Virus record (IMG/VR): IMGVR_UViG_3300027621_000003 | Location: 230,915-294,914 of that record | Length of the DNA: 64,000 nt | Strand: one strand, 5' to 3' | Part shown: positions 1-64,000 of the stretch, piece after piece | Numbering within the stretch: position 1 is the stretch's first letter | How the letters are laid out: each line of letters starts with the position of its first letter | The notes under the pieces: generated by a model | What the model saw: only the letters and a program-made list of their open reading frames with translations | Told to the model about the DNA's origin: nothing | Databases searched by the model: none | Program-made: the position numbers and the translations under genes

Positions 1-1
1 A

Positions 2-301
2 ACCTATTTCAGCTCTTAAATTAGATTTATGTTCATTACCAGTCATTGGGTCCATTACTTCACACAAAACATATGTGGTTGGGTATTGAGTAATGTCAAA
101 TGAAGGATAAAGTCTTACAGGTCTAAGAATACAATCTGAAAAATTACCTTCCGCTTGTTTAGTTGATGAACCATCAAAAGACCACAATGGTAAATCTTCT
201 AATTGAAATTCCATTGGGAGGTCAAGGATTTTAATCTTGCTTCTCAAGTTTGGTTCAGGTGTATACCCGTCTAACCAAATATATTCTAATTTTGTTTTCA
301 T
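2..301 (-). CDS. glnII: Glutamine synthetase type II, N-terminal beta-grasp domain (partial, runs off left edge)
   Basis: Not in ORF track; translated by hand from ATG at 301: MKTKLEYIWLDGYTPEPNLRSKIKIL...LPLWSFDGSSTKQAEGNFSDCILRPV...YVLCEVM. EYIWLDG, LRSK and WSFDGSST are GSII motifs. Start overlaps the upstream stop (TAATG). Confidence 0.9.
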   Translation of the reverse strand, partial: MKTKLEYIWLDGYTPEPNLRSKIKILDLPMEFQLEDLPLWSFDGSSTKQAEGNFSDCILRPVRLYPSFDITQYPTTYVLCEVMDPMTGNEHKSNLRAEIG

Positions 302-483
302 TATTTGTTCCCGTAATAACCAGATGATAATGAAGACTCTTCAATCACTCCTTCATCAATTAATTTATCCAATATCTTTTTTGTTTCTTTTTCAGTCAAC
401 TTCAAAATGTATTTTGAAATATAACTGATGTGTACTGGTTGTCTTAATTTTGTGTTAAGTAATTTTTTAGTCTTGTCATCCAT
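301..483 (-). CDS. Small hypothetical protein, possibly winged-helix-like
   Basis: 60 aa; translationally coupled to glnII; helix-helix-'LIDEGVIEES' pattern. Confidence 0.5.
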   Translation of the reverse strand: MDDKTKKLLNTKLRQPVHISYISKYILKLTEKETKKILDKLIDEGVIEESSLSSGYYGNK

Positions 484-540
484 GTTGTTTTATGTTTTTT
501 TAAACTCCATAATTTTTTTCTTACAAGTTCACCCAAGACA

Positions 541-777
541 TTATCGTTTGGATTTTCTAGAACTTCTTTTTCCGTAAGACACACTTTTTTGTCCTTCATC
601 ATTAGATTGTTTTGTCTTTTTATCCGGCATCTCTACAGTCACCACAGACTTATCTTTTTTCCATTCAGACTTGGGTGTGTATACCCAACCTAAGAAAGTT
701 TGCAATACTAATTTGTGAGCGGCTTGGTCGTGTAATCGTTTGATTTCACCTGACTTTGAGTTTTTTAGTGTTTTCAT
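541..777 (-). CDS. Small basic hypothetical protein
   Basis: 78-aa ORF with K/R/S-rich C-terminus, co-oriented with neighbours. Confidence 0.6.
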   Translation of the reverse strand: MKTLKNSKSGEIKRLHDQAAHKLVLQTFLGWVYTPKSEWKKDKSVVTVEMPDKKTKQSNDEGQKSVSYGKRSSRKSKR

Positions 778-795
778 AGTATAAAATATATGTTT

Positions 796-1008
796 TTAAT
801 TTTGTTCAATCAAGGGTGCTGAATTTTTTAAAATAAATTCTTTTATTTCTTGGTCAGAAACACCTTCATTATGTAATTGATATGCTTGATGTGACACTTC
901 ATCTGTAAATATACATATGTCAGAAGCAAAATAATTCTTCAGTGGATAATCTTTGTTTATCTCACGTAAAATTAACTCTTTGGAAAAGTACCGTCTATTA
1001 AAACCCAT
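796..1008 (-). CDS. Hypothetical protein
   Basis: 70-aa ORF downstream of a TATATTTG element. Confidence 0.6.
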   Translation of the reverse strand: MGFNRRYFSKELILREINKDYPLKNYFASDICIFTDEVSHQAYQLHNEGVSDQEIKEFILKNSAPLIEQN

Positions 1009-1373
1009 TGACCTTCAGTATTTAGTTTAACACTACAAATATACAAAAATTTACATTCATGTGGAGCAATCATTGATAAAAAATTTATAGTTTTTTCATT
1101 CTGATACACATAATAAGTGTCGCCTACTATTGGTTCAAATTTAAGGTCAATACTAAAGATAAATTCATTGAGTTTATAAGCATCAACCAATTTTTCCATT
1201 TCGGATTTTAGTTCACTAAATCTTTTGTCAACAAAATTATTGAACTTAGTGACTTGTTTTCTTTTAAAATGGTCTGTGTCTTCAACAACAATAACTGGTG
1301 ACCCTACATTACTTGCGTAAGGTAATAAGTTAAACTTTGTCTCAGCCTTTTCATAGTGAGATGGTGTACTCAT
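972..1373 (-). CDS. DUF2452-like protein
   Basis: FEPIVGDTYYVYQ...FLSMIAP...VKLNTEGQW resembles the DUF2452 core as recalled. Confidence 0.55.
   Translation of the reverse strand: MSTPSHYEKAETKFNLLPYASNVGSPVIVVEDTDHFKRKQVTKFNNFVDKRFSELKSEMEKLVDAYKLNEFIFSIDLKFEPIVGDTYYVYQNEKTINFLSMIAPHECKFLYICSVKLNTEGQWVLIDGTFPKS
1036..1043 (-). promoter_or_regulatory. Bacteroidota-type -7 promoter element (TATATTTG)
   Basis: Matches TAnnTTTG, 28 nt upstream of ATG 1008. Confidence 0.6.
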
Positions 1374-2098
1374 ACTAACTGAGTGAAGTAAGATTGTACT
1401 TTCCTCTTGAATAAAGGTAATAATGTATGTTCCAACGGTAGGTTCTGTGTTGAAAATGCTTCAAAGATTGGATACGCTAAACTTTTTGTGTCTGAATACT
1501 CACGGATAACTTCTGTGAATTTTTTATCGTGACCCTTGTATATTAAATTGAAATCTATTTTAGTATCGTGTTTTTTATTGGATAGTTGTTCAAACTTTCC
1601 TTCCCACACATAAACCTCTTTGTTAAACAAATCTTGATATACCACATATGAATTGTTAAGTAATAGATTCTTTTTGTTCTTTCTTAATTTAATTGATGTT
1701 GACTGGTAAGATAATTCCCATATTCCTTTACAGATTGTAAAATATTGAAGTAGTTTTTCTTGTGAGTACTCAAGTATTTGTTTAATCTCATCTAACTCAG
1801 TGGTTGTAAATTTCTTTCTTGTCTTTTTTGATTTGAGTTCATATAACATAATCTCATCATCAATGGAATTTAATTCCTTATTAATAAAAACATATTTGTT
1901 TGATTTAAGAAAACTTCCAATGGATGCCATGTGAAGCGATATCTCAGTAAAGAACGGATAAATTTCACCTCTTGATAAAGCATCCTCCACTTTCATCAAA
2001 AACGAATTTAATACATATTCCTTGTGCTCAAAATCAATTGGGTCTTTTAAAAACCAATCTGAGGGGAGTATAAATTTTATTTGTTTTTTGTCTTCCAT
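1370..2098 (-). CDS. Hypothetical protein
   Basis: 242-aa ORF with ATGA-type overlap to the next gene. Confidence 0.75.
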   Translation of the reverse strand: MEDKKQIKFILPSDWFLKDPIDFEHKEYVLNSFLMKVEDALSRGEIYPFFTEISLHMASIGSFLKSNKYVFINKELNSIDDEIMLYELKSKKTRKKFTTTELDEIKQILEYSQEKLLQYFTICKGIWELSYQSTSIKLRKNKKNLLLNNSYVVYQDLFNKEVYVWEGKFEQLSNKKHDTKIDFNLIYKGHDKKFTEVIREYSDTKSLAYPIFEAFSTQNLPLEHTLLPLFKRKVQSYFTQLV

Positions 2099-2141
2099 AA
2101 ACTAATAATAAAAAAGGTTTATGGATTATGAATACTAAAGA

Positions 2142-3926
2142 TTAATGAAAGTCGCCATCATAGAAAATGTAGTACGTTTCACCTTCAAAAGATACACTTT
2201 CTTCACTTCCGTCATAGTTATTCAAAATTGTACCATATCCATCAGCATCAACAACCGCTTGAGCAAAATCATCTTCATCAATAAAACCATTACTTGTTGC
2301 CCATTCACTAAAGTCATTACCACCCAAATAATTTTCATAAAAATCTTTAGCGTCATATCTATGTTCAGATATTTTATCTGCAACTATAGAATCTAACTTA
2401 TACTCATCATACTCACCATCTGGGTCATCTTCAATTTCTTCAATTTCATTATTTGCCTCATCAATCTCATCACCCATTCTGTCATATTCATCACTATAAT
2501 CTTCATCTTCATCATCTAAACTATCCCTTTCAGACTCTAAATTTAAAACCATTTGTTTTAATTCTACAATTCTGGCTTCTTGACTACGGCTCAATTCTTT
2601 ATCACTATCATCTAAATAAACTTCAGGATTATTGTAAACATCCTCTTCAAAAAAATCTTTTAAATATACCCTAAAACTATCATCATCAAAATGTTCCATT
2701 ACAAATGATTCATTATAACCATCATATCCTACATCATCCAACATATCTTTTACATATCTCACGGCTTCTCTTTCAGTATCATCAGAATCACCAACTTTCC
2801 ATCTACCTTGAAATTCTGTTGTTGTAAATTCTTTTAAAACATAATCACCAGTAGGTAACATATTATACACATCCATCTTGGCGTCTAATTCGGTTAACTC
2901 ATCTTCCAACTCACTTATTTCATCCAACAAATCTCCTCTAACTTCTTCGTCATTATCATATTCCGCTTGAAGTCTGGTAATTTCATTTTCAATTCTTGCA
3001 ATTTCACTTTTATCTTCAGGTGTTTTTTCTTCAATTGTTCCTTCACTAATTAAAAAGTTAAAAAGAGCGTGAGCACAAGAACCCATATCACCTTGAGATA
3101 AATTATCTAAACTCCACTCATCATCTTCTCTTCTTTGATTAGCAGATTCAATTAAACCATTTTCAACTCTTTGTTGTTCTACTCTTGCTAATCTTTTTCT
3201 TTCAATCGCAAGCGTTTCTTTATCACCCCAAATTTCAAGTTCCTTGGCATATTTCTCTCTGATATATAAATCAATGTATTGTTTTATACGAGCAAGTTCA
3301 TTTGTTCCCATAATCCAACCACTGGTGAATTTATCGTCAGGAGCATCAAAATAAGATTCATCACCATCAAACTTTTTCAATAACGCAACTTTGTAGAATC
3401 TATCAGATGTTGCTTTTGTTTTATCTAAGATATAAAACAATTTCCCATCCTTCATATAGTTGTTAAAGTGTGTATTGTCAGCACTTGATGCTGTACACCA
3501 TTTGGTACCAGCACCATAATAACAAGACGCTGTGGTTGTAAGTGGTGCGACAACGGTAAATTGGTCATTTTCAAAAACAATGTCCGCACCTTCAATAGAT
3601 TTTACCGTTCTTCTTATTCTAGTTTCATATTCTTCAATCGCAGAATATAACTCAGCAAATGTTTTGTATTGATTAATATCTTTGATTTGTAAATTGGGAC
3701 CGATAGATACAAACTTCTTTAAAGTGTCTTTTATTTTTTCATCTAATAATCCACCAGCAATTGTTGGAGGTAATGCTCTACCTAAGAAAGTCAAAAACTT
3801 TGAACCATTTGGAATTTCATTAACCATCTTAATAATGGCATCTAACTTTTCAGGAGAAAACTTTTTCCCGTAAGTTGTTTTGAAGTCTTCTTCTCTTCCC
3901 TCTAATAACAAATTAATAAATTTCAT
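2142..3926 (-). CDS. Late protein with 'ASCYYG..TKWCT' domain and acidic C-terminal coiled-coil repeats; paralog of 9253..10611
   Basis: 594 aa; shares an N-terminal domain with 9253..10611; very D/E-rich C-half; TATTTATA 12 nt upstream. Confidence 0.7.
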   Translation of the reverse strand: MKFINLLLEGREEDFKTTYGKKFSPEKLDAIIKMVNEIPNGSKFLTFLGRALPPTIAGGLLDEKIKDTLKKFVSIGPNLQIKDINQYKTFAELYSAIEEYETRIRRTVKSIEGADIVFENDQFTVVAPLTTTASCYYGAGTKWCTASSADNTHFNNYMKDGKLFYILDKTKATSDRFYKVALLKKFDGDESYFDAPDDKFTSGWIMGTNELARIKQYIDLYIREKYAKELEIWGDKETLAIERKRLARVEQQRVENGLIESANQRREDDEWSLDNLSQGDMGSCAHALFNFLISEGTIEEKTPEDKSEIARIENEITRLQAEYDNDEEVRGDLLDEISELEDELTELDAKMDVYNMLPTGDYVLKEFTTTEFQGRWKVGDSDDTEREAVRYVKDMLDDVGYDGYNESFVMEHFDDDSFRVYLKDFFEEDVYNNPEVYLDDSDKELSRSQEARIVELKQMVLNLESERDSLDDEDEDYSDEYDRMGDEIDEANNEIEEIEDDPDGEYDEYKLDSIVADKISEHRYDAKDFYENYLGGNDFSEWATSNGFIDEDDFAQAVVDADGYGTILNNYDGSEESVSFEGETYYIFYDGDFH

Positions 3927-3938
3927 TATTCAATTTAC

Positions 3939-3946
3939 TATAAATA
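3939..3946 (-). promoter_or_regulatory. Putative late promoter motif TATTTATA
   Basis: Recurrent 8-mer just upstream of structural-type genes. Confidence 0.6.
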
Positions 3947-4035
3947 TTAATAAACTTGTAATATACACACAAACTTAATAAACAGATTGTATTAAACAAC
4001 TATTTATGTATAATAAACCTTAATAATATAAAACC

Positions 4036-4185
4036 ATGGGATGCGGATGTAAAAACAACGGTATAGTGCAACAACCACAAGCACAACCACAGGGTCAACC
4101 AATTAACAGAACACAGAACCAAAGTCAAACGATTCAACAGTCAATTAAAAAGACGGTTCAAAAGTATTACAATCAAAAAAAATAA
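4036..4185 (+). CDS. Small Gln-rich protein beginning MGCGCK
   Basis: Hand-translated 49 aa: MGCGCKNNGIVQQPQAQPQGQPINRTQNQSQTIQQSIKKTVQKYYNQKK; TATTTATG upstream (4001), terminator downstream. Confidence 0.7.
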   Translation: MGCGCKNNGIVQQPQAQPQGQPINRTQNQSQTIQQSIKKTVQKYYNQKK

Positions 4186-4196
4186 TACTCTTTAAT

Positions 4197-4225
4197 ATGG
4201 GAAGTGAAAACTTCCCATTTTTTTT
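4197..4225 (+). terminator. Intrinsic terminator
   Basis: ATGGGAAGT-GAAA-ACTTCCCAT stem, GNRA loop, followed by a T-run. Confidence 0.8.
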
Positions 4226-4226
4226 G

Positions 4227-4234
4227 TATTTATA
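4227..4234 (+). promoter_or_regulatory. Putative late promoter motif TATTTATA
   Basis: 5 nt upstream of ATG 4240. Confidence 0.55.
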
Positions 4235-4239
4235 TTACT

Positions 4240-5265
4240 ATGGAAGATAAAATATCAGCCTTAATAGATAAATTTTATGATAATCCGTCTGGTGTTGCCA
4301 AAAACTTTGGTGGACCAGAACAATTCATAAAATTTGTTTTAACAAAAGGTAATCCTGAAGAACATTATTTGGACCCAAAAAATCAATTCTTCTATGATGA
4401 AGGATTACAAGACTTATTGATTTGGGAACAATACCAATCCACACCTAATAAACTTGAGTATCTTAAACGTTTTATTAGTGATTTTTTAGAAAGTGATTTG
4501 GTTGTTGAAAATGATAGAATTATTTGGTTAATAGATAAAGATGATTTATTGATGGTTTTTGATGATAGGGGTAGAGATGGTACCGCTAAATATGCTGCTG
4601 AAATGGTATTTAACGAGGATTATAATGAACATTTTAATGATGTTATAGATGATTTTTATAATGATTGTGTAAGAACATTAAACGACAAAAATGAAATTTT
4701 ATTGGCAAATAAAATTGTTTCTGAATTACCACCATTAACTTCAGAGGATATTGAACAAACATCATTTTTAGAAGAGCTTTGGGAGATTGAAGGTCAAAGT
4801 GGTTTTTTAAGTATTACTTCCGATAATATTTCAGAATTATTGGGGGACAATGAAACAACCGACTATATTATAACTAATTTTTTTCCTGATTTAAAAAATG
4901 ATATGATGAATGCTTACCATAACGCATTTAACACAGCATATGAAGATGAATTATCCAAAGAAGTTTATAGCAATTTAGAAGGGTTTTTTGGTGATTCAGG
5001 TAAGATGGTTAATGTAGGTACCAATCGTGCCGGAAATGATATTTGGACTTACGCAATTGATGTAACCAACACATTTGATTATTTATTCAAAGAATTTTTT
5101 ATGAATTGGAGCAACCATTACAACCCAATTGAATATTATGGTTCTTTCAAGGAAATGTTAAACCAATTATTTGATGATGGTCTTAACAAAATTGACTTTA
5201 CCATTCCTGATTATCCAGATTCAGATGAAATTGAAAGTGCGTATAACGAATACGTTGAAATTTAA
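4240..5265 (+). CDS. Acidic hypothetical protein
   Basis: ORF track 4204..5265; start moved to ATG 4240, after the terminator and TATTTATA. Confidence 0.75.
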   Translation: MEDKISALIDKFYDNPSGVAKNFGGPEQFIKFVLTKGNPEEHYLDPKNQFFYDEGLQDLLIWEQYQSTPNKLEYLKRFISDFLESDLVVENDRIIWLIDKDDLLMVFDDRGRDGTAKYAAEMVFNEDYNEHFNDVIDDFYNDCVRTLNDKNEILLANKIVSELPPLTSEDIEQTSFLEELWEIEGQSGFLSITSDNISELLGDNETTDYIITNFFPDLKNDMMNAYHNAFNTAYEDELSKEVYSNLEGFFGDSGKMVNVGTNRAGNDIWTYAIDVTNTFDYLFKEFFMNWSNHYNPIEYYGSFKEMLNQLFDDGLNKIDFTIPDYPDSDEIESAYNEYVEI

Positions 5266-5310
5266 TTAACCCTTTATACTATCAAATTAAATTCATAAGT
5301 TTTAACCAAT

Positions 5311-6126
5311 ATGAATTTAATCAACCCCGATTCTATAGAAGGAATTATTAATCATTTTGCAAATCATTTATTAGAACAAGTTGGTGATAACTTAATTAAC
5401 GAGAACACCTTCCAAGTATCATATTATTTTCCATCCATTATGGTTGTGTCAGGTTCAATTACATCTGATAATGAATTCTTTAATCTACCAAAACAATTTG
5501 AAATCTTTAAGGAAAAATACAAATATGAATTTCCAAGTACGAAATTAAGATTCATTGATAATATCAGATACAACACATCATCATCATACAATCAAAATTG
5601 GCACAGGTTCTACAATACCCCAAGACCGTTGTATAATGAATATCAACTCAGTACATACATTGAGAAAGATTATAGGTCAATGAAGTCAAGTGCTATTGTT
5701 AGTATTGGTGAAGACTATTCAAACGTATCCACATTCTTTTTTGATGATAATCGTTTAACATATCTTTCAAATTCCACACATCATAGTCAATACCCACACG
5801 GTTATTCAAAAGAATTAAGAAAGAAATTATACTCAATGGAGTTTATTGCCTACAACATGTTCAGGGTATCTAAATCAAAAGTGATGGACATCCATACTTG
5901 GGGTGAAACACCTGAAACATTTACAATGAATGATAATATGTTCAAAATAAGAACAAACTCAAGATGGAGCAATGAAAAATTGTCATCAGTTGCACTTGAT
6001 GTTTTATGTGATTATAACATCAATGAAGCAATTGAAGACTACGATATTAATGATGATTTGTTTCTACCAATAGCCGACAAGCCATGGAATGAACATTATA
6101 AGATGGATGAATTAATTCTATTTTAA
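5311..6126 (+). CDS. Hypothetical protein
   Basis: 271-aa ORF, no recognised motif. Confidence 0.7.
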   Translation: MNLINPDSIEGIINHFANHLLEQVGDNLINENTFQVSYYFPSIMVVSGSITSDNEFFNLPKQFEIFKEKYKYEFPSTKLRFIDNIRYNTSSSYNQNWHRFYNTPRPLYNEYQLSTYIEKDYRSMKSSAIVSIGEDYSNVSTFFFDDNRLTYLSNSTHHSQYPHGYSKELRKKLYSMEFIAYNMFRVSKSKVMDIHTWGETPETFTMNDNMFKIRTNSRWSNEKLSSVALDVLCDYNINEAIEDYDINDDLFLPIADKPWNEHYKMDELILF

Positions 6127-6130
6127 TAAG

Positions 6131-6166
6131 TTTCGTAACAAATACTATATACTATTTGTTACGAAA
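6131..6166. repeat. Perfect 14-bp inverted repeat at convergent gene junction
   Basis: TTTCGTAACAAATA-ctatatac-TATTTGTTACGAAA. Confidence 0.85.
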
Positions 6167-6187
6167 TCCCTTCAACTGAATGACCAG

Positions 6188-6460
6188 TTAAGCAATTTGT
6201 TCCTGAATAAGAGTAATCGCTTCTTCCAACTCTTGAAAGTCCCTGTCAGGTGCATAAAACTTAGCATCTGTTGTACCTTCCTCAATAATCATTATTGCCG
6301 GTACATATTCATTATCAGTTACTTTAACAAACAAACTATATTCTTCTTCGTTTTCATTAATATCCGCTTCAATATATTCAATACCCTCTTTGGTTAACAT
6401 ATCTTTGAAGTCAGTACAATGTGGACATCCATCCATCGTGAAAACTAAAACGTGTTTCAT
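6188..6460 (-). CDS. Glutaredoxin/NrdH-like redoxin
   Basis: CPHC active site, 'YVPAI' cis-Pro motif, 90 aa. Confidence 0.85.
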   Translation of the reverse strand: MKHVLVFTMDGCPHCTDFKDMLTKEGIEYIEADINENEEEYSLFVKVTDNEYVPAIMIIEEGTTDAKFYAPDRDFQELEEAITLIQEQIA

Positions 6461-6756
6461 TAATTTAAGAAACTATCAAATTCAGATTCTTGTAGGATAC
6501 CTGTATGAGATTTAACTACTGAAGAACCTTCATAAAGTTTAAGTGTTGGTACACTACGGACGTTTTGTTCTAATGTAAATTTAATGTCAGAATCTACATC
6601 AAATTTGTAAATTGGAACACCCAATTTGTCACCACTTGTTTCCAAGATACGACCTAACATTTTGCATGGTCCACACCATTTGGCAAAATAATCAATTATG
6701 AATCTCTCACCAGATTCCATCTTCTCTCTTAGTTGTTCAACTGTTAGTTCTTGCAT
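6460..6756 (-). CDS. trxA: Thioredoxin
   Basis: DYFAKWCGPCKM and 'VRSVPTL' motifs. Confidence 0.92.
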   Translation of the reverse strand: MQELTVEQLREKMESGERFIIDYFAKWCGPCKMLGRILETSGDKLGVPIYKFDVDSDIKFTLEQNVRSVPTLKLYEGSSVVKSHTGILQESEFDSFLN

Positions 6757-7057
6757 TTTGTTTTTTCTTTAGTCTTGTTATAAAAAATACAACCTCGTCA
6801 TATTGTTCAGGTTTAAAGTGTATCTTTAAACTATAAAATGATGGGTTAATTTGTTTTATATAAATATAGAAAGATGCACTTGTTTCGTAAATACCTTTGA
6901 CAATATTTCCAGTGGATGTAACGTCAAAGTATATTGGTTTCATTTTGAAAATTTCATCCACAACGGTAAGTTCCCCCACCTCAATTTCGGATAGGGGAAC
7001 TCCATTTTCTTTTTCAAGATGTAGGATTACTCTTTCTATTTTATTGGGGTAATCCAT
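6737..7057 (-). CDS. Hypothetical protein
   Basis: 106-aa ORF, coupled to neighbours. Confidence 0.65.
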   Translation of the reverse strand: MDYPNKIERVILHLEKENGVPLSEIEVGELTVVDEIFKMKPIYFDVTSTGNIVKGIYETSASFYIYIKQINPSFYSLKIHFKPEQYDEVVFFITRLKKKQNARTNS

Positions 7058-7209
7058 TAACCTTGACCGCGATACGCTTTTTTATAATTTTTGGATTGTT
7101 TGTGTTTGGATGTCTTTGTTTTTGCTTGGACACCAGGACGAGACACTTTTGCCTTTTCTTTGTACTTCAATGAGTAACTTGAGGTTGATTTTACGGGTTT
7201 CTTAGCCAT
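7057..7209 (-). CDS. Small very basic protein
   Basis: Hand-translated 50 aa: MAKKPVKSTSSYSLKYKEKAKVSRPGVQAKTKTSKHKQSKNYKKAYRGQG; TAATG overlap with the next gene; own TATCTTTG element. Confidence 0.75.
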   Translation of the reverse strand: MAKKPVKSTSSYSLKYKEKAKVSRPGVQAKTKTSKHKQSKNYKKAYRGQG

Positions 7210-7242
7210 TTCTTATATGTTTTATATTGTTAGATTGTTATA

Positions 7243-7250
7243 CAAAGATA
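7243..7250 (-). promoter_or_regulatory. Bacteroidota-type -7 promoter element (TATCTTTG)
   Basis: TAnnTTTG upstream of ATG 7209. Confidence 0.65.
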
Positions 7251-7260
7251 CTGATAATTT

Positions 7261-8940
7261 TTAGAAATCCAAATCAAACATCAGAATATTTTGTAAATAT
7301 TCTTCATTGGTTATTTCTGAATTGTCATTTGTGTCTGTAATACCATCCTGTAGTATTCTATATTCACTCATAGAATTTTTAACCACATTATATTTGATGG
7401 TTTCTGTTTGTGTTGTTTTTGTCATTTTGAAATCTTCAAACTTAAAATGTTTGACAGCCAACATAACTTGATTATCAAGTTCTTCAAGTGCGAAGTTCCA
7501 TTTGGAATCCAAATTTTTATTAAACCTTCCAAGACTTTGTTTTCTTTCAAATTTTGAATTAGAGTAATTCCATCGGTATTCAATAGTTGCTCTTTCTTTT
7601 GATTCAGAACTACCTTCCCTTAACGATATAATAAAACAGTGTATGTTTTTATGATAAGTTTTAACACAATTTGATTGATATTCTGATTCGTCAAAATATT
7701 CGTATTGTTTTGTAAACAAAATTGGATAATATACACCACCTTGAGGTGTGGCTATTTCTTTACCTATACCATCGAAGAATCGTTGTGAGTATATTCTATT
7801 CCATTCACCATCTTTATGAAGAGATATTTTATTTGAAAATTCTATGTGTTCAACTGTAAACTCATTATTAGTTTTACTTTTCCATACAACATCTTCATTA
7901 TATCGTAATTTCAATGTAAGATAAAATTTAATGTGGTCCATAAAGGTATAGACACTACCACCATTCATAATAGAATTAACAAGACATGTATAAAGATTAA
8001 TTCTTTCTTTATTAGTAATGTGTTTGTTTAAAAGTCTGGTATAATTTCTTACATCAAAATAATCTTTGTACTGAAACAATTCTAAAATTTCATTATCAGG
8101 TCGTGATTTAAGATATTTTGGTGGAACAATATTTTGAACAAAATTAATAACATTTGAATTAATAGTATTCACCAAATGTAAAACACGATGGAATTTTTTA
8201 CCACTTAAATCATATTTTTTTTCCGCAGCCTCAATCAAGTTAAAATGTGATTTTCTTAACTGTTTCATTGTCATACTTTCCCCATTGTTAAAAAATGCCA
8301 AATAATTGTTGGGTACTACAACATTGTGTAATGTAAGATAGTTTGTTATAAGTAAGTTGTTGGGACTAAATTTTCCATCTTTAGTTATGTCAATGTCATG
8401 ACCAAAAACTTTATTAAAAAAAGTACTGGAATAATTTATAAATAACCTTTCACCATCATCAGGGAAATGTGTCTTACATAGGGCAGATAATCTACTAAAA
8501 AAATCAGTAATCATACCATTCCAAGCGTTAGACCTGACATATGATTGATTACCCTTGTTGTATTTTGTACCAACATATACAATTTTAGTTTTTTTATTAA
8601 AAGTTAAGAACTCAACTCTTTTATTGGTAACAAAATAATGTTTCCCTTCATTTCTATACTTCACATAGTAATACGCCTTTAAACTTACTTTATCTTCACT
8701 ATCTTCTAATACTAATGTAACTCTATTAAGATGAATATGCCATAACTTATTTCCATAGTTCTCTAAATAAGTTTCTTTTTCAATTGTATTTACACGACCA
8801 TCAGGTCTAAAAAAATAACGTTTTTTCTTACCATCACGATTCATACTCTGAGCCAATTCAAAATCTCTTTGTATATCACAATGGTCATGGAATTTTCTAC
8901 CATGAAATTCTTCAAACACATTTTTTAATAGTGGTTCCAT
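7261..8940 (-). CDS. PcfJ-like domain protein
   Basis: C-terminal 'YFDESEYQSNCVKTY...FIISLREG...RATIEYR' fits the PcfJ-like pattern. The track's GTG start overlaps the promoter, so ATG 8940 was used. Confidence 0.6.
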   Translation of the reverse strand: MEPLLKNVFEEFHGRKFHDHCDIQRDFELAQSMNRDGKKKRYFFRPDGRVNTIEKETYLENYGNKLWHIHLNRVTLVLEDSEDKVSLKAYYYVKYRNEGKHYFVTNKRVEFLTFNKKTKIVYVGTKYNKGNQSYVRSNAWNGMITDFFSRLSALCKTHFPDDGERLFINYSSTFFNKVFGHDIDITKDGKFSPNNLLITNYLTLHNVVVPNNYLAFFNNGESMTMKQLRKSHFNLIEAAEKKYDLSGKKFHRVLHLVNTINSNVINFVQNIVPPKYLKSRPDNEILELFQYKDYFDVRNYTRLLNKHITNKERINLYTCLVNSIMNGGSVYTFMDHIKFYLTLKLRYNEDVVWKSKTNNEFTVEHIEFSNKISLHKDGEWNRIYSQRFFDGIGKEIATPQGGVYYPILFTKQYEYFDESEYQSNCVKTYHKNIHCFIISLREGSSESKERATIEYRWNYSNSKFERKQSLGRFNKNLDSKWNFALEELDNQVMLAVKHFKFEDFKMTKTTQTETIKYNVVKNSMSEYRILQDGITDTNDNSEITNEEYLQNILMFDLDF

Positions 8941-8945
8941 ATTCA

Positions 8946-8953
8946 CAAAGATA
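8946..8953 (-). promoter_or_regulatory. Bacteroidota-type -7 promoter element (TATCTTTG)
   Basis: TAnnTTTG 5 nt upstream of ATG 8940. Confidence 0.6.
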
Positions 8954-8962
8954 ATAAAAAAA

Positions 8963-9253
8963 TTAGTTTAAACCAACCAAACCAAAGCCAGTTTCCATAA
9001 ATGGTGACTTTTTTACTTTAACATCAATTTTGTGTGTTTCATTGAATAATTCAAAAATTAAATCCACCATTTCTTTTCGGGTCAATTCAACTTCATCACC
9101 CTTGTCAGCATGTTCATAAACCTTGACTTTAATCTTGTCATAGAATTTGTCTTTGCTCATTTCACCAATCAATATTTTTAATTGGTCAGGATTGACATCA
9201 AAGAAATGAAAAATTTGTTTTAAATAGATTTCAACATCTACATTCATAAACAT
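8963..9253 (-). CDS. Hypothetical protein
   Basis: ORF track 8963..9271; start moved to the TAATG overlap at 9253. Confidence 0.65.
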   Translation of the reverse strand: MFMNVDVEIYLKQIFHFFDVNPDQLKILIGEMSKDKFYDKIKVKVYEHADKGDEVELTRKEMVDLIFELFNETHKIDVKVKKSPFMETGFGLVGLN

Positions 9254-10611
9254 TAATTTTGAACGAACCAAACATCACCACCATTTTCAACAAAACGTTG
9301 TTGAAGTCTTTCAGGTATTTTCAAATCGGAGTTACTTCCTTTAACAGACAACGCAATCAAATTTGGAAGGTCAGCAATCCATTCAGGAAGTTCTTTCAAA
9401 TTAGGGTTGTTTGGAAGTGATAAGAACTCAAGGTTCTTAAGGTCTTTCAATTCATCAGGAACTTTACTCAAACCGTTTTCAACGTAGAACGTTTGAAGGT
9501 TTTTCAAGTTAGCCAACTCTTTAGGGAATAATAAATCCAAAGACTCTCTTGAAGTGTTTGTGAAATCTATTCTTTCAGTTTGTGGGTCAATGTTCTTGAA
9601 TAATTCATCCCAACCATACAAGGCAACATACTTAGATGAAGCATCTCTTGGGTAATCAATAACCAATTCTTTACCTGACTTGGCGTCTTTAGATAAACCT
9701 TTTACAAATTCAGGTTTGAAGTAATTTTTCAACTCTTTCATTGGTCCGTTCAATAATTGAACCAAATCTTGTTGACGGTCATGAACATCCATAAACTGAT
9801 TAGATGGGAAGTGGAACTGATATCTTTCAGCAGGAAGACCAGATACATCACCACGTTTTCCTTCAGTAGTATTAGGAATAATAACATATAAAGGACCATC
9901 TTTAATGTAACGGTCAAACCAACTTAAACCAGGTGCTGATGTACACCATCTTGTTTCACCTTTACTTGGTTCCAACTGGTTACCACCATAGAAACAAGCC
10001 GCGTCTTTACCCAACTGACCTTTGTCTTCAACTTTAGCAATTGTCCATTCAGGTCCACGGAATACAATCTCTCCACCTGGATGCTCATAAGTTTGAGAAG
10101 CAATTTTCTTTTCCTCCTTTGATGCTTTGGTTTTTTCCATTGAGAAATCTTTAACCAAATCGTAAAGTTTTTCAGGTGTTAATTTATTAATATCTCTTAA
10201 TTCTGAAGGTATTTTACCCTTATGTCTGTCGAACTTTTGTAAGTCACCAGTAATTTTATAAAGGTCTTCCATGAATTGAGATTTCATCATTTTTGCAGCA
10301 TTTGCAGCCACTTTATCTGATAAATCAAGGAATTGACCTTCCTCATCTTTTGGACGTTGGTTAAGGTAAGTTTTGATTATCCATTGAGCGTATGGTCCAA
10401 CTTTTTTAACAACAGAAAAGTCACCACTAAAACTGTCTACATCAACACCTTCAGTAACTTTTGTCTGTGGGTCAGCTATAACCAACGCAAATAACTCCTG
10501 AGGAGTTAACAAAGGTTTCTTACCCTTTTCGGCTTTAGTAAGCTTGTCCGCCAAGACATCCATTCTTGACTGTTCAACAATAACCCTTCTTAATAAATCT
10601 TGAAATCTCAT
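9253..10611 (-). CDS. Late protein: 'AACFYGG..TRWCT' domain plus C-terminal leucine-rich repeats
   Basis: LRRs: FPKELANLKNLQTFYV / VPDELKDLKNLEFLSLPNNPNL / LPEWIADLPNLIALSV. Paralog of 2142..3926. Start moved to MRFQDLL because TATTTATA overlaps the first ATG. Confidence 0.75.
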   Translation of the reverse strand: MRFQDLLRRVIVEQSRMDVLADKLTKAEKGKKPLLTPQELFALVIADPQTKVTEGVDVDSFSGDFSVVKKVGPYAQWIIKTYLNQRPKDEEGQFLDLSDKVAANAAKMMKSQFMEDLYKITGDLQKFDRHKGKIPSELRDINKLTPEKLYDLVKDFSMEKTKASKEEKKIASQTYEHPGGEIVFRGPEWTIAKVEDKGQLGKDAACFYGGNQLEPSKGETRWCTSAPGLSWFDRYIKDGPLYVIIPNTTEGKRGDVSGLPAERYQFHFPSNQFMDVHDRQQDLVQLLNGPMKELKNYFKPEFVKGLSKDAKSGKELVIDYPRDASSKYVALYGWDELFKNIDPQTERIDFTNTSRESLDLLFPKELANLKNLQTFYVENGLSKVPDELKDLKNLEFLSLPNNPNLKELPEWIADLPNLIALSVKGSNSDLKIPERLQQRFVENGGDVWFVQN

Positions 10612-10628
10612 TTCGGTATCTTTTGTCA

Positions 10629-10636
10629 TATAAATA
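10629..10636 (-). promoter_or_regulatory. Putative late promoter motif TATTTATA
   Basis: 17 nt upstream of ATG 10611. Confidence 0.55.
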
Positions 10637-10655
10637 TCTATAAATTGTGGTTTTT

Positions 10656-11495
10656 TTAATAATTCATTATTAAAAGTTCTTGACCCATGTTCTGTGTCTT
10701 ACCTTTGGTCGCTGAAGCCGCCTTAGCGAACTCCTTCATTTCCCATTTGTAAGTTTCTTTTGGATACCACAAAGATAGTAAATCAAAGTCATAATATGAC
10801 AAAGAAAATTTTCCACTTATTGATGTTAACTTGTCAGCAAGTCTTTTGTGGTCGTCCACATCAAAGTCGTGATTAGAATAATAGTTCTCTGTTTTCCAAT
10901 ATGGAGGGTCAACATAGAAGTATGTTGTAGGACTATCAAACTCATCAATTACATTACCAAAGTCCCCCAACCTGAAATGTGATATTCTATTGAAATGTTC
11001 AACCCAATCAGGTTTTGATAACTTATCCCTGAACGTCAAGAACTTTGATTTGTACTTACCCTTAAGGTCAATGAACCCTGATGTTTCAGGTCGTGAACCA
11101 CTGAAGATTGATGTAAGAATGTAAGCATACTTGGCTGCCACATCATAGTCAGGATAGTTAATCGTAAACCCCGTAGCAAACAACTCTTTCTGAAACAAAT
11201 TAAATTGTTCTTTATAGATACTCGGAGTGTCCTCAACACCCCTTTCCTGACATGGAATACTATTCACTGCGTTTAATAGAACTGAAGGGTTCTGAAGACA
11301 CAAGAATAGGTTGTAATTCAATGGATTGAAGTCATTGTATACCACTCGTTTAAGATTTGGGTATTTACTCAAATCCATATTGAAGAAACACCAAAACATT
11401 CCACCGAATGTTTCAACATATGTTTCCATATCGGTTGGATAGTAATCCTTAATCCACTTACCGATTTTTGATTTTCCGCCTATGTAACTTAACAT
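10656..11495 (-). CDS. dam: DNA adenine methyltransferase, Dam/D12 class
   Basis: YIGGKSK, YVETFGG (motif I) and YVDPPY (motif IV). Target sequence unknown. Confidence 0.9.
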   Translation of the reverse strand: MLSYIGGKSKIGKWIKDYYPTDMETYVETFGGMFWCFFNMDLSKYPNLKRVVYNDFNPLNYNLFLCLQNPSVLLNAVNSIPCQERGVEDTPSIYKEQFNLFQKELFATGFTINYPDYDVAAKYAYILTSIFSGSRPETSGFIDLKGKYKSKFLTFRDKLSKPDWVEHFNRISHFRLGDFGNVIDEFDSPTTYFYVDPPYWKTENYYSNHDFDVDDHKRLADKLTSISGKFSLSYYDFDLLSLWYPKETYKWEMKEFAKAASATKGKTQNMGQELLIMNY

Positions 11496-11499
11496 ACAA

Positions 11500-11507
11500 C
11501 AAATATA
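11500..11507 (-). promoter_or_regulatory. Bacteroidota-type -7 promoter element (TATATTTG)
   Basis: TAnnTTTG 4 nt upstream of the methylase ATG. Confidence 0.6.
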
Positions 11508-11568
11508 AGAAAGTTTTACCTAAAAAGCAAATGTTTACAAGAAATATTTATTGTAATATATTAGAACT

Positions 11569-11700
11569 ATGGGATGTCAAACTTGTAAAGAAAAAGGTGA
11601 AAGTAAAATTAACTGGATGGTAGTACTTGCCGTTGAGGTATTAATTGTGTCAGTTTATGGACACGTTAAATTATTTGAGGTTCTTTCTACCCTCTTTTAA
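11569..11700 (+). CDS. Small membrane protein beginning MGCQTCK
   Basis: Hand-translated 43 aa: [43 protein letters not shown]; one hydrophobic helix; TATTTATT at 11545. Confidence 0.65.
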
Positions 11701-12631
11701 ATTTAACAATATTTTTCACATACATATCCCCAACTCTTTCTCTTCTAAAACCTTTTCCTCTAACCCTCATTGGTGTTGATGTATCAAACACTTCAGGGTA
11801 TTTGATTGATATTTTTCCGTCAGGGTGTGGTATTTCAATACTTTCTTTTTGTAACCCTTCAAAATCAACAATATTAATATAAATCAAATCATCACCAAGT
11901 TTCTCCCAATCGGGATGTTTAACCATATTGACTTTTATTAATAAGTTTCCGTAATTTCCATTATGGAAATCACCAGCGTTTTCCATTCTATAATATTCAC
12001 CATCATCTATTCCGTGATTTAGATTAATTTTAAGATTTTTAAATTCACCTACTGTTGACCTTCCTCCACACTGAAAACAAGCTTTAATTAACATGGTACC
12101 TTTACCTTGACATATGGGACAAACATTCCTAATGACTTGTGTAAATAAACCATTTCCAACCTGTTGTACAATCTGACCAGTACCACGACAATTGGTACAC
12201 GTGGTGCGGTCACCACCAGTTCCATTACAAGGTTGACACCCAATCTCTCGTCTGTAGTTTATTTCTTTCTCAGAACCCAAATAAGACTCAATTGGTGTAA
12301 CATCAATTGATATGATTTTTTCAGGTGCTTTAGGTTTTCTTTGTTGTCCCTCAAAAGGATTTCCATTGAAACCCATTTGACTTAAGAAGTCTTCAAATCC
12401 CATTCCACCAGGTCCACCAGTACCAAACATGCTTGACATAGGGTTATCATACTTTTGTTTTTTGTCAGGACTACTTAAGGTATCGTAAGCCTCAGCAATC
12501 TCTTTAAACTTTTCCTCACCATCAGGGTTTACATCTGGATGAAATTGTTTACTTAATTTCCTATATGCTTTTTTGATTTCGTCAGGGGATGCATTTTTAT
12601 CAACACCTAATATACCGTAATAATCTTTCAT
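11687..12631 (-). CDS. dnaJ: DnaJ co-chaperone (class A, with zinc fingers)
   Basis: J-domain with HPD, G/F-rich linker, four CxxCxGxG-type repeats, C-terminal domain. Confidence 0.95.
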
Positions 12632-13289
12632 GAACTACCTTGTTGTTTTGTTTAAAAATAAGTCAAAGAAAAGGATAATCAATAAATTTATGACTTCCAA
12701 AAAAGCGTCTGACTTTTATAAAAATTTATTGGATGAAAACGAAGATATAATCTTTGATACCAAAACACAAAATGGTAGTCCAGTTAAGTACGAATTGGCT
12801 CTCCTTGAAAAGAAAGGTAATCAACTATTTCCTATATACACCAAAGATGAATACGGTAGAAATGTTAAATTGGAATTTGATAATGATGAATATAACATCA
12901 TTAAAATATCAGAATACAGGGAACCTGAACTCATTCACGATTACCAAACAAAAAACAAAATTAATGTTAATACGTTCTTAAGTAAGTATTTGTCTAAACA
13001 AGGTGTTAAGATGGTATCTAAATTGAATAACAAGATTATTGTTCAGAATGAAGAGGACATTAATTTGTTTGTTCTTAAATCTGATAATGACGCATTAAGA
13101 TTCATTGAAAGTTTAACTGAAAGATTTGTTAAATTAAAAAGGGGTGACTGTATGTTTGTAAATGACTCATCAGGACCTCAAAAGAAATATTTGTATAATT
13201 TACTTGAAGAAAAAGGTTTCAATAAAGATTTCCTTTATAGAAAGGAAACCACTTATTCTGTGGGTTCTTCCAATTTATTTAAAATGTAA
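12630..13289 (+). CDS. Hypothetical protein
   Basis: 219-aa ORF; start codon overlaps the dnaJ start head-to-head. Confidence 0.7.
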
Positions 13290-13489
13290 ATAAATTCTAC
13301 ATTAGAAATATCAATCTTAAATTTTTCGTTTTTTCTATCAATTTCTCTAAACATACTCAAAGTTGATAGATACTCTTCCTTATCTAATTCAAATATAATT
13401 GTAGCCTTACCACGGTATATATCAGTAACTCTATCGGCAATTTCCGCTAAATCACTTAAAACCCCAAACTCTTTTTTATTCTCGTCCAT
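13253..13489 (-). CDS. Hypothetical protein
   Basis: 78-aa ORF in a coupled string. Confidence 0.6.
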   Translation of the reverse strand: MDENKKEFGVLSDLAEIADRVTDIYRGKATIIFELDKEEYLSTLSMFREIDRKNEKFKIDISNVEFIYILNKLEEPTE

Positions 13490-13638
13490 AATGTATATTT
13501 TTTAATTACGATAATATCTTCTTTCTTCAAACCTTTTATAGAATTAATCATTTGTTGTTTGTAGTTGTCAACAAATACTTTGTCTTTGGCTTGTTCTTTT
13601 TTTAACCAATCATCTTCAATTTTCAACTTCTTGCTCAT
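13456..13638 (-). CDS. Hypothetical protein
   Basis: 60-aa ORF in a coupled string. Confidence 0.55.
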   Translation of the reverse strand: MSKKLKIEDDWLKKEQAKDKVFVDNYKQQMINSIKGLKKEDIIVIKKYTLWTRIKKSLGF

Positions 13639-14035
13639 CTTTCAACAAATGGTCTAATTCATCCATATCATCATGTTCAAGATTAATTTTCAATCCTTTG
13701 AGTTCATCTAAACTTGATGTTTTAAATATTTCTTTTAACTCCATAACTTTGGATTTAAGTAGTCTTTCTTTCTCTTCTCTTTCAAGGTTGTGGTTAATAA
13801 GTTCGGCAATTACTTCAACCATATGATTAAAGTCATCATTTAATTGACTAACAAAGATTAAAAAATAACCTTCACCAGTATATTTTTCATTTTGTTCAAC
13901 CTGTGCTTTTTGTAAAATTTCATTTGGAAACTCCCAAGTCTTCGGGAAAATCAACTCAACACTAACATAAGTTTTTAGTTTTCTTATGCCGTGAAAATAT
14001 GGGAATAAATATTGTAATACTTCTTGGAATGTCAT
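13616..14035 (-). CDS. Hypothetical protein
   Basis: 139-aa ORF with coiled-coil C-half. Confidence 0.7.
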   Translation of the reverse strand: MTFQEVLQYLFPYFHGIRKLKTYVSVELIFPKTWEFPNEILQKAQVEQNEKYTGEGYFLIFVSQLNDDFNHMVEVIAELINHNLEREEKERLLKSKVMELKEIFKTSSLDELKGLKINLEHDDMDELDHLLKDEQEVEN

Positions 14036-14211
14036 GATAAAATGTATGTGATTAAATATGATAATGCGATGGCGTTAATTAAGCGGTCCTTATCAGTCAT
14101 TACAAATTTAGTAGGGACTGACAAGGCTAACGCGAAATTGGTTAATGTTCTCATAAGTATTAAAGATGAGAATACAGATAGAAATAATAATATAGGTACT
14201 ATATTAATCAT
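14032..14211 (-). CDS. Small membrane protein (two hydrophobic helices)
   Basis: ORF track 14032..14238; likely start MINIVP at 14211, overlapping the Hc1-like stop. Confidence 0.6.
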   Translation of the reverse strand: MINIVPILLFLSVFSSLILMRTLTNFALALSVPTKFVMTDKDRLINAIALSYLITYILS

Positions 14212-14380
14212 TCTGTTTTTTGTTTTCAAGGATTTCACCTCTTAGTTGTTGCAAAAGCGCTTTCATATCTTGAGAAAGTTTACGAGCTCTTGTACCCGCA
14301 CTTTTGTTACCTTTGAAGAATTTTGTAGTATCTACAGAAAGTTCTTCCATTAAGACTTTAAGTTGTTCTAATGTTTCCAT
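14204..14380 (-). CDS. Histone H1-like (Hc1-family) nucleoid protein
   Basis: Hand-translated 58 aa: METLEQLKVLMEELSVDTTKFFKGNKSAGTRARKLSQDMKALLQQLRGEILENKKQND; 'KFxxGNKxAGTRARK' is the Hc1-family core. Confidence 0.85.
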   Translation of the reverse strand: METLEQLKVLMEELSVDTTKFFKGNKSAGTRARKLSQDMKALLQQLRGEILENKKQND

Positions 14381-14446
14381 GTTTTTTTTTAAATTTAATT
14401 AAATCATAATTTTTTATTGCTGGTAGTAAATAAAATAAAGGTTTTT

Positions 14447-14914
14447 TTATACTAAGTTTTTATTTAAAAGTTTGTAAATGTCTGTTACCATATCCAAATC
14501 TGATTTAGTATAAACTTTTGTTTCGTCAAATAACTCATCAAAAAATTTATTAATGTTTTCAGATATTGTTTTATTATCAGGGTTATAAAATAAATCCTCA
14601 TAAAAATTCTGATAATACTCTTTATGGTCACCATTAGTTTTGAACCTAATATTTTCTTTAGCAAAATTTTCCACTGTCTTGGACCAGCACCAATCAAAGT
14701 GTGAATTTTTTTCTTCTTGGGATAATAAAACTCTGGTTTCAGTTGCATCTTCGGGTTCATTACCCAAATAGGTTTCTTTTATTAAAGAATCCAAACTAAA
14801 CGTAAAATCTGCAAATAATTCACGTTTCTCATAAATCATATTGTTCATGTTGAACCAAACTTCAACATCTTCCCGAGTTACAGGCTTCATCATCCAAGAA
14901 TAAAAATTCTCCAT
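14447..14914 (-). CDS. Hypothetical protein
   Basis: 155-aa ORF; start codon lies inside a hairpin. Confidence 0.75.
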   Translation of the reverse strand: MENFYSWMMKPVTREDVEVWFNMNNMIYEKRELFADFTFSLDSLIKETYLGNEPEDATETRVLLSQEEKNSHFDWCWSKTVENFAKENIRFKTNGDHKEYYQNFYEDLFYNPDNKTISENINKFFDELFDETKVYTKSDLDMVTDIYKLLNKNLV

Positions 14915-14935
14915 AGAAAGGTATCTATGGAGAAT
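14906..14935 (-). terminator. 12-bp hairpin: probable terminator of the upstream late operon, overlapping the next start codon
   Basis: ATTCTCCATAGA-tacctt-TCTATGGAGAAT followed by TTTT on the minus strand. Confidence 0.65.
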
Positions 14936-14962
14936 ATAAGTATAATCTTTATTAAATGTATA

Positions 14963-16429
14963 TTATTGAGTTTTTTTCTTGTAACCCAAAAGATGTTTCA
15001 TTTTGTCCATCTCTTCGTTAATCAATTTACTCTTTTTGTTATCAGATTCGCCAAGTTTATTGAAAAGGCTATCCAAAGAATTATTGTGAGTTTCTTCACC
15101 CGCTTGGTCAACTGGTTGTGGTACTCTATTATAAGACCTATTCTTTTCTGCTCCGTATAAGTTTTTCTTTCTCTTAGCATTAATCTTCTTACCTAAACCT
15201 GTATCAATAGCGTTTCCACCAGCTCCGTTTCCTGTCTTAGAAGAACCTTCAATGTTCGCCTTTAACCAATCTTCATTTGGTTTAATCTCATCGTATTGTA
15301 AGTTTTCCATACCAGGTGAATAAGCAAAGTTCTCAATGTATTCCTCAACAGCACTTGATGGTGTGTATGCCTTCTTAGTCATTTTAGCTAACTCACCATT
15401 ACCTTTTGGAAATTGTGTTGGGTTTGCATCGTACTTACCTTTAGAAGCATCTTTTAAATAAGTCTGCATTTTTTTAGTAACAGATTTAATATAATCATCA
15501 TTTTCAGTCTTTGATGATTTTAATGATTTGTTAGTTACAGGAACCGTAGTCTGTTCGTTAACAATTTTTTCAATCAAATCAATAAGTTCATCCTCTGTAA
15601 GTTGAATTGATTCTTTTACAGGATATGTTTTACCATCAACCTCAAAAGATTTATCACCACTTTTTTTAGCGTTTGCTAAAGCTCCCGAAAATTCATTACC
15701 CTCTTCCATTTCCCCATCTTCTGAGTCTTTTGGGTCTTTGTCAAATCTACCTTGACCAGGTCCAACATAGTGCCAACCTCTAATATCGTCATAATCATAT
15801 CCTATATTTCCTAAATATGGATTTTCTTTTTTATCTTTTTCACGAGCAACTTCAGGGTCTTCCTTTTTACCAAACATTTTCTTGAACATGTTTTCATCAA
15901 CTTCACCCTCACTGAATTCTTTAGATACTTTTCTTTCGTATTTGTCACCAACATTTTTTACTTTGTGTGGTGTTTTAATTTGTTTTTCGTAATCAGCATT
16001 TGGTAACATATCATCATAACTTAAATCATCATCAGTCGCTGTATCACCAAATGAATATTCATTGATGTCTTCTTTAACGAATTTAGTACCTCTATATAAA
16101 GGTTCGTTCTTAGATAATTTGTTTGCCTCAGACCATCCTTGACCATCACTTTTATCATCCCAATTTTCATCAACATCACCTGAAACAATCTCACCATGTT
16201 CAAATCCTGCTTGTGTTTTTGATTTTTGTTTCTTACTTCTTAATTTTTCAAAATCAGCTGCGGTTATTTTACCTTTTGGTTCTGCAACATCAATTTTTTT
16301 CTGACCACCATGAAGTGATTCTGTAATGCCATTTTTAGCTTTGTTAAGTATATTATCAGCTTTAAAACTAATTGCTTCAGCTAAAACTTTTGATACTATT
16401 TCATCAATATGTGTTTCAATGTTTCTCAT
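14963..16429 (-). CDS. Probable head-internal/scaffold-like late protein made of short modules
   Basis: 488 aa, low complexity; modules bounded by [ILV]xE motifs; TATTTATA 12 nt upstream. Confidence 0.5.
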   Translation of the reverse strand: MRNIETHIDEIVSKVLAEAISFKADNILNKAKNGITESLHGGQKKIDVAEPKGKITAADFEKLRSKKQKSKTQAGFEHGEIVSGDVDENWDDKSDGQGWSEANKLSKNEPLYRGTKFVKEDINEYSFGDTATDDDLSYDDMLPNADYEKQIKTPHKVKNVGDKYERKVSKEFSEGEVDENMFKKMFGKKEDPEVAREKDKKENPYLGNIGYDYDDIRGWHYVGPGQGRFDKDPKDSEDGEMEEGNEFSGALANAKKSGDKSFEVDGKTYPVKESIQLTEDELIDLIEKIVNEQTTVPVTNKSLKSSKTENDDYIKSVTKKMQTYLKDASKGKYDANPTQFPKGNGELAKMTKKAYTPSSAVEEYIENFAYSPGMENLQYDEIKPNEDWLKANIEGSSKTGNGAGGNAIDTGLGKKINAKRKKNLYGAEKNRSYNRVPQPVDQAGEETHNNSLDSLFNKLGESDNKKSKLINEEMDKMKHLLGYKKKTQ

Positions 16430-16441
16430 TGTAATTTTATT

Positions 16442-16449
16442 TATAAATA
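16442..16449 (-). promoter_or_regulatory. Putative late promoter motif TATTTATA
   Basis: 12 nt upstream of ATG 16429. Confidence 0.6.
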
Positions 16450-16454
16450 CTTTA

Positions 16455-17105
16455 TTATTTTTGTTTAATTGTCTTTAACTCTAATTCGTGTTGAATTATT
16501 GCTTTGATTACGTTTTCATGAATTCCCATTTTTTTAGATAAATTAGTAATTGATTCTTTAACTAACTTATTTTCATATAATTTTAGCGCATTAATATCGC
16601 CTTGATTACAATATGGAAACGTTTGGCATTTCTTTTTTATTTGTACAAATTTACCACCAGGTATTTGAGTTTTAGACGCTCCTCTCCAATTCTTTTTATT
16701 TGGTGCCACCCAACCTGGTGTTGAGTATTGTCCTGATGATGAAGAACTTGTTGCTTCAGTTGTTTCACCACCCTCTATACTTTCCTGAACTTTAGTAACA
16801 GGGTCCTTTGGAGTTGCAAGAGAGAATAAAGGTGCTGAGTATTGTCCTGAAGATGCTGTGCTAGTGGCTTCAACGGCTTCTTTTTTCTTTTTTCCTTGAC
16901 AATGAGCCTTTTGACTAAACCCTTTTGGATTACTGCAGTCAATACTACTTTTATATTTTTGACTCCATTTTTCGTCAATTTCAGTTTCTTCTCCTACAGA
17001 TTTTTTAAAATTATTAAGTTGCTTTGAAGTCTCTGATGTTTTATCAGAATTTCTTCTTAGTGAAGATTCAACACTACTTACCAATTTTTTAGTCATATTA
17101 TCCAT
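16455..17105 (-). CDS. Probable head-internal late protein with duplicated EATSxxSSGQYSxP motif
   Basis: 216 aa; also two small Cys-pair modules (IDCSNPKGFSQKAHC; KKCQTFPYC). Confidence 0.55.
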   Translation of the reverse strand: MDNMTKKLVSSVESSLRRNSDKTSETSKQLNNFKKSVGEETEIDEKWSQKYKSSIDCSNPKGFSQKAHCQGKKKKEAVEATSTASSGQYSAPLFSLATPKDPVTKVQESIEGGETTEATSSSSSGQYSTPGWVAPNKKNWRGASKTQIPGGKFVQIKKKCQTFPYCNQGDINALKLYENKLVKESITNLSKKMGIHENVIKAIIQHELELKTIKQK

Positions 17106-17350
17106 TACGCATTTTTTAATCTACCTTGCCACATACTTCTTTGTTGGTACATCATACCATAAAATTCTGTAAACATTTTTATGACCAAGTCTTTAATTTC
17201 TTTCTCACTCTTACCTCGTTTCATATCCTTTATGACAATATCCAACAATTTATCCTCAAATTGTTTTACTGTATTTGTCCCAATAAAATCTTTAATTTCT
17301 TTACGAACTAAAGTTTCAATTTCTTTTTTTTCTGGTGCGGTTAGTGCCAT
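17105..17350 (-). CDS. Small late hypothetical protein
   Basis: ORF track 17105..17392; start moved to MALTAP after TATTTATA (17354-17361). Confidence 0.65.
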   Translation of the reverse strand: MALTAPEKKEIETLVRKEIKDFIGTNTVKQFEDKLLDIVIKDMKRGKSEKEIKDLVIKMFTEFYGMMYQQRSMWQGRLKNA

Positions 17351-17353
17351 GTT

Positions 17354-17361
17354 TATAAATA
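17354..17361 (-). promoter_or_regulatory. Putative late promoter motif TATTTATA
   Basis: 3 nt upstream of ATG 17350. Confidence 0.55.
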
Positions 17362-17363
17362 TC

Positions 17364-17795
17364 TTATAAGAACAATATTGATAGAATAACACTTAAAATA
17401 CCACCACCAATTGCAATATTTTTTAATCTTTTTTGTTTATCCGCCTCACTTTTATAAAAATTACCTCTTTCTTCGTGTTCTGCATCAATTTTTTTAATCT
17501 GTTTTACATTATCTTCCAATAAAATAATTTCTTGATTTTTATTTAAAATAATTGTGTCTTGTTGATAATTGACACTATCTAACAAAGAAATTGAGTCTCT
17601 AGCAATTTTAAGTTGATTATAACAATAATCATATTTAACTTTTAATTTGAGCGCGTTCTTTAAAGCACTACATGGAACAATACAATTATCATTTGAAGGT
17701 GTTTGAGAATACACGGATGATATCATCATTAGACATATCATTAATAATATCCAATTCTTCTTTATACTTTTTTTCATAAAATTTAGATTTTTCAT
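17364..17795 (-). CDS. Exported coiled-coil protein with C-terminal membrane anchor (spanin-like?)
   Basis: N-terminal signal-like stretch, coiled coil, hydrophobic C-terminus; overlaps the upstream gene. Confidence 0.45.
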   Translation of the reverse strand: MKNLNFMKKSIKKNWILLMICLMMISSVYSQTPSNDNCIVPCSALKNALKLKVKYDYCYNQLKIARDSISLLDSVNYQQDTIILNKNQEIILLEDNVKQIKKIDAEHEERGNFYKSEADKQKRLKNIAIGGGILSVILSILFL

Positions 17796-18027
17796 TTAAT
17801 TTTGTTAATTTGTACGACAATTCACCAATTTTTTTTTGTCTATCACTATTTTCTAACCGTAATGAATCATAAAGTTTATTATTGTTTTCTACAATAAGAC
17901 TTAAAGAATCAATTCTTTTTTGAAACGACTTCTCATCAAATTTTGATGGTATTTGTATTTTAGTCAGAATTAAAATTCCAATTAAAATAATAATAATTAG
18001 AATCCAAAAAATTTCTCTATTTTTCAT
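17689..18027 (-). CDS. Membrane-anchored coiled-coil protein (i-spanin-like?)
   Basis: N-terminal TM (IFWILIIIILIGILIL) followed by a coiled coil. Confidence 0.45.
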   Translation of the reverse strand: MKNREIFWILIIIILIGILILTKIQIPSKFDEKSFQKRIDSLSLIVENNNKLYDSLRLENSDRQKKIGELSYKLTKLNEKSKFYEKKYKEELDIINDMSNDDIIRVFSNTFK

Positions 18028-18650
18028 TATTGGTCCTCTTCTGAAGTTTGAGTTTTTTTCCTAGCAGCCAATACTTTAGCCCATTTTGTTTTAAACTTTT
18101 GAAAGTATCCTTTAAGTTTTGTAATAAAATTTAAAAACTCATCATCAACTCTACTCATAGTACCATTTATGTAAACACCATTGTTTTCACCAATAGAGTA
18201 GAAAAATTCTAAATCTTGGTCAATAACTTTACCAGACCATTCAACTGATGTTGGGTATACATTTAATGGGTAAAAATCAACCATTTCAGAAACTTCATTT
18301 ATAAACTCATCCATAGTTTCTTGGTAAGCTCTTTTTTCCTCAGTAGTAATTTCTAAATCACCTTTATTTTTACCATGCATTACTAACACACCACCTGATA
18401 CACGATAGGCTTGTTGTTTATCTTCTTTTGGGTTTGCAGACATTTCAAGTTCTTCTTCAGTATCAGCCGCTAAATTAGGTCTTGGACTACCTAAAGTATT
18501 ACTAGCACTTTCATAACCTTCAGAACCTTGTTCAGTAAGTAATCCACTTTTTTTCAAAGTATTTCTAACTTCATTTAATAAGGTGTCATCACCTCTCATT
18601 GCTCTTGATGATTCCAAGAGTTTTTTTATTTCATCATACGAGTTGCTCAT
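18027..18650 (-). CDS. Hypothetical late protein
   Basis: ORF track 18027..18677; likely start MSNSYDEIKKLLE; LLE/LNE/LTE motifs. Confidence 0.7.
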   Translation of the reverse strand: MSNSYDEIKKLLESSRAMRGDDTLLNEVRNTLKKSGLLTEQGSEGYESASNTLGSPRPNLAADTEEELEMSANPKEDKQQAYRVSGGVLVMHGKNKGDLEITTEEKRAYQETMDEFINEVSEMVDFYPLNVYPTSVEWSGKVIDQDLEFFYSIGENNGVYINGTMSRVDDEFLNFITKLKGYFQKFKTKWAKVLAARKKTQTSEEDQ

Positions 18651-19239
18651 TTTTAATATATGTTGTAAATTTTTCAAAATTAAATGCCGGACTTACATCG
18701 GTATATATTGTTTCAAAGTTACTTTTGGATACAATCCCACCTAACTTATCTACGTTATCTATCTTTGTATTATGACCAATACACTTTTTTTCTATTTTAT
18801 GTTCTGTTACTAATTTTATACAAAGTTCAGCCGCGGATTGCATTTGAATCTCTGTGTAAGGTTCCCATAAAAAGTAATCTCTCCATTTCTTTTCATAAGC
18901 ACTTCCTTTATAAATATTACCAATCCAGTTAGTGTAATAATCTTTTAACGGAACTTTTTCTAACCAACCAAGATTTTCAAAGGAAACTATAATTGAGTTT
19001 CTATTAAAATTAGGTTCAGTAAAATAATTTGAGTAGGCTTCATCAGAAAGAGTTTGAATTATCTTTCCATCTTTAGTCACAATATAATGTGGAACTCGTT
19101 TAAACTTACCGTTCATTCTATACTTAAGGGACGTTAAGTATTCCTCAACGTCCCTTCCAGTATTTGTCAAAATAATTTGTTTTTTCTTTTTCTGTTTACC
19201 AGAAATATTTGGTGAAAGTCTTTCAACCGTATTAACCAT
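18634..19239 (-). CDS. N-acetylmuramoyl-L-alanine amidase (Amidase_2) family protein
   Basis: PHYIVTKDGKIIQ, SIIVSFEN, YTEIQMQS, IGHN, TDVSPAF motifs; first Zn-His position reads IILTNT. Confidence 0.75.
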   Translation of the reverse strand: MVNTVERLSPNISGKQKKKKQIILTNTGRDVEEYLTSLKYRMNGKFKRVPHYIVTKDGKIIQTLSDEAYSNYFTEPNFNRNSIIVSFENLGWLEKVPLKDYYTNWIGNIYKGSAYEKKWRDYFLWEPYTEIQMQSAAELCIKLVTEHKIEKKCIGHNTKIDNVDKLGGIVSKSNFETIYTDVSPAFNFEKFTTYIKNEQLV

Positions 19240-19981
19240 TTTTTGTATAAATTAACCTTTTAATCTGTCCTTGAGTTCCTTCTTCGGTCACAACTTCTTC
19301 GTCATCAACAAAATACTTTGTAGTTTCGGTTGTTTCAATAAGTTCTTCAATTTTAGATTTTTCCTCAAGATTTTTTAATGCTTCTTCTAAACGCACCAAA
19401 TCTTCAGGTGTTGGGTTTATTTTTTCTTCAACTTGTTCAGCTTCCATCATACCAGCTTTTTTACTCAACTCAATAAGTTCTTCATCTGTCAACACTACCT
19501 TATCTTCGTTGGTTTGAATCTTTGAAGAGTATACTATTAACATATGTGCAAATGTTAAAGAAATAAAGGGTATTAGGCCACCTGTTAAAAATGCTAATAT
19601 TCTTCTATGAGAAACAATGTCAGTAGGTTCAACACCTAAAGGTTCTAATAAACTTGAAATCATATCAATCCAGTTTTTAAAATCAGTACTATTAGGTACA
19701 ATATGTGAGTAAGAATAAAAGAAATTACCAACAAATTGAATTAATGTTACGATTCCAAATGGGATGTAAATAAATTTACCAAATTTAGCCGAAATACCAG
19801 CCAATGCTGCAAGTGCTGCAATCTCTACAGCAACTGATAAATAAATCGCCCAACTCAACGGGTTTGCCATTGAATAAAAGGTTGTTACGTGTGAAATAGA
19901 CACAAACGCAACTAATAGAATTGGAATTAAAAAACTTCCAACAATAATATTATTTAAATTTGATTGTAACCACTTTTTCAT
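19232..19981 (-). CDS. Multi-pass membrane protein
   Basis: About four hydrophobic helices in the N-terminal 155 aa, acidic C-terminal tail. Confidence 0.7.
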   Translation of the reverse strand: MKKWLQSNLNNIIVGSFLIPILLVAFVSISHVTTFYSMANPLSWAIYLSVAVEIAALAALAGISAKFGKFIYIPFGIVTLIQFVGNFFYSYSHIVPNSTDFKNWIDMISSLLEPLGVEPTDIVSHRRILAFLTGGLIPFISLTFAHMLIVYSSKIQTNEDKVVLTDEELIELSKKAGMMEAEQVEEKINPTPEDLVRLEEALKNLEEKSKIEELIETTETTKYFVDDEEVVTEEGTQGQIKRLIYTKNG

Positions 19982-19982
19982 T

Positions 19983-20264
19983 TCACTTGTTTAATTTTTC
20001 AATCTCTTTATCAATTTCAGTTTGTCTTTGGACATCCAACATTTTTCTGTCGGTAGCCTGAATCATTCTTTTTTCTGATTTCAAACCTTCAATTTGTAAA
20101 TCTTTTTTAGTTGGTAGGTTATTTAAAACCTGTCTTTGAGATTCAACTTCTTTTCTCAATTTAGTTACTTCTGAGTTAGTACCACATCCTTTTAATAATA
20201 ATAAAAGGAACAAAACAACCAAGATTTGTTGTTGGTATTTTTTTAATGTTTCTAAAAATTTCAT
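19983..20264 (-). CDS. Possible lipoprotein with coiled coil
   Basis: ILVVLFLLLLLKG-C lipobox-like signal; TATTTATT at 20289-20296. Confidence 0.5.
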   Translation of the reverse strand: MKFLETLKKYQQQILVVLFLLLLLKGCGTNSEVTKLRKEVESQRQVLNNLPTKKDLQIEGLKSEKRMIQATDRKMLDVQRQTEIDKEIEKLNK

Positions 20265-20300
20265 AGTTTTTTTATTTTATAATTTAATAATAAATATCAA

Positions 20301-21101
20301 TTACATGTATTCAAATAACTCAGCACTCTCATTTCTTAATTTACGTAGTGCTTTTTCTTTGATTTGACGTACTCTTTCTTTGGTCAAGTTGAAGTCATTA
20401 CCTATATCTTCAAGGGTTCTTGTCTGACCTGAGATACCAAAATAATCTTCTACGATTGCTCTCTCACGCTCATCCAAGATTCTCATGATACCAGTCAACT
20501 TTTCCTTCAGGACATCTTTAGAGTTGAATACTTCGTCAGGCATTGATGTGTTTTGGTCAGCAATCATATCCAACAATGTATCACCTTCATCGTTGATTTG
20601 TTTTTCAAGGTTAACAATAGATGGTAGTGATGTAAACTTATCTGATAGTTCACCACCATTACGGTCAATCAGTTTCTTCTCCTTGAATAGTTCTTGTACA
20701 ACATTTACTGGTAGACGGATAGTACGAGCATGTTCGTTAAGAGACTGTAAGATAGATTGACGAATCCACCACACGGCATATGATATGAAACGAAGTTTTT
20801 TGGTCCAATCAAAGTTTTTGATTGCCTTCAAAAGACCAACGTTACCCTCAGCTACCAAGTCAGACAATTCAAGTCCTTGGTTTTGATATTGTTTGGCTAC
20901 GGTAATAACAAATCGTAGGTTACCTTCCAACAACTCCTTATATATTCGTTCACGCTCTCTTTCGGTTAAATCATTGCCGCAGATACGTTCAGACAATAAA
21001 CGTTCACGCTCAACGGTCATAACCTTGAGTTTACGGATGTCTTTTAAATAGCTTGAAATTTCGTCTTGGTTGATAGGAATCTGTAGGTTTTTATCTTTCA
21101 T
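20301..21101 (-). CDS. rpoD: RNA polymerase sigma-70 factor, Bacteroidota RpoD-like
   Basis: Regions 1.2-4: NLRFVITVAKQYQNQG, SYAVWWIRQSILQ, RTIRLPVN, TLEDIG..FNLTKERVRQIKEKALRKLR; no region 1.1. Confidence 0.95.
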   Translation of the reverse strand: MKDKNLQIPINQDEISSYLKDIRKLKVMTVERERLLSERICGNDLTERERERIYKELLEGNLRFVITVAKQYQNQGLELSDLVAEGNVGLLKAIKNFDWTKKLRFISYAVWWIRQSILQSLNEHARTIRLPVNVVQELFKEKKLIDRNGGELSDKFTSLPSIVNLEKQINDEGDTLLDMIADQNTSMPDEVFNSKDVLKEKLTGIMRILDERERAIVEDYFGISGQTRTLEDIGNDFNLTKERVRQIKEKALRKLRNESAELFEYM

Positions 21102-21106
21102 AGTTC

Positions 21107-21622
21107 TTAGTTGTAGTTGTTAAGTATTGCTTTTTCTTGAATGGTCAACGAAGATACGCCTTTTTGGTGGATTTTTTCTAATATGTCATCCAAAGATGGT
21201 TCTTCTTCTTTAATCAAATACTTTTCTTTCAATAGTTGTACCAAATCATCGTCAATATCATCATCCTCGTCATCACCATAGTCAAATTCAAAATTAAATT
21301 CAATTCCACCTGTATTATCAATATTTTTTTCCAAAACACTTAAGTCAAATAAATGTTTAGCATCAACATCATCAAAATTTAATGACATTTTGTCAGGGAA
21401 TTCCTGTAAAATATAAAAAAAGTTATATTCTTTACATAATTCAGCCATAAAAAGTTTTAATTCATCATATGGTACATCCGTATCAAAGTGGAGTACCATA
21501 GAGTTCATAATGAAAAGATATTTTAAATGTCCGTTCTGTATTGGTGTTAATGCTGACGCAAAATTTTCAAGTTCTTCCTTTGAATCAACGTCAACACCCA
21601 TTAAAAAAGTTATATATCTCAT
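21107..21622 (-). CDS. Hypothetical protein with C-terminal DUF6576-like helix pair
   Basis: C-terminal LDDILEKIHQKGVSSLTIQEKAIL resembles the motif ending Bacteroidota rhomboid proteases; track TTG start lies in the promoter. Confidence 0.55.
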   Translation of the reverse strand: MRYITFLMGVDVDSKEELENFASALTPIQNGHLKYLFIMNSMVLHFDTDVPYDELKLFMAELCKEYNFFYILQEFPDKMSLNFDDVDAKHLFDLSVLEKNIDNTGGIEFNFEFDYGDDEDDDIDDDLVQLLKEKYLIKEEEPSLDDILEKIHQKGVSSLTIQEKAILNNYN

Positions 21623-21640
21623 ATGTGTAGGATTATTATT

Positions 21641-21659
21641 CAAAGATACGATATTTATT
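21641..21659. promoter_or_regulatory. Back-to-back promoters: TATCTTTG (minus, 21641-21648) and TATTTATT (plus, 21652-21659)
   Basis: Both motif classes sit at one divergent junction, each pointing at its own gene class. Confidence 0.6.
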
Positions 21660-21676
21660 TAAAAAACCAAACTCAC

Positions 21677-21958
21677 ATGTCAAATATAGTTCGTTTAACA
21701 GAATCACAATTAAAAGACTTAATTAAGTCTATTGTCACTGAAGCCAAGAAAGATGATAACTTCATCCAAAAAGCTGTAGCTAAATCAGAAAAAAAAGGAA
21801 CCAAAGGTAAATTTGGTGAATGGTGTAAAGACAATGGCTTCGGTGAAGAAGTATCAATCAGATGTATTAACAAGGCTATGAAATCAGAAGATAGTGGTGT
21901 TGTTAAAATGGCCAACTTTGCAAAAAATATTGGCGGTTATAAAGGTGCTAAACATTAA
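21677..21958 (+). CDS. Small late protein with N-terminal 'VRLTESQLKDLIKSIVTE' tag
   Basis: ORF track 21623..21958; start moved to MSNIV after TATTTATT. Confidence 0.7.
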   Translation: MSNIVRLTESQLKDLIKSIVTEAKKDDNFIQKAVAKSEKKGTKGKFGEWCKDNGFGEEVSIRCINKAMKSEDSGVVKMANFAKNIGGYKGAKH

Positions 21959-21961
21959 TTT

Positions 21962-22252
21962 ATGAAAAAAGTAATCCTATCAGAAGGTGACCTGAAAAAT
22001 CTAATCAGTAAGTCACTAAAAAAAACCTTATTAGAATCGGACTTTTCCGTTGAACCTAATGTTCCTGAAACAAGAAGAGAAACAGGTTTAAAAAATGTAT
22101 TTGGAAGTTATTCCTCTGAAATACCAAATGATGTACTTAGATACATGAGAAAAAACCCAAGACTTATTATCAAAAGACTTATGGAACTTTACGGTGAAAA
22201 ATTTTTTGATTATGTCGGAGAAGTATCAAGTGAAGTAAGAAATAAAGAATAA
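21962..22252 (+). CDS. Small late protein with N-terminal 'VILSEGDLKNLI..TLLE' tag
   Basis: 96-aa ORF sharing the tag with the preceding gene. Confidence 0.7.
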   Translation: MKKVILSEGDLKNLISKSLKKTLLESDFSVEPNVPETRRETGLKNVFGSYSSEIPNDVLRYMRKNPRLIIKRLMELYGEKFFDYVGEVSSEVRNKE

Positions 22253-22253
22253 T

Positions 22254-22287
22254 AAAAAACCCCCAACATAAGAAGGGGGTTTTTTTT
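22254..22287. terminator. Bidirectional intrinsic terminator
   Basis: AAAAAACCCCC-aacataagaa-GGGGGTTTTTTTT between convergent genes. Confidence 0.8.
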
Positions 22288-24619
22288 ATTGTGACACTTT
22301 AGAGATGTTGTCTTCTTTTTTAATCTTAACAATATTGTCAGACCAGTTAGATACCAACGGGTTGTGAGTAATAACGAATATCTTTTCAAAATATTCTTTA
22401 ATTTTCGTAAAGAACTCCCCAACCATTTCAAGGTTATCATTTGATATCTTACCAAACACTTCATCGAACACAATAATATTTGGTTTTGGTAATGAACAAA
22501 TCTTAGACAACACGGCTCTTAAGGCCAATGATGCAATTGTTTTTTCATAACCTGACCCTGATACCATCAGTTTTTCAATGCCGGTAGAGTTATCAATCAT
22601 CACAAATTCCACTTCATTTTTATCAGAGATACGAACTTCTAATTTGAAGTAGGCGCTGTCCTGAAGTAATCTTTGTAATTCAGAGTTGATTAAAGGCATC
22701 ATTGTCTTCATAATCATCTTAGTAATACCGTTCTTTCCAAATACTTCCAAGTAAATCTTATACAGACGTTCACGTTCAAATTCTTGTGCAATTTTTAAGA
22801 TTGTTTCATTATTCTTTTCAATCTTCTTATTCAATGTTTCAATTTGAGCGATGTTACCACCTTTTTCTCTTTCCAACTTTGATTGTTCACCAGTCAATTC
22901 ATTCAATCGTAAGGTTGCTCTTGTAAGAGTTTCTTCAATCTTTTTATTCTCTTCAATTTTGGTTTGTTGTTGAAAATATCTTTCTTGAATACTCTTTTGT
23001 TGTTCAATCTTAATATTAAATGATTCTATGGCAACTTCAATCTTTTCTTTGATGAGTTTGTTTCTCTCATATTCATCAAAGTCTTTCTTTAATTGTACGA
23101 ACCCTTTTTCTTTTTCTGTTAACTCGGCAAGTTCTTTACCAAGTTCAGAACTCTTGGTTCTTAATCCATCAAGTTCGGCAAGTTTTGATGCCGTGATGGC
23201 TGCGTTCATCAAATCAATACCACAGTGTTCACATTTAATACCCCCCGATACTGTTTGTGATAATTTAACCAACTCAGATACATTGTGGTCAACACTTACC
23301 TTTGCTCGGTAAACTCTGTTAACCTCATCTTTAATTGCATCATGTTTGTCCTCGTGGTAGAATTGACTTGGTTCAACAACTTTGATTCCTTTTAACAAAA
23401 CAACCTGTTCTTGTTTTTTGGTTTCAAGTTGTAGAACAGCCAAGTTCAAATCTTGTGGATTAAGAATTGCCAGTTCTTGGTCAATGTCCGCATGTCTTTT
23501 TGCAATCAAACTATCACGGTATTCAACCCCCTTTTGAAGTTTTTCATTTACCGTCATTATCTCACCTTCAATAAGAATGTTCCTGATATTGATGGTTGTG
23601 ATTTGGTCCGTTGTGTTTTGATTGTCTTGATTCAACTGTTCTGTTGAATACACATTTGACATCATTGTCTTTGAGAATTGTGAGAACAATTCTTTGCCAT
23701 TCTCTTCCTTCTTCTTCAAGAATTCAAGACCCAAGAAACGAGTTAGAACCTGACCACGAGCAGTGGGTTTGGATTCCAACAAGTCTTCCAAGTTTGCTGA
23801 TGTTGTAAGAATTGTCATCAAGAAATCTTCTTGCTCACCGATGGATGTCTTAATAAACTTTTCAGTTTCCCTTCTCTGTTCACCAGTGAAATTCTGAAGT
23901 TGTCCATCAGCAAGTTTCTTGAAGAAGTCCAATTCGGTTTTAACATTCCATTCACCCGCTTTGGATAACTTCCTTTCAACGTTTCTTACAATTAGGTAAT
24001 CTTCACCATCAATGTTGATTTCACCCCTTACAGACACTTTGTTCTTGTCCGTAAATCGGTTGAAGATTTCCTCAGCCTTTGTTGTCTTGGTTGTGGTATT
24101 AAAAAACAAGAACATAAGTAGGTCAACAGTCAACACCGTCTTTCCCCCAAAATTCGGTGGGTCTGACTCTACCACCGTGATACCATCACACTTGGTGAAA
24201 TCTAAAACTTGGTTCTCACCGTAAGATAAAAAGTTACTAAACTCAATCTTCTTGATGAACCACTTTTTAAATGCTGTTACTTCTTCAGCCTCAGAAGCAA
24301 TCTTGCTCTCCACCATGTTGTCAATGTTCAAAACACTTTCGGTGTAATGTTCATAGTTCTTTGATTTCAAGTACGATTTAATTAACTCAGATTGGTAGTT
24401 CTTGTCCATGATGTTAAAGGATACATCAATGGTTTGTTGTGTATCATCATCAACACTCTTAACTCTCGTTAGGACGTTCACATTGGTGGTGGCATACTTC
24501 TTTTGGAAATACGCCTTGACACTCTTAATCCTTTCTTGTGTGAAATTCTCGGGGGTGTCTTCCCATACTACCTGTACATAAGGGTTGTCTAAAACCCCTA
24601 ATTCAATCTCTTTGCTCAT
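22286..24619 (-). CDS. sbcC: Rad50/SbcC/gp46-like SMC ATPase
   Basis: FSNFLSYG, Walker A-like NFGGKT, coiled coils, CEHC zinc hook, signature SGSGYEK, Walker B IVFDEVFG; likely start MSKEIEL. Confidence 0.92.
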   Translation of the reverse strand: MSKEIELGVLDNPYVQVVWEDTPENFTQERIKSVKAYFQKKYATTNVNVLTRVKSVDDDTQQTIDVSFNIMDKNYQSELIKSYLKSKNYEHYTESVLNIDNMVESKIASEAEEVTAFKKWFIKKIEFSNFLSYGENQVLDFTKCDGITVVESDPPNFGGKTVLTVDLLMFLFFNTTTKTTKAEEIFNRFTDKNKVSVRGEINIDGEDYLIVRNVERKLSKAGEWNVKTELDFFKKLADGQLQNFTGEQRRETEKFIKTSIGEQEDFLMTILTTSANLEDLLESKPTARGQVLTRFLGLEFLKKKEENGKELFSQFSKTMMSNVYSTEQLNQDNQNTTDQITTINIRNILIEGEIMTVNEKLQKGVEYRDSLIAKRHADIDQELAILNPQDLNLAVLQLETKKQEQVVLLKGIKVVEPSQFYHEDKHDAIKDEVNRVYRAKVSVDHNVSELVKLSQTVSGGIKCEHCGIDLMNAAITASKLAELDGLRTKSSELGKELAELTEKEKGFVQLKKDFDEYERNKLIKEKIEVAIESFNIKIEQQKSIQERYFQQQTKIEENKKIEETLTRATLRLNELTGEQSKLEREKGGNIAQIETLNKKIEKNNETILKIAQEFERERLYKIYLEVFGKNGITKMIMKTMMPLINSELQRLLQDSAYFKLEVRISDKNEVEFVMIDNSTGIEKLMVSGSGYEKTIASLALRAVLSKICSLPKPNIIVFDEVFGKISNDNLEMVGEFFTKIKEYFEKIFVITHNPLVSNWSDNIVKIKKEDNISKVSQ

Positions 24620-24653
24620 AGTATAATTAAATGTTAAAGGTGGATTAAATAAA

Positions 24654-24851
24654 TCAATCCTGTCCTTCTTGAATGGTGGTTTCGTCAGTCTCCGTTTCGC
24701 CACTTGTTTTTTCTTTATGTTCGGCAACTAATTGCTCAATTTGTTTTTTCATAACCTCTTGGTACATCTTCTGATACATCTTCTCAGCACCCTTCAGTTG
24801 GTTGTTTCTTGCTTGTACACGTTTTCTGTGGTCTTTGTCTCTTTTACCCAT
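24654..24851 (-). CDS. Small hypothetical protein
   Basis: 65 aa, basic N-terminus and acidic C-terminus. Confidence 0.6.
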   Translation of the reverse strand: MGKRDKDHRKRVQARNNQLKGAEKMYQKMYQEVMKKQIEQLVAEHKEKTSGETETDETTIQEGQD

Positions 24852-25044
24852 TTTCTTTTTTTGTTGTTTGTTTGTAATCTAAATAAAATCCTATTGCTAC
24901 GACTATGTTCATTCCCATACTCATCATTATCTCATGGATGTCATCATAAACAGTCATCATCAGATGAACATGTCCTACCATCCAAAAAGGTATGGATAAA
25001 TTTTGACTAATCCAAATTAATAGGAAAATAAAAAATCGTTTCAC
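24844..25044 (-). CDS. Small membrane protein
   Basis: 66 aa with two hydrophobic segments. Confidence 0.6.
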   Translation of the reverse strand: MKRFFIFLLIWISQNLSIPFWMVGHVHLMMTVYDDIHEIMMSMGMNIVVAIGFYLDYKQTTKKENG

Positions 25045-25386
25045 TTAGTTGGTGTGTCTATTACCTTCCCAGTATTCCACCAACGCATTGATTCCCCAAA
25101 CTGCACCTGACGCTAAACATCCGTCAAAGAACCAAGAAAAGTAGGGGTTAAAGTTCATTAACTCCATTGCTGGTGAATAAAATGTTAAAGATAAGAAGAA
25201 TCCTACCCATGTTGATGTACACATCATACACTGAACCAAGTCAGCGAAAAACTTCGCAACTGGTTGATGTAGACCTGGCACAAGTGACATATCATACAAT
25301 GCTTGACGGGGTGCTCTAAAGATTGACCCCCAAACCAAAATGTTGCTCATTCCATAAGCAATCAAAATCCAAATTAGTAGTTCCAT
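25045..25386 (-). CDS. DUF1360-like membrane protein
   Basis: TM helices flanking 'LVQCMMCTSTWVG', resembling the CxxC-x-x-x-W of DUF1360. Confidence 0.6.
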   Translation of the reverse strand: MELLIWILIAYGMSNILVWGSIFRAPRQALYDMSLVPGLHQPVAKFFADLVQCMMCTSTWVGFFLSLTFYSPAMELMNFNPYFSWFFDGCLASGAVWGINALVEYWEGNRHTN

Positions 25387-25387
25387 A

Positions 25388-26182
25388 TTATTTTCTATTA
25401 TTTATTGTTCTGTTTAAATTTGACCCGTCCAAGAAAATACCTTGTCTTCCGTTTGATGATTGAATTTCGGTAATTGTATTTTTCAGGTCGTTTATTTCTT
25501 TATTCTTCAATTGTAATTCTGTTCTAATCTTTTGTATAGTTTCCTCTAAGGCTTTTTGTTTTGAATTGTCAGTAGTTGTTTTTTCAACAACAACTTCTTT
25601 GATAATTTCAATTCTTTCAGGTTCACGACTTTCCAACTCTTTTATTCTATCTTGGAAAATATTTTCATTTTTTTGGGTTTTAGTGGAAAATATTACTAGT
25701 TCACCATTACATTCTTGTAGTTTAGTGGAAAATTCTTGTTTTTCATTCTCCAACTGTACGATTTTTCCGTACAGTTCATTCTCACTTGTTTTGTCACTAA
25801 TGTATTCTATTTTTGTTACAACTTTTTCTACAGGAACCTCTTTGATAACCTCTTTAATCACCACTTTATCAACAGGTATTTCTTTAATAACTTCAACAAT
25901 TTTTTCAACTGGTACCTCAACATACTCAACTTTGATAACCTCTTTGATGACTTCAACAGGAATTTCCACCCGTTTTTCTCGGATTACCTCAATTTCCACC
26001 CGTTTTTCTTGAATCCCACCCATTTTTCCCAAAAGTCCGAATTTTTCCACCTCATATCCTTTCCAAGCACAAGCGTGCAAAAAAGTAGGGATATCCTCAA
26101 TTTTGTTTAATTTACAAAACTGTTGGATATCCTTAATTTCTTTTTGTGTAAGGTTAATAGTTGAGAAGTTTTTCGGTTCCAT
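25388..26182 (-). CDS. Protein with alveolin/articulin-like V/E/K/P repeats and C-terminal coiled coil
   Basis: EKRVEIPVEVIKEVIKVEYVEVPVEKIVEVIKEIPVDKVVIKEVIKEVPVEKVV. Confidence 0.6.
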   Translation of the reverse strand: MEPKNFSTINLTQKEIKDIQQFCKLNKIEDIPTFLHACAWKGYEVEKFGLLGKMGGIQEKRVEIEVIREKRVEIPVEVIKEVIKVEYVEVPVEKIVEVIKEIPVDKVVIKEVIKEVPVEKVVTKIEYISDKTSENELYGKIVQLENEKQEFSTKLQECNGELVIFSTKTQKNENIFQDRIKELESREPERIEIIKEVVVEKTTTDNSKQKALEETIQKIRTELQLKNKEINDLKNTITEIQSSNGRQGIFLDGSNLNRTINNRK

Positions 26183-26942
26183 TTACCAAGTCATCTATTG
26201 ATGTGATTTTAAAAGATAAGAAAGGTTTTGAATTTTCCAAATCCACGAATTCATATTTGTCTTCTTCAACGTCATAAATACCAAATCCGTGTTTTCTAAC
26301 AGTTTCACCAAAGTTTTGTTGGATGGTAGAACCTACCATGTACGCCTTTTTCTCATTCGGGATTGCAAATACTTGGCGCTTATGGATGTCACCACATAGA
26401 ACCAAATCACAACCGGCAAAGCGAGATGAATCAAAACCATCCTCAAACTTATACCCAATATCCGTAGATAGACCAACCACGGGGCCATGGAAGAGTCCGA
26501 TTTTAGTTCCTTTGCTCTCAGTGATATCTGGTGGGACGTTATGGTCCATGAGGGAGAATACCACCCATTCAATATTTTCATCTTGATAGCACCCGCGATT
26601 TTTGTAATATACGATGTTTTCATTTTTAAGTGATTCTATAATTGGTGTTAACGCATCCAATCTTGACATATTGTTTTCCAAAAAGTCGTGGTTACCAATG
26701 ATTACAATTGTCTTGGCAATTTTTGAACATTCACTTAATACCCAAGCAACAAACTCAATGAGTTCAGGTGTCATTTGGTTTTTTGAATGAACAAGGTCAC
26801 CAGTAAATACAATTCGGTCTGGGTTCAACTCCTTGAATTTAAACAACATATCAGTTAAGACTCCGCGATATAAATCGTGGTCTTTAAACAACCTAATATG
26901 TAGGTCAGAAAAATGGACTAGTTTTTTTATCATTTTATTCAA
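26154..26942 (-). CDS. sbcD: Mre11/SbcD/gp47-like metallophosphoesterase nuclease
   Basis: SDLH, TGDLVH, GNHD, FHG, GDIHKRQ motifs; 'GSTIQQNFGE'. Confidence 0.9.
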   Translation of the reverse strand: MNKMIKKLVHFSDLHIRLFKDHDLYRGVLTDMLFKFKELNPDRIVFTGDLVHSKNQMTPELIEFVAWVLSECSKIAKTIVIIGNHDFLENNMSRLDALTPIIESLKNENIVYYKNRGCYQDENIEWVVFSLMDHNVPPDITESKGTKIGLFHGPVVGLSTDIGYKFEDGFDSSRFAGCDLVLCGDIHKRQVFAIPNEKKAYMVGSTIQQNFGETVRKHGFGIYDVEEDKYEFVDLENSKPFLSFKITSIDDLVNGTEKLLNY

Positions 26943-27150
26943 AAATCTTAAACTCCTCGTTTACGTGTCCACAACCATCACACATATAAGTTGGGAATGG
27001 TACAATCGTATCTTGTCCTGAACCTGTTAATAGTTTTGAAACTTTTTTAATCATAGTTACTTCACGAAAGTATACACCTTCGCACTTCTCACAAACAACA
27101 GATGGTTGTTCTTTGAGGTCAATATTTACTTTTGGTTTACTTAAATCCAT
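26935..27150 (-). CDS. Small zinc-ribbon protein
   Basis: CEKC...CDGCG, 71 aa. Confidence 0.7.
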   Translation of the reverse strand: MDLSKPKVNIDLKEQPSVVCEKCEGVYFREVTMIKKVSKLLTGSGQDTIVPFPTYMCDGCGHVNEEFKIFE

Positions 27151-27166
27151 AATTTAAAATATAATA

Positions 27167-27406
27167 TTATTTTTTGGAATTTCTTCCTTTATCTGCAATT
27201 TTTTTAATAATTTCTGCCGCTTCAATCATTTCATCTGTTGGTTCTTCATCCTGATGTCCAAACAAATCTAATCTTTCATACACTCTTTGTAATTGTAATT
27301 CGGTTGGTGAACCCCAAAAACTTTCATCGGTGACAAACATATCACCATACAACACTGTAGCAATTTCAAATAAATGGTCTCTTTCTTCTAATAGTTCATC
27401 AATCAT
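27167..27406 (-). CDS. Hypothetical acidic protein
   Basis: 79-aa ORF; TATCTTCG (variant -7 element) just upstream. Confidence 0.6.
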   Translation of the reverse strand: MIDELLEERDHLFEIATVLYGDMFVTDESFWGSPTELQLQRVYERLDLFGHQDEEPTDEMIEAAEIIKKIADKGRNSKK

Positions 27407-27419
27407 AATACGAAGATAG

Positions 27420-28280
27420 TTAATTTTCCAAATAATTCCTAATGTCCATATCTAAAATTGTATTGATAAGTGGTTTTGGTACTCTGAACTCTTCATACTC
27501 AGAATTTTCTTTTAACAACACCACAATACAACCCAACAATTTAATGTTTTCATATTTGGTGCCTTCCAACATCTTAACTAACAATTTACCATATAGAGGT
27601 AACTGAAGGTAATAGTGACCCAAAGCGGTACTTGGATACTCATGGAACGGTGGATACATATTCTTTGTAAACTTACTGGGTTTGAAATTCTTTTCCTTGT
27701 TTGTCTTCCAATCCGTAATTAACAAACCAATCTCATTACCCGCAGCATTTACCGTTACCCACACTTTATCGGGTTGACCAGTATAACCAAGTGCAGGATG
27801 ACCCAATACCGCTTCCGTATCCAACAGAGCTAAGTTCCTACTCTCACACAACTTAAGGTATTTTTTACCAGCTGAAATCATGGAATCACCTTTGGTAATC
27901 TGTTCCAAATCACAATCAAATATTGGTTGACGAACTTCTTTGAACCCCCCAAATCTATCTATAGTTTCTTTTTCCAAATGATAGTGAACCCTACTTCCCA
28001 TGTTGGAAGCATAATCACCTGAATCACTCCACTCTTTCAGGAGTTCTTTCATATATTGGATATTACCTTTGGCTTTATTATAGGCAATACCTTCGGCATC
28101 AAATTCTTCATAGAACAATTTGGTTACCTTTGAAACTGATGGGTGAGTATCTACCACTTCACCATCCGTGTTTACCATCATATATTTGTGGTCTTCTTCA
28201 GTAAAGGTCAAATTAAATTCATCCCTTTTACTTTCTAAAATTTCTCTAATTTCTTTTACAACTTTTTCTAAATCCATCAT
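27420..28280 (-). CDS. PD-(D/E)XK exonuclease (RecB/Cas4-like fold)
   Basis: GSRVH, TGQPDKV, ITDWKT, YYLQLPLY. Confidence 0.85.
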   Translation of the reverse strand: MMDLEKVVKEIREILESKRDEFNLTFTEEDHKYMMVNTDGEVVDTHPSVSKVTKLFYEEFDAEGIAYNKAKGNIQYMKELLKEWSDSGDYASNMGSRVHYHLEKETIDRFGGFKEVRQPIFDCDLEQITKGDSMISAGKKYLKLCESRNLALLDTEAVLGHPALGYTGQPDKVWVTVNAAGNEIGLLITDWKTNKEKNFKPSKFTKNMYPPFHEYPSTALGHYYLQLPLYGKLLVKMLEGTKYENIKLLGCIVVLLKENSEYEEFRVPKPLINTILDMDIRNYLEN

Positions 28281-29194
28281 CTCATTAAATCTATATAATA
28301 TTCGTTAATCTGTCCTTTCAAATCACACACGTCTTGGTCTTTTGGTGGTCGGATAATTTTAATCCTTCCGTATAGCACACCACCGTTCAATTCGTGGAAT
28401 AGTCTTTGTGCGTTATCCCAAGCATCACCATCCAAACATATATGAATGTCACCCTTGGCTTCATTGTATAACCTTTCAAACAACATGGCCGATACGTGTT
28501 TACCCAATATAGGAATACAGTTATCCAAGAACAACATGTCAAATGCTCCCTCAACCAAATAGATGTCTTTACTGAAATCAACATTCCTTTCATTGAAGAT
28601 AATCTCGTCTTTTGGAACTGTGGGATTCTTGTATTTCATCTTCTTTGGAACCCAACTACGAGCAATGAAGTAGTTAAGTAGTCCGTCCTTGTCGTATGAA
28701 GGGATTATAACCCTATAGGCGAAATTACCATCAACGGTATACCCTATCTCATACTTTTCAATCAGTTCATCGGTTATACCCCTACTATGGAGATATCTTA
28801 ATGCTTCACCGTGTGGAATAAATCTTTTGTTTGAATCTTTGAACTGAGTATAACCTTGTGGGAGTTTTACTTGGATTTTCTTAAGTTCCTCTTTCTTCTC
28901 TTCGGGATTTAAAAGTAGATAAGTCTTTTTTGATTTCTTGTTTCCGAACCTGTCAAATAATTTACCCAATGGTCCTTGAGTTCCGTGAGTTTCAGCACAA
29001 CTCCAACACTTATATAGGTGTCTACAATAATTTATCTCCAAGTTACCCTTACCATCACCATTATCCAAACCCTTAACCTCATATGAACATACTGGACAGT
29101 CAAAAGTGATTTGACACTTCATGTCATAGTGGGCTTTCTCTTTACCCAACATGTCTCGCAAAAGGTCAATTACAATTTCTTTTTCATCATCCAC
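28277..29194 (-). CDS. dnaG: DNA primase (DnaG type)
   Basis: CPVC...CWSC zinc finger, RVIIP, TOPRIM motifs YLVEGAFD and ICLDGDA. Confidence 0.9.
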   Translation of the reverse strand: MDDEKEIVIDLLRDMLGKEKAHYDMKCQITFDCPVCSYEVKGLDNGDGKGNLEINYCRHLYKCWSCAETHGTQGPLGKLFDRFGNKKSKKTYLLLNPEEKKEELKKIQVKLPQGYTQFKDSNKRFIPHGEALRYLHSRGITDELIEKYEIGYTVDGNFAYRVIIPSYDKDGLLNYFIARSWVPKKMKYKNPTVPKDEIIFNERNVDFSKDIYLVEGAFDMLFLDNCIPILGKHVSAMLFERLYNEAKGDIHICLDGDAWDNAQRLFHELNGGVLYGRIKIIRPPKDQDVCDLKGQINEYYIDLMR

Positions 29195-29235
29195 ATCTGT
29201 AAAGATAATAAATTAAATAAGAAAAACAAATTTTT

Positions 29236-29787
29236 CTACAATTCAATCACAAACAATTCGTAACCTTCTGGTTGGTAACTCTCCAAGAATACATTCAAGT
29301 TCACCCTAACCTTATTTGGGTTATTGTAATCTAAATTTTCATTTGGACTTTTCATTACCGTCATTACTCTATAGACAATGGTGTCACCTTCTTTGTCATA
29401 ATCATTAACCATTATCAAAACTTGTGCATTACTGTTTGACCTTCTAATGATATAAAACTTAACAGGTTGTTCTAATCTTTTGGTTTGACCAGTTTTCTTG
29501 TCTTTAAGATATATAATACCATCAATGATTGGACTCATCATTGCTGTTCTGTTTATTCCAAAGGCCCTTTTAGATAATTCAGGTAATGCATCATAAAACA
29601 TTTCAATAACCTCTTCCTTCGTCATTGGTTCAATATTTTGGTATCTATCTAATCTTTTAAATGCATGGTCACCATATTCCAACACATAGTTATAACCTTT
29701 GTAATTGGTTTTAGCAAGTACCTTTGAACCCTTAACTAAACGGTCATCTTCACTAATAAGTGTTTTTATGATTGATAATAATTTCAC
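29236..29787 (-). CDS. Late hypothetical protein, possible BECR-fold domain
   Basis: GTG start after TATTTATA (29792-29799); MKLLSIIKTLISE tag; HAFKRLDRYQNI...VMTVM. Confidence 0.55.
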   Translation of the reverse strand: MKLLSIIKTLISEDDRLVKGSKVLAKTNYKGYNYVLEYGDHAFKRLDRYQNIEPMTKEEVIEMFYDALPELSKRAFGINRTAMMSPIIDGIIYLKDKKTGQTKRLEQPVKFYIIRRSNSNAQVLIMVNDYDKEGDTIVYRVMTVMKSPNENLDYNNPNKVRVNLNVFLESYQPEGYELFVIEL

Positions 29788-29807
29788 TACATATAAATAC
29801 CTACAAA

Positions 29808-29902
29808 AAGAAAAAGGGAACCGAAGTTCCCTTTTAAGGATTTCAGGGGAATTATGTTTACGATGACCGTCTTAACCTATTCCACCCCTTACTCCCATCC
29901 TC
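29808..29902 (-). ncRNA. Candidate ~95-nt structured small RNA
   Basis: Own TATCTTTG element (29907-29914), GC-rich self-complementary body, UUCG terminator; only an 8-codon ORF inside. Confidence 0.55.
29811..29835 (-). terminator. Intrinsic terminator with C(UUCG)G loop
   Basis: AAAAGGGAAC-TTCG-GTTCCCTTTTT on the minus strand. Confidence 0.9.
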
Positions 29903-29906
29903 AATA

Positions 29907-29914
29907 CAAAGATA
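29907..29914 (-). promoter_or_regulatory. Bacteroidota-type -7 promoter element (TATCTTTG)
   Basis: TAnnTTTG upstream of the candidate ncRNA. Confidence 0.6.
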
Positions 29915-29930
29915 GTGATTTTTGTTTACA

Positions 29931-30062
29931 CTACCAAACTTTTTTTTCTTTTTTTCTACTATACACTTTTTTTGACCCAACCACACGAACCACGTTTTTT
30001 CTACGTACAATCTGTGCGATGTGTCCGTTTGTCATTCCTTGTTTCCAGTCTTTGTTTTCCAT
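29931..30062 (-). CDS. Small basic protein
   Basis: Hand-translated 43 aa: MENKDWKQGMTNGHIAQIVRRKNVVRVVGSKKVYSRKKEKKVW; TATATTTG at 30081-30088. Confidence 0.7.
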   Translation of the reverse strand: MENKDWKQGMTNGHIAQIVRRKNVVRVVGSKKVYSRKKEKKVW

Positions 30063-30080
30063 GTCCGTTTGTTTGTTATA

Positions 30081-30088
30081 CAAATATA
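30081..30088 (-). promoter_or_regulatory. Bacteroidota-type -7 promoter element (TATATTTG)
   Basis: TAnnTTTG 18 nt upstream of ATG 30062. Confidence 0.6.
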
Positions 30089-30116
30089 CAACATACACAG
30101 ATAAATACAAAACAAA

Positions 30117-30719
30117 TTACCAAATTTTTTCAGAATTCATGTGTCCAAGAACGGCACAATATGCGTCCGTTTGGTCAAAGTTTTCTTTCTTAAGTGTGTT
30201 GTTCCTTGTGTACTGCCAAGTAATTTGTGGTTCTCGTTTTGCCACCAAGTCCCAAATAATTTGTTTCTTGTCAATGTCTTTTGAAAGTCCACCGAATAAA
30301 ACCATCTTACCCTTATCATTTAATTGTAAAAGTTGTGGAAACGCAAACTTTCTTGAGTTGTATGTTGAAATAAATTCAGGTACCAAACCCAAGACATCGT
30401 AAATGTTTTTTGTAACAAACGAGTTGTATCTTAGTAACGTTTGAACCGTATAGATATTGTTTGAGTTTAATAAAGGTTCTTCAATAATAACTTTGGTGAT
30501 ACCCAAGTTCTTATACTCCTCCAATTTACTCTTGAAGACATCAGCCTTTAATAACAATTCTTCAATTTTATTTTCACTTGTAATTTTTGGTCTTGGTGAC
30601 ACGTGGGTCAATTCCAATAACTCTTGTGTTCTCATATCAAATAGAGCCCACCCGATTGTTTTAGTTGACACATCTAATCCCAAGACTTTAGGATTATTCT
30701 GTAAAGTTTTTTTTGTCAT
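30117..30719 (-). CDS. ruvC: RuvC-like Holliday junction resolvase
   Basis: VLGLDVSTKTIGWA, VIIEEP, DQTDAY acidic tetrad positions. Confidence 0.8.
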   Translation of the reverse strand: MTKKTLQNNPKVLGLDVSTKTIGWALFDMRTQELLELTHVSPRPKITSENKIEELLLKADVFKSKLEEYKNLGITKVIIEEPLLNSNNIYTVQTLLRYNSFVTKNIYDVLGLVPEFISTYNSRKFAFPQLLQLNDKGKMVLFGGLSKDIDKKQIIWDLVAKREPQITWQYTRNNTLKKENFDQTDAYCAVLGHMNSEKIW

Positions 30720-30720
30720 G

Positions 30721-32910
30721 TTAGAAATCAAATTTTATCAAGAATTGTTGAATACCCTGTCTTAACACGGGGTATTGTAACTTAGATAAAATCATAAGGT
30801 CATTGTTAGAATTATAAAGACCAATTTCAGTAATATATTTTTCATTACTTGTTAATATAGAATATGTTGGATTTGAAGAATTGGTAAATTGTTCTTCAGC
30901 TAAGTTAACAGCGTATTTCATTTCATAAATGGTACCTTGTATATCAGTACTAACATCACCATAAAAAGAATACTCATCACCAAAGTTTAACTTACTTGTT
31001 TCACCATTCATTGGTATGTCTATATAGTCATTCAAATCATAGTTAGTACCACCCGAAAAATCATTTAAACTAATAACAAATGTTGTTCCTGTTAAACCTG
31101 ATGCGGTAATATAACCATTAACTAATGTACCTGATAAATCTGATGTAACATCAATCTCAGTCCAATTCTGTGGTAATGGTCTTGTACCAATCGTTTTTTG
31201 ACATAAGATACTCATCTTGTTTGCTGTAAAACCTGATGAACATGATTGTTTTAAAAATGGAAATTCATTTCCAAATCTAACAGTAATATTTTGTGATGTT
31301 AAAGAACATCCTGATGATGGTCCTTGAATTTTTGAATAATAATTACAATGTAATGAATCCGTAAATGCTGTTGAATTAAATCTATATGTAACCCACATGT
31401 ATTCAGTATCCGCAGACAATATACCTTCAGTATCTGAACCACCTTCACAAATGTTTGGAACTATTAATCCTAATTTAGGTGCTGGTAATGTCCAATTTCT
31501 GTTTGCTTTGTAAGACATTGCAGCAATAATTTCCTCATCATCAAATACAATAATTTCTTGGTCAGGAAATACTTTACCAACTCTATTTGGATATCCATCT
31601 GTATTTGAATTTGTGTCCCACAAATGATAATATCTCATACCAGGTGTGTTCATATCCTCATTCTTTTTACTTAACATGTAGGAAGGTTCAAATAAGTTGT
31701 ATGAGTCATAACCGACAGGGTCAACATAAAACGTTTGACCTATTGTAGTTCCAGTTGTTTTATGCCACATTAAAGTGGGCATTTCAACTTTGAAGTTTCT
31801 TGCAAAACCAGGTATTGATGGGTTGGCTGAGTCGTATGGTTGGAAAGCAAATTTTTCACCATAATAATTGTTAACATTTTGGTTTGTGTAGTGAACAATA
31901 GCAATAGCCTTTTGTTCTTCAGGTGATACAGGAATTATTTCATCATAAGAATTATAATAATAAGTGTCAGTATTTGCAGTAATAGCGGAGTAGTCCATAA
32001 AATATTGACCCGAAGTAGTTTGGTATCCTAAGTATTCTTTAGTTCCCAAATAATTAACTGAACCATAGTATGTATAATCTTCATTAATTGTTGGAATTAC
32101 TCCGGCTGGTGATTCACTCCAAGGAATATTCATATTCCAAACATTTACGGTATCTGCTGATGAACAAGCACCGCTAAAATAACCTGCTGGTGTAATCGCA
32201 TCATAAAATGGTGTCATACCACTTGGATAAATAAGTGCTCTTGCGTCACCTAAACATGGCTGATTTACAAAATCAGGGAGAGCCCTATCAACAGTGATTG
32301 TGTATGCTGTTACACTAGTTGCGGTAACCGCTTGTATTTTGTATGTTAAAATGGGACTATTATTAGTATTAATATTACCACACCCACCATTACTATCAAA
32401 TATAAATGTAACAAAATTACCAATTGCAGGAGTACCTGTAGATGGTGAACAAAAATCATAAATTAAATTAACATTATATCCTGAACTACAACCGGTATAA
32501 TCAATAAGATAATTAGATGTTACAGTATATGCAGAATTGGTAATTGCACTATAACTCCCACTAGTTCCTGTAAAAAACCCAAGTCTATCGGTAAAATTAA
32601 AAAGATTGGTTTCAACCGATTGCATTGTTGGTATACCATAAGTGCTTCCCGATGTTCCTTGTAAATAAAATGGGTATTTAACATTTTGTTTGTTACTTTG
32701 TGGTACTCCTGTTGAATTTTGTGAATTAAACATGGGTTCCAAAACAAAACCCGATGATGGTAATACACCACTGGCACAATTATAACAAACTTCAGAGTCA
32801 CCAATTTGGAAATAACTTATGTTAAAATTTCCTTCAGACAAATACTGTCTACCAGTATCTGTCAATTTTGTGTTGATTAACCCTGCGGTATCTTTGATTA
32901 TATAACCCAT
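30721..32910 (-). CDS. Virion structural protein (baseplate/tail-fibre attachment-like)
   Basis: Beta-rich 729 aa; N-terminal LTDTGRQYL..YFQIGD and C-terminal ITEIGLYN..LMILSKL..P resemble tail-collar/fibre-attachment domains; TATTTAC upstream. Confidence 0.55.
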   Translation of the reverse strand: MGYIIKDTAGLINTKLTDTGRQYLSEGNFNISYFQIGDSEVCYNCASGVLPSSGFVLEPMFNSQNSTGVPQSNKQNVKYPFYLQGTSGSTYGIPTMQSVETNLFNFTDRLGFFTGTSGSYSAITNSAYTVTSNYLIDYTGCSSGYNVNLIYDFCSPSTGTPAIGNFVTFIFDSNGGCGNINTNNSPILTYKIQAVTATSVTAYTITVDRALPDFVNQPCLGDARALIYPSGMTPFYDAITPAGYFSGACSSADTVNVWNMNIPWSESPAGVIPTINEDYTYYGSVNYLGTKEYLGYQTTSGQYFMDYSAITANTDTYYYNSYDEIIPVSPEEQKAIAIVHYTNQNVNNYYGEKFAFQPYDSANPSIPGFARNFKVEMPTLMWHKTTGTTIGQTFYVDPVGYDSYNLFEPSYMLSKKNEDMNTPGMRYYHLWDTNSNTDGYPNRVGKVFPDQEIIVFDDEEIIAAMSYKANRNWTLPAPKLGLIVPNICEGGSDTEGILSADTEYMWVTYRFNSTAFTDSLHCNYYSKIQGPSSGCSLTSQNITVRFGNEFPFLKQSCSSGFTANKMSILCQKTIGTRPLPQNWTEIDVTSDLSGTLVNGYITASGLTGTTFVISLNDFSGGTNYDLNDYIDIPMNGETSKLNFGDEYSFYGDVSTDIQGTIYEMKYAVNLAEEQFTNSSNPTYSILTSNEKYITEIGLYNSNNDLMILSKLQYPVLRQGIQQFLIKFDF

Positions 32911-32939
32911 ACTATTTAGTAAATACTTTTATTTTTATT

Positions 32940-35150
32940 TTATTCTTGTAATGTTTTTTCAACAACGCTTACTGCCGATAATCCACCTGAAATGATTGTA
33001 TTACAATTATTTAAAGCAATGTAATTAAATGAACCATCTACTTGTACTGTACTTTGGACAGTTGTAGCACAACCAGATATACTAGCATCGGTTATGGTAA
33101 CTTTATTATATACATCAATTGTTAATGTATCTGCGTTTGTAACAGAAACACTTGCCGTTGAATCTGTTACCGTTGTTTCAATATCATTAGGTGAACAATA
33201 AGGTCTTAATGTTGAACTACTTGTTGTACCACCTGATGTTATAGCTATTGGACTACCATTTTTATAAATGGTAATTTCAGTTAAATTATTGTTTCCATCA
33301 CCAGGTTTGTAAAGTTCAAAATTTACATTAATGTCAAACGACATTGCTATTGTTATTCCACTAGGAATATTATTACAATTTAATTCCCAAATTTGATTTT
33401 TAGATTGTATATACGGACTATCAATTTGTGTTTGATTTGTTGTTTGTGTAAATTGTAATGTTGTTGTAACATTTTGATTTAAATTTCCAACAGTAGTATT
33501 TTGTGTTATATATAACCCGGTCACAACATCTTTAACATAAACAGTGTAAACACCAGGATTTAAATCATAGAAATAAGATGTAGTTCCTGTTGTGGTACCA
33601 CTATTAATTGAATATATATAATTACCTGAACCACCGTATGGTTGAATTGCAATTGTTCCATCTGCGGTTGTATCACAAGTGGCTGATGATGTAACTACAG
33701 ACATATTAAGTGGTAAATACGCAGGACAATTACCTGTAACCATGTTCAATGAACTAATCTGACTACTTCCGTTTATAATCCAATTACTTAACGGTGGTAT
33801 TGAAGTCGTATTTGAACTTGGGTAAGCGTCTACTGATAAACCTTGAATTGTCCAACCTGATAATGCCGAGTTACTTAATACCAATATTTCACCCGAACCA
33901 TTTGTTATTGGTGATGAATAAGTTGCCGCTGTCCAAGCGGGTTTACTATTAATTGTTGAATAATAATTAAATTGATATTGGTATTGTTGATTATTAGTTA
34001 ATGTAAATGTTGCACATATTCCTGTGTATGCCACGGCTGTTGGTGATGGTGTTAATGTTGGTGTTAATGTTGGTGTTGGCGTTGGTGTTATTCCAATTAT
34101 TGTACATGTTGTAGATGCTGTAAAATCACCATAATAATCTGTGACAATTGCAGAATATGTTCCAGGTGTTACACCACTAATTGTGGTAGTATCAACAACA
34201 CCATTACTCCAAACTATACTATATGGTGATGTACCACCAGTTATAAACAAACTCATAGTTCCAAAACCACTAACAACAACAGGATTTGTTACACTGCAAA
34301 CCACACCCAATGGAAACAAAGTAATAACATTACACTCATTTTTTACAATAGCTCTTGTTGTTGTAGTTGTTGTATAAGTTGGTGTTGGTGTTAAACCAAA
34401 AGTTTTAGTTGGTGTTGGAGTTGCGGTACGTGTTGGTGTAATACTCGGTGTATTTGTTGGCGTAGGTGTCAATGTGGCTGTAACACTTGGCGTTGGTGTT
34501 GGTGTTGGACACGGTATTGCTGATTTACAAAAAGTACAATTTTGATAAGTTGGGTATTCAAAAGATGATGTTATTGTTGAAGCGGATGTTGTATTAGTTA
34601 ATGAATAACATTTATCATTATAAACAACAGTATTACCAAAAGGATAAACAAAATTTGATGGTATTATATTAAATGTTAATATATCTGTTGAGTCGCAACA
34701 ATTTGTAAATGTAACCGCAGAGTATTGAGTAGTTCCCGTATTTAAATTCAAACATTTGATACAATTTTCATACGTAGTTAATGATGTGTAAACATTATCA
34801 TTTGTTGGTCTACTACTAACATATTCCCAACAATCACCATCATATAAAATAACAGTATTTAGTGCCGGCACAATACTTGCTGGAACAGTTATTATCGCAA
34901 GTTCACTTGACGTACAATTTTGAATTTGAAGTCCAATTAAATTATCAGAAATACAATCATCACAATTACCATAACCATTAAATGTTACATCAGCAACTGG
35001 TATTAAAAAACTTGCAACTTCAGTGTCAATCCAACATAATCCATCATAATAAGCAATATCTCCAGGATTGAAGAATACATCATTATATTGTAATATCTGT
35101 GTTTGATTTATATTATTACAATTACGGAATATGTTAGTTTGAATTGCCAT
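32940..35150 (-). CDS. Virion structural protein with Cys-rich repeats, Thr-Pro linkers and SprB-like repeats
   Basis: Three N-terminal modules ending YxxCxxC, two PTPT tracts, two 'GG..PY.Y.W/S..G..PG.Y.V.V.D' repeats. Confidence 0.7.
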   Translation of the reverse strand: MAIQTNIFRNCNNINQTQILQYNDVFFNPGDIAYYDGLCWIDTEVASFLIPVADVTFNGYGNCDDCISDNLIGLQIQNCTSSELAIITVPASIVPALNTVILYDGDCWEYVSSRPTNDNVYTSLTTYENCIKCLNLNTGTTQYSAVTFTNCCDSTDILTFNIIPSNFVYPFGNTVVYNDKCYSLTNTTSASTITSSFEYPTYQNCTFCKSAIPCPTPTPTPSVTATLTPTPTNTPSITPTRTATPTPTKTFGLTPTPTYTTTTTTRAIVKNECNVITLFPLGVVCSVTNPVVVSGFGTMSLFITGGTSPYSIVWSNGVVDTTTISGVTPGTYSAIVTDYYGDFTASTTCTIIGITPTPTPTLTPTLTPSPTAVAYTGICATFTLTNNQQYQYQFNYYSTINSKPAWTAATYSSPITNGSGEILVLSNSALSGWTIQGLSVDAYPSSNTTSIPPLSNWIINGSSQISSLNMVTGNCPAYLPLNMSVVTSSATCDTTADGTIAIQPYGGSGNYIYSINSGTTTGTTSYFYDLNPGVYTVYVKDVVTGLYITQNTTVGNLNQNVTTTLQFTQTTNQTQIDSPYIQSKNQIWELNCNNIPSGITIAMSFDINVNFELYKPGDGNNNLTEITIYKNGSPIAITSGGTTSSSTLRPYCSPNDIETTVTDSTASVSVTNADTLTIDVYNKVTITDASISGCATTVQSTVQVDGSFNYIALNNCNTIISGGLSAVSVVEKTLQE

Positions 35151-35152
35151 TA

Positions 35153-35362
35153 TTAATTACATTCTGTTATAATACAATCATTTACATCAACAACTTTTAC
35201 ACACAATGAACTTTCTGAATCCAAAGGTGCTGGTACGTCAAAAACATAGGGTGTTGAGCTAATTGTTGCTATATAAACACAATTGTTTACGGAACCGTCA
35301 CAAATATATACGTCATATGGTGATGTTCCTGTTAAAGAGTTTATAGTTACTTGTATTGCCAT
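35153..35362 (-). CDS. Small beta-rich structural protein
   Basis: 69 aa between structural genes; TATTTATA at 35367-35374. Confidence 0.65.
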   Translation of the reverse strand: MAIQVTINSLTGTSPYDVYICDGSVNNCVYIATISSTPYVFDVPAPLDSESSLCVKVVDVNDCIITECN

Positions 35363-35366
35363 GGTA

Positions 35367-35374
35367 TATAAATA
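35367..35374 (-). promoter_or_regulatory. Putative late promoter motif TATTTATA
   Basis: 4 nt upstream of ATG 35362. Confidence 0.55.
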
Positions 35375-35375
35375 T

Positions 35376-37679
35376 TTAATTGGTTGGGGTTGGTGTTGGA
35401 GTTTTAGTTACCGTAGGGGTTGGAGTTTTAGTTACCGTAGGGGTTGGAGTTTTAGTTACCGTAGGTGTTGGAGTTTTAGTTACCGTAGGTGTATTAGTTG
35501 GTGTTGGAGTTACTGGATAATTTTCACATGTTGAACAATCTCCATACCAACTATCAACAACACTACTAGTTGCATTTGGTGATACAGTACTTACACCTAT
35601 ATAAGTGTAACAACTTTGAGTTCCATTTATGGTCATATTATATGCGTAGTTAGTTATTAAATCTACATCAACAAATATATTTGATGGTTCCAAATAATAC
35701 ACATCATTAGTATTACATTCTTGGAATTGGTATGTCTGACCAGGACATACAAATACAGTTTCAACTAAAGTATATGTAACATCACCACTAACAGGTAAAC
35801 CACGGTTTGTTGTTGTAGTTGTAGTTATTCCATTAGTTGTTGTAGTTGTTGTATATGAACTAAAACTGATACTTCCACCCACACCAATACATGGGTTGGC
35901 GGTTGTTGTAGTTGTAGTATAGGCACTAAATGTAACATCTATAGATGTTGCTGAACAAGGAATTGTTGTTGTAGTAGTTGTTGATACATCACAATCAAAA
36001 TAAGCCTCAAAATCAAATATGTTACAAGGATTTGTTGTTGATGTTGTTGTAACACAAGTTCCTGAACTAAATAACTCATCACATAAATCAGGACATATTG
36101 ATGAGTTTGGTATTTTACCGTGAAGAATACAAGAACCGTCTAATGCTGAACTTAAACACCACGAAGTTGTGCCAGTACTATAATATATAAAACCAGTATC
36201 ACCTGTATAATAAACTCTTTCATTATGAGTACCAGCAGAATAATAAGTTCCATCATATAATTCTGTTGTTGGAAAATATGTTAAGACACAATATTCTTCG
36301 ACAGGACATAAATTCCAACCTGCCGATGGTGTTAATGATGGTGTAGGTGTCTGTGTTGGTGTAGGTTGGACTGTGGCTGATGGTGCGGGACATTCACCAA
36401 TTAAAGTTACATAAACACCTTCAGGAGCAATTACCGAATTCTCACAAGCACATAATGATACTGTTGTATTAGGAAGTATAAAAAATTCCCTAAATTGACC
36501 ATAACAATCAATGTGGTCAACGTAAACATCAAGCGAGTTACTATTGAACAACAAATATTCTAAACATGTACAATCCAATACAGGACCTGTTGGTGTTGGT
36601 GTAGGCGTAGGACATGTTGGACAATACCCATCTTCACATGAAGATTGTTCTGTAAAAACAACACCAACACCTGAATAATTTTCACCAATTGATTCGTATG
36701 GTATAACTTCGGCACATCCTGTAAAATCAACACTACTTGATATATAAAACGTTTGACCAACTGTTAGTGTTGATGATATTGTATTAAATCTAAAAATATT
36801 AGTAGCATCACAACAATCTCTAAATGTATAGATATTAAATGCGTAATCTGTAGGTGTTACAGATGGTGTATTGGTATTGGTTGGTGTTATTGATGGTGTA
36901 TTTGTATTTGTTGGTGTTATTGATGGTGTAACTGTTGGTGTTTCAGTATTGGTTGGTGTTACCGTAGGTGTAACTGTTGGTGTTTTGGTTAATGTTGATG
37001 TTACCGTAGGTGTAACTGTTGGTGTTTTGGTTAATGTTGGTGTTACCGTAGGTGTAACTGTTGGTGTTTCAGTATTGGTTGGTGTTACCGTAGGTGTAAC
37101 TGTTGGTGTTTGGGTTAATGTTGGAGTTTGTGTTGGAGTTCCCGAATTTGTATTTGTAGGTGTATTTGTGGGTGTTTCTGTATTAGTAGTAGTTGGAGTT
37201 AAAGTAGGTGTTTCTGACTCAGTAGGAGTTGGAGTTAAAGTAGGTGTTGCAGTATTTGTAGGCGTTACTGTTGGCGTAGGTGTTTTTGACTCAGTAGGAG
37301 TTGGAGTTAAAGTAGGTGTTTCTGTATTAGTGGGTGTTGGTGTCGGTGTGTTTAATATTGGTGTTTCTGTATTAGTAGGCGTTACTGTTGGTGTTTCTGT
37401 ATTAGTAGGCGTTACTGTTGGTGTTTCTGTATTAGTAGGTGTAGGTGTTGGTGTGATTGACCCTAAACATTCTATACATCCAGCGTATGGACTTGATACT
37501 GTTGCAATCTCATCTACTATTGGTAAACTACCAATTCCGGTAGATGTATAACAACCTGATGGCGTACTTCCAGTAAACGTTAAAAAATACGCAAATGGTG
37601 GAGGTGACAGTGGAGTACCACTGTATTCAACATCATACGTTATTAATGTATCACATGATGTAATTAATATTGCTGCCAT
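35376..37679 (-). CDS. Mucin-like Thr-Pro-rich virion protein with Cys-rich modules
   Basis: About 200-aa TPTxTPT tract, poly-Thr runs, three Cys modules, C-terminal (TPTVTKTP)n. Confidence 0.75.
35395..35490 (-). repeat. Four tandem 24-nt coding repeats (TPTVTKTP)
   Basis: Unit GTTGGAGTTTTAGTTACCGTAGG[G/T] on the plus strand, no spacers. Confidence 0.85.
36850..37450 (-). repeat. Thr-Pro low-complexity coding repeat
   Basis: [13 protein letters not shown]-type units. Confidence 0.9.
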
Positions 37680-37686
37680 ACTATAC

Positions 37687-37694
37687 TATAAATA
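37687..37694 (-). promoter_or_regulatory. Putative late promoter motif TATTTATA
   Basis: 7 nt upstream of ATG 37679. Confidence 0.6.
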
Positions 37695-37704
37695 ACAGAT
37701 AATT

Positions 37705-38685
37705 CTATTTTTGAATTATTTTTTTCATTTCATTTATGTATTTGTAAGTTGTTGACTGTTTATCAACATAATCAAAATACTCAATATCTTTTTCCAAAAG
37801 TTTAATCGGATTATTATTAATATAATCACCCTTAAAAAATAGTGTATTTTTAAGGTTGTCAGTTACGCCAGCCATGTGTAATATTGGGTTAGTATAACAA
37901 GTATCAATCTTGTCAGTTGCCCAACAAAAATCAAGTTCTTTTGTAATCCTTGTTTCCCTATTCCACCACCACATATTCCATAATACTGACCACATCTCTG
38001 CGGTCCAAAATTGTATTTCACCTGGTGATATTGGATACTTTCGTTGGAATCTCATCAGTTTGTCATAAAGTCCTGTGGATTCTCTAAATATTTTATACCA
38101 CATCTGCCAATCTTGTTTTTTAAAGACATATTGTGCTCCACCTGAGTTTAATTCATTCTTCTTAACAATACTTGGTTCAACACCAACAATGTCACACATC
38201 TCTCTTAATAGTTGTCCTGAATCTAGTTGGGGATGTTTTTCTTTATACCTACCATCACAATCCATAATGTAATTGAAATCTATATATCCACGAGTATTGG
38301 ACATATAGATATAATCATCATTTATAAGATTGCTGAAATCAGGAAGGTAATTAAATACAATGTCAGAGTCATGTAGAAAAAATAACTCTCCTCTTTTTGG
38401 GTCTTCTTTAATCCATTCATATAATAAATAAGGTTTAATACTTGGTATGTAATGTTTTCTTTCACGGTTGTCTATATACCCATGAATATTTTCTGTATAT
38501 TTTTTTAAATATTTTGCACCATCAGATAACTCGGTTGTTTTATTAACCATTGCAAATAAAACGTGAATATTCTCTTTTGGAATACCCAATTCAATAAAAT
38601 TATTTAAATATACTTCACACTGCCAATGAAAATACGGTACATCTGGTTGTGCCGAAACAAATATAAGTTTATCTTTCCAAGTCAT
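37705..38685 (-). CDS. GT-A glycosyltransferase resembling plant HPAT (GT95) / peptidyl-serine galactosyltransferase (GT96)
   Basis: YFHWQ, YIPSIKPYLLYEW, HDSD (DxD), SGG and WTAEMW occur in the order of the SGT1/HPAT motifs as recalled (YFDWQ, YPAINKP..W, LDAD, GG, WISEMY). Confidence 0.65.
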   Translation of the reverse strand: MTWKDKLIFVSAQPDVPYFHWQCEVYLNNFIELGIPKENIHVLFAMVNKTTELSDGAKYLKKYTENIHGYIDNRERKHYIPSIKPYLLYEWIKEDPKRGELFFLHDSDIVFNYLPDFSNLINDDYIYMSNTRGYIDFNYIMDCDGRYKEKHPQLDSGQLLREMCDIVGVEPSIVKKNELNSGGAQYVFKKQDWQMWYKIFRESTGLYDKLMRFQRKYPISPGEIQFWTAEMWSVLWNMWWWNRETRITKELDFCWATDKIDTCYTNPILHMAGVTDNLKNTLFFKGDYINNNPIKLLEKDIEYFDYVDKQSTTYKYINEMKKIIQK

Positions 38686-38712
38686 TTTTGTAATTATAGT
38701 AAAGTTTGGAGA

Positions 38713-38720
38713 TATTTATA
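38713..38720 (+). promoter_or_regulatory. Putative late promoter motif TATTTATA
   Basis: 5 nt upstream of ATG 38726. Confidence 0.55.
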
Positions 38721-38725
38721 TAGTG

Positions 38726-38899
38726 ATGAAACTCATTAAAACAATACAAAATTTAGTTGAAGAAGCTGAAAAAGAATATAATAAAGTTCTTGAAAGCACA
38801 ACTAATATGAAAGAAATTGAAAGAGCCGAAAAGAATTATTTTGACTCACTTAAGGTATTGGAAAAATTCAATAGACTTAACGGTTACAAACGTAACTAA
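38726..38899 (+). CDS. Small helical late protein
   Basis: Hand-translated 57 aa: MKLIKTIQNLVEEAEKEYNKVLESTTNMKEIERAEKNYFDSLKVLEKFNRLNGYKRN. Confidence 0.65.
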   Translation: MKLIKTIQNLVEEAEKEYNKVLESTTNMKEIERAEKNYFDSLKVLEKFNRLNGYKRN

Positions 38900-38901
38900 T
38901 C

Positions 38902-39291
38902 TTAAATAACATTTGTATGATTTCTTCCATCGTTCCAATAACTAACATCACCATACCATGTGAATATCTCATCACCTTTCTTTATTTCTCGATGGGAAAT
39001 AAATTGAAATGTTTTGTTTTCAAGGTTTGATATCCAATACGCATTTGCATTTTCGTGATGATTATAAATCCCACCATAACCTAAAGGAAGTACTTGCTCT
39101 TTCCATTCACCACCTTGTGGCCAATTAAATCTATAATCAATTAATAAAGAAGTTACTTCTCCTTTTTCTATTGGTAAAGTTAAGACAGGACATTCTTCAA
39201 ACACTTCGCCTTCCATAATATCTTCTTTTGCAAAGACCCCCCATCCATGAACGGGACTTTTATCAACATATATTTTTGGATTGTATATCAT
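38902..39291 (-). CDS. SET-domain protein (lysine methyltransferase)
   Basis: SPVHGWGVFA, GxGGIYNHHENAN, EIKKGDEIFTWYG. Confidence 0.9.
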   Translation of the reverse strand: MIYNPKIYVDKSPVHGWGVFAKEDIMEGEVFEECPVLTLPIEKGEVTSLLIDYRFNWPQGGEWKEQVLPLGYGGIYNHHENANAYWISNLENKTFQFISHREIKKGDEIFTWYGDVSYWNDGRNHTNVI

Positions 39292-39294
39292 AAC

Positions 39295-40137
39295 TTACTT
39301 TATTGCTTCACAAATTCCACCTTCGGAATAAGTTTGATATCCTTTGTTGTGAAACCAAGTATAAATCTCATCTTTCTTATCTTGGGATAGGTTGTAGTCT
39401 TCAAATATAATAAAATTAGGTAATAAAACTTTTGTCTCATCAATACCCATAATTAATTGGGCATCTAACCCTTCAACATCAAGGTGTAACCAATCAATGT
39501 GTCCATCACATTCATTTAAAATTAAATCTGTGATGCTAATTGAATCTCGTTTTGTTGAGTTAATTTCTTCTGTTTCCCAATGTCTAATAACATTTTCAAC
39601 TACGGTATTTGTATATCCCGCACCGCCTTCAAAAAATTCAACTTCACCACCATTAGGTGTGATTAAATTTTGAATGGTTTTAACCATTGAATTGTTCTTG
39701 TAATTATTTTTTAATTGATTGTATTGGTTATCTGATGCCTCCACTAAAACAACATTACATTCACGTTTTTGAACAATTGGTACCCACTCACCAAACTCAC
39801 CATCGTGAGTTCCAACAACCAATCCCTTTGGGAATTTACCATTAGACAAAATACCCTTGTTAAACATCCATAAAGACTTATAGAAATGATTTCCATGTTC
39901 CATAATATCCCACACTTTTTTATAAACTAATTTATCCTTGATGTCGTATATTTCAACATCATACATTTCGGTATTTGGGAATGTCGCAAACCAATTGTCA
40001 TTCAAATCGGTTGCCCATTGTTCCTCACCACTTACGTGTTTTTTAATTTTTAATCTTAATGGTAGGTTTTTATTATATTTACTAATCTCATCAACATTAA
40101 CTTTAATACCATCTGAATTGTATGTAACTGTAATCAT
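39295..40137 (-). CDS. N-terminal beta module plus FkbM-like methyltransferase
   Basis: VVGTHDG, VLVEAS, IDWLHLDVEGLD, IIFE. Confidence 0.7.
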   Translation of the reverse strand: MITVTYNSDGIKVNVDEISKYNKNLPLRLKIKKHVSGEEQWATDLNDNWFATFPNTEMYDVEIYDIKDKLVYKKVWDIMEHGNHFYKSLWMFNKGILSNGKFPKGLVVGTHDGEFGEWVPIVQKRECNVVLVEASDNQYNQLKNNYKNNSMVKTIQNLITPNGGEVEFFEGGAGYTNTVVENVIRHWETEEINSTKRDSISITDLILNECDGHIDWLHLDVEGLDAQLIMGIDETKVLLPNFIIFEDYNLSQDKKDEIYTWFHNKGYQTYSEGGICEAIK

Positions 40138-40682
40138 TTCTTATGTTTTTCTATAAAAAAATTTATATCTTGACTCCATAAAATCATGGCTTCTTCTTTA
40201 ATTTTATTTTCTTCCCAATCCCACCAAGCAATATCTAATAGGTCTTTAATTTGCTGTTCTGTGAATCGGTATTTTAAATGTTTTGCTGAATTTCCACCAA
40301 CAACTGAATAAGGCTCAACGTCTTTGGTGACTAATGCACCTGCGGCAACAATTGCCCCGTGTCCAATTTTAACTCCTGACATTATTGTTGAGTTTGCACC
40401 AATCCAAACATCATTTCCAACTGTAATATCACCCTTACAAGATGGGTGTCCCATCTCCATGTGCATACTTGCAATCTCAGGAGTAACAAGTCCCCATAAT
40501 TGGGAACTTGTCGTTATCCAATCAGGTCTATGATTTGCATGTAAGAAGAAGTTACAGTCTCTCCCAATTGAGCAGTACTTTCCGACATGGATTTCATATT
40601 CATCACTCCAAGAAATTATGTTAACATTTCGGTCAAAATAAGTTCCTCTGTCGGCTTTCCATAAATGTATATTTTCTATCAT
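40134..40682 (-). CDS. CatB/Vat-family hexapeptide O-acetyltransferase
   Basis: VGKYCSIG, ITVGNDVWIG, VTKDVEPYSVVGGN, IAWWDW. Confidence 0.9.
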   Translation of the reverse strand: MIENIHLWKADRGTYFDRNVNIISWSDEYEIHVGKYCSIGRDCNFFLHANHRPDWITTSSQLWGLVTPEIASMHMEMGHPSCKGDITVGNDVWIGANSTIMSGVKIGHGAIVAAGALVTKDVEPYSVVGGNSAKHLKYRFTEQQIKDLLDIAWWDWEENKIKEEAMILWSQDINFFIEKHKK

Positions 40683-42559
40683 ATTATCTTTAATAAATTG
40701 TTGTAAATTTTTACTCTACTATTAGTTTTAACTATTTCAATAATATAACTTTTATCGGTTAATTCTATATCTGAAATGTAAAATAACCAATATTGTTGTA
40801 AATTTTGATTTGCTAAAACATTAACAATGTTACCATTTAAATCTTTAATTATAAAGTCAACATGTTCGTCAATATGTTTAGTAGTTAAAAAAGAATTTTT
40901 TTCAAAAAAGACTGAATTGTCTTTATAGTAAACTAAAATTTCTTCACAATCAATAACATGATTATTGTAATCATTTTCAATTCTAACATATTGTTCTTCA
41001 TTTTTTAAATTATGAAAACATACTACATCATTTTGGTGTTTTGGCAGTTTAACAAAATCAGAAATACCTGTCATATGAAATGGATGATTCATATCGGTAA
41101 ACTTACTAATATTAATATTTGAAGATTCCTCAATATCACAAAGATGTATTGAATTAGTTAATTTATACTTAGATAGTATAACATTTGCAGAGTCTTCATC
41201 ATGTAATGTAAAAATACCAGGTCTGCTGTCTCTATATTCATCATACATCTGTAATTGTTCTTGGAAGAACCATTTTGATTTATAATCAAATAACATGACA
41301 TTTGTTTTTCTTCTTGGAAAAACACATATCTCAATTCCTGTTGCGTCGGCTAAAATATCAACAGTACTTGTCCATTCTTCACCATCAATAATATTACATA
41401 AATAAAGTTTATCGTGTGAGTGTTGATTAATTAATGGGTAGTTTTTAAGTTGACTGAAATAACTACTAATATCATCTGAAGCAACTGTCATGTAAACATC
41501 ACTATCAATGAATATGAATTTTTTATTTGGTAAAAAATCAATAACATCTAACATTAATCTTGGTTTACAACTAATAATATTTTCATCTCTACCTCTTGAA
41601 TCTTTTTTACCTGGTTCAATGTCAATTCTTTTGAAAATAAATTGTTCACTAGTTAAAAATTTATTGGGAATATTGTAATCAAAATTGATTGAGTAAATAA
41701 CACATTTTCTATTGGAATATTTATTTATTGAGTCCATTAAAAATGGGATTGTTTGTGAGTAATTTTCAGTAAACCCAAACACCCAATAAAAATCTTCAAT
41801 AAAGTTCTTATTAAAGCTACCAAAAATTTGATTTCCTACTTTTTGAAAAATGGTATAATTCTTTTTTATGAAATGATACAATAATTTTTCTTCTCCATTT
41901 ACCAAAAGTTTACCACCACTCCAACAAACATTATATGTATTTTTTCCTCCGTTATTTGTTTCAGTATTCATTGAATACAATATTTTGGTTTTATAGTTTG
42001 TTGTAACAATTTGAGATAATTCTTGTTCCCCATAACCATATATTTCATCCATTAATAATGTTTCATAATACCTTTCAGTCTTCATTAAATCACAAAACTC
42101 TTTAGTATTTTTCATAATTATTAATGGTCCACTTAATCTATTGTGAAAAACTTCATCACCAACTGAGATAAAATCGTAATTATCAATACATTCTAATAAT
42201 GTTTTATTAATACCCCCAAATAAAGTATCAATATCATAAATTCCAACATATTTGTATTTCCCAACATAGTCAGAAAACATTTCAAAATACGATAATTTAA
42301 AATCAATTATTTTTTTTGGGTGATGTATTTTATCAATATTTAAATTGGATGTGGAATTAAACCTATTTAAAAACTCGCCTTCAGTAATATAATTCACATA
42401 AAAATTTGAGTGATTTATATATGAAAAATCATATTCTTTATCATCAGTAAAGAAATAAAAATCAGCACAACAAACAGAACCAATTGTTTCAACATGGTAT
42501 TTAAAATAATCAGGTATTTTTCCTAACCAAATCTCGATTAAAGCAATTTGTTTTTCCAA
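40679..42559 (-). CDS. Two-domain glycosyltransferase-like protein (DUF6625-like plus GT-A) with C-terminal beta module
   Basis: WLGKIPDYF...IDFK...YDIDTLFG; second domain KPRLML...FIDSDV. Confidence 0.6.
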   Translation of the reverse strand: MEKQIALIEIWLGKIPDYFKYHVETIGSVCCADFYFFTDDKEYDFSYINHSNFYVNYITEGEFLNRFNSTSNLNIDKIHHPKKIIDFKLSYFEMFSDYVGKYKYVGIYDIDTLFGGINKTLLECIDNYDFISVGDEVFHNRLSGPLIIMKNTKEFCDLMKTERYYETLLMDEIYGYGEQELSQIVTTNYKTKILYSMNTETNNGGKNTYNVCWSGGKLLVNGEEKLLYHFIKKNYTIFQKVGNQIFGSFNKNFIEDFYWVFGFTENYSQTIPFLMDSINKYSNRKCVIYSINFDYNIPNKFLTSEQFIFKRIDIEPGKKDSRGRDENIISCKPRLMLDVIDFLPNKKFIFIDSDVYMTVASDDISSYFSQLKNYPLINQHSHDKLYLCNIIDGEEWTSTVDILADATGIEICVFPRRKTNVMLFDYKSKWFFQEQLQMYDEYRDSRPGIFTLHDEDSANVILSKYKLTNSIHLCDIEESSNINISKFTDMNHPFHMTGISDFVKLPKHQNDVVCFHNLKNEEQYVRIENDYNNHVIDCEEILVYYKDNSVFFEKNSFLTTKHIDEHVDFIIKDLNGNIVNVLANQNLQQYWLFYISDIELTDKSYIIEIVKTNSRVKIYNNLLKII

Positions 42560-43446
42560 AATTCTATAAAATTATCTATTGTAAGTTTATCTTTTTTTTC
42601 TAATTGTAATAAATTGTCTTTAACTAATCCAATCGTTTGTTCAGCCCACTTAACATCATTCATGCCATAAGCAACCCCACACATTTGAATTGGATTTTTA
42701 ATTCGATATTCTATAGGTGTAATATCTTTATTTGGATTTAATATTATTCCTTTAGCTCCACATAATGCGGCGGCAGTTGTATAATAACTTTTATCATCAA
42801 AAGTTAAAACATATTCGTATTTGTTAAATTCATCTAATAAATAATTTATTTCTTTTTTACCATTATAATGAGGTATTTCTGTAGAACCTAAATTATCTAA
42901 AAACTCTAAACCCCAATCAGGAGTATTTTTATGAATAATGTGTCCAAATCCTTTTCTATTTGAATTATGTGTATTGTAAAATTTACCAAAATTATAATCA
43001 AAAACGGTCAATTGGTGTTGTTTGGTTCCTTCAGGCACTTTAAAGGTACCATAATTAAAAATAACATCATCAACATTAAACGTATCCCACTGATTTTGGT
43101 CAAAATCATGTAATAACCATCTTACATTATGATTAGTATTAAATGGATTACCAAATGTTGTTTGTGGAAAAATAGATATTGTATTATTTAAATTAAATCC
43201 AAATCCTTCCCACATAAATTGATTTCTCCACCCATTTTCAAAAGATTCAATAATTTGAGTTGGTATCACTTCAATATTTTCATGTGGATATTTTGGCTCA
43301 TTAAATATATAAACGTAATGACCTCTTGTTGCTATTTCATACGCTAATTTATGTAACGCAAAAGACGCTCCCTTATTTTCCAAACCAATTGAAATCATTG
43401 TATTAACTATAAAAGTTAACTTGCCCTCGCCACACTTTAATTTCAT
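42538..43446 (-). CDS. GT-B-like glycosyltransferase (WavQ-like)
   Basis: GASFALHKLAYEI, IFPQT..GNP, VRWLL, AALCG; start at the ATGA overlap 43446. Confidence 0.55.
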   Translation of the reverse strand: MKLKCGEGKLTFIVNTMISIGLENKGASFALHKLAYEIATRGHYVYIFNEPKYPHENIEVIPTQIIESFENGWRNQFMWEGFGFNLNNTISIFPQTTFGNPFNTNHNVRWLLHDFDQNQWDTFNVDDVIFNYGTFKVPEGTKQHQLTVFDYNFGKFYNTHNSNRKGFGHIIHKNTPDWGLEFLDNLGSTEIPHYNGKKEINYLLDEFNKYEYVLTFDDKSYYTTAAALCGAKGIILNPNKDITPIEYRIKNPIQMCGVAYGMNDVKWAEQTIGLVKDNLLQLEKKDKLTIDNFIEFWKNKLL

Positions 43447-44030
43447 ATTTTTTCTACAATTACATCCCAATTATTATATTCAAGTATTTTATATTCAAAA
43501 CTTTCAAGTCTTTTAACCGTTTTTTCAACATATTTTGAATTAGTCAATTCATTCGCTTCAAACCATATTTTTTTAGGTAGTGTGTTAGTATTTGAATCCA
43601 AAATATTATTAATAATAACACAATCATGTCCTTCAGTGTCAATCTTTAATAAATCAACACTTTCAACATCATACCTATCAATTAATTTTTCCCATGTTAT
43701 CATTTCACATTCAGTTTGATTTAATAAAAACTCCAAGTTTTTCTCCTTTAATTCACGCTCAGTTGTGATGTGTGGTCGAATAATTGAATTACACCCTCTC
43801 AAATATTCAGATAATTCATATTCGTCAATATCTTCAGGTTTAACCCAAAAAACATTTGTTGTTCCATTTTTGTCACTAATCGCACAATTCACTTTAATTA
43901 CATGACTATTATTTGGTAATCTATTTAGGTAAATTTTTAATGGTTCAATTGATAAGCCAATCTGATTTTCAGTGGTCTGTAATAAAGTATCGAAATCGGA
44001 TGTACCAATTTCTATAAAGTCATATTTCAT
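43443..44030 (-). CDS. FkbM-family methyltransferase
   Basis: FIEIGTSD, IEP, VDLLKIDTEGHD, IWFE. Confidence 0.85.
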   Translation of the reverse strand: MKYDFIEIGTSDFDTLLQTTENQIGLSIEPLKIYLNRLPNNSHVIKVNCAISDKNGTTNVFWVKPEDIDEYELSEYLRGCNSIIRPHITTERELKEKNLEFLLNQTECEMITWEKLIDRYDVESVDLLKIDTEGHDCVIINNILDSNTNTLPKKIWFEANELTNSKYVEKTVKRLESFEYKILEYNNWDVIVEKI

Positions 44031-44052
44031 TTTTAATTATTATTATTTTATG

Positions 44053-44835
44053 TTAATAGTAGGTTAAAATAGTTTTAGATATTTTATCAATAATTTCAAG
44101 ATTATTTAAATAATTGTTTGGTAAATGAAAATCAATATAAGTTTTATCAGATAACAAATCGTAATTAATATCTTTACATTTTTCTTTATTTATTCGTCTT
44201 GGATAGTCCCAAACATTATCAATACCTCTTGTTAATTTAACAATATTAATTTCATTAAGGTTCCTATTTATTTTTTTACCGATATAACATTCGTCCCTAT
44301 GGAACATGGGTATATCATATCCAAAATTAAAATTATAAACTCTTTCACAAAATTCGTTAAAATCACAGTTAATGTCTAAAATTTTAATAAATGTCGAACC
44401 TTTACCTAAAATATAACACATGGGATATCGGTTTAACGCAAACATATTTTGAGTATCTTTTCTGGATAAATCATATGCATCAGATTCATATATCACCAAA
44501 GAATTTTCATCAACATCATTTATTTGTTTAAAAAAATATTCTCTATTAAAAGTCAACATATCAACATCTGACATCATAATATTTTCATCTATAAAATATT
44601 TTGAACCATATAACCTATATAATTGAGATTGGAAACTTGTTGGTATATTAGGTATTGGTTTAATTTTTTTCACAATACCATATTCATCGTGATAAAAATC
44701 TGAATATTCGTCAGTGATATGAAATAATACTGGTGTGATTCCTAAAGTTAATTTACATATTTTAGATGTTAGTTCCCACATTTTTCGATAATCTCCACCA
44801 TTATCACAAGAAAAAATTACTTTATCAATTTTCAT
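44053..44835 (-). CDS. Putative GT-A glycosyltransferase
   Basis: SDVDM DxD motif, YPMCY, IDFH; inside the glycan cluster. Confidence 0.5.
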   Translation of the reverse strand: MKIDKVIFSCDNGGDYRKMWELTSKICKLTLGITPVLFHITDEYSDFYHDEYGIVKKIKPIPNIPTSFQSQLYRLYGSKYFIDENIMMSDVDMLTFNREYFFKQINDVDENSLVIYESDAYDLSRKDTQNMFALNRYPMCYILGKGSTFIKILDINCDFNEFCERVYNFNFGYDIPMFHRDECYIGKKINRNLNEINIVKLTRGIDNVWDYPRRINKEKCKDINYDLLSDKTYIDFHLPNNYLNNLEIIDKISKTILTYY

Positions 44836-44851
44836 ATTAATGTTTAATTAG

Positions 44852-45427
44852 TTATTTTATTATTTTTACAGGACAACCAACATAAACTCCATGTTGTTCA
44901 ATATTTTTAACAACCGCACTATTCATACCAATAGTTGTTAAACTATGTACTGATAATTTTTCACGTATTGACGAATTATTTCCCATATAAACTAAATCAT
45001 AAATGGTAACATTACCTGAAACTATTGCACCTGGCATTGCACTGAAATAAGAACCTATCATACTATCATGTCCAATATGATTACCTCGATTCAAAATTGC
45101 ATGTTTACCAATTTTAATATTTGTGGTCAATATTGAATAGGCACCAATAAAACTCCCCTCACCAATTTCAATATTCTCCATCAACAATGCTGTTGGGTGA
45201 ATAAATGTAAAAAATTGTGTTTCTTTTGGTAGTCTTTGTACGATATCATATCTATCTTTTGAGTCCGCAACAGCAACCATTGCAACGTGTTTTGTTGGGT
45301 CAAATTTTGATAAAGGTAATGTCTCATCATCAACATATTTGTCGTCAACAAACCTAAGTAAATTAACCCCCATTTGGGCCATTACTTCTCTTGCATGTCC
45401 ACCATTACCAATTAAAACTTTTTTCAT
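44852..45427 (-). CDS. NeuD/PglD-family sugar acetyltransferase
   Basis: IGNGGHAREV, FIHPTA, HIGHD, left-handed beta-helix repeats. Confidence 0.9.
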   Translation of the reverse strand: MKKVLIGNGGHAREVMAQMGVNLLRFVDDKYVDDETLPLSKFDPTKHVAMVAVADSKDRYDIVQRLPKETQFFTFIHPTALLMENIEIGEGSFIGAYSILTTNIKIGKHAILNRGNHIGHDSMIGSYFSAMPGAIVSGNVTIYDLVYMGNNSSIREKLSVHSLTTIGMNSAVVKNIEQHGVYVGCPVKIIK

Positions 45428-46068
45428 TTTTTGTATATTTCATATTTTGATAAGTCGGGATAAGGTAATTCTAAATCCGTATTATGTTTTTTTGACCCAT
45501 CTAAATTATAAAATTGGGTCATCATCAATAATCCTCTCGCTGCGAGTTCTGGCATCATATAAAAATTCCAACCCAACATATCAAAATTATCATCATGATA
45601 TGAACACTCTCTTCTTCCACTAAATCTTGCTCTTTTAAACCATAACATTGCCTGATAATCATCGGTAATAATAGCTCCACCTTTACTTAATTTTAAAGTT
45701 TTATATGGACCTGTAAATGAAAGACACATATGAGACTTTGAGATATACATATCAGCAGTAAATCTTAAAGCAGAATCCCAAACATTACTTGGTGATAGTT
45801 GATAAGCCCCCTTAATTGTTTCACCTTCAACAGGTGTAAAATTAACTTTTAATCCCGCATGAATAATTTCACAAGGAACTGATGGATACGTCTTTGATGG
45901 ACAATCTACTTTATCCGATGTTAAACTTTGTTTTATGTTCTTTTCATAATATAATGCTAAAAACAAAGCGTTACTCATATTGTCTAATGCAATTGCGTAA
46001 GGTGCTCCTGTGTAATCACACAATGCTCTTTCAAAATCTTCTGTTATTTTATGTACTCCTTGTGCCAT
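45424..46068 (-). CDS. DegT/DnrJ/EryC1/StrS PLP-dependent sugar aminotransferase (short form)
   Basis: VWDSA, LSFTGPYKTL (catalytic Lys), GGAIITDD, GWNFYM; only 214 aa. Confidence 0.8.
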   Translation of the reverse strand: MAQGVHKITEDFERALCDYTGAPYAIALDNMSNALFLALYYEKNIKQSLTSDKVDCPSKTYPSVPCEIIHAGLKVNFTPVEGETIKGAYQLSPSNVWDSALRFTADMYISKSHMCLSFTGPYKTLKLSKGGAIITDDYQAMLWFKRARFSGRRECSYHDDNFDMLGWNFYMMPELAARGLLMMTQFYNLDGSKKHNTDLELPYPDLSKYEIYKK

Positions 46069-46069
46069 A

Positions 46070-47899
46070 TTAAATTAATTTAAGATATTTTTTAATTTTA
46101 TCAACATCATTGTGTAAAGGTACTAATGACAATATAAGTGATTTTGTAATAATTTTTATCTTCTCAAAATCATCACCAACTTGTGTTTTAAAATACTCCA
46201 ACATCATATTCTTATATGATTTTTTTATTTTTTTATCCATCAATATTTCATCATACCCAATCAAAGATTGGTATATTTTGGCATAATCATAAAGATATAA
46301 CCCATAACAAGTTTTTTTATCCCCAACCATACCTCTAACATCCACAAACTTTATATCCTCACTCTCACTTAACATAATATTACTAAAAACACAATCACCA
46401 TGTATCATAACATTTTTATACCCCTGAGACTCAATTTTAATTAACTCTTTTTCAATTTGTAATACCTGATTATCTGTAATACCATATGATTTATAATCAT
46501 ACATCTTAACCCTTTCCACAAATTTTTTACTTAAGTTTGGATAATCAAAATGAGTTTCATCACTTTCAAGGTTACTATGTAATAATTTAATTTTTTTCAT
46601 CAATAATTGAAGGTGTTCGATGGTTAAAATATTATTAACATACATTGTACTAAAATTGATACCTTGTATCATTTCCAATTCCACACTATTATCAGAATAT
46701 GTTAACATTTTTGGAAATAACTTTTTAATTTCTTCAGTTCCATTATCCACAACCCATTTATAATATTCTATTTCACCTTGTAACTTTATGTCATCGGATT
46801 CTTTAATAAAAGTCTTCCCAATTTTAACTTCATTAAAATGTCTTGGTGTCACATCTTCCATATAAAACCCTAAAGTTTTATTTAAATCTGTCTTTGGGTT
46901 TACCATTAAATCATCAATATAAAAATGAGCGTATGGTTTTCCAAAATAAATTTCATCATAAGGTATGTTATACTTTTCTAAAGTATCTATAGTAATCTTA
47001 CCAATATCTGCAATAACAGCACCCACATTACCACCATGTGTTCTCATTCTTCTAGCAGTATAAATTATAATCGTATGACCCTTTTCTTTAAGTTTTTTTA
47101 AATAATTGATTGTGTCATAAATTGGTTCAACAGTTGTATAATCACCATCAACTTTTGGATATGTTACCAATGTATTATCTAAATCAAAACAAAATCTTTT
47201 CTTAGATATCTCATATGTTTTTGAAAACTGAATAATTTGTTGTGGTGTTCCTAACACATAAAAATCATTAACTTTAATTGGTATAAATTGTTCACCATTT
47301 TCAATCATTTTACTAATAACTTGAGAGGTGTATAATTCTTTTTCAACATCAAAACCTATTTCAAGTATTTGTTTTTTTAACTTTTCAGAATCCTGAAACA
47401 CATAACATCCACTGTTAGCATTATTTGAAATTTTAATCTTTTCTTTAATGTTTGTAATAATATTATCTTTGATTTGAATATACGAATATATTGGATTTGG
47501 GTTTTTTGAATCAAAGTATAAAACTGAATTTCCCTCAATTTTTTGTATTTTTTCTATTATATTCTCATCATACCATGTATCTCCATCTAACACAACAATT
47601 TTACCGTTAATATTAAAATAATCTAATCCTTTTAATATTGTTTCGGAGGCTCCTTTTGTGTCAGGAATTGGAGTTAATTTAATATTTGGGTACTTTGAGT
47701 TAATAATCTCACTAAAATTATAATACTCCAAACATTCATTATATGGGATATATATACTGTCCTGGTCACTAACATCTAAGGAATCTAACAACCAAAATAT
47801 TATTTCTTTACCCAAAACTTTAATCAAAGGTTTTGGCATATGGTACCCATAATCACTGAATCGTTTTCCAATACCGCCTAAAGGAATTAATATATTCAT
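46070..47899 (-). CDS. Three-domain fusion: nucleotidyltransferase + HAD phosphatase + APH/choline-kinase-like kinase
   Basis: GGIGKRF..PKPL; FDLDNTL..YTARRM..GKP..YIDD; IHGDCVFSN..FVDVRG. Confidence 0.8.
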   Translation of the reverse strand: MNILIPLGGIGKRFSDYGYHMPKPLIKVLGKEIIFWLLDSLDVSDQDSIYIPYNECLEYYNFSEIINSKYPNIKLTPIPDTKGASETILKGLDYFNINGKIVVLDGDTWYDENIIEKIQKIEGNSVLYFDSKNPNPIYSYIQIKDNIITNIKEKIKISNNANSGCYVFQDSEKLKKQILEIGFDVEKELYTSQVISKMIENGEQFIPIKVNDFYVLGTPQQIIQFSKTYEISKKRFCFDLDNTLVTYPKVDGDYTTVEPIYDTINYLKKLKEKGHTIIIYTARRMRTHGGNVGAVIADIGKITIDTLEKYNIPYDEIYFGKPYAHFYIDDLMVNPKTDLNKTLGFYMEDVTPRHFNEVKIGKTFIKESDDIKLQGEIEYYKWVVDNGTEEIKKLFPKMLTYSDNSVELEMIQGINFSTMYVNNILTIEHLQLLMKKIKLLHSNLESDETHFDYPNLSKKFVERVKMYDYKSYGITDNQVLQIEKELIKIESQGYKNVMIHGDCVFSNIMLSESEDIKFVDVRGMVGDKKTCYGLYLYDYAKIYQSLIGYDEILMDKKIKKSYKNMMLEYFKTQVGDDFEKIKIITKSLILSLVPLHNDVDKIKKYLKLI

Positions 47900-48978
47900 T
47901 TTAATATAAATCTATCTTTAATTAATTCAAAATTATCATTATTAACTTTTTTAAGGTAAACATTTGAACCGTCTTTATGTGTAACTTTTGACATGAATAT
48001 CATGTTGTTAGTTCTATCAATAATCTCATAACACCAAAACCCTTGTTTTAATTCAACATGTTTATAATATCCCGTATTAGACACAACATCAACCTCCGCC
48101 ATGTCGTAATCCCTATTTAAATAAAAAATAACAAGTTTAGTTGGGTCTGTCTTGTGTCCTTGACCAATATCCAATTTACATATTTTTGGAATATCTTTCC
48201 ATTTGTCTGTCCATTCACCCGAAGATGATATTCGGTCAAATTGTGATTTTGTAAATTTATTTCTAATTGGTCCTTCATATATTTTACCAAAAACATTTTC
48301 ATTTGAATTGTATTGAAATATCATTGATAATACATACTCAGCCCATTTACCCGAATATCCTATCTCACGACATAAGTTCCAATATTCTTCATCATTTTTA
48401 ACAAATGAAAAATCACCTATTGTTTTATTTGAATATCCACAAAAATGAACATCAATTAACGATTGGTGTTGACCCGCCCATTTACCTTCTTTTCTTTTTC
48501 CGTAAATCAAATAATCTTCAGTTTCAAAAGTATTCAAATCATTTAAGACCTCACTAAATTCTTCGTTATCAAATAACATGTCGTATTCAATCCTAAAAAC
48601 TTTTGAATACCCTTCTTTATTTGCCTCTTGAAGTCCGTATATGAATCCATTATATACATTTGCCACATGGTCAGAAACACCAATAAATGGCATCCAATTT
48701 TCTAAAACACCACTTTCAATTTCATAATAAACATATGGTTTATTATATAGATTTGAATTTATAATTTCTTCAGGTGGATAACCAACCATAAAACCATCAA
48801 GATATTCTCTATAAAAATCAACTTGGTCATCAATTCCCCAAGAATTACCAAACTTATTAATTAACATTATTTTACGAGACCCATCCAACTTTCTAAGTTG
48901 TTGAATCAACTCTAAGGTTACATCCGCTTTATCTTTAGATGATAAATAACCATCAATGACATATAATATATTACTCAT
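47896..48978 (-). CDS. Putative glycosyltransferase-like protein with C-terminal beta module
   Basis: RIEYDML DxD-like motif; inside the glycan cluster. Confidence 0.45.
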   Translation of the reverse strand: MSNILYVIDGYLSSKDKADVTLELIQQLRKLDGSRKIMLINKFGNSWGIDDQVDFYREYLDGFMVGYPPEEIINSNLYNKPYVYYEIESGVLENWMPFIGVSDHVANVYNGFIYGLQEANKEGYSKVFRIEYDMLFDNEEFSEVLNDLNTFETEDYLIYGKRKEGKWAGQHQSLIDVHFCGYSNKTIGDFSFVKNDEEYWNLCREIGYSGKWAEYVLSMIFQYNSNENVFGKIYEGPIRNKFTKSQFDRISSSGEWTDKWKDIPKICKLDIGQGHKTDPTKLVIFYLNRDYDMAEVDVVSNTGYYKHVELKQGFWCYEIIDRTNNMIFMSKVTHKDGSNVYLKKVNNDNFELIKDRFILK

Positions 48979-49927
48979 ATTGAAAATTCTGATTTTTTGC
49001 AAAAATGGCTCCTACATTATTTGAATTATGTAAGAAAAATTCTTTAGTAATTTCAAATCCGTTTTGAATTAATTTTTCAGTTATTTGATTTCTAATTTCA
49101 ATAGTATGAAATTCCAAAGATATTTTTTTTATTTTTTTTAGACTGTGTTCTTGAATTGTTTTAAAAATGTCTTGTTCCGCCCCCTCACAATCTAATTTTA
49201 AATAATCAATGTGTGATAAGTTAAATAAATCAAAGAGTTTTTCAATATCTATAGTTAAAACATTTGTTTCTAAATTTATATCTTTACCAATAATTTCATT
49301 AAATTTTTTCAAATGAGAACAAGCACTTATTAAATCAGAATAACAAAATGTCATAACCCCATTTTCATCCGAAATTGCCAAATTATAACAACTAACATTT
49401 TCTAAATTTTTTGTATTTTCTAATAAAGTTATGTAGTTTTTAATATCAGGTTCCAAACAAATTATTTTTTTTGGTTTAAATTGGGTTGCATAAACTGAAA
49501 AAAAACCAATATTAGCACCGACATCAACTACAATATCATTTTCACTAATGTTAACAATTTCATCATAATATACGTTGTCATAAAAAATCTCTTTAAAGGT
49601 ATAAAAATTTAATCGATTACTATAGGAACTTTTAAAAACATTATCGTTAATTATTACCAAAGAAGGTTGATTTCCAAAATCAATTTCTAAGTTAATAACA
49701 CCATCAATACTTTCCGCACGAAGAATAGATTTACCTAAATTTGATAAACAACTTACGGGTGCCGCAATCCAATAAGTACACAACTCATCCATATAGTCAT
49801 ATTTTGATTTATAGATTAATGTATTACTATTAATATCAATTAAAGAAATTTCAACCGAACTATTTTTTGTGTCTTTTACTGAAAAATAAACTTTTTCATT
49901 TTCTATTTTTTTAAAATATAATACCAT
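48971..49927 (-). CDS. N-terminal beta module plus FkbM methyltransferase
   Basis: VDVGANIG, LEP, IDYLKLDCEGAE, LEFH. Confidence 0.88.
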   Translation of the reverse strand: MVLYFKKIENEKVYFSVKDTKNSSVEISLIDINSNTLIYKSKYDYMDELCTYWIAAPVSCLSNLGKSILRAESIDGVINLEIDFGNQPSLVIINDNVFKSSYSNRLNFYTFKEIFYDNVYYDEIVNISENDIVVDVGANIGFFSVYATQFKPKKIICLEPDIKNYITLLENTKNLENVSCYNLAISDENGVMTFCYSDLISACSHLKKFNEIIGKDINLETNVLTIDIEKLFDLFNLSHIDYLKLDCEGAEQDIFKTIQEHSLKKIKKISLEFHTIEIRNQITEKLIQNGFEITKEFFLHNSNNVGAIFAKNQNFQYE

Positions 49928-49955
49928 GATTTTATTTAAAGTTTTAATGTTGTGT

Positions 49956-50687
49956 TTAGTCTTGATTATCTATATGAACTATAACTTGATTATAATATTC
50001 AAGAAAATGTTCATTCCATAAATCCCATTTTACATCAATATTGTCTATTGAATAAACTTGATGATTTGGAAATTCTTTAAGATAGGTATCTCTAAAATGT
50101 CTGAATTCTTCAACATAGTTATGATTCTCAAGTCGTAAATGCCATTCCCCAACAATTTTTTTAACATTATTTTTAATATATCCCATATTATCATCATTGA
50201 ATATATGGTATTCCCCACCTTCACAATCTGTTTTAATAAAATCAATTTTATCAACACCAAACAAATCAACAAACGTTTTGAACGTTATCCCTTCCATTTC
50301 GGTTTCTCCACCAAAAAGTTCATCATTTTTAACAATTGAATTTTTATCGGATATACCCTTATTTATATGGGTCACGGGATTTCCAATAGTATTTTTTACT
50401 AATGTTTTAAATTCTCTATAACTTGGTTCAAAACAAAAAACATGTTTTGGTTTTTTATCTAAAATTGAATATGTAAATGGTCCGACACTCGCACCAATAT
50501 CTAATACTATATCCCCTTCTTTAACTTCAAAGAATTTCTCATAACAACTATCAACATAAATTTCTCTGGTAATAGTGTCTTTATGGAATTGTCCCATTTG
50601 TTTATTATTATCATCCCCAAGTATCCGATATACTTCATTTGTCTCATCCATCCAACCCCAATCAAAATTATCAAGTGTTTTTTTCAT
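49956..50687 (-). CDS. FkbM methyltransferase
   Basis: LDIGASVG, FEP, IDFIKTDCEGGE, GEWH. Confidence 0.88.
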   Translation of the reverse strand: MKKTLDNFDWGWMDETNEVYRILGDDNNKQMGQFHKDTITREIYVDSCYEKFFEVKEGDIVLDIGASVGPFTYSILDKKPKHVFCFEPSYREFKTLVKNTIGNPVTHINKGISDKNSIVKNDELFGGETEMEGITFKTFVDLFGVDKIDFIKTDCEGGEYHIFNDDNMGYIKNNVKKIVGEWHLRLENHNYVEEFRHFRDTYLKEFPNHQVYSIDNIDVKWDLWNEHFLEYYNQVIVHIDNQD

Positions 50688-50751
50688 ATACGTGTTTTTA
50701 TAATTGAAATATAGATTATATATAGTATATTTCAATAAACAAAACACAATT

Positions 50752-53043
50752 ATGATGAAAATATTTGCTCACGGTTCTTATGTTGGAAACACAGGTTACA
50801 ATCAACACACAAGGGATTTTTTTAGGCATTTGTCAGAACATGCACAAATTAAATTTAGGAATTTTACTGTGGGTAACACATGGAAAGGATTTAATTCAAC
50901 CCCTCACGATAATGAACCATATATTGATGATGTAGATAAAAAATTATTATACGAACAAATTTTATGGAATGAAGACCGTACTCGTGGTAATCATAAAATG
51001 TATATTGATAATTCAAAAGAATTCTTACCCGATGTTAATATTGTTCTGTCAGAAACAAATCATCATATATTTTATGATACTTATTATGGTCCAAAAATTG
51101 CATATAATGTTTGGGAGTCAACATTACAACCCTTATCATACTTTGAAGAATTAAAGAAATTTGATGAGTTTTGGGTACCATCTAAATGGCAAAAAGAATG
51201 TACCATAAAACAAGGGTACGACCCAGAAAAAATTAAAATAGTTCCTGAGGGTGTTGATATTCATACATTTTTCCCTGAAACTGTCGAACCATTAGATGAA
51301 TACAATGACGGTAGATTTAAATTTTTATTATTTGGTCGATGGGATTATCGTAAATCAACAAAAGAAATAATTGAATGGTTTTTAAAAACATTTTCCGAAG
51401 ACGAACCAGTTGATTTGGTGGTGTCTATTGATAATATGTTTGGAGAACATTTGGACGGATTTAAAACTACTGAAGAAAGATTAGAACATTATGGTTTAAC
51501 AGATAAAAGAATTAAAATTGTACACTTTCCTAAAAGAGAAGACTATATAAAATACCTTAAAACTGGTCATGTATTTGTATCTTGCGCAAGGTCTGAAGGA
51601 TGGAATCTACCATTAATAGAATCAATGGCTTGTGGTACACCTTCAATATATTCTAATTGTTCGGGTCAATTAGAATTTGCAGAAGGTAAAGGATTTCCTG
51701 TTAATGTTTTACATGAAACACTTGCAGACGCTGATTCATATGCAAGATATAAAATGAGTGAATTACCTGGAAATTATTATGAACCTGATTTTAATGAATT
51801 ATCAAAAGTAATGAGATATGTTTATGAAAATTATGATGAGTGTAAAATAAAATCATTAAAAGAATCTGAAGAAATTAGAAATAATTTTAATTGGGAGCAT
51901 GTTGCAGAAATTGGAATCAAAACTTTAAATGATTTTATGGAAAGAAAGCCTTGGTTAAATAAAAAAATTAAAGAAAATAAAATTACCGTAACTTATTTAG
52001 ATGGTCCAAAAGTTGAAATTTCAGGTGATGAAAAAAAAGAATATTTTGTTGAATTTATTAATAAGGATACTGATAAAGTTATACATTCACAAACAATATC
52101 TAATAATATGTGGGTGGCTAGTAATAAAAAATACTACATACCTTGGGTAATTAAAATAAATGGTCAAGTTTATGATGTTTTTGATTTAAAAGATAAATCA
52201 GTAATAATTTCTTTGGAGTCAAAATCATTAGGCGATACAATAGCTTGGTCACCATATGTTGTTGAATTTCAAAAAAAACATAATTGTAAAGTTTATTTTT
52301 CAACTTTTAAAAATGAATTTTTTGAAGATTTAGAGTCTTATAAAAATATTGAATTTATAAAACCTGGCGATTCTCGTAATTGTTACTCCGTTTATAGAAT
52401 TGGTTGGTTTAAAAAAGATAACACTTGGGAAAATTTTGATAATCACCCAAATCAACCTAATCTGATTCCACTACAACAAACGGCATCAGATATTCTTGGT
52501 TTAGAATTTAAAGAATTAAATTTTGGTATTAATTTTAAAAAGAAAGATAGACCAATTAAAAACAAATATGTTGTGTTTGGTCCAAATGCAACTGCGGGTT
52601 GTAAAGAATGGGATTATAATAATTGGGTATCATTGTCTAAATTAATCAAAGAACTTGGTTATGACGTTGTTACATTAACTCAACACCCGTATAACATAGA
52701 AGGTGTTATTAATGTTTGGGGGGAACCTTTAGATGAGGTAGCTAATTATTTATATCACGCAGAAACATTTATTGGGTTAGGTTCAGGTCTATCTTGGTTT
52801 AATTGGGGTTTAGGTAAACACACATATATGATTAATGGTTTTGCTAAATCAGAACACGAATTTACTTCAAATGTAACAAGAGTATATAATGAGGGTGTTT
52901 GTATTTTTTGTTGGAATGACGAAGTGTTTGTTTTTGATAGTGGTGATTGGGATTGGTGTCCTGTTTATAAAGGAACTAAAAAACAACATATTTGTCAAAA
53001 ATCAATAACACCACTAAAAGTTTTTAACATTTTAAATTTATGA
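50752..53043 (+). CDS. GT4 glycosyltransferase fused to AAH/TibC-type O-heptosyltransferase
   Basis: GT4: RKST, EGWNLPLIESMACGTP. AAH part: beta module, SLGDTIAWSPY, CIFCWN...WCP...CQKSITP Cys cluster. Confidence 0.8.
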   Translation: MMKIFAHGSYVGNTGYNQHTRDFFRHLSEHAQIKFRNFTVGNTWKGFNSTPHDNEPYIDDVDKKLLYEQILWNEDRTRGNHKMYIDNSKEFLPDVNIVLSETNHHIFYDTYYGPKIAYNVWESTLQPLSYFEELKKFDEFWVPSKWQKECTIKQGYDPEKIKIVPEGVDIHTFFPETVEPLDEYNDGRFKFLLFGRWDYRKSTKEIIEWFLKTFSEDEPVDLVVSIDNMFGEHLDGFKTTEERLEHYGLTDKRIKIVHFPKREDYIKYLKTGHVFVSCARSEGWNLPLIESMACGTPSIYSNCSGQLEFAEGKGFPVNVLHETLADADSYARYKMSELPGNYYEPDFNELSKVMRYVYENYDECKIKSLKESEEIRNNFNWEHVAEIGIKTLNDFMERKPWLNKKIKENKITVTYLDGPKVEISGDEKKEYFVEFINKDTDKVIHSQTISNNMWVASNKKYYIPWVIKINGQVYDVFDLKDKSVIISLESKSLGDTIAWSPYVVEFQKKHNCKVYFSTFKNEFFEDLESYKNIEFIKPGDSRNCYSVYRIGWFKKDNTWENFDNHPNQPNLIPLQQTASDILGLEFKELNFGINFKKKDRPIKNKYVVFGPNATAGCKEWDYNNWVSLSKLIKELGYDVVTLTQHPYNIEGVINVWGEPLDEVANYLYHAETFIGLGSGLSWFNWGLGKHTYMINGFAKSEHEFTSNVTRVYNEGVCIFCWNDEVFVFDSGDWDWCPVYKGTKKQHICQKSITPLKVFNILNL

Positions 53044-53936
53044 AAAATTGTTTAATCACTTTTAATGACGCATCAACTGGTTTAGGTGATGTAATCGCAT
53101 TAATGCCATATTTAGATAAATTTAGAGTATCCCAAAACCTTGAAATTTATTTTAAAGTAAAGAATATTTTTTTTTCTGAATTATTTAAAAAGACATTTCC
53201 TGAAATAATTTTTATAGATGAAACTGATAATAAAAATTACGACAAAGAAATCATACTTAAACATAAATGGGATAAACCTCTTCAACAAGTTTTTGCTGAA
53301 CAATTAGGATTTATCAATTCTGAATATATTAGACCAAAAGTTGATGATGTTTTAACAGATAGAACTATTAAAAATAAATATATTGTGATTAGTATACAAT
53401 CTACATCCCAACTTAAATATTGGAACCATGTAAATGGTAAACAAGAACAACTCACCTCTAAGAATTGGGATATATTATGTAAAATGTTACGAAAATCAGG
53501 ATATACCCCAATATGTGTTGATAATTATGAAAGTTTTGGAATTCCTAATTTTAGAAATTATGTACCAAAAAGTTGTGTAAAAAAATTAGGTTTACCATTA
53601 AAAGATGTTATGGAAATTATAAAACATTGCGAATTCTTTATTGGATTGTCATCAGGTATTTCTTGGTTAGCACATGCTATGAACAAACCTGTTGCTATGA
53701 TTTCAAATTTTACAGAAGATTGGCACGAATTTGATTTAAATATAAATGATTATAAAAGAATAATAAATAAAAGTGTATGTCATGGTTGTTGGAATATTGT
53801 TGGTAAAGAATTTGATTTTGAATACGATGATTGGTATTGGTGTCCCAAGCATAAGGACACACCAAGGCAATTTGAATGTCATACATCAATAACACCTGAA
53901 ATGGTATATGAAGAAATTAAAGATTGGTTATTATGA
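53040..53936 (+). CDS. AAH/TibC-type O-heptosyltransferase (GT9-like)
   Basis: GLGDVIA, LKYWN, FIGLSSGISWLA, CHGCWN...WCPKHKDTPRQFECHTSITP. Confidence 0.85.
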   Translation: MKNCLITFNDASTGLGDVIALMPYLDKFRVSQNLEIYFKVKNIFFSELFKKTFPEIIFIDETDNKNYDKEIILKHKWDKPLQQVFAEQLGFINSEYIRPKVDDVLTDRTIKNKYIVISIQSTSQLKYWNHVNGKQEQLTSKNWDILCKMLRKSGYTPICVDNYESFGIPNFRNYVPKSCVKKLGLPLKDVMEIIKHCEFFIGLSSGISWLAHAMNKPVAMISNFTEDWHEFDLNINDYKRIINKSVCHGCWNIVGKEFDFEYDDWYWCPKHKDTPRQFECHTSITPEMVYEEIKDWLL

Positions 53937-54310
53937 ATATAGAAGTATCACACGGGGAGATTGTTGATAAGTTAACAATCCTTCAAATTAAAAAAGAAAA
54001 CATTACTGACCCAATTAAATTGGATAATATTGTAAAAGAATATAACTATCTTTTATCTGTAGTTGAGAATGATTTGGGAATTTCAACTGAATCTCCTGAG
54101 TATTTGGAACTATTATCTATTAACAAAGAACTTTGGGTTATTGAAGATGATATTAGAGATAAAGAAAGAGTTAAAGAATTTGATGAGGATTTTGTTAAAT
54201 TGGCACGTTCGGTTTATTACACAAACGATGTTCGTGCTAAAATTAAAAAAGAAATTAATTTGAAATATTCTTCAGGATTTGTTGAAGAAAAATCATACCA
54301 ATCTTACTGA
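53933..54310 (+). CDS. DUF6165-like protein
   Basis: GEIVDKLTILQIK, INKELWVIEDDIR, LARSVYYTNDVRA, EEKSY. Confidence 0.75.
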   Translation: MNIEVSHGEIVDKLTILQIKKENITDPIKLDNIVKEYNYLLSVVENDLGISTESPEYLELLSINKELWVIEDDIRDKERVKEFDEDFVKLARSVYYTNDVRAKIKKEINLKYSSGFVEEKSYQSY

Positions 54311-55537
54311 TAGTTCTTTTGATTGTAGGATGTTATCCTCAATAGAACAATAAGTCCAAGAACCATATCTACCAATAGAAAATAACCCATTAGGGTTATT
54401 TTTTTTGCCCCAACTACTATAAACTTCTTTTGATTCTTTGGTAATATGAACATAGGCAGGATTCATAACAATCATTTGGTGGTCTACTAAATTATGGTCA
54501 TTTATAACCCCCACCCTTGATAAATCTTCTAATATCTTATTCAACAAATCCTCCTCAATAACTCTGTCAGTTTTATCCAAACCAATCTCAACGTACAAAC
54601 TCATTTTATCTGTACCGAAGATATTGTTATAGAATCCAACTCTATAGAATATTTCATCATTAGGATAATACACCCAATTTGAACTGATGTCAGTTGGTTT
54701 ATCAAACCCTAAGTTAAATACAACTACTTTGTTTGATGAAAGGTTATCAACCTTCTCACCTGTAAGTTTCATAAAGGTATCAAACGGCATTGTATTCACC
54801 AATTTATTAAACTTGATATATCCGTTATTTGTTTGAGCAATTTTGTTTTCAAGGTCAATACTGATGATTTCAGTATCCAATAAAATATTATCTTGGTTTA
54901 CTCGTTTGAGTAATGACTTAACAAATTCAACACTACCACCTGTTGGGTATATGAATGTGTCATTATAAGATTCAGACTTGTTTTTGTTTTTGAGTTGAGT
55001 TAATAAGTCATCAAAGTTTGTGGGTTTTGGAAAGAACCTTCCCATTGCATCATAATCCAAATTATTCAAATCACAAGCATATAACTTTTGATTATAAGGT
55101 ATGATGAACTTATTACAAATTGACTCTCCTAGCGTGTTTTTAACAAAGTCTGTGAATGTATTAACCTCACCATTTCCAGTGTTCCTCAGGTCATATAAAC
55201 ACTCAACAAACTCATCTGTTGGTAATTGGTCTATGTTGTTTTGAAATGGAAAATCTATGTATCGGTCTTTATAATATATGTGACTTCTTTTATTAACTGT
55301 AACCACGTCACACTCAATATTCTCTAATACATAATCTTTAATTTCTTGATTGTTAAAGTGAAAGAAGTGACCAGAATAATCCCATACAAAACCATTTCTA
55401 ATTGTTGTTTTGCAATATCCCCCAACCTCAAAATCCTTTTCAACAATTAAATAATTATCCGTATCCAAAAAGGATGCTAATGAAAGTCCTGTTATACCAG
55501 CACCAATAATTAATATGTCACAATTTGTTTGATTCAT
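54293..55537 (-). CDS. FAD-dependent UDP-galactopyranose mutase-like enzyme
   Basis: GAGITG, DYSGHFF, FPFQNNI..LP, FIIPYNQKL, YPTGG, GRYGSWTY follow UGM-family motif order. Confidence 0.7.
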   Translation of the reverse strand: MNQTNCDILIIGAGITGLSLASFLDTDNYLIVEKDFEVGGYCKTTIRNGFVWDYSGHFFHFNNQEIKDYVLENIECDVVTVNKRSHIYYKDRYIDFPFQNNIDQLPTDEFVECLYDLRNTGNGEVNTFTDFVKNTLGESICNKFIIPYNQKLYACDLNNLDYDAMGRFFPKPTNFDDLLTQLKNKNKSESYNDTFIYPTGGSVEFVKSLLKRVNQDNILLDTEIISIDLENKIAQTNNGYIKFNKLVNTMPFDTFMKLTGEKVDNLSSNKVVVFNLGFDKPTDISSNWVYYPNDEIFYRVGFYNNIFGTDKMSLYVEIGLDKTDRVIEEDLLNKILEDLSRVGVINDHNLVDHQMIVMNPAYVHITKESKEVYSSWGKKNNPNGLFSIGRYGSWTYCSIEDNILQSKELSVRLV

Positions 55538-56088
55538 TAATCTTTATAATATGTCCCAAGTTCTCTACCGTGAATATCTTTTGTTCTTTCAAATCTTGGA
55601 TTACCAATTAAGAACATAAATCTCTCATGACTAAAAGTTTCAACATCATGAACAATTAACATTCCGTTATCTTTAACTTTATAGAACCAAAATGCAACCA
55701 ATTCAGGAATTACCTCTTCAAAGTGATATGAGTCGTGGAATACAACATCATATTTTGTTTCATTGTTTAATGCGTAAAGTCCTTCTTGGACAATCCAATT
55801 AACATTAAAATCTTTACACAAAGTTTCTCGTTTATCTTTAAACCCTTTGTGTCCGTCATTATCATATGATGTAACATCAAGTCCTGCCAAACATAATGAA
55901 AATGTTCCATGTCCACCCAAACTACCAACCTCACATGCTGTTCCACCTTTATATATTTTTGACTTCAAATAAATCTCTTTAATGTGAGAAACATCTGTTG
56001 TATTAACAACCGAATAATCAAGTTGTTCTATCTTTAGTAGATTCATCGCATCTTGTGCGGTTAAAAAATCATTTCCGTTAAAACTCAT
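55537..56088 (-). CDS. Class I SAM-dependent methyltransferase
   Basis: EVGSLGG, YDVVFHDSYH, GMLIVHD. Confidence 0.75.
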   Translation of the reverse strand: MSFNGNDFLTAQDAMNLLKIEQLDYSVVNTTDVSHIKEIYLKSKIYKGGTACEVGSLGGHGTFSLCLAGLDVTSYDNDGHKGFKDKRETLCKDFNVNWIVQEGLYALNNETKYDVVFHDSYHFEEVIPELVAFWFYKVKDNGMLIVHDVETFSHERFMFLIGNPRFERTKDIHGRELGTYYKD

Positions 56089-56158
56089 AACATAATAATA
56101 TACAATATTTAAAAATAACAAATAGACATTTTTTTGTTTTAAACTAACATTAATAATA

Positions 56159-56776
56159 ATGAGTATCTACATCATAACCCCCTGTAGTAGGGTTGAACAT
56201 CTTGAAACAATTTCTAAAACAATACCTAATGAATGTATTTGGGTTATTGTTTATGACTCAAACCATAATGACAAAATCCTACCTTATGGTGATATAATTT
56301 TAAGACCAAAAAATGTAAGTGGTAATTATGGTAAGCCTCATATAAATTATGCTTTGGATAATTTAAAATTGACATATTCAGATTGGGTCTATGTCTTAGA
56401 TGATGATAATATTATTCACCCTGAATGGTATGAAAATGTACAATCATTGTGTAATGATTATTATAATGTTTTAAGTTGGGGTCAGTTGTGGAATGATGAC
56501 ACAATGAGATTAAGACCCACTAAACATATGGTGTTCAGAGCTATGGACCAAGCAAGTTATATGTGGAGATATGGATTTCACCCAACCGTTAGATTTGATG
56601 AATCATATTTTGGTGATGGTACGTTTGCAGAAAAATTAGGACAAAACTCCCATTGTATTAACAAGTATCTTAGTTATTACAATTATCTATCTTTGGAATC
56701 TTTCACAAATGAAGAAAAATTAGAATTTGATAGGGGAGTTTTATCTTACTTATCAAGTAAAAACATTTTTATTTAG
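56159..56776 (+). CDS. GT2-like glycosyltransferase
   Basis: IITPCSR, YVLDDDN, 'GDGTFA'. Confidence 0.75.
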   Translation: MSIYIITPCSRVEHLETISKTIPNECIWVIVYDSNHNDKILPYGDIILRPKNVSGNYGKPHINYALDNLKLTYSDWVYVLDDDNIIHPEWYENVQSLCNDYYNVLSWGQLWNDDTMRLRPTKHMVFRAMDQASYMWRYGFHPTVRFDESYFGDGTFAEKLGQNSHCINKYLSYYNYLSLESFTNEEKLEFDRGVLSYLSSKNIFI

Positions 56777-58635
56777 TCGTGTTTAATCCCTAAATTATCT
56801 TGGAAATGTTTTTGATTAGTCAACAATCTTTCTTTTTGACTTTCAAATCTAAAATCATTTAATATTTGCAACAAATATTGATAACCTTCTTCAAATCTTT
56901 TTGTCCAAAAACAAGATACTGATAACTCATCATTATTATAATCTCCATACATATTTTCTTGGATGAATAAAATGTATTTTTCTTTTACATTATTAATGTT
57001 TTTGGATTTTGCGGTTTTTAAATACGAATACCCCTTTTCAAACTCACCGATTAAATTACAATATTTTCCAATATGAAAATGTGGTTCCGCTCTATCATTA
57101 CATAACTTTATTGCCACTAACATTTCAGTTTCAATTTTACTTAAATCATAATTAAGTTTCATCATACAAAGAGCAATCCTCATTTGTGATTCAAAAATCT
57201 CTTCAATCCACCCATCATTTAATTTTGTATATAATCGGTACCATTTAATTGCCTCGTCATACATTTCAGAATCTTGATAACTTTGAGCTGTGTAAAAAAC
57301 TGACCTACTATTTAAATTATCTGGGTCCGATAATAAAGTATCAAAAAATTGTTTTTTTAATTTTTCAGCATCATATAAGAATTTATTTGGGTCAAAAGCT
57401 CTTGAACCAATACCTTCTCCTGATACATAATGATTTCTATTTGTAATATCTTTTGTGATAAAAATTCCTTTTTCTTCACATTTAATAGTTGTATGTGCAA
57501 CACCACAAAATCTCCATGTTAATCTGTTATTAAAAATTATTAGAGCTTTCCATTTTATATCACCACGAGTTACGTTCATATAATAAGCATCTTGACCAAT
57601 GTCATCTTTGGTAAACTCTAAACCATTAACCAATAAATCATCAGCATCCAAATGTAAAACATAATCAGCTTTATCTTTAGCCCGTTTCATCATTAAAGTT
57701 TTATTGTGGTCAAATCCAACCCACTTATCAATGTGTAATTCACCAGGTATTCCTTTTTCTTCAAAGAAATTTTTGACAATCTCACACGTCCTATCAGTTG
57801 AGCCTGTATCACACACAACCCAATAGTCAATATGTTTATAAACAGATTCTAATGTGTTCTGAATACAATGTTCTTCATTTTTACACATAGTTGCAAAACA
57901 CATGGTTGGTCCATCTTTTTTGATTTCAACAGGTTCGTTTTTCCAAACTGCGGATGTAACACTATTTTCTTCAGTATCAGGATTTTCTTTAGTATAGTAA
58001 TATAATGCCAATGAAATCCTTGACATACCATTAGGTGTATTCAAGGGATGTGGATGACCGTGATATGTGTCAGCTTCAGTATTGAAAATAACTACACGGT
58101 TAAATAAGGGTTGAATATCTTGAACCATTGTTGTCATATCTTTATCCCATAATTGTAATGAACCACCCCATTCTTTATTCCAATCTTTATTAAGATATAC
58201 TAATAGATTTATTCTTCTGTAATTATTAGTTACCGCATGTTTTCTTGAGTCGGCATGAATTGATAATTTACCACCTGATTCAATCTTATGCATCCCACCA
58301 CCTAATAATGTTGGGTCGGCAATTAAACCTTCAATCCCTGTTAATTTTTCTAACATACTAATAACATCAGGTGAATTAAAATAATTCAATATTAATTTGG
58401 TGTTAATTGGTAATGTTGTATCCCCATCATTGTTCCAAGGCGAAAAGAATTTTTTAACTTGATGGTCTTTTGAATAATCACTATTATCCCAACCCCAATT
58501 ATTGTGGTTTCTAAAATCATCAATAACACCATTCAACAATGATGGTGGTAAAAAATTATCAACAACCATGTGTGGAAATGGTTGTGCTTGTCTATACTCG
58601 TTAATTTCTTTTTCGGTTACTGTAAAATTTATCAT
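56773..58635 (-). CDS. Fusion: 2OG-Fe(II) oxygenase + GT2 glycosyltransferase + TPR
   Basis: IHAD...YHGHP...RISLALY; MCKNEEH..CDTGSTD..HLDADD; FYTAQSY..AIKWY..RAEP TPR-like helices. Confidence 0.85.
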   Translation of the reverse strand: MINFTVTEKEINEYRQAQPFPHMVVDNFLPPSLLNGVIDDFRNHNNWGWDNSDYSKDHQVKKFFSPWNNDGDTTLPINTKLILNYFNSPDVISMLEKLTGIEGLIADPTLLGGGMHKIESGGKLSIHADSRKHAVTNNYRRINLLVYLNKDWNKEWGGSLQLWDKDMTTMVQDIQPLFNRVVIFNTEADTYHGHPHPLNTPNGMSRISLALYYYTKENPDTEENSVTSAVWKNEPVEIKKDGPTMCFATMCKNEEHCIQNTLESVYKHIDYWVVCDTGSTDRTCEIVKNFFEEKGIPGELHIDKWVGFDHNKTLMMKRAKDKADYVLHLDADDLLVNGLEFTKDDIGQDAYYMNVTRGDIKWKALIIFNNRLTWRFCGVAHTTIKCEEKGIFITKDITNRNHYVSGEGIGSRAFDPNKFLYDAEKLKKQFFDTLLSDPDNLNSRSVFYTAQSYQDSEMYDEAIKWYRLYTKLNDGWIEEIFESQMRIALCMMKLNYDLSKIETEMLVAIKLCNDRAEPHFHIGKYCNLIGEFEKGYSYLKTAKSKNINNVKEKYILFIQENMYGDYNNDELSVSCFWTKRFEEGYQYLLQILNDFRFESQKERLLTNQKHFQDNLGIKHD

Positions 58636-58640
58636 AAGTT

Positions 58641-59888
58641 TTATTTATAAATGTAGTTTAATATTTCTTCTTCACTATGAAATTTCCTAATAAAAATGTG
58701 GTTTTGAAATTTTTGTGAACAATTCTCATCTTCAACCCAATTCCAATCATGTTTACCCATTTCTATTATTTTTTCATGTATTTGTTTATCGTAATAATCT
58801 CTAATTAATCTTGCTCTTCGGTTTATATCAATTGAGTTATTATCAACAGTAGTGTTTTTATTATTATATTGTATGTATAATACTTTTTTTACATGAATTA
58901 TTTTTGTATTAAGAAATGTCCTTATAATTAATTCCAAATCATCAGCAATTGGTGTATTTTTATTATGTCCACCAATTTCAAGATATTTTTTTCTTTCCCA
59001 CATTCTTACGTGGTCAGGCATACTAATATTGAATCTAATAGTTAACGGATTTATATCAGGGTACCAATGAGCAATTAAATCTTTACCATCAACATTTGTC
59101 CAACTATGACCAGCATATCCAAAATCAAAGTAATTATCATATCTTCCATACCAATCACCTGAAACATTATTGTCATACGTTCTCATATTACCATCCTCAT
59201 ACATTTCACACACATCACTATAAAGAAATCCGGCATCAGGATATTGTAAAATTGCATCATTTGATATTTCTAAACATTGTGATGTTAAAACATCATCATG
59301 GTCTAATTCAACTAACCAATCTCCATCACATAACATAGCAACCCTATTTTTAGCCAATCCAATATTACCACCACTTAATGGATATATTCTATGTGGTTTA
59401 ACACGATAATCTTTATCTTTGAGACCCATTAAAATGTTCCAAGTATTGTCATCAGGTGAATCATCAACAATAACCCATTCCCAATCAGTAAAAGTTTGAT
59501 TTACAATACTTTCATAAGTTCTTAAAATTCTTTCACCCGTATTGTAAGTTGGTGTGAATATTGAAAATTTTGGTCTTATATTTTGACAATTAATAAAAGT
59601 TCCTTGTTTAACAACAACATTAGCCAATTCAATATCACCAATAATATTATCATAATGAATATATTTTGAATTTAATATTTTATCATTAATTGTTATTTTT
59701 TTACCAAACGAAATTATTAAATCGGGCAAGTACTTTGAATAATCTTGGATTAGATTCTCAATATTTTCCAATGAATAAATTGTAACATATTCCAATAAAT
59801 TTTCCTCACAATAAATGTGTGATTGCAATTCATTAATACCTTTTCTATCCCAATTGTATATAATTGCACTGGGTTTTTTTGTTCTCAT
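58641..59888 (-). CDS. GT2 glycosyltransferase with N-terminal extension
   Basis: FSIFTPTYN, IVDDSPD, ELDHDD, ADDLEL. Confidence 0.88.
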   Translation of the reverse strand: MRTKKPSAIIYNWDRKGINELQSHIYCEENLLEYVTIYSLENIENLIQDYSKYLPDLIISFGKKITINDKILNSKYIHYDNIIGDIELANVVVKQGTFINCQNIRPKFSIFTPTYNTGERILRTYESIVNQTFTDWEWVIVDDSPDDNTWNILMGLKDKDYRVKPHRIYPLSGGNIGLAKNRVAMLCDGDWLVELDHDDVLTSQCLEISNDAILQYPDAGFLYSDVCEMYEDGNMRTYDNNVSGDWYGRYDNYFDFGYAGHSWTNVDGKDLIAHWYPDINPLTIRFNISMPDHVRMWERKKYLEIGGHNKNTPIADDLELIIRTFLNTKIIHVKKVLYIQYNNKNTTVDNNSIDINRRARLIRDYYDKQIHEKIIEMGKHDWNWVEDENCSQKFQNHIFIRKFHSEEEILNYIYK

Positions 59889-59893
59889 AAAAA

Positions 59894-60478
59894 TTATCTT
59901 TCGGTATCAAAAAAGAATGTTTGAAATAATCTACCATCTTCTAAGTTTCTACCAAAATAATCTAATGATGTATGAAAATAATCCGCTCTATACAATACCA
60001 ATCTATTAAACTTGTTTCCCAACATATCAGTCATTTCCCATTTGGTCATGTCTTGGGAATCCAAATATAATCTATCCAACATTTCAAAATCATAACCCCC
60101 ATCACTTTTTAAAGGTGCGGTATGTATACCAGTTTCTCTATGTCTGAATAAACCTGTTCCTGAACTAATAGGTGCGTTTGGTGTTAAAAAACAAACGCCA
60201 GCCCAACTTGTTGTTTGGTCAGCATGCATCCAACTTTTGTCTCGTTGTGTTGCATATTGAAAAGCTCCATTATATTCTTCAGTTGACCATTTTGTTATTT
60301 TACCACCAGCAAAAAATACAATATCTTGTATTAGGTTAACAACACTTTCATTATAAAATGGTTTAGTCCTAAATCCAGGATAATTACCAATCACATTAAA
60401 TTCTTGTTGTAATGCAAATTCTCTCGTTTCGTGTGGGTCATTATAAAAATCATCCACAATTATTGAAGATATAACCAT
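59894..60478 (-). CDS. DUF6445-like 2OG-Fe(II) oxygenase
   Basis: IVDDFY, YPG, MHAD, WAGV, NRLVLY..YFH, RLFQ. Confidence 0.75.
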   Translation of the reverse strand: MVISSIIVDDFYNDPHETREFALQQEFNVIGNYPGFRTKPFYNESVVNLIQDIVFFAGGKITKWSTEEYNGAFQYATQRDKSWMHADQTTSWAGVCFLTPNAPISSGTGLFRHRETGIHTAPLKSDGGYDFEMLDRLYLDSQDMTKWEMTDMLGNKFNRLVLYRADYFHTSLDYFGRNLEDGRLFQTFFFDTER

Positions 60479-60479
60479 A

Positions 60480-61067
60480 TTATCTGTATTGTCCTCCTCC
60501 GACCCACAAAACTAAACTCTTTCTATTTCCACTTGTGAGTGGAACAACTCTATGTAATAAAAATGATGGGAATACCACAACATTACCTTTTCCTCTTGGA
60601 ATTTTAGTGTGGTCACTTCCAACCATAATTTCCAAATCTCCGCCAACATATTCTTCAGGGTCAGATAATTGGATAGTAATAGATATTTTTCTATGCGAAA
60701 TTTTACCAGGTCCAATATCCAAATGCCAATCATAATGACCACCATTACCTTCGTATTCAGTATATTGAATATTATCAATAATGGAGTTTAAATCAAATTT
60801 CCAAATAGTATTATTTGCCTCAATAACATGAGTCATTATTCGGTCAATAACCCATTCCCATTTAGAATCAAAAGGTAACCATTTAATGTTACTTTTTCTA
60901 AATTTATCAGTATTATCTTCATCAACTACAAGTGCTTTAACAAATGGGTATTCTTTTGCATCTTCAACAATTTTGTCAATTTCGGCTGAAGTAAATCCGG
61001 CATTAAACCAATAATAATTTGTTTGGTTAATGTCTTCTGATGGTAGGAAAATTGGTTTGAGTTCCAT
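60480..61067 (-). CDS. PKHD-type (prolyl-hydroxylase-like) 2OG-Fe(II) oxygenase
   Basis: YDWHLD, RKISITIQL, GGDL, FPSFLLHRV, RKSLVLW. Confidence 0.9.
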   Translation of the reverse strand: MELKPIFLPSEDINQTNYYWFNAGFTSAEIDKIVEDAKEYPFVKALVVDEDNTDKFRKSNIKWLPFDSKWEWVIDRIMTHVIEANNTIWKFDLNSIIDNIQYTEYEGNGGHYDWHLDIGPGKISHRKISITIQLSDPEEYVGGDLEIMVGSDHTKIPRGKGNVVVFPSFLLHRVVPLTSGNRKSLVLWVGGGQYR

Positions 61068-61091
61068 TTTTTTATATTAATTTGTTAATAA

Positions 61092-61099
61092 CAAATATA
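61092..61099 (-). promoter_or_regulatory. Bacteroidota-type -7 promoter element (TATATTTG)
   Basis: TAnnTTTG upstream of ATG 61067, heading the hydroxylase/GT2 genes. Confidence 0.6.
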
Positions 61100-61127
61100 A
61101 TAACTTATTTAAAAAAACCAAGTTAAC

Positions 61128-61346
61128 TTACGGATTACCTACTCTATCTTGAAAATATTGTTGTAAAAATGTCTGTGAGTAAGAACTTATTTTTTTTAGA
61201 AAAGGATATTCATTAGGATTTATTGGGTTATTTTTTTTCCATGCTATACCTACCTCAATAGCCTTATCAAAAATTTCTTTTTCTAACTCTTCATTTGGGG
61301 GATATCCCAAAAAAATATGTGTCGGTATCCAATCTGTTATTATCAT
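61128..61346 (-). CDS. Small hypothetical protein
   Basis: 72-aa ORF after structural genes. Confidence 0.55.
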   Translation of the reverse strand: MIITDWIPTHIFLGYPPNEELEKEIFDKAIEVGIAWKKNNPINPNEYPFLKKISSYSQTFLQQYFQDRVGNP

Positions 61347-61348
61347 AA

Positions 61349-62035
61349 TTAGTTAACTGTTACTGCAAAATATAATCCTGTAAATCCTAAATAGGCGGCA
61401 ACATCTTCTGTTCCAGAACCAGTTGAGGTAAATGTAGTTCCTCCAGGACCTGCATTTACTGTACCACTACTAACTTTAGCATTTCCATTTATACTGATGT
61501 TACAAGTACCACCAGCAAATGTCGGAGATAACCCATTAATTATAACTTTCCAATATCCTCTAAAAATAATAGGGTCATTAGTTGTACTAGCTTGAAGGGC
61601 GCCAGTGCTGCCAGGGGCATTAACAACTCCAGTATTTGCTTGAAGATACATATACGTAATAGAATCGTCATATAATTCAACAGTAACATCAATTTCATTA
61701 TCTACGGGAAATGGTGGTGGGGGGGTAGATACTAAATTATTAACTACATCTAATGTTACTTGATAAGTAGAGTTATCATAAAAATATGTTACTCCTTTTA
61801 AATCGTCCATATCATCAGGGTTGCCAACCGCATTTGTCTCATAAATTCTATTTAAACCCGAATTTTCACCTTTTCCATACGCATTATACGAAATTGAGTT
61901 GCTTCCATTGGGTCCCGCAAAATAAGAATAAAAACTAATATCATTTAAACTAACAACTCCACTACCGGGGTATCCTCCGTTAGCTTCACCATATATATTA
62001 TTTGCTAATGCAATATTTGTTGTTGGAATTGCCAT
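61349..62035 (-). CDS. Probable virion/fibre-associated beta-rich protein
   Basis: 228 aa, G/N/T-rich, TAATG-coupled to the fibre gene. Confidence 0.55.
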   Translation of the reverse strand: MAIPTTNIALANNIYGEANGGYPGSGVVSLNDISFYSYFAGPNGSNSISYNAYGKGENSGLNRIYETNAVGNPDDMDDLKGVTYFYDNSTYQVTLDVVNNLVSTPPPPFPVDNEIDVTVELYDDSITYMYLQANTGVVNAPGSTGALQASTTNDPIIFRGYWKVIINGLSPTFAGGTCNISINGNAKVSSGTVNAGPGGTTFTSTGSGTEDVAAYLGFTGLYFAVTVN

Positions 62036-63999
62036 TACTCTTTATTAATTTGTTTTTTAAGTTCTTTTACTTCATTTGAAAGTTCTTTAATCGCTTCAAT
62101 TAATACTGCTGTTAATTTTTCGTATTTAACTGCTTTGTATCCATTATCACGAGTAGTTACAATTTCAGGGAATACTTTTTCAACTTCTTGAGCGATTACA
62201 CCAATATCATGTCCTTCATTTTCATGAATTCCTACCATTGGTATCCAATCAAATTCATATCCACCTAATTGATTTATTTTACTTAAAGCTCCTTCAATTA
62301 ATACTTTATCAGCCTTTAATCTTTCATCTGAAGAATAGAATGCTATTACATCATTAGTTGCTCTAATTAAACCTGCGGTTGTTGGTGAACTTGTACCTAC
62401 ACCCAACGCTCCTGTCAAACTAACAGTGGTACCATTATCTGTAATTGAACTATCACCAATAGTGGTTGTGCTTGTAAATTTAACAACTCTGTTGTTTGTT
62501 CCTGATACTGAAGCTCCTGATGCACCTTGTGCTCCTTGAGGTCCTCCCGCTCCTTGTGCTCCTGTTGAACCTGTACCAGTTGCTCCTTGAGCTCCTTGTG
62601 GTCCTCCAGGTCCTTGTGGTCCAAGAGCTCCTTGAGCTCCCGCTGGTCCTTGAGGTCCCAATGGTCCTGTCGCTCCTTGTGCTCCTGTTGGTCCTGTAGC
62701 TCCTTGTGGTCCTTGAGGTCCCAATGGTCCTGTCGCTCCTTGTGCTCCTGTACCTCCAACAGCTCCTTGTGCTCCTTGGAATCCTTGAGGTCCTGGAGGT
62801 CCTATTGCTCCTTGTGCTCCTACAGGTCCTGGTGCTCCTGTTGAACCAGTAGCTCCTTGTGCTCCTACAGGTCCTTGAGGTCCTAATGGTCCTACCGCTC
62901 CTTGAGCTCCTGTTGGTCCTTGTGGTCCTGCTGGTCCTTGAGGTCCCAATGGTCCTACCGCTCCTTGTGCTCCTGTTGGTCCTTGAGGTCCCAATGGTCC
63001 TACTGCTCCTTGTGCTCCTGTTGGTCCTTGTGGTCCTAATGGTCCTACCGCTCCCTGAGCTCCTGTTGCTCCTACCGCTCCTTGAGCTCCCTGAAGTCCT
63101 GGTGCTCCCTGAGGTCCTAACGCACCTTGTGCTCCCTGAGGTCCCAATGGTCCTACAGCACCTTGTGCTCCTACCGGTCCTGGTGCTCCCTGTGGTCCTA
63201 CCGCTCCTTGTGCTCCTACCGGTCCTTGTGGTCCTAATGGTCCTACCGCTCCTTGAGCTCCTGTTGGTCCTTGTGGTCCTACCGCTCCTTGAGCTCCTAC
63301 CGGTCCTGTTGGTCCTTGTGGTCCTAATGGTCCTACCGCTCCTTGAGCTCCTGTTGGTCCTTGAGGTCCCAATGGTCCTACCGCTCCTTGAGCTCCTGTT
63401 GGTCCTTGTGGTCCTACCGCTCCTTGAGCTCCTGTTGGTCCTTGTGGTCCCAATGGTCCTACTGCTCCTTGTGCTCCTGTAGCTCCTACCGCTCCCTGAG
63501 CTCCCTGAAGTCCTGGTGCTCCCTGAGGTCCTATCGCTCCTTGAGCTCCTTGTGGTCCTAACGGTCCTACCGCTCCTTGAGCTCCTACCGGTCCTGGTGC
63601 TCCCTGTGGTCCTACCGCTCCCTGAGCTCCCTGAGGTCCCAATGGTCCAGTAGCTCCTTGTGCTCCCTGAGGTCCCAATGGTCCAGTAGCTCCTTGTGCT
63701 CCCTGAGGTCCCAATGGTCCAGTTGCTCCTTGTGCTCCTGTAGCTCCTACCGCTCCCTGAGCTCCCTGAGGTCCAGTTGCTCCTTGTGCACCCTGAGGTC
63801 CTAATGGTCCTACCGCTCCCTGAGCTCCTTGAGGTCCAGTTGCTCCTTGTGCTCCAGTAACACTAATACCTGAAGAACCTGATGTTCCCGAAGAACCTGA
63901 AGAACCACTTGAACCTGAAGTTCCGCTAGTTCCTGATGAACCACTTGAACCTGATGTTCCTGAACTTCCACTTGAACCCGATGTTCCTGAAGAACCTGA
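62035..63999 (-). CDS. Collagen-like tail fibre with C-terminal peptidase S74 intramolecular chaperone (partial; start lies beyond the window)
   Basis: Frame stays open from 63714 to the window edge; Gly-X-Y repeats; SSDERLK...[12 protein letters not shown]...[14 protein letters not shown]. Confidence 0.9.
62510..63855 (-). repeat. Collagen Gly-X-Y repeat (about 150 triplets; [15 protein letters not shown])
   Basis: 9-nt periodic coding repeat with one short interruption near the C-terminal end. Confidence 0.92.
63871..63999 (-). repeat. Gly-Ser-Ser / Gly-Thr-Ser triplet repeat
   Basis: [16 protein letters not shown]... continuing to the window edge. Confidence 0.9.
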
Positions 64000-64000
64000 T

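What the first reader, a model, noticed from the sequence alone, without database searches (positions are those of the whole stretch)
29808..29914. Candidate stand-alone structured small RNA between promoter and UUCG terminator
Minus strand: a perfect TATCTTTG element, then GAGGAUGGGAGUAAGGGGUGGAAUAGGUUAAGACGGUCAUCGUAAACAUAAUUCCCCUGAAAUCCUU, then a C(UUCG)G terminator. The body is GC-rich for this genome and can fold as an imperfect rod: AGGAU/AUCCU at the 5' end, AGG..GGAAU/AUUCCCCU, and ACG-gucau-CGU at the apex. It contains only an 8-codon ORF (MGVRGGIG). I do not recognise it as tRNA, SRP, 6S or tmRNA. Function unknown; possibilities are a regulatory sRNA, protein decoy or primer RNA (the primase gene is nearby).
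Basis: partly seen in the sequence, partly recalled or inferred. Interest (0 to 1): 0.6.

Follow-up and report, generated by a model that had tools for sequence, protein, structure and literature searches.

The report
New conserved small RNA of phages
A 67-nucleotide hairpin-shaped RNA with its own promoter and terminator in a 295-kb freshwater Bacteroidetes phage is real: it recurs in many lake phage contigs with compensating base changes and matches no described RNA family, but its job is still unknown.

Summary
On the minus strand a Bacteroidetes-type promoter is followed by a 67-nt body, then a 10-bp UUCG terminator. The promoter has -33 TTTG at 29938-29935 and -7 TATCTTTG at 29914-29907. 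It is the best-scoring site in the 295-kb genome outside the set used to build the matrix. The body runs 29902-29836 and the terminator stem 29835-12. Thirty-six copies (18 distinct) lie on freshwater phage and metagenome contigs, in four genomic contexts. Helices P1 and P2 keep pairing through 5 compensatory pairs and 23 G-U cells, against 3 A-C cells. A 28-nt inner run is invariant while the neighbouring gene falls to 76% identity. Contigs from lake RNA libraries cover the upstream 43-aa gene plus the body at the highest depth of the 4-kb stretch laid. There is no Rfam, tRNA or tmRNA match. The core was not found in 185,579 prokaryote genomes or in four complete related jumbo phages. It is therefore a new, accessory, phage-borne structured small RNA family. 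Function is not shown. My best inference is a trans-acting protein-binding RNA. The main rival is an RNA partner of the downstream 183-aa protein, whose model weakly resembles RelE/RegB RNases.

The parts
29934..29939 (-). -33 promoter element GTTTGG (TTTG at 29938-29935). It overlaps the last codons and the stop of the upstream 43-aa ORF.
   Evidence: Sequence. The same GTTTGGTAGT.. box at the same spacing precedes a tRNA operon (genome 133211) and a leaderless gene (genome 188718).
29907..29914 (-). -7 promoter element TATCTTTG (Bacteroidetes TAnnTTTG type).
   Evidence: The position-weight matrix from 25 leaderless-gene promoters gives 26.3 bits, the best site outside the training set in the genome. 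It is conserved as TATCTTTG or TATATTTG in class A copies.
29902..29902 (-). Predicted transcription start (G). It lies 4 nt after the -7 box, the same spacing as the A of ATG in leaderless genes.
   Evidence: Inference. P1 begins here in classes A, B and C. It has not been mapped experimentally.
29836..29902 (-). 67-nt RNA body (rod-like hairpin).
   Evidence: The covariance model R1 matches 36 loci at 45-102 bits.
29897..29902 (-). P1 5' strand (positions 1-6), pairing with 29836-29841 (positions 62-67).
   Evidence: 4 of 6 pairs show compensatory changes, for example A2-U66 to U-A in 5 sequences, and G3-C65 and G4-C64 to A-U through G-U.
29890..29896 (-). 5' side of the internal loop, GGGAGUA. 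Its AGUA (29893-29890) faces GAA (29842-29844).
   Evidence: It is invariant except position 8 in classes A-C. AGUA/GAA is the sequence consensus of the S-turn (bulged-G, sarcin-ricin/loop E) motif; this is established knowledge applied here as inference.
29885..29889 (-). P2 5' strand (positions 14-18), pairing with 29845-29849 (positions 54-58).
   Evidence: G16-C56 changes to A-U through G-U, and several pairs show G-U variants.
29850..29877 (-). 28-nt run invariant in all 16 distinct class A-C copies (positions 26-53). It includes the predicted apical hairpin ACG-GUCAU-CGU (29870-29860).
   Evidence: The predicted pairs here never vary, so they are untested. Class D shares this run with one inserted G.
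29805..29835 (-). Intrinsic terminator: 10-bp stem, UUCG loop, U-run.
   Evidence: It is conserved in all class A copies. The same 25-nt terminator occurs once more in the genome, after a capsid-like gene.
29793..29799 (-). TATTTAT gene-start signal of the downstream ORF, 5 nt before its GTG.
   Evidence: The motif is in 71 of 173 upstream regions, 8.8-fold enriched, typically 12 nt from motif start to start codon.
29236..29787 (-). ORF183, a neighbour and possible partner. It has no family assignment, and its model gives weak RelE/RegB-like fold matches.
29931..30062 (-). 43-aa very basic ORF ('small44') with its own TATATTTG promoter at 30088-30081. Its mRNA runs into the RNA body.
   Evidence: An RNA-library contig spans 30067-29846. 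A small44 homologue also precedes the class B copy.

Best explanation
It is a gene for a small structured RNA carried as an accessory element by freshwater Bacteroidetes phages.

**How it is made (inferred).** Host RNA polymerase starts at G 29902 from a -33 TTTG / -7 TATCTTTG promoter and stops at the UUCG terminator. This gives an RNA of about 95 nt. The same sequence is also made as the tail of the upstream 43-aa gene's mRNA.

**Shape.** The 67-nt body folds into a rod. P1 closes the 5' end. An invariant asymmetric internal loop follows (GGGAGUA opposite GAA, an S-turn-like sequence). Then come P2 and an invariant inner domain of about 35 nt.

**How it works (inferred, not shown).** It acts in trans as a protein-binding RNA, that is, a decoy, inhibitor or scaffold for a phage or host protein. 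The protein would read the invariant loops and inner domain, while P1 and P2 only need to pair. It does not act through long antisense pairing.

**Confidence.** The figure given (0.45) is for the whole statement including the mechanism. That it is a real structured-RNA gene I hold at about 0.85.
For: - **Promoter and terminator.**
- **P1 starts at the predicted +1** in three classes whose upstream sequences are unrelated.
- **Covariation.** 18 distinct sequences, 96.7% of cells paired, 5 compensatory pairs, 0 of 500 shuffles reaching the score, and slid controls near zero.
- **Strand.** 23 G-U cells against 3 A-C cells show that the constraint acts on the minus-strand transcript.
- **Selection.** The body stays 94-99% identical where ORF183 DNA falls to 76-78% and small44 to 89-94%. 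15 of the 18 variable columns lie in P1/P2 pairs, and positions 26-53 are invariant.
- **Independent occurrence.** Copies lie in four contexts: after small44 with ORF183, after small44 without it, before an unrelated 150-aa ORF, and beside an integrase.
- **Dosage.** One phage carries two tandem bodies before one terminator.
- **Transcription.** RNA-library contigs of two lake samples cover 29846-30067 at the highest depth of the 4 kb laid, while other bins are empty.
- **Against antisense action.** The longest complementarity to the phage genome is 12 nt, the median of shuffles. No single-stranded stretch in the model exceeds 7 nt.
Against: - No 5' or 3' end has been mapped. Contigs cannot show them, and the RNA contig bridges small44 and the body. 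The RNA could therefore exist only as a 3' UTR or be processed from it.
- No binding protein has been identified.
- Predicted folding energy is no better than that of shuffles.
- The inner helices have no covariation.
- Most class A sequences are close relatives, so the number of independent substitutions is small.
- The promoter-like box is weaker or altered in some class B and C copies, as TACCTTTA or TATATTCG.
Confidence: 0.45

Rival explanations
1. The RNA is the partner of the downstream ORF183, as an antitoxin-like inhibitor or a substrate of it. The layout resembles type III toxin-antitoxin loci: promoter, RNA, terminator, then a protein of about 180 aa.
For: - Every ORF183 homologue of 75-93% identity whose contig reaches far enough upstream is preceded by the RNA and terminator, including one in a different flanking context (L071/L069).
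- The whole cassette is present or absent as a unit relative to the closest relative L003.
- A tandem RNA repeat occurs in L075.
- A distant ORF183 homologue (L134) has a different structured RNA of about 150 nt in the same layout.
- The ORF183 model (pLDDT 65) gives its best, though weak, matches to RelE, YoeB, HigB, BrnT and CdiA-CT RNases and to T4 RegB, at Z 3-4.2.
Against: - The RNA occurs without ORF183 in classes B, C and D. The ORF downstream in class C is unrelated.
- Another distant homologue (L133) has no RNA upstream.
- ORF183 has its own TATTTAT start signal after the terminator.
- There is no ToxN/AbiQ or other defence-family match in Pfam or PADLOC.
- Fold matches are below the level the tool calls meaningful.
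- The RNA is single-copy in the window.
Confidence: 0.17
2. It is a base-pairing regulatory sRNA. A conserved loop acts as a seed against host or phage mRNAs.
For: It has its own promoter and terminator, and it shares a terminator with the upstream mRNA, as 3'-UTR-derived sRNAs with an internal promoter do. Its invariant loops could be seeds.
Against: - Complementarity to the phage genome is no better than in shuffles.
- The longest unpaired run is 7 nt.
- 28 consecutive invariant bases are more than a seed needs.
- The host genome is unknown, so host targets could not be tested.
Confidence: 0.15
3. It is a cis-acting element only. Either it is a structured 3' UTR that stabilises or terminates the small44 mRNA, or it is an attenuator or riboswitch-like leader that gates read-through into ORF183 and the primase gene.
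For: An RNA contig joins small44 and the body. Classes A and B both follow a small44 homologue. The terminator lies directly after P1.
Against: - Classes C and D have no small44.
- The closest relative has small44 and primase without the element.
- The downstream genes differ between classes, and both ORF183 and the primase gene have their own start signals.
- No alternative antiterminator pairing is evident.
- The element carries a top-scoring promoter of its own.
Confidence: 0.1
4. It is not an RNA function at all. It is a DNA-level site (recombination, replication or packaging), a selfish mobile cassette remnant, or a template for the 8-codon peptide.
For: The ruvC-primase interval is a hot spot of gene gain and loss. 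Class D lies beside an integrase. The 8-codon ORF is kept in classes A-C.
Against: - G-U cells outnumber A-C cells 23 to 3, which fits an RNA of one strand and not duplex DNA.
- Conservation and covarying pairs extend more than 35 nt beyond the mini-ORF's stop.
- Class D lacks the ATG.
- The promoter and terminator bracket the element exactly.
Confidence: 0.05

Closest known systems
Small stable RNAs of unknown function encoded by large lytic phages, for example T4 RNA C and RNA D beside its tRNA genes (from my knowledge, not checked here)
   Same: They are short, structured, phage-encoded RNAs made from their own signals in a large tRNA-rich phage genome. Here the promoter class is shared with the phage's tRNA operons.
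   Different: There is no sequence or model similarity to any described family. This RNA is not in the tRNA cluster and is not tRNA-like.
Type III toxin-antitoxin loci (ToxIN, AbiQ/antiQ, CptIN, TenpIN) and phage pseudo-ToxI decoys
   Same: The layout is promoter, structured RNA, intrinsic terminator, then a gene of about 180 aa. One relative has a tandem RNA repeat. It is carried by a phage.
   Different: The RNA unit is 67-72 nt and usually single. The protein matches no ToxN, AbiQ, CptN or TenpN model. The RNA occurs without the protein. No copy was found in prokaryote genomes that it could mimic.
3'-UTR-derived sRNAs with an internal promoter (the DapZ and MicL type in enterobacteria; from my knowledge)
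   Same: The promoter's -33 box lies in the last codons of the upstream ORF. The sRNA and the mRNA share one terminator. An RNA contig spans both.
   Different: The host clade is Bacteroidetes, where Hfq-type seed pairing is not the known rule. No target complementarity was found. The element moves independently of the upstream gene.
Orphan structured RNA motifs from comparative genomics of metagenomes and phages (Weinberg et al., PMC2864571 and PMC5737381)
   Same: It was found by conservation and covariation, lies on environmental and phage sequence, and has no known function.
   Different: It matches none of the 4227 Rfam 15 families, which include those published motifs that have been curated.
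RNAs with S-turn (bulged-G / sarcin-ricin / loop E) internal loops that serve as protein platforms, such as 5S rRNA loop E
   Same: An invariant AGUA opposite GAA lies between two helices.
   Different: The match is in sequence pattern only, and the three-dimensional motif is not shown. There is no match to 5S or other rRNA models.

Membership tests
Any Rfam 15 family (riboswitches, ribozymes, 6S, SRP, Y RNA, known sRNAs) | Score at or above the family's gathering threshold | tested here: not met
   There are no matches in the whole window. The best local sub-threshold hits (24.9 bits or less against 60 or more needed) align only the terminator. There are none in class B, C or D loci or in L134.
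tRNA / tmRNA | Cloverleaf or tmRNA architecture detectable by ARAGORN | tested here: not met
   ARAGORN finds no gene in the window. Alignment of the body to the phage's 28 tRNAs is no better than for shuffles, p about 0.5.
Bacteroidetes sigma-A type promoter | -33 TTTG and -7 TAnnTTTG at the spacing used by this genome's genes | tested here: met
   The site scores 26.3 bits, the best outside the training set in 295 kb on both strands. The same class precedes leaderless genes and tRNA operons.
Intrinsic (Rho-independent) terminator | GC-rich stem-loop followed by a U-run | tested here: met
   A 10-bp stem, UUCG loop and U-run. It is conserved in class A.
Conserved structured RNA (general) | Base pairs kept through compensatory substitutions beyond controls | tested here: met
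   5 pairs with double changes, 96.7% of cells paired, 0 of 500 shuffles reaching the covariation score, and 0-1 such pairs in slid controls. This holds for P1 and P2 only. R-scape itself was not available.
Type III toxin-antitoxin system | Antitoxin made of tandem direct RNA repeats | tested here: not met
   There is a single body in the window and in most copies. Two tandem copies occur only in L075.
Type III toxin-antitoxin system | Terminator between the RNA and the protein gene | tested here: met
Type III toxin-antitoxin system | Toxin of the ToxN/AbiQ, CptN or TenpN endoribonuclease families | tested here: not met
   ORF183 has no match at E up to 10 in PADLOC and no ToxN-type match in Pfam. 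Weak fold matches go to the RelE/RegB type instead.
Type III toxin-antitoxin system | RNA and protein genes always linked; the protein cuts and binds the RNA | tested here: not met
   Linkage fails in classes B-D and in L133. Cutting and binding are not testable with these tools.
Riboswitch / transcription attenuator | Conserved aptamer upstream of a consistent class of regulated genes, with competing terminator and antiterminator folds | tested here: not met
   The downstream genes differ in each class, and the class B copy has no co-oriented downstream gene. I saw no competing fold by inspection, but that part is inconclusive.
Toprim-domain protein (for ORF183, as suggested by the weak Pfam hit) | Conserved Glu and DxD motif; score above the Pfam threshold | tested here: not met
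   The score is 18.5 bits against a 23.1 cut-off. The DYD motif is not kept in the distant homologues P0013 and P0015.
S-turn (bulged-G) motif | AGUA opposite GAA between helices, with the characteristic non-canonical pairs | tested here: inconclusive
   The sequence pattern is present and invariant. The geometry cannot be tested here.

The most novel reading that the evidence does not exclude
The RNA is a phage counter-weapon or self-control device of a new type. Its invariant core would bind and silence an endoribonuclease. That enzyme could be the phage's own RelE/RegB-like ORF183, which would make an RNA-antitoxin pair with a toxin fold and an RNA unlike the three known type III families. 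Alternatively it could be a host defence nuclease. Copy number would then be adjustable by tandem duplication, as seen in L075.
Probability: 0.15. Interest if true: 0.85.

Novelty: new member of a known kind. Interest (0 to 1): 0.58.

Why it matters
Very few small RNAs of lytic phages have a known role, and almost none are known for phages of Bacteroidetes, a clade with unusual promoters and translation start signals. Here is a compact RNA with comparative support, a clear transcription unit and signs of expression in lakes. The phage lineage that carries it is widespread: 14 DNA runs from many studies hold it, and it also encodes its own ribosomal protein bS21. The RNA is small enough for direct tests by pull-down, structure probing and deletion. 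Its 28 invariant bases say that something reads it very precisely.

Tried and rejected
- **Rfam.** Gathering threshold on the window, and E up to 10 locally: only terminator-driven sub-threshold hits. Class B-D loci and L134: nothing.
- **tRNA and tmRNA.** ARAGORN is negative. A gapped alignment to tRNA-Ser looked suggestive but scores like shuffles. A 20-nt match in a related phage is the antisense of a tRNA-Leu 3' end and is probably chance.
- **INPHARED phage records.** No DNA match.
- **Syntenic regions of 37 related phage contigs and four complete related genomes.** No copy.
- **Prokaryote genomes.** The 18 exact core hits all lack the flanks and equal the number I estimated for chance. 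In 151 sampled Bacteroidota genomes there was one hit at chance level.
- **Primer-RNA idea.** Rejected on distribution.
- **Antisense target in the phage.** None beyond chance.
- **ORF183 as Toprim.** Below threshold, and the motif is not conserved.
- **ORF183 as DUF4258 (a recollection of mine).** No match.
- **ORF183 against the giant VWA-repeat protein P0014.** The similarity is a short strand-plus-acidic-loop pattern only.
- **ORF183 in the ESM Atlas feature search.** Chance-level scores.
- **ORF183 against PDB sequences.** Nothing.
- **ORF183 structure models.**
- **A degenerate core pattern in viral contigs.** Nothing.
- **Complex prediction** was not used. It does not take RNA, and no protein pair is claimed.

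Full report
**1. What is in the sequence**

On the minus strand the upstream gene, a RuvC-like resolvase (30731-30117; PHROG hits), ends. A 43-aa very basic ORF ('small44', 30062-29931) follows, behind its own TATATTTG box (30088-30081).

The last codons of small44 contain GTTTGG (29939-29934). Nineteen bases further lies TATCTTTG (29914-29907). Four bases after it the 67-nt body begins at 29902 and runs to 29836. The terminator abuts it directly: a 10-bp stem with a UUCG loop at 29835-29812, then a U-run.

Twelve bases after the U-run comes TATTTAT (29799-29793). Five bases later is the GTG of a 183-aa ORF (29787-29236). The DnaG-like primase (29194-28277), an exonuclease and SbcCD-like genes follow.

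So the description is accurate.

**2. The genome and its signals**

The window is the right end of a 294,914-bp phage record of 32% GC that is 98% complete. It has 28 tRNA genes and a ribosomal protein bS21 gene. This places it with the bS21-encoding jumbo phages of freshwater lakes, which are predicted to infect Bacteroidetes, mostly Flavobacteriia (PMC9723584).

I called ORFs crudely over the whole genome and looked at what precedes them. Two signals stand out.

- TA(T/A)CTTTG followed by exactly 4 nt and ATG, with TTTG about 19-20 nt upstream, starts about 26 genes. The same box precedes tRNA operons.
- TATTTAT followed by about 5 nt and ATG occurs in 71 of 173 upstream regions, an 8.8-fold enrichment.

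Intergenic hairpin-plus-U-run terminators are common and often abut the next promoter.

A matrix of 25 leaderless-gene promoters, however, scores the candidate's site at 26.3 bits. That ranks twelfth overall and is the best site outside the training set on both strands. The predicted +1, by the 4-nt rule, is G 29902, which is the first base of helix P1.

**3. Relatives**

The primase gave 58 related phage loci. In them the interval between the resolvase and primase genes is highly variable.

The closest relative (L003, primase 81% identical) has small44 followed after about 40 nt by the primase. It has no RNA, no UUCG terminator and no ORF183. The unit from promoter box to ORF183 is therefore an insertion or deletion of about 700 nt.

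ORF183 has no Pfam, PHROG or PADLOC family. The word search found homologues of 75-93% identity. Every contig of theirs that reaches far enough upstream carries the body, the terminator and TATTTAT.

One contig (L075) has two tandem bodies with a 72-nt period before a single terminator. In L071/L069 the cassette sits in different flanks.

A scan of metagenome contigs with an 18-nt piece of the invariant core returned 53 stretches. About 30 carry the flanks. With one more from the viral-contig scan they fall into four classes.

- **Class A** is like the window.
- **Class B** (L077) follows a small44 homologue of 54% identity. It has no ORF183 and a different terminator after a 30-nt spacer.
- **Class C** (five contigs) lies behind a TATATTTG-type box. 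It is followed by an extra covarying hairpin, its own terminator and an unrelated 150-aa ORF.
- **Class D** (seven contigs) shares only the inner 42 nt. It lies 3' of an operon with a tyrosine integrase.

**4. Structure**

With 8 distinct class A bodies, the rod model keeps 99.4% of cells paired. Three pairs are compensated, each with a G-U intermediate seen in another sequence.

A covariance model built from them finds 36 copies, 18 of them distinct, at 45-102 bits. On that alignment:

- 96.7% of cells pair;
- 5 pairs have changes on both sides, 4 of the 6 in P1 and one in P2;
- no shuffle of 500 reaches the covariation score;
- sliding the partners by 1-3 columns leaves 0-1 such pairs and 26-65% pairing.

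The alignment was fitted to the model, which favours it. However, it is ungapped in classes A-C, so there is little room for that bias.

G-U cells number 23 against 3 A-C cells. The constraint therefore acts on the transcript of the minus strand and not on duplex DNA.

Of 18 variable columns in classes A-C, 15 are in P1 or P2 pairs. Positions 26-53 (29877-29850) never change. The loop between P1 and P2 (GGGAGUA opposite GAA) is also fixed apart from one position. AGUA facing GAA is the sequence signature of an S-turn; this is inference only.

The inner helices P3 and P4 are predicted but never vary, so they are untested. Minimum free energies are not better than those of shuffles. Thermodynamics alone would not have found this RNA.

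Across class A the body stays 94-99% identical to the window where ORF183 DNA drops to 76-78%. The window itself carries two private changes, at 29883 and 29878. One of them breaks the predicted pair 25-50.

**5. Distribution**

- The RNA is single-copy in its own genome and absent from four complete related jumbo genomes.
- It is absent from the syntenic regions of 37 other relatives.
- The 18-nt core occurs 18 times in one genome each of 185,579 prokaryote species. That is about the number I estimated for chance, and none has the flanks.
- 151 sampled Bacteroidota genomes gave only one chance-level hit.

So it is an accessory, phage-borne element. I found no host copy that it could mimic. 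Divergent copies would have escaped the exact scan.

**6. Expression**

Fourteen DNA runs of lake and freshwater metagenomes hold the 4-kb stretch, and six RNA libraries hold parts of it.

These are assembled contigs, so they show presence only.

- In X18 one 222-nt contig with no differences covers 30067-29846. That is from 9 nt after the predicted small44 start to position 57 of the body. Its depth of 37.8 is the highest of the stretch, while many bins are empty.
- In X15 a variant strain gives depths of 31-33 over the same region. Its contig also ends at 29846, with an adapter sequence beside it.

Uneven cover argues for RNA rather than contaminating DNA. The contig joins small44 and the body, so at least some transcripts are read through from small44.

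Whether the common end at 29846 (between C57 and U58, 10 nt before the terminator stem) is a processing site, a priming bias or an assembly effect cannot be decided from contigs.

The X15 variant shows exactly the two bases (29883, 29878) that distinguish the window from the family consensus.

**7. What it is not**

- There is no Rfam match at gathering or permissive thresholds.
- There is no tRNA or tmRNA, and resemblance to phage tRNAs is at chance level.
- It is not tied to the primase gene.
- Antisense complementarity in the phage is no better than in shuffles.

**8. The neighbour ORF183**

The family scans left ORF183 open, so I used the large profile search. It added only two distant homologues and a VWA-repeat protein that matches through a short pattern.

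The weak Toprim hit is below threshold, and its DYD motif is not conserved. Invariant residues include H41, R45, R48 and N51.

A model from 9 sequences reaches pLDDT 65. Foldseek finds nothing significant. The exhaustive aligner's best rows are nearly all RelE, YoeB, HigB, BrnT, ParE, CdiA-CT RNases and T4 RegB, but only at Z 3-4.2. The tool warns that such values may reflect only a common arrangement.

One distant homologue (L134) is preceded by the same layout with a different structured RNA of about 150 nt, z -3.65. Another (L133) has no RNA upstream.

This keeps an RNA-RNase pairing alive as a rival. It fails the membership test for type III toxin-antitoxin systems on three counts: the toxin family, obligate linkage and repeat structure.

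**9. Explanation and odds**

That this is a real gene for a structured RNA I hold at about 0.85. For how it works, the evidence points to recognition of a fixed three-dimensional surface:

- 28 invariant bases including the loops;
- a fixed S-turn-like loop;
- helices that are free to change as long as they pair;
- no long single strands;
- a dosage change by tandem duplication;
- independent spread between genomes.

I therefore commit to a trans-acting protein-binding RNA, made early by host polymerase, at about 0.45. The rivals are:

| Explanation | Odds |
|---|---|
| Partner of ORF183 | 0.17 |
| Seed-pairing sRNA | 0.15 |
| Purely cis element | 0.10 |
| No RNA function | 0.05 |

**Shown:** the sequence elements, the promoter class, conservation, covariation of P1 and P2, the strand, presence in RNA libraries and the distribution.

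**Inferred:** the start and stop of the RNA, the inner fold, the S-turn, any binding partner and the timing.

**10. Novelty**

It is a new family among phage-encoded small structured RNAs and is not in Rfam 15. I searched the literature only lightly and saw nothing describing it. It is ordinary in kind and new in identity. Interest is moderate to high because it is compact, testable and sits in an abundant, uncultured phage lineage.

No alternative genetic code was used.

Noticed in passing
whole genome G000; in the window e.g. 29799-29785, 30088-30062, 29209-29192: There are two gene-start signals that leave almost no 5' leader. TA(T/A)CTTTG + 4 nt + ATG starts about 26 genes and also precedes tRNA operons. 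TATTTAT + about 5 nt + ATG occurs in 71 of 173 upstream regions. This suggests mostly leaderless mRNAs and two promoter classes: a host-type one and a phage-specific one reminiscent of T4 late TATAAATA.
   Followed up: partly
window 29236-29930 versus L003:1155-1247: The whole unit (promoter box, RNA, terminator, ORF183) is missing in the closest relative. There, small44 is followed directly by the primase gene's own upstream region. The resolvase-primase interval varies from 41 nt to 2.3 kb among 58 related contigs.
   Followed up: yes
window 29788-29835 and genome 105100-105146 (L002:1494-1540, minus strand): The same 25-nt UUCG terminator, followed by GGTATTTATATGTA, occurs twice in the genome. 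The second copy lies after a capsid-like gene. This terminator-plus-promoter module may mediate cassette shuffling, as described for T4-type phages.
   Followed up: partly
L075:506-644: There is a tandem duplication of the RNA body (two copies, 72-nt period) before one terminator. The second copy carries compensatory changes in P1 and P2.
   Followed up: yes
L134:165-395: A distant ORF183 homologue (P0015) is preceded by TTTG..TATCTTTG, then a different structured RNA of about 150 nt (z -3.65, no Rfam match), a terminator and TATTTATA. The layout is the same but the RNA is different.
   Followed up: partly
L101:2040-2110, with the integrase gene at L101:2786-4279 (minus strand): Class D copies keep only the inner 42 nt of the RNA. 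They lie in a 385-nt non-coding region 3' of an operon with a tyrosine integrase (Phage_integrase plus Arm-DNA-bind_5 domains). This could be a larger RNA or an attachment-site relic.
   Followed up: partly
window 29931-30062 (minus strand): A 43-aa lysine- and arginine-rich ORF is conserved in relatives (L003, L077) and co-transcribed with the RNA body. It has no family. It could be an RNA-binding peptide.
   Followed up: partly
window 29846: RNA-library contigs of two lake samples both end here, between C57 and U58 of the body. In one of them an Illumina adapter abuts this end. This is a possible processing site or a technical bias.
   Followed up: no
window 62035-63999 (minus strand): The jump to 50% GC at the window's end is a collagen-repeat protein with a C-terminal Peptidase_S74 (endosialidase chaperone) domain, probably a tail fibre. 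It runs off the contig end.
   Followed up: yes
genome 110318-110470 and 130612-155990 (outside the window): The phage encodes ribosomal protein bS21 and 28 tRNA genes. One of these ARAGORN could not assign (genome 138281-138359).
   Followed up: partly
L063:1440-1535 (G003): A 20-nt identity to the promoter-to-P1 junction of the candidate is the antisense of the 3' end of a tRNA-Leu(UAA) gene in a related phage. I judge it to be chance.
   Followed up: yes

What the first reader, a model, noticed from the sequence alone, without database searches (positions are those of the whole stretch)
32940..63999. Candidate phage-encoded, extensin-like protein O-glycosylation pathway for the virion
Seen in sequence: late structural proteins with long Thr-Pro tracts (32940..37679) and a fibre with Gly-Ser/Thr and collagen repeats (62035..63999) bracket a ~23-kb enzyme cluster. 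It holds an HPAT/SGT-like transferase directly beside the Thr-Pro protein, three 2OG-Fe(II) hydroxylases, a furanose (UGM-type) mutase, two AAH/TibC-type protein heptosyltransferases, and several GT2/GT4 enzymes, O-methyltransferases and acetyltransferases. Established: plant/algal hydroxyproline-rich glycoproteins are built by prolyl 4-hydroxylase, then GT95 HPAT (UDP-Araf donor) and GT96 SGT; AAH/TibC glycosylate Ser in protein repeats; chloroviruses, mimiviruses and some mycobacteriophages glycosylate their virions. Inference: this phage hydroxylates and glycosylates its own virion repeats into a glycan shield or adhesin. I know of no characterised bacteriophage with this eukaryote-like Hyp route.
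Basis: partly seen in the sequence, partly recalled or inferred. Interest (0 to 1): 0.9.

Follow-up and report, generated by a model that had tools for sequence, protein, structure and literature searches.

The report
Jumbo-phage virion protein glycosylation island
A ~295-kb phage carries about 22 kb of sugar-modifying enzymes between repeat-rich fibre-like proteins; each enzyme set travels with one kind of repeat, so the phage probably sugar-coats its own surface proteins, but not by the plant-like route first proposed.

Summary
Two Thr-Pro-tract proteins and a collagen/Gly-Ser fibre bracket about 22 kb of soluble glyco-enzymes. These include two PF13640 dioxygenases, one DUF6445, a UGM-like mutase, two Aah/TibC-type transferases, GT2/GT4 enzymes, FkbM methyltransferases and acetyltransferases.

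The gene called HPAT/SGT-like (37705-38685) is a confident GT-A fold with an invariant HDxD motif, but it matches no curated family. It belongs to phrog_4417.
- In 11 sampled isolate phages, its homologue lies beside or within about 2.5 kb of capsid, tail or small proteins with poly-Thr tails or tracts.
- Five homologous capsid genes without this neighbour lack the tail.
- In all nine jumbo relatives with readable downstream sequence, the next gene encodes a Thr-Pro-tract protein.

Its likely target is therefore Thr, which is mucin-like rather than extensin-like.

The hydroxylases, GT2s and UGM travel with collagen-like fibre genes in other viral contigs, never with TP proteins. G-[ST]-[ST] runs occur only where a TibC-like gene is present.

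Best reading: three substrate-matched modules glycosylate the phage's own repeat proteins in the cytoplasm. Modification itself, the sugars used and the virion location of the TP proteins remain untested.

The parts
30721..32910 (-). Conserved 729-aa protein of unknown function, last gene of the conserved block GT-A / TP proteins / 729 aa / primase
   Evidence: 50-95% identical in the relatives where it is readable. No Pfam, PHROG, PDB or isolate-phage match. The AF2 model is unusable, pLDDT 35.
32940..35150 (-). Thr-Pro-tract protein 2 (736 aa) with Cys-rich modules and SprB-like repeats; candidate glycosylation substrate
   Evidence: Translation. 45 TP/SP-tract residues and one T6 run. Its 84%-identical homologue carries a faint SprB Pfam hit.
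35376..37679 (-). Thr-Pro-tract protein 1 (767 aa), starting 25 nt after the GT-A stop; it ends in a (TPTPTVTK)n tail; main candidate substrate
   Evidence: Translation. 243 tract residues in 12 tracts and four T6 runs. DNA tandem repeats. A TP-tract gene follows the GT-A homologue in all nine relatives with readable downstream sequence.
37705..38685 (-). GT-A fold glycosyltransferase (326 aa, phrog_4417), predicted O-glycosyltransferase for Thr-rich tracts
   Evidence: AF2 pLDDT 95.8. Foldseek top hits are UGGT, glycogenin, WbbM and GT6, and GT8-like viral proteins. H105-D106-x-D108 is invariant. phrog_4417 at 7e-71.
38902..39291 (-). SET-domain protein (possible protein lysine methyltransferase)
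   Evidence: PF00856, 47.9 bits.
39295..40137 (-). FkbM-family methyltransferase
   Evidence: PF05050.
40134..40682 (-). Hexapeptide-repeat acetyltransferase
   Evidence: PF00132.
40679..42559 (-). 626-aa protein with an N-terminal DUF6625 domain; function unknown
   Evidence: PF20330, 67.9 bits. 41% identical homologue in L009.
42538..43470 (-). 310-aa protein of unknown function within the cluster
   Evidence: No Pfam, PHROG or NCBIfam hit. Conserved in L009.
43443..44030 (-). FkbM-family methyltransferase
   Evidence: PF05050.
44053..44835 (-). 260-aa protein of unknown function within the cluster
   Evidence: No family hit. 57% identical in L009.
44852..45427 (-). PglD-like hexapeptide N-acetyltransferase
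   Evidence: PF00132 plus a PglD_N hit.
45424..46068 (-). Short DegT/PseC-like aminotransferase (214 aa, only the N-terminal part of the family)
   Evidence: PF01041 profile positions 26-98 of 360. PseC and LegC hits. 77-78% identical at the same length in L009 and L026/27.
46070..47899 (-). Fusion of sugar-1-phosphate nucleotidyltransferase, HAD-IIIA phosphatase and a kinase-like domain; probable supplier of an activated sugar
   Evidence: PF00483 and EcKL. TIGR01689, TIGR03992 and TIGR01662.
47896..49002 (-). 368-aa protein of unknown function within the cluster
   Evidence: No significant family hit.
48971..50747 (-). Two FkbM-family methyltransferases (48971-49927 and 49956-50747)
   Evidence: PF05050.
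50704..53043 (+). GT4 fused to an Aah/TibC-type O-heptosyltransferase domain (779 aa)
   Evidence: TIGR04414 at 229.7 bits, cut-off 200. TibC 4rap at 2e-40 over residues 431-778. GT4 Pfam hits.
53040..53936 (+). Second, shorter Aah/TibC-like GT9 protein (298 aa)
   Evidence: TIGR04414 at 193.5 bits, just under the cut-off, matching profile positions 85-372.
53924..54310 (+). DUF6165 protein that travels with the TibC-like gene
   Evidence: PF19662. 62% identical copy near the TibC-like gene in L010.
54293..55537 (-). UDP-galactopyranose-mutase-like flavoenzyme
   Evidence: PDB UGMs 4dsg and 3ute at 4e-23 to 1e-22. Lies just after the GT2-TPR gene in every mapped locus that has it, and occurs within the flanks of about 20 distinct loci.
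55537..56121 (-). Methyltransf_24-like methyltransferase
   Evidence: PF13578, 24.1 bits, below its cut-off.
56159..56776 (+). Small GT2-like protein
   Evidence: Weak PF00535 and PF13641 hits. 76-78% identical in L021, L022 and L025.
56773..58635 (-). Fusion of a P4H-like 2OG-Fe(II) dioxygenase (residues 1-235), a GT2 domain (about 236-420) and a TPR-like C-terminus
   Evidence: PF13640 at 67.4 bits and PF00535. H127xD129...H192...R206xS208. The GT2 domain is nearest GmaR 22ao and 7msk. 57 viral loci carry relatives.
58641..59888 (-). GT2 glycosyltransferase (415 aa)
   Evidence: PF00535 at 69.1 bits. Syntenic in the collagen module.
59894..60478 (-). DUF6445 protein with HxD...H, probably of the 2OG-oxygenase type
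   Evidence: PF20043 at 48.9 bits. Motifs read from sequence. Syntenic.
60480..61067 (-). PF13640 (PKHD/P4H-superfamily) 2OG-Fe(II) dioxygenase
   Evidence: PF13640 at 54 bits. PDB PiuC and Sbal_3634 at 3e-9. H115xD117...H172...R182xS184.
61349..62035 (-). 228-aa protein of unknown function directly after the fibre gene
   Evidence: No family hit.
62035..64000 (-). Collagen-like tail-fibre gene with G-S/T-S runs, 158 GXY triplets and a Peptidase_S74 chaperone domain; its 5' end is cut by the contig end
   Evidence: Contig-end arithmetic.

Best explanation
The region is an accessory island of a ~295-kb jumbo phage (IMG/VR contig of 294,914 bp; the host is probably a member of Bacteroidota). It encodes soluble enzymes that modify the phage's own repeat-bearing fibre or adhesin-like proteins in the cytoplasm before or during assembly. 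It works as three substrate-matched modules rather than one pathway.

Module A. The GT-A enzyme at 37705-38685 (phrog_4417) transfers a sugar from a nucleotide sugar onto Thr in the Thr-Pro and poly-Thr tracts of the two proteins encoded directly downstream. This would make mucin-like brushes.

Module B. The collagen-like fibre is modified by the block 60480 (P4H-superfamily dioxygenase), DUF6445, GT2, the dioxygenase-GT2-TPR fusion and the UGM-like mutase. The TPR-bearing GT2 recognises the protein. The mutase supplies a furanose donor, probably UDP-Galf. The dioxygenases may hydroxylate X-position prolines (G-P-Q, G-P-T or G-P-L).

Module C. The two Aah/TibC-type transferases glycosylate Ser in the G-S/T-S runs of the fibre. 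The nucleotidyltransferase-phosphatase-kinase fusion may supply their activated sugar.

The FkbM methyltransferases, acetyltransferases and aminotransferase tailor the sugars.

Shown: enzyme identities, the GT-A fold, absence of membrane segments, and the three co-occurrence patterns. Inferred: that modification actually occurs, the acceptor residues, the sugars, and that the TP proteins are in the virion.
For: Module A:
- The fold is a confident GT-A with an invariant HDxD motif.
- The gene immediately downstream encodes a TP-tract protein in all nine related jumbo-phage loci with readable downstream sequence (47-79% identity).
- In 11 of 11 sampled isolate phages the homologue lies beside or within about 2.5 kb of a major capsid, major tail, other structural or small protein carrying T5-T12 runs, usually at the C-terminus.
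- 18 of 116 ORFs in the first nine of those loci carry T5+ runs, against 4 of 993 in background loci.
- Five homologous capsid genes with no GT-A next to them, including one at 73% identity from the same genus, lack the tail.

Module B:
- In at least 10 distinct viral loci (45-90% identity) a collagen-like ORF lies 0-5 kb upstream, on the same strand, of some or all of: 60480-type dioxygenase, DUF6445, GT2, GT2-TPR, UGM.
- The dioxygenase domain is either fused to the GT2 or encoded next to it; in L070 the order is reversed.
- PF13640-type genes are present only in loci whose collagen carries X-position Pro.
- The GT2 domain is nearest the flagellin O-GlcNAc transferase GmaR.

Module C:
- TIGR04414 scores above its cut-off and TibC matches at 2e-40.
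- G[ST][ST] runs occur only in loci that carry a TibC-like gene (window, L010, L021, L040) and in none of the roughly 50 loci without one.

General: no enzyme has a membrane segment, and there is no flippase, polymerase or initiating phosphoglycosyltransferase.
Against: - There is no biochemical or proteomic evidence for any modification.
- The TP proteins and the 729-aa neighbour have no homologue of known location, so their presence in the virion is unproven.
- Co-occurrence was counted only within +/-10 kb flanks of metagenomic contigs and is not corrected for shared ancestry. The link between the dioxygenase and X-position Pro in particular separates close relatives from distant ones.
- Y-position Pro, the canonical collagen P4H site, is rare: 6 of 158 triplets.
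- The nearest solved relatives of the 60480 protein (PiuC type) have no established protein substrate.
- In four loci with a TibC-like gene the fibre gene is cut off or outside the locus, so the association could not be scored there.
- The TPR assignment rests on reading the sequence only.
Confidence: 0.6

Rival explanations
1. One reading: a single extensin-like route in which the P4H-like dioxygenases hydroxylate Pro in the Thr-Pro tracts, an HPAT-like enzyme (37705) adds a furanose (Araf or Galf) to Hyp, and an SGT-like step and further GTs extend the glycan.
For: P4H-superfamily dioxygenases, a furanose mutase and a GT beside the TP protein all sit in one 31-kb stretch. The TP tracts contain abundant Pro.
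Against: - Homologues of the GT-A work next to poly-Thr tails in small phages, and no hydroxylase is annotated in the flanks fetched there.
- The dioxygenases and UGM co-occur with collagen genes and never with TP tracts.
- The closest relative keeps the GT-A and TP proteins but has Laminin_G_3 genes where the cluster sits here.
- The GT-A matches no curated family, and its nearest folds are GT8, GT24 and GT6.
- There are no Ser-Pro(n) motifs.
Confidence: 0.08
2. The cluster is an auxiliary polysaccharide locus. It makes or remodels a host-cell surface glycan (O-antigen, capsule or teichoic-acid-like) during infection, for example to block superinfection. The neighbouring repeat proteins are not its substrates.
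For: Nucleotide-sugar enzymes, GT2/GT4, FkbM methyltransferases and PglD/DegT-type enzymes are typical of O-antigen and capsule loci. The cluster has a lower GC content than its flanks, which suggests an acquired island.
Against: - No membrane segment is present in any protein, and there is no flippase, polymerase, ligase or initiating phosphoglycosyltransferase.
- The best-defined GTs belong to protein-glycosylating families (TibC/Aah; GmaR-like).
- There are three independent gene-repeat associations.
Confidence: 0.15
3. The repeats are ordinary unmodified flexible linkers and fibre shafts. The enzymes lie next to them only because both are cargo of the same hypervariable accessory region.
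For: PT linkers and collagen-like shafts are common in phage fibres without any known modification. The region upstream of the GT-A varies among relatives.
Against: The GT-A / Thr-tract adjacency holds across unrelated phage families and hosts, with presence/absence controls. The collagen and TibC associations recur at 40-60% identity in many contigs.
Confidence: 0.12
4. The dioxygenases and GTs hypermodify phage DNA, by base hydroxylation followed by glycosylation.
For: Phage 2OG dioxygenases paired with GTs are known to hypermodify DNA (preprint 10.1101/2023.12.21.572611, listed).
Against: The dioxygenases match PF13640 (P4H type) and not TET/JBP. The fusion partner is a GmaR-like GT2. Synteny is with collagen genes. 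No cytosine methyltransferase or hydroxymethylase lies in the cluster.
Confidence: 0.03

Closest known systems
Mycobacteriophage virion O-glycosylation (Che8-type; Freeman et al. 2023, as cited in PMC12619734)
   Same: Phage-encoded glycosyltransferases act on the phage's own capsid and tail-tube subunits at C-terminal extensions. The phrog_4417 phages show the same layout: Thr-rich C-terminal tails on the major capsid and major tail proteins, with the GT gene inside the structural module.
   Different: The GT family is different and uncharacterised, with no Pfam match. The hosts are Firmicutes and Bacteroidota. In the jumbo phage the tracts are internal Thr-Pro repeats in large multidomain proteins. 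Glycans have not been demonstrated here.
Mimivirus L230 with viral collagen-like proteins (PMC9614988)
   Same: A virus encodes collagen-like proteins together with a single polypeptide that combines a 2OG-Fe(II) hydroxylase with a glycosyltransferase. Relatives of the GT2-TPR part occur in many giant-virus MAG contigs.
   Different: L230 is GT (GLT25D1-like) followed by a PLOD-type lysyl hydroxylase, and it acts on Lys. Here the order is P4H-superfamily dioxygenase, then GT2, then TPR. The repeats contain no Lys (X = Ala/Pro, Y = Gln/Thr/Val). A UGM is attached to the module.
Aah/TibC bacterial autotransporter heptosyltransferases (TIGR04414; PDB 4rap)
   Same: Full-length homology above the equivalog cut-off. 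These are soluble cytoplasmic enzymes that O-glycosylate Ser in repetitive protein sequence.
   Different: No autotransporter is present. One copy is fused to a GT4 domain. The candidate acceptor is a G-S/T-S run in a phage fibre. The donor sugar is unknown.
Plant and algal hydroxyproline-rich glycoprotein pathway (P4H, GT95 HPAT, GT96 SGT1)
   Same: Pro-rich repeats, P4H-superfamily enzymes and a furanose-forming mutase occur in one locus.
   Different: No membership of the GT-A in any curated family could be shown. There are no Ser-Pro(n) motifs. The hydroxylases associate with collagen genes and not with TP tracts. The mutase is a flavin UGM type.
Animal mucin-type O-glycosylation of PTS domains (own knowledge)
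   Same: A GT-A enzyme is predicted to decorate dense Thr/Pro tracts and give an extended brush.
   Different: No homology to GT27 was shown. The process would be cytoplasmic, bacterial and phage-encoded.
GmaR (Listeria flagellin O-GlcNAc transferase) and other modular TPR-plus-GT flagellin glycosyltransferases such as FlmG (PMC7591256, listed)
   Same: A soluble GT joined to a helical-repeat module, which in the known examples binds the protein substrate. The GT2 domain's best PDB match is GmaR.
   Different: The match is weak (E 8e-7 over about 100 residues). The TPR assignment here comes from inspecting the sequence. An extra dioxygenase domain is fused on.

Membership tests
GT95 HPAT / GT96 SGT1 (extensin-type peptidyl-Hyp / Ser glycosyltransferases) | Detectable sequence or fold relationship of the 37705 protein to the family | tested here: inconclusive
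   No Pfam hit for the protein or for any of 33 homologues even at E 10. No PDB sequence hit. The fold is GT-A, nearest GT24, GT8 and GT6. I could not confirm that a GT95 or GT96 model or structure exists in the libraries searched.
GT95 HPAT / GT96 SGT1 (extensin-type peptidyl-Hyp / Ser glycosyltransferases) | Acceptor motif of contiguous Hyp/Pro after Ser (Ser-Pro3-5) | tested here: not met
   The tracts alternate T-P, often with N, V, K, E or S between, and only one SPPP is present.
GT95 HPAT / GT96 SGT1 (extensin-type peptidyl-Hyp / Ser glycosyltransferases) | Obligatory partnership with a prolyl 4-hydroxylase | tested here: not met
   In isolate phages the GT-A homologues sit by poly-Thr tails, and the flanks fetched carry structural and hypothetical genes with no hydroxylase annotated. 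Only L010 among the jumbo relatives has a dioxygenase hit within 10 kb of the GT-A.
Aah/TibC autotransporter O-heptosyltransferases (TIGR04414) | Score at or above the curated equivalog cut-off, with full-length match to TibC | tested here: met
   50704-53043 scores 229.7 bits against 200 and matches TibC 4rap at 2e-40 over residues 28-384 of the chain. 53040-53936 scores 193.5 bits, just below the cut-off, and lacks the first 84 profile positions.
Aah/TibC autotransporter O-heptosyltransferases (TIGR04414) | Autotransporter passenger domain as acceptor, and ADP-heptose as donor | tested here: not met
   No autotransporter is present in the window. The candidate acceptor is the G-S/T-S run. 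The donor could not be tested; no recognisable GmhA or HldE was found, only a nucleotidyltransferase-HAD-kinase fusion.
UDP-galactopyranose mutase | Homology to solved UGMs across the FAD and substrate domains | tested here: met
   E 4e-23 to 4dsg over residues 7-357, and all 23 PDB hits are UGMs. However, the bacterial equivalog TIGR00031 scores 47.8 against a cut-off of 303.75. It is therefore a divergent enzyme, nearer the eukaryotic type, whose substrate is not proven.
Prolyl 4-hydroxylase superfamily (PF13640) | Pfam score above the gathering cut-off and an intact HxD...H...RxS motif | tested here: met
   67.4 and 54.0 bits against a cut-off of 27. Motifs read.
Prolyl 4-hydroxylase superfamily (PF13640) | Peptidyl-proline as the substrate | not testable with these tools
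   The only evidence is a correlation with X-position Pro in neighbouring collagen genes, and this is confounded by relatedness. The nearest structures (PiuC type) have no known protein substrate.
Phage virion O-glycosylation systems (mycobacteriophage type) | GT gene within or beside structural genes whose products carry Ser/Thr-rich extensions | tested here: met
   11 of 11 sampled isolate phages show this, and 0 of 5 control capsid genes do. In the jumbo phages the TP-tract gene follows the GT-A in all nine loci with readable downstream sequence.
Phage virion O-glycosylation systems (mycobacteriophage type) | Glycans demonstrated on virion proteins | not testable with these tools
   Requires mass spectrometry or glycan staining of particles.
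Mimivirus L230-type collagen hydroxylase-glycosyltransferase | Hydroxylase and GT in one polypeptide, encoded in a genome with collagen-like genes | tested here: met
   Domains at 115-214 (PF13640) and 250-334 (PF00535) of the 620-aa protein. A collagen gene lies 3.4 kb upstream here, and upstream on the same strand in at least 10 other loci.
Mimivirus L230-type collagen hydroxylase-glycosyltransferase | PLOD-type lysyl hydroxylase domain acting on Y-position Lys | tested here: not met
   The domain is PF13640, with no PLOD-type match. The 158 triplets contain no Lys among the common residues: Y = Q64, V25, T24, L18, S15, P6.

The most novel reading that the evidence does not exclude
Two readings go beyond what is known.

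1. phrog_4417 is a large, so far uncharacterised family of phage glycosyltransferases that builds mucin-like O-glycan brushes on poly-Thr or Thr-Pro tracts of capsid, tail and fibre proteins. It spans phages of Firmicutes and Bacteroidota, from 36 kb to about 300 kb.

2. The dioxygenase-GT2-TPR fusion, working with the UGM, performs cytoplasmic hydroxylation of X-position prolines in a collagen-like phage fibre, followed by furanosylation of the new hydroxyl. This would be a Hyp-O-glycosylation route in a bacterial virus, shared with giant viruses.

The probability given is for both being true. Reading 1 alone is about 0.65 and reading 2 alone about 0.2.
Probability: 0.15. Interest if true: 0.88.

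Novelty: new variant of a known kind. Interest (0 to 1): 0.72.

Why it matters
Virion glycosylation by phage-encoded enzymes has so far been shown essentially only in mycobacteriophages, where it shields particles from antibodies.

If the phrog_4417 prediction holds, the same strategy is widespread in phages of lactic acid bacteria, enterococci, staphylococci, clostridia and aquatic Bacteroidota. It would also be recognisable from a simple signature: a poly-Thr tail plus an adjacent GT-A gene. That bears on phage therapy (immune recognition, mucus adherence), on dairy phage biology and on annotation, because more than 1,300 protein clusters are currently labelled 'hypothetical'.

The collagen module links jumbo phages to giant viruses through a shared, largely virus-restricted protein-glycosylation toolkit. 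Only two distant hits were found in 185,579 species genomes.

The three enzyme-repeat pairings also give directly testable substrates for enzymes whose acceptors would otherwise be guesswork.

Tried and rejected
1. Reading the 37705 protein as a major capsid protein. I considered this because its homologue occupies a head-module position in small phages and is highly conserved. I rejected it because of the GT-A fold, the invariant HDxD motif, and a separate phrog_840 major head gene upstream.

2. Structure prediction of the conserved 729-aa neighbour, to test whether the block is structural. The model had pLDDT 35 from only seven sequences and was unusable. A profile search of the PDB was empty.

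3. Searches of the two TP proteins and the 729-aa protein against 50,697 isolate phages found no match. Nucleotide similarity to isolate phages was also absent.

4. Sequence-level family assignment of the GT-A via Pfam, NCBIfam-style libraries, and the PDB by sequence and by profile gave nothing.

5. A search for cellular relatives of the GT2-TPR enzyme found none with the single sequence and two distant hits with a profile.

6. Literature searches for poly-threonine tails or O-glycosylation of phage capsid or tail proteins outside mycobacteriophages found nothing relevant in the held library. Freeman et al. 2023 could not be opened.

7. The DNA-hypermodification and host-polysaccharide readings were considered and down-weighted (see the rival explanations).

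8. Assignment of the phage to the 'moraphage' lineage (PMC12619734) is plausible, given DnaJ, predicted Bacteroidota hosts and GTs in the core genome, but it could not be verified.

Full report
**What the window is.** The window is AT-rich, at about 26-35% GC apart from the 51% GC fibre gene. It carries phage replication and takeover genes: primase, exonuclease, an SbcC-like protein, a sigma-70-type factor, DnaJ and a Dam-type methylase. It is identical to the last 64 kb of IMG/VR contig IMGVR_UViG_3300027621_000003, which is 294,914 bp long. It therefore comes from a jumbo phage, and the fibre gene at the window's end is cut by the contig end. No isolate phage is similar at the nucleotide level. 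SprB-like repeats, the TP linkers and a Chryseobacterium phage homologue point to a Bacteroidota host. Membership of the recently described 'moraphages' (PMC12619734) is plausible but unverified.

**Check of the observation.** The two large minus-strand proteins at 35376-37679 and 32940-35150 do carry long Thr-Pro tracts, with 243 and 45 residues in tracts respectively. They are the only two such ORFs in the 64-kb window. The tracts are encoded by 24-72-nt tandem DNA repeats with 86-97% matches for the clearest arrays. The ORF at 62035-63999 has G-S/T-S runs, 158 collagen GXY triplets and a Peptidase_S74 C-terminal domain, and it matches many tail-fibre PHROGs.

- Two PF13640 dioxygenase domains with intact HxD...H...RxS motifs, plus a DUF6445 protein with HxD...H.
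- A flavoenzyme whose 23 PDB matches are all UDP-galactopyranose mutases, the best at 4e-23.
- A GT4-TibC fusion scoring 229.7 bits on the Aah/TibC equivalog model (cut-off 200) and 2e-40 against TibC itself, plus a shorter paralogue at 193.5 bits.
- Three GT2 domains, four FkbM methyltransferases, two hexapeptide acetyltransferases, a short DegT-like protein, a nucleotidyltransferase-HAD phosphatase-kinase fusion and a SET-domain protein.

No protein in the cluster has a membrane-spanning segment.

**The gene beside the TP protein.** The 326-aa product of 37705-38685 matches no Pfam or PDB sequence. This holds even when all 33 aligned homologues are scanned at E 10. It matches phrog_4417 ('unknown function') at 7e-71. 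It has more than 1,300 metagenomic homologues, some on contigs of 200-330 kb. The alignment shows an invariant H105-D106-x-D108 after a beta strand. AlphaFold2 gives a confident model (pLDDT 95.8, pTM 0.92). Foldseek places it among GT-A enzymes: the UGGT catalytic domain, glycogenin, WbbM, GT6, LARGE1 and XXYLT1, at E values from 2e-7 to about 1e-4 and TM-scores of 0.4-0.5. Among viral models it is nearest GT8-like proteins. 'HPAT/SGT-like' cannot be shown.

**What that transferase travels with.** In the jumbo-phage relatives recovered from viral contigs and assemblies (47-79% identity), the gene that starts 25-45 nt after the GT-A stop encodes a protein with long TP tracts in all nine distinct loci whose downstream sequence is readable. 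One to three further TP proteins usually follow, then the conserved 729-aa protein and the primase.

The region upstream of the GT-A varies:
- In L009 and L010 it holds glyco-enzymes.
- In the closest relative (L003-L005) it holds four Laminin_G_3/Gly-rich fibre-like proteins.

The same family occurs at about 20-37% identity in 77 isolate phage records, 36-145 kb long. They infect Lactobacillus, Enterococcus, Staphylococcus/Mammaliicoccus, Lactococcus, Clostridium, Arcanobacterium and Chryseobacterium. I examined 11 of them, and every one has T5-T12 runs in a gene product beside or within about 2.5 kb of the GT-A:
- In R3.3, 4995_1 and MA9V-3 the gene directly upstream is the major capsid gene (R3.3, 4995_1) or an unannotated gene (MA9V-3), and its product carries the runs.
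- In phiFL1A, phiCTP1 and 1706 it is the major tail or major structural protein gene.
- In iLp84, Iacchus and SscS-F1 it is a small protein made largely of (T5-12 x K/A P) repeats.
- In nattely and bIL285 the gene directly upstream has no such run. The poly-Thr tail is on the major tail protein, about 2 kb downstream.

The runs usually form the extreme C-terminus, with endings such as ...KPTTTTTTTQG...TTTTTTTTTTHHD and ...TTTTTTTTTRHD. In the first nine of these loci, 18 of 116 ORFs carry T5+ runs. In unrelated background loci the figure is 4 of 993, and two of those four are the window's own TP proteins.

As a control I took five homologues of the R3.3 capsid protein from phages with no GT-A next to the capsid gene. 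One of them, Bassarid, is 73% identical and from the same genus. All five end about 10-20 residues earlier and have no Thr tail. Tail and transferase have therefore been gained together. No hydroxylase is annotated in the flanks fetched around those small-phage genes. The shared acceptor feature is Thr, often with a neighbouring Pro. This resembles mucin PTS domains and the mycobacteriophage precedent more than extensins.

**What the hydroxylases, GT2s and mutase travel with.** Residues 236-620 of the 620-aa fusion (GT2 plus a TPR-like tail) have relatives in 57 viral-contig loci at 45-90% identity, many from giant-virus MAG bins. Only two distant relatives (31-32% identity) were found in 185,579 bacterial and archaeal species genomes.

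Mapping the window's proteins onto those loci shows a recurrent same-strand order: collagen-like ORF, then after 1-5 kb the 60480-type dioxygenase, DUF6445, GT2 (58641 type), GT2-TPR, and UGM. Loci L021, L023, L026/27, L033, L043 and L073 show this order. Rearranged or reduced versions occur in L040, L053, L058, L068, L070 and L072. None of these loci has a TP-tract ORF. The UGM lies just after the GT2-TPR gene in every mapped locus that has it and is found in about 20 distinct loci, which suggests that this GT uses a furanose donor. The N-terminal dioxygenase domain is fused in five lineages and sits on the other side of the GT2 in L070, which ties the two activities together.

The collagen repeats have X = Ala/Pro and Y = Gln/Thr/Val/Ser. 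Y-position Pro is rare (6 of 158 triplets here) and Lys is absent from the common residues. PF13640-type genes were found only in loci whose collagen has X-position Pro (5-61% of triplets). They were missing from five of the six loci that have a collagen ORF but no such gene, where Pro is 5% or less. This contrast coincides with the split between closer and more distant relatives, so it is a lead and not a test. The GT2 domain's best solved relative is GmaR, which I know as the Listeria flagellin O-GlcNAc transferase. The nearest structures to the 60480 protein are PiuC-type hydroxylases of unknown substrate.

**What the TibC-like genes travel with.** Runs of at least four G-[ST]-[ST] triplets were found only in four distinct loci: the window, L010 (144 triplets), L021 (370) and L040 (334 + 36). 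All four have a TibC-like gene within 10 kb. None of the roughly 50 loci without a TibC-like gene has such a run. In the four remaining TibC-positive loci the fibre gene is cut off or lies outside the locus. DUF6165 and an FkbM gene accompany the TibC-like gene in L010 as they do here.

**Synthesis.** The specific mechanism does not survive, namely an extensin-like chain of P4H, then HPAT, then SGT on the TP tracts. The data fit three modules better:
- The GT-A with Thr tracts.
- The dioxygenase, GT2-TPR and UGM block with collagen repeats.
- The TibC-like enzymes with G-S/T-S runs.

A shared pool of sugar-activating and tailoring enzymes would serve all three. All of them are soluble and therefore cytoplasmic.

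The closest precedents are:
- Mycobacteriophage virion glycosylation, for the logic of module A.
- Mimivirus L230 with viral collagens, for the fused hydroxylase-GT logic of module B (PMC9614988).
- Aah/TibC, for module C.

Each module differs from its precedent in enzyme family, acceptor or both.

**Limits.**
- Nothing here shows that any modification occurs.
- The sugars are unknown.
- The virion location of the TP proteins is inferred only from the small-phage analogy, the SprB-like repeats and the fibre-gene neighbourhood.
- Co-occurrence was scored within 10-kb flanks of metagenomic contigs, without phylogenetic correction.
- The isolate-phage sample is 11 of 77 records.

I rate the overall explanation at about 0.6, module A at about 0.65-0.7, modules B and C at about 0.5 each, and prolyl hydroxylation specifically at about 0.25.

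Noticed in passing
window 38902-39291 (-): A SET-domain protein (PF00856, 47.9 bits) lies directly upstream of the GT-A gene. It may be a protein lysine methyltransferase, which would be another protein-modifying enzyme in the island. The (TPTPTVTK)n tail of the neighbouring protein contains Lys.
   Followed up: no
window 30721-32910 (-): This 729-aa protein is the most conserved gene of the block (50-95% identity in relatives, with many invariant residues). It has no Pfam, PHROG, PDB or isolate-phage match, and its AF2 model failed (pLDDT 35).
   Followed up: partly
window 64000 (= contig position 294914): The window ends exactly at the end of the IMG/VR contig, so the collagen-like fibre gene lacks its 5' end. 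A second contig (IMGVR_UViG_3300027772_000006, 232,874 bp) is identical across this region and ends at the same place, which hints at a genome terminus or an assembly break inside the repeats.
   Followed up: partly
window 45424-46068 (-): The DegT/PseC-like protein is only 214 aa and covers only the N-terminal part of the aminotransferase family. It is nevertheless conserved at 77-78% identity and the same length in L009 and L026/L027, so it does not look like a recent pseudogene.
   Followed up: partly
L072:4434-9755 (-), contig of 473,558 bp: One neighbour of a GT2-TPR homologue is a 1,773-aa protein combining methyltransferase, GT2, GT4, FkbM and GT17 domains, a giant-virus-style multi-enzyme. 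Many relatives of the module sit in contigs labelled as giant-virus MAGs. I did not resolve whether these are true giant viruses or mis-binned jumbo phages.
   Followed up: partly
L070:10001-11945: The dioxygenase domain lies after the GT2-TPR part instead of before it. This is independent evidence that the two activities belong together.
   Followed up: no
window 40000-50000: The sugar-tailoring half of the cluster has the lowest GC content in the window (26-28%, against 30-35% in the flanks), as expected for acquired cargo.
   Followed up: no
window 9253-10629 (-), 11687-12631 (-), 20301-21101 (-): The phage also encodes a leucine-rich-repeat protein, a full DnaJ (J, zinc-finger and C-terminal domains) and a sigma-70-family factor. 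These features match those reported for the 'moraphage' lineage of Bacteroidota jumbo phages.
   Followed up: partly
L089 (Lactococcus phage 1706) and L088 (bIL285): The poly-Thr tails end in near-identical short caps (…T9-10 HHD or RHD) on different structural proteins of one phage. This looks like a portable C-terminal glycosylation tag.
   Followed up: partly
L003:1-9393 and L004: In the closest relative, four 750-870-aa proteins with Laminin_G_3, Gly_rich_2 or SUEL-lectin domains occupy the place where the enzyme cluster sits in this phage. The site upstream of the GT-A is thus a hot spot for swapping surface or adhesin cargo.
   Followed up: no

Follow-up and report, generated by a model that had tools for sequence, protein, structure and literature searches.

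A predicted glycosyltransferase of a freshwater jumbo phage belongs to a large unnamed phage family paired with threonine-rich proteins

A gene of a freshwater jumbo phage encodes a predicted sugar-adding enzyme from a large, unnamed phage family which almost always sits beside a virion protein carrying a threonine-rich tract, suggesting that many phages coat their particles with sugars. The likeness of this enzyme to plant cell-wall enzymes is distant and does not amount to family membership.

The gene, its conserved motifs and its genome

The DNA analysed here is a stretch of 64,000 nucleotides (hereafter the window; positions 230,915 to 294,914 of the IMG/VR record IMGVR_UViG_3300027621_000003). 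A preliminary description, made from the sequence alone, had proposed that the open reading frame at 37705–38685 encodes a plant-type hydroxyproline/serine O-glycosyltransferase resembling GT95/GT96, based on five motifs and on the position of the gene immediately upstream of a Thr-Pro-rich structural gene. We confirm the underlying observation: the ORF is present on the minus strand, starts with ATG and encodes 326 aa, and each of the five motifs is found in it. To ascertain whether these motifs are more than chance strings, we aligned the query with 111 representatives of 31–48% identity (alignment A1, 112 sequences) and, independently, 40 bacterial, prophage and phage homologues (alignment A2). 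In both alignments the motifs fall on invariant or nearly invariant columns. YFHWQ (aa 18–22, 38620–38634) lies at the start of the helix spanning residues 17–32, after the first strand (aa 8–14), and its W21 and Q22 are nearly invariant. In YIPSIKPYLLYEW (aa 79–91, 38413–38451), Y79 and P85 are nearly invariant. HDSD (aa 105–108, 38362–38373) contains D106 and D108, which are nearly invariant in A1 and invariant in A2. The SGG motif (aa 181–183) is part of NSGGAQY (aa 180–186, 38128–38148), the most conserved motif of the family, with invariant G183 and Q185 and nearly invariant G182 and A184. In WTAEMW (aa 227–232, 37990–38007), M231 is invariant and W227 and W232 are nearly invariant, and the sequence search itself selected this motif as the family signature, W[CT][AS][DEG]MW. 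A further conserved motif is LHMAGV (aa 269–274, 37864–37881), whose H270 and G273, together with the following K285, are nearly invariant in A1, while their equivalents H249, G252 and K263 are invariant in A2. The order and spacing of the five motifs had been likened to those of Arabidopsis SGT1/HPAT, a likeness that rests on the preliminary description alone.

The gene ends 25 nt before the ORF 35376–37679 (minus strand), and no terminator-like site is found between the two. This ORF encodes a 767-aa Cys-rich modular protein with 26.6% Thr, 11.9% Pro and 126 TP/PT dipeptides and with long (TPTxTP)n and poly-Thr tracts at aa 76–252, 354–367, 439–448 and 722–767, with further poly-Thr runs between aa 545 and 625. 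While the preliminary description called it structural, this is not shown for this phage, as the protein has only unnamed phage relatives and no confident fold, and the ESM Atlas gave no named relative for it. A second Thr-tract protein of 736 aa is encoded further downstream on the same strand (32940–35150), and an equivalent 741-aa protein lies at the same relative position in L001 and L003, two of the related loci.

The window has about 30% G+C and gave no tRNA or Rfam hit. It encodes a sigma-70-type sigma factor (PHROG 351, E=3e-53), SbcC and SbcD, a primase, an exonuclease and a DNA methyltransferase. One of its proteins is 100% identical to a protein encoded on IMG/VR genomes of 232,874 and 294,914 bp, and at least 14 freshwater or lake DNA studies hold about 95% of the sampled words of this region, whereas a near-identity DNA search of cultured phages found nothing. 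The window therefore derives from a cosmopolitan freshwater jumbo bacteriophage. We also considered a giant eukaryotic virus because of the collagen repeats, a SET domain, a P4H-GT fusion and FkbM genes, but rejected this reading on the basis of the sigma factor, SbcCD, the primase, other PHROG hits and the Uroviricota labels. The genes lack Shine-Dalgarno sequences and related contigs carry SprB and Laminin_G_3 proteins, which weakly suggests a Bacteroidota host. RNA-library contigs match the gene exactly (for example 38401–38651), but this is weak support for expression since carry-over of DNA cannot be excluded.

The protein belongs to PHROG 4417 and has a predicted GT-A fold

Direct family assignment failed, as searches of Pfam and NCBIfam returned nothing for the query and PDB sequence searches with the single protein and with the profile returned only noise. 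The protein is, however, a full-length match to PHROG 4417, a family of unknown function (E=7.2e-71, residues 9–323 against profile positions 3–291 of 293). This family is large, with 1303 hits in the 90%-clustered database, all of them unnamed and publicly labelled "hypothetical protein", and 816 clusters at 50% identity, of which 295 have E<=1e-30. It is represented in 75 cultured-phage records, from Enterococcus, Lactobacillus, Staphylococcus, Lactococcus, Clostridium and Chryseobacterium phages, and in many bacterial genomes of Bacteroidota, Bacillota, Actinomycetota and Myxococcota, among others.

We next employed AlphaFold2 to predict the structure and obtained a very confident model (pLDDT 97.7, pTM 0.94) with alternating strands and helices of a GT-A fold. 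HDSD directly follows the strand formed by residues 101–104, the classic position of the DxD motif, by which GT-A enzymes bind the metal and the nucleotide sugar. Foldseek comparison of the model with solved structures retrieved GT-A enzymes, namely the UGGT catalytic domain (GT24, E=5e-7), WbbM, glycogenin and XXYLT1 (GT8), and B3GNT2, with E values from 5e-7 to 1e-4 but TM scores of only 0.35–0.50 and identities of 8–13%. Viral GT8-like proteins match at a similar level. The protein shares with the GT8 and GT24 enzymes the DxD plus C-terminal His arrangement, H270 being a candidate third metal ligand that resembles the C-terminal His motif of GT8 enzymes, and several of these enzymes (glycogenin, UGGT, XXYLT1) act on proteins. 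This similarity is nevertheless at fold level only: Glyco_transf_8 (PF01501) is absent from the Pfam hits of the query at E<=1, from the top 25 of 65 families listed for the 112 members of A1 and from all 14 families listed for A2. The maximum 19-aa hydropathy is 0.83, so there is no transmembrane segment. We conclude that the protein is a predicted soluble, DxD-dependent GT-A glycosyltransferase, for which the retaining mechanism is inferred from its nearest structural neighbours.

The relationship to plant GT95/GT96 enzymes is distant

Since a plant-type enzyme had been proposed, we tested the family for the HPAT domain (PF23452) characteristic of CAZy GT95, a profile search that had also been named beforehand as a check of this proposal. 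The query, the 111 diverse representatives of A1 and the 40 homologues of A2 gave no hit to PF23452 or PF23741 at E<=1 (0 of 152), and the precomputed Pfam annotation, whose accession versions run one ahead of the Pfam copy used in our scans, is empty for the closest 120 relatives. With regard to GT96 (SGT1; PMC4110251), a search restricted to proteins of 753–2396 aa with the domain of the protein P0164 found only bacterial fusion proteins, although this search needs shared 5-residue words and is thus insensitive to distant relatives. No family member longer than about 1270 aa has the domain at its N-terminus. The protein also lacks the type II membrane anchor of the Golgi lumenal enzymes, and the virus infects bacteria, as indicated by its sigma factor.

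The ESM Atlas nevertheless points towards HPAT. Among the 100 nearest named clusters, 22 carry PF23452 in at least 10% of their members (about 10% in some related clusters), making HPAT-domain proteins, including green-algal and haptophyte ones, the nearest named relatives by language-model features and by predicted structure. A haptophyte HPAT/ShK cluster shares 179 of 256 features with the query, and the model of a close relative superposes on Chlorophyta ShKT-HPAT and Pseudomonadota PqqD-HPAT clusters with TM scores of 0.72–0.75 (about 0.74), compared to 0.62 for plant GT8. GT95 is described as related to GT8 (PMC4908140) and predicted to be GT-A-like (PMC8476585), and GT96 as related to GT95 (PMC4908140, PMC8012813). 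A GT-A-like fold related to GT8 is predicted for GT95 and for the present protein alike, the latter with a DxD motif. Hence, the protein would work like, and probably shares distant ancestry with, the HPAT-type enzymes, but it is not a member by any test we could run.

The interpretation given in the preliminary description is thus partly supported: the prediction of a DxD-containing glycosyltransferase, the HPAT-domain proteins as nearest named relatives and the inferred functional tie to Thr-rich proteins encoded next to it hold, whereas membership of GT95/GT96 is not supported. The idea of a plant-type gene in a phage is also misleading, because this is a very large bacterial and phage family and PF23452 itself occurs in Pseudomonadota. 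Across the family the conserved acceptor feature is poly-Thr, often without any Pro, so that hydroxyproline is an unlikely acceptor.

The gene is coupled to threonine tracts of neighbouring proteins

To gain further insights into a possible acceptor, we analyzed the genomic context of the family. Within the window, only 2 of 67 ORFs have at least 7 Thr in any 15 residues, and these are the two large genes immediately downstream on the same strand, with no terminator-like site between them and the GT gene. In 79 related IMG/VR loci (50–58% identity), the downstream neighbour has at least 8 Thr in 15 aa in 50 of 78 cases, compared to 125 of 384 other flanking ORFs (p=3.5e-7). As many flanking genes in these jumbo-phage loci also carry Thr tracts, this enrichment is only about twofold. 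In 80 loci from bacterial genomes of GTDB (31–38% identity), 29 of 37 stand-alone forms follow a same-strand ORF with a T/S run of at least 6, whereas such a run is present in 32 of 508 other ORFs and in 0 of 78 downstream ORFs. The roughly 40 long fusion forms in Bacteroidota and Actinomycetota chromosomes have no such neighbour (0 of 39), and the family may thus have other acceptors too.

The upstream proteins of the stand-alone forms are major head proteins (PHROG 840, E=3e-119; PHROG 10) or major tail/tube proteins (PHROG 88, 6686 and 14018), i.e. at least five unrelated families, each ending in a poly-Thr tail such as TTTTTTKPTTTTTTT. In prophages the gene directly follows the genes of these proteins. 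The same arrangement is found in the phages phiCTP1 and phiFL1A. In the 38.8-kb phage phiFL1A it is the only GT-like gene of the genome and is wedged between the gene of the poly-Thr-tailed tail protein and the tail chaperones.

We then tested this coupling in a controlled manner. A tail-trimmed profile of PHROG-88-type tail proteins retrieved 80 viral loci, 74 of which contain enough downstream sequence. Of these 74, 16 have a poly-T/S tail and all 16 have the GT gene directly downstream, while the other 58 have neither (Fisher p=1.5e-16). On a maximum-likelihood tree of the tail-protein cores the trait needs 9 changes, at least 6 of them on well-supported branches, which reflects at least 6 independent co-gains or co-losses. 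The GT gene goes with the tail in 6 of 6 independent pairs, or 9 of 9 if all branches are counted, although the sign test on the independent pairs gives only p=0.031. The tail and the enzyme therefore behave as one cassette.

Further observations fit a protein-directed role. The domain is repeatedly fused to other GTs (GT2, GT6, GT32+GT2), and in about 10 clusters to PF11397/GT60, a polypeptide GlcNAc-transferase family. Comparison of the 767-aa protein with its orthologue in L001 shows that the Cys-rich globular parts are 71% identical, while the tracts vary and TP repeats and poly-Thr replace each other at the same site, which points to Thr, rather than Pro or Hyp, as the constant element. 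In addition, an adjacent island of about 20 kb (38902–59888) encodes five FkbM methyltransferases, two hexapeptide acyltransferases, a DegT fragment, an NTP-transferase, a GT4+TibC_1st+GT9 fusion, a further GT9-like protein, a GtrB-like GT2, a 2OG-oxygenase+GT2 fusion and a DUF6625 protein. These sugar-synthesis and sugar-modification genes may supply or elaborate the glycan, an association inferred from proximity only.

Discussion

The most economical reading, in which we place moderate confidence, is that the gene encodes a soluble, metal-dependent and probably retaining GT-A glycosyltransferase that would start O-glycosylation of threonine, and perhaps serine, in low-complexity Thr-rich tracts of phage particle proteins encoded next to it. 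In small prophages and siphophages the inferred acceptor is the poly-Thr C-terminal tail of the major capsid or major tail-tube protein, while in this jumbo phage it would be the (TPTxTP)n and poly-Thr linkers of the two Cys-rich modular proteins encoded directly downstream, with the 767-aa protein as the most likely and the 736-aa protein as a second likely acceptor. The enzyme would act in the host cytoplasm with a nucleotide sugar before or during assembly, giving the virion a mucin-like sugar coat. Our analysis shows the predicted fold, the conservation of the DxD and His residues, the size and distribution of the family and its tight genomic coupling to Thr tracts, whereas glycosyltransferase activity, the acceptor and any attachment of a glycan to it, the donor sugar, the stereochemistry and the biological role are inferred, without biochemical or mass-spectrometry evidence for any member. 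It should also be considered that the Thr-tract genes of the window lie downstream rather than upstream, are TP-rich rather than pure poly-Thr and are not shown to encode virion components. A precedent is provided by mycobacteriophages, in which glycans are reported at the C-termini of capsid and tail-tube subunits (Freeman et al. 2023, Cell Host Microbe 31:1216, PMC10527164, as cited in PMC12619734 and PMC12582341). Phage-encoded GTs there lie next to structural genes and the acceptors are C-terminal extensions of these subunits, exactly the arrangement seen for the prophage relatives of this gene. The hosts here are Bacillota, Bacteroidota and freshwater jumbo-phage hosts rather than Actinomycetota, and the inferred acceptor in the window is a multi-domain Cys-rich protein with internal tracts. 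Literature searches on HPAT in phages, on virion glycosylation and on Thr-rich tail proteins found no description of the present family, which carries no name in any source searched.

Other readings appear less likely. A true GT95/GT96 enzyme, transferring arabinofuranose to hydroxyproline or galactose to serine beside hydroxyproline in the TP-rich protein after hydroxylation of the prolines by the 2OG-Fe(II) oxygenase of the phage, could draw on the Atlas neighbours, on the P4H-type oxygenase domain in the window (PF13640, E=2e-18) and on the Thr-Pro repeats of the neighbour. We consider it very unlikely given the absence of PF23452 hits and of a membrane anchor, and given acceptor tracts that are poly-Thr, often without Pro, and interchangeable with TP repeats between orthologues. 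Moreover, the oxygenase lies 19 kb away, is fused to a GT2 and sits near a collagen-like gene, and its hydroxylase domain is confined to the closest relatives. The plant and algal enzymes O-glycosylate extensins, GT95 by transferring L-arabinofuranose from UDP-Araf to hydroxyproline and GT96 by alpha-galactosylation of Ser next to Hyp in Ser-Hyp4 motifs, and, as proposed for this family, act on repetitive low-complexity hydroxy-amino-acid tracts, yet the acceptor inferred here is Thr and not Hyp or Ser next to Hyp. It is also possible, but unlikely, that the enzyme does not initiate on protein but extends a glycan started by another enzyme, or modifies a host surface polymer (teichoic acid, capsule, O-antigen) to alter receptors as serotype-converting prophage GTs do. 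In favour of this, the window holds many other GTs that could act first, including the GT4+TibC_1st+GT9 fusion related to protein heptosyltransferases, the chromosomal fusion forms have no Thr-tract neighbour, and prophage-encoded GT-A enzymes modify wall teichoic acid. However, in small phages the gene is the only GT-like gene and lies inside the head-tail module rather than among lysogeny or moron genes, and its perfect co-occurrence with poly-Thr tails on otherwise orthologous tail proteins is not expected for a host-surface enzyme.

Glycosylation of phage DNA to evade restriction is a remote possibility. Phage GTs commonly act in this way, large phages often hypermodify their DNA (PMC12619734) and the window encodes a DNA methyltransferase, but the gene is not near any base-modification genes, its conserved position is after capsid or tail genes with poly-Thr tails, and its fusion partners are protein- and glycan-directed GTs rather than DNA enzymes. 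Similarly doubtful is a GT-A-fold protein that transfers something other than a simple sugar, such as a sugar-1-phosphate in a Stealth-like phosphoglycosylation, or that is catalytically inactive and serves as an assembly chaperone for Thr-tailed proteins. No donor can be assigned from sequence and two members give Stealth_CR2 matches, but these are far below threshold (E=0.038), and the conservation of the DxD and His residues, nearly invariant or invariant across the 152 sequences, argues for catalysis. More tentatively, and less likely than not on present evidence, PHROG 4417 may be the catalytic half of a mobile two-part cassette, consisting of a poly-Thr tract and its own glycosyltransferase, that has been gained and lost many times and would give capsids, tails and fibre-like proteins of many phages, among them Enterococcus, Staphylococcus and Lactobacillus phages and abundant freshwater jumbo phages, a mucin-like O-glycan coat. 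In this view, the family would in addition be the bacterial and viral sister lineage of the plant and algal extensin glycosyltransferases GT95/GT96.

Glycosylation of virion proteins has so far been shown mainly in mycobacteriophages. If this family does what its genomic context implies, sugar-coated phage particles are common and would occur in prophages and phages of Enterococcus, Staphylococcus, Lactobacillus, Clostridium and Bacteroidota as well as in a jumbo phage found in lakes worldwide. This bears on phage immunogenicity and clearance in therapy, on particle stability and adhesion, and on the annotation of a family of 816 clusters that are currently all "hypothetical". It would also offer a simple, portable pair of acceptor tag and enzyme for glyco-engineering, and it provides a bacterial and viral context for the origin of the plant extensin-glycosylating enzymes.

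Genes flanking the glycosyltransferase gene

Directly upstream of the GT region, a 129-aa SET-domain protein (PF00856, E=2e-12; 38902-39291, minus strand) is encoded, a putative protein lysine methyltransferase that is unusual in a phage. A small 58-aa helical ORF (38723-38899, plus strand) lies on the opposite strand just upstream of the GT gene. Since it is 95% identical in the related contig L001 (9786-9959), whose GT is only 79% identical, it is a conserved small gene of unknown role transcribed divergently from the GT gene. The long antisense ORFs at 36871-37551 and 35283-35534 (both plus strand) consist of VGV and WSFSYRR repeats that mirror the Thr-Pro repeat coding sequence and are almost certainly not genes. 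Elsewhere in the window, the phage encodes a leucine-rich-repeat protein and its own sigma-70-type sigma factor (9253-10629 and 20301-21101, both minus strand).

Occurrence of the GT domain in other genomes

Bacteroidota and Actinomycetota chromosomes encode proteins of 865-1687 aa (P0164 and P0270-P0276, from loci L116, L089, L090 and others) that join this domain to a GT60 polypeptide GlcNAc-transferase domain, and some also carry a protein O-fucosyltransferase domain and F5/8 type C lectin domains. These multi-GT proteins have no Thr-tract neighbour. A homologue with 54% identity, next to a poly-Thr protein, sits on a short contig (L087, 5.3 kb) binned into a Candidatus Woesearchaeota MAG; the contig is probably phage sequence mis-binned into this archaeal genome.

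Further sugar-modifying enzymes encoded in the window

The region 38902-50747 is a dense sugar-modification island that holds five FkbM-type methyltransferases, two hexapeptide acyltransferases, an NTP-transferase fused to a kinase-like domain, a DUF6625 protein and a short DegT aminotransferase fragment, which covers only profile positions 26-98 of 360 and is possibly truncated.

Further along, a 620-aa fusion of a P4H-type 2OG-Fe(II) oxygenase (PF13640, E=2e-18) with a GT2 domain (56773-58635, minus strand) lies near a collagen-repeat protein ending in a Peptidase_S74 chaperone domain (62035-63714, minus strand), the latter being fibre-like. This arrangement recalls the collagen hydroxylase/glycosyltransferase of Mimivirus. 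The hydroxylase domain occurs only in the closest relatives, while the GT2 and C-terminal part has relatives on giant-virus MAG contigs (GVMAG). The G+C content jumps to 50.6% at 62001-64000 from about 30% elsewhere, coinciding with the collagen Gly-X-Y repeat coding region.

A 779-aa protein (50704-53043, plus strand) combines GT4, a TibC N-terminal domain and a GT9 heptosyltransferase domain, and is followed by a further GT9-like gene (53040-53936, plus strand). As TibC-type enzymes heptosylate autotransporter proteins, the 779-aa protein is a second candidate protein glycosyltransferase.
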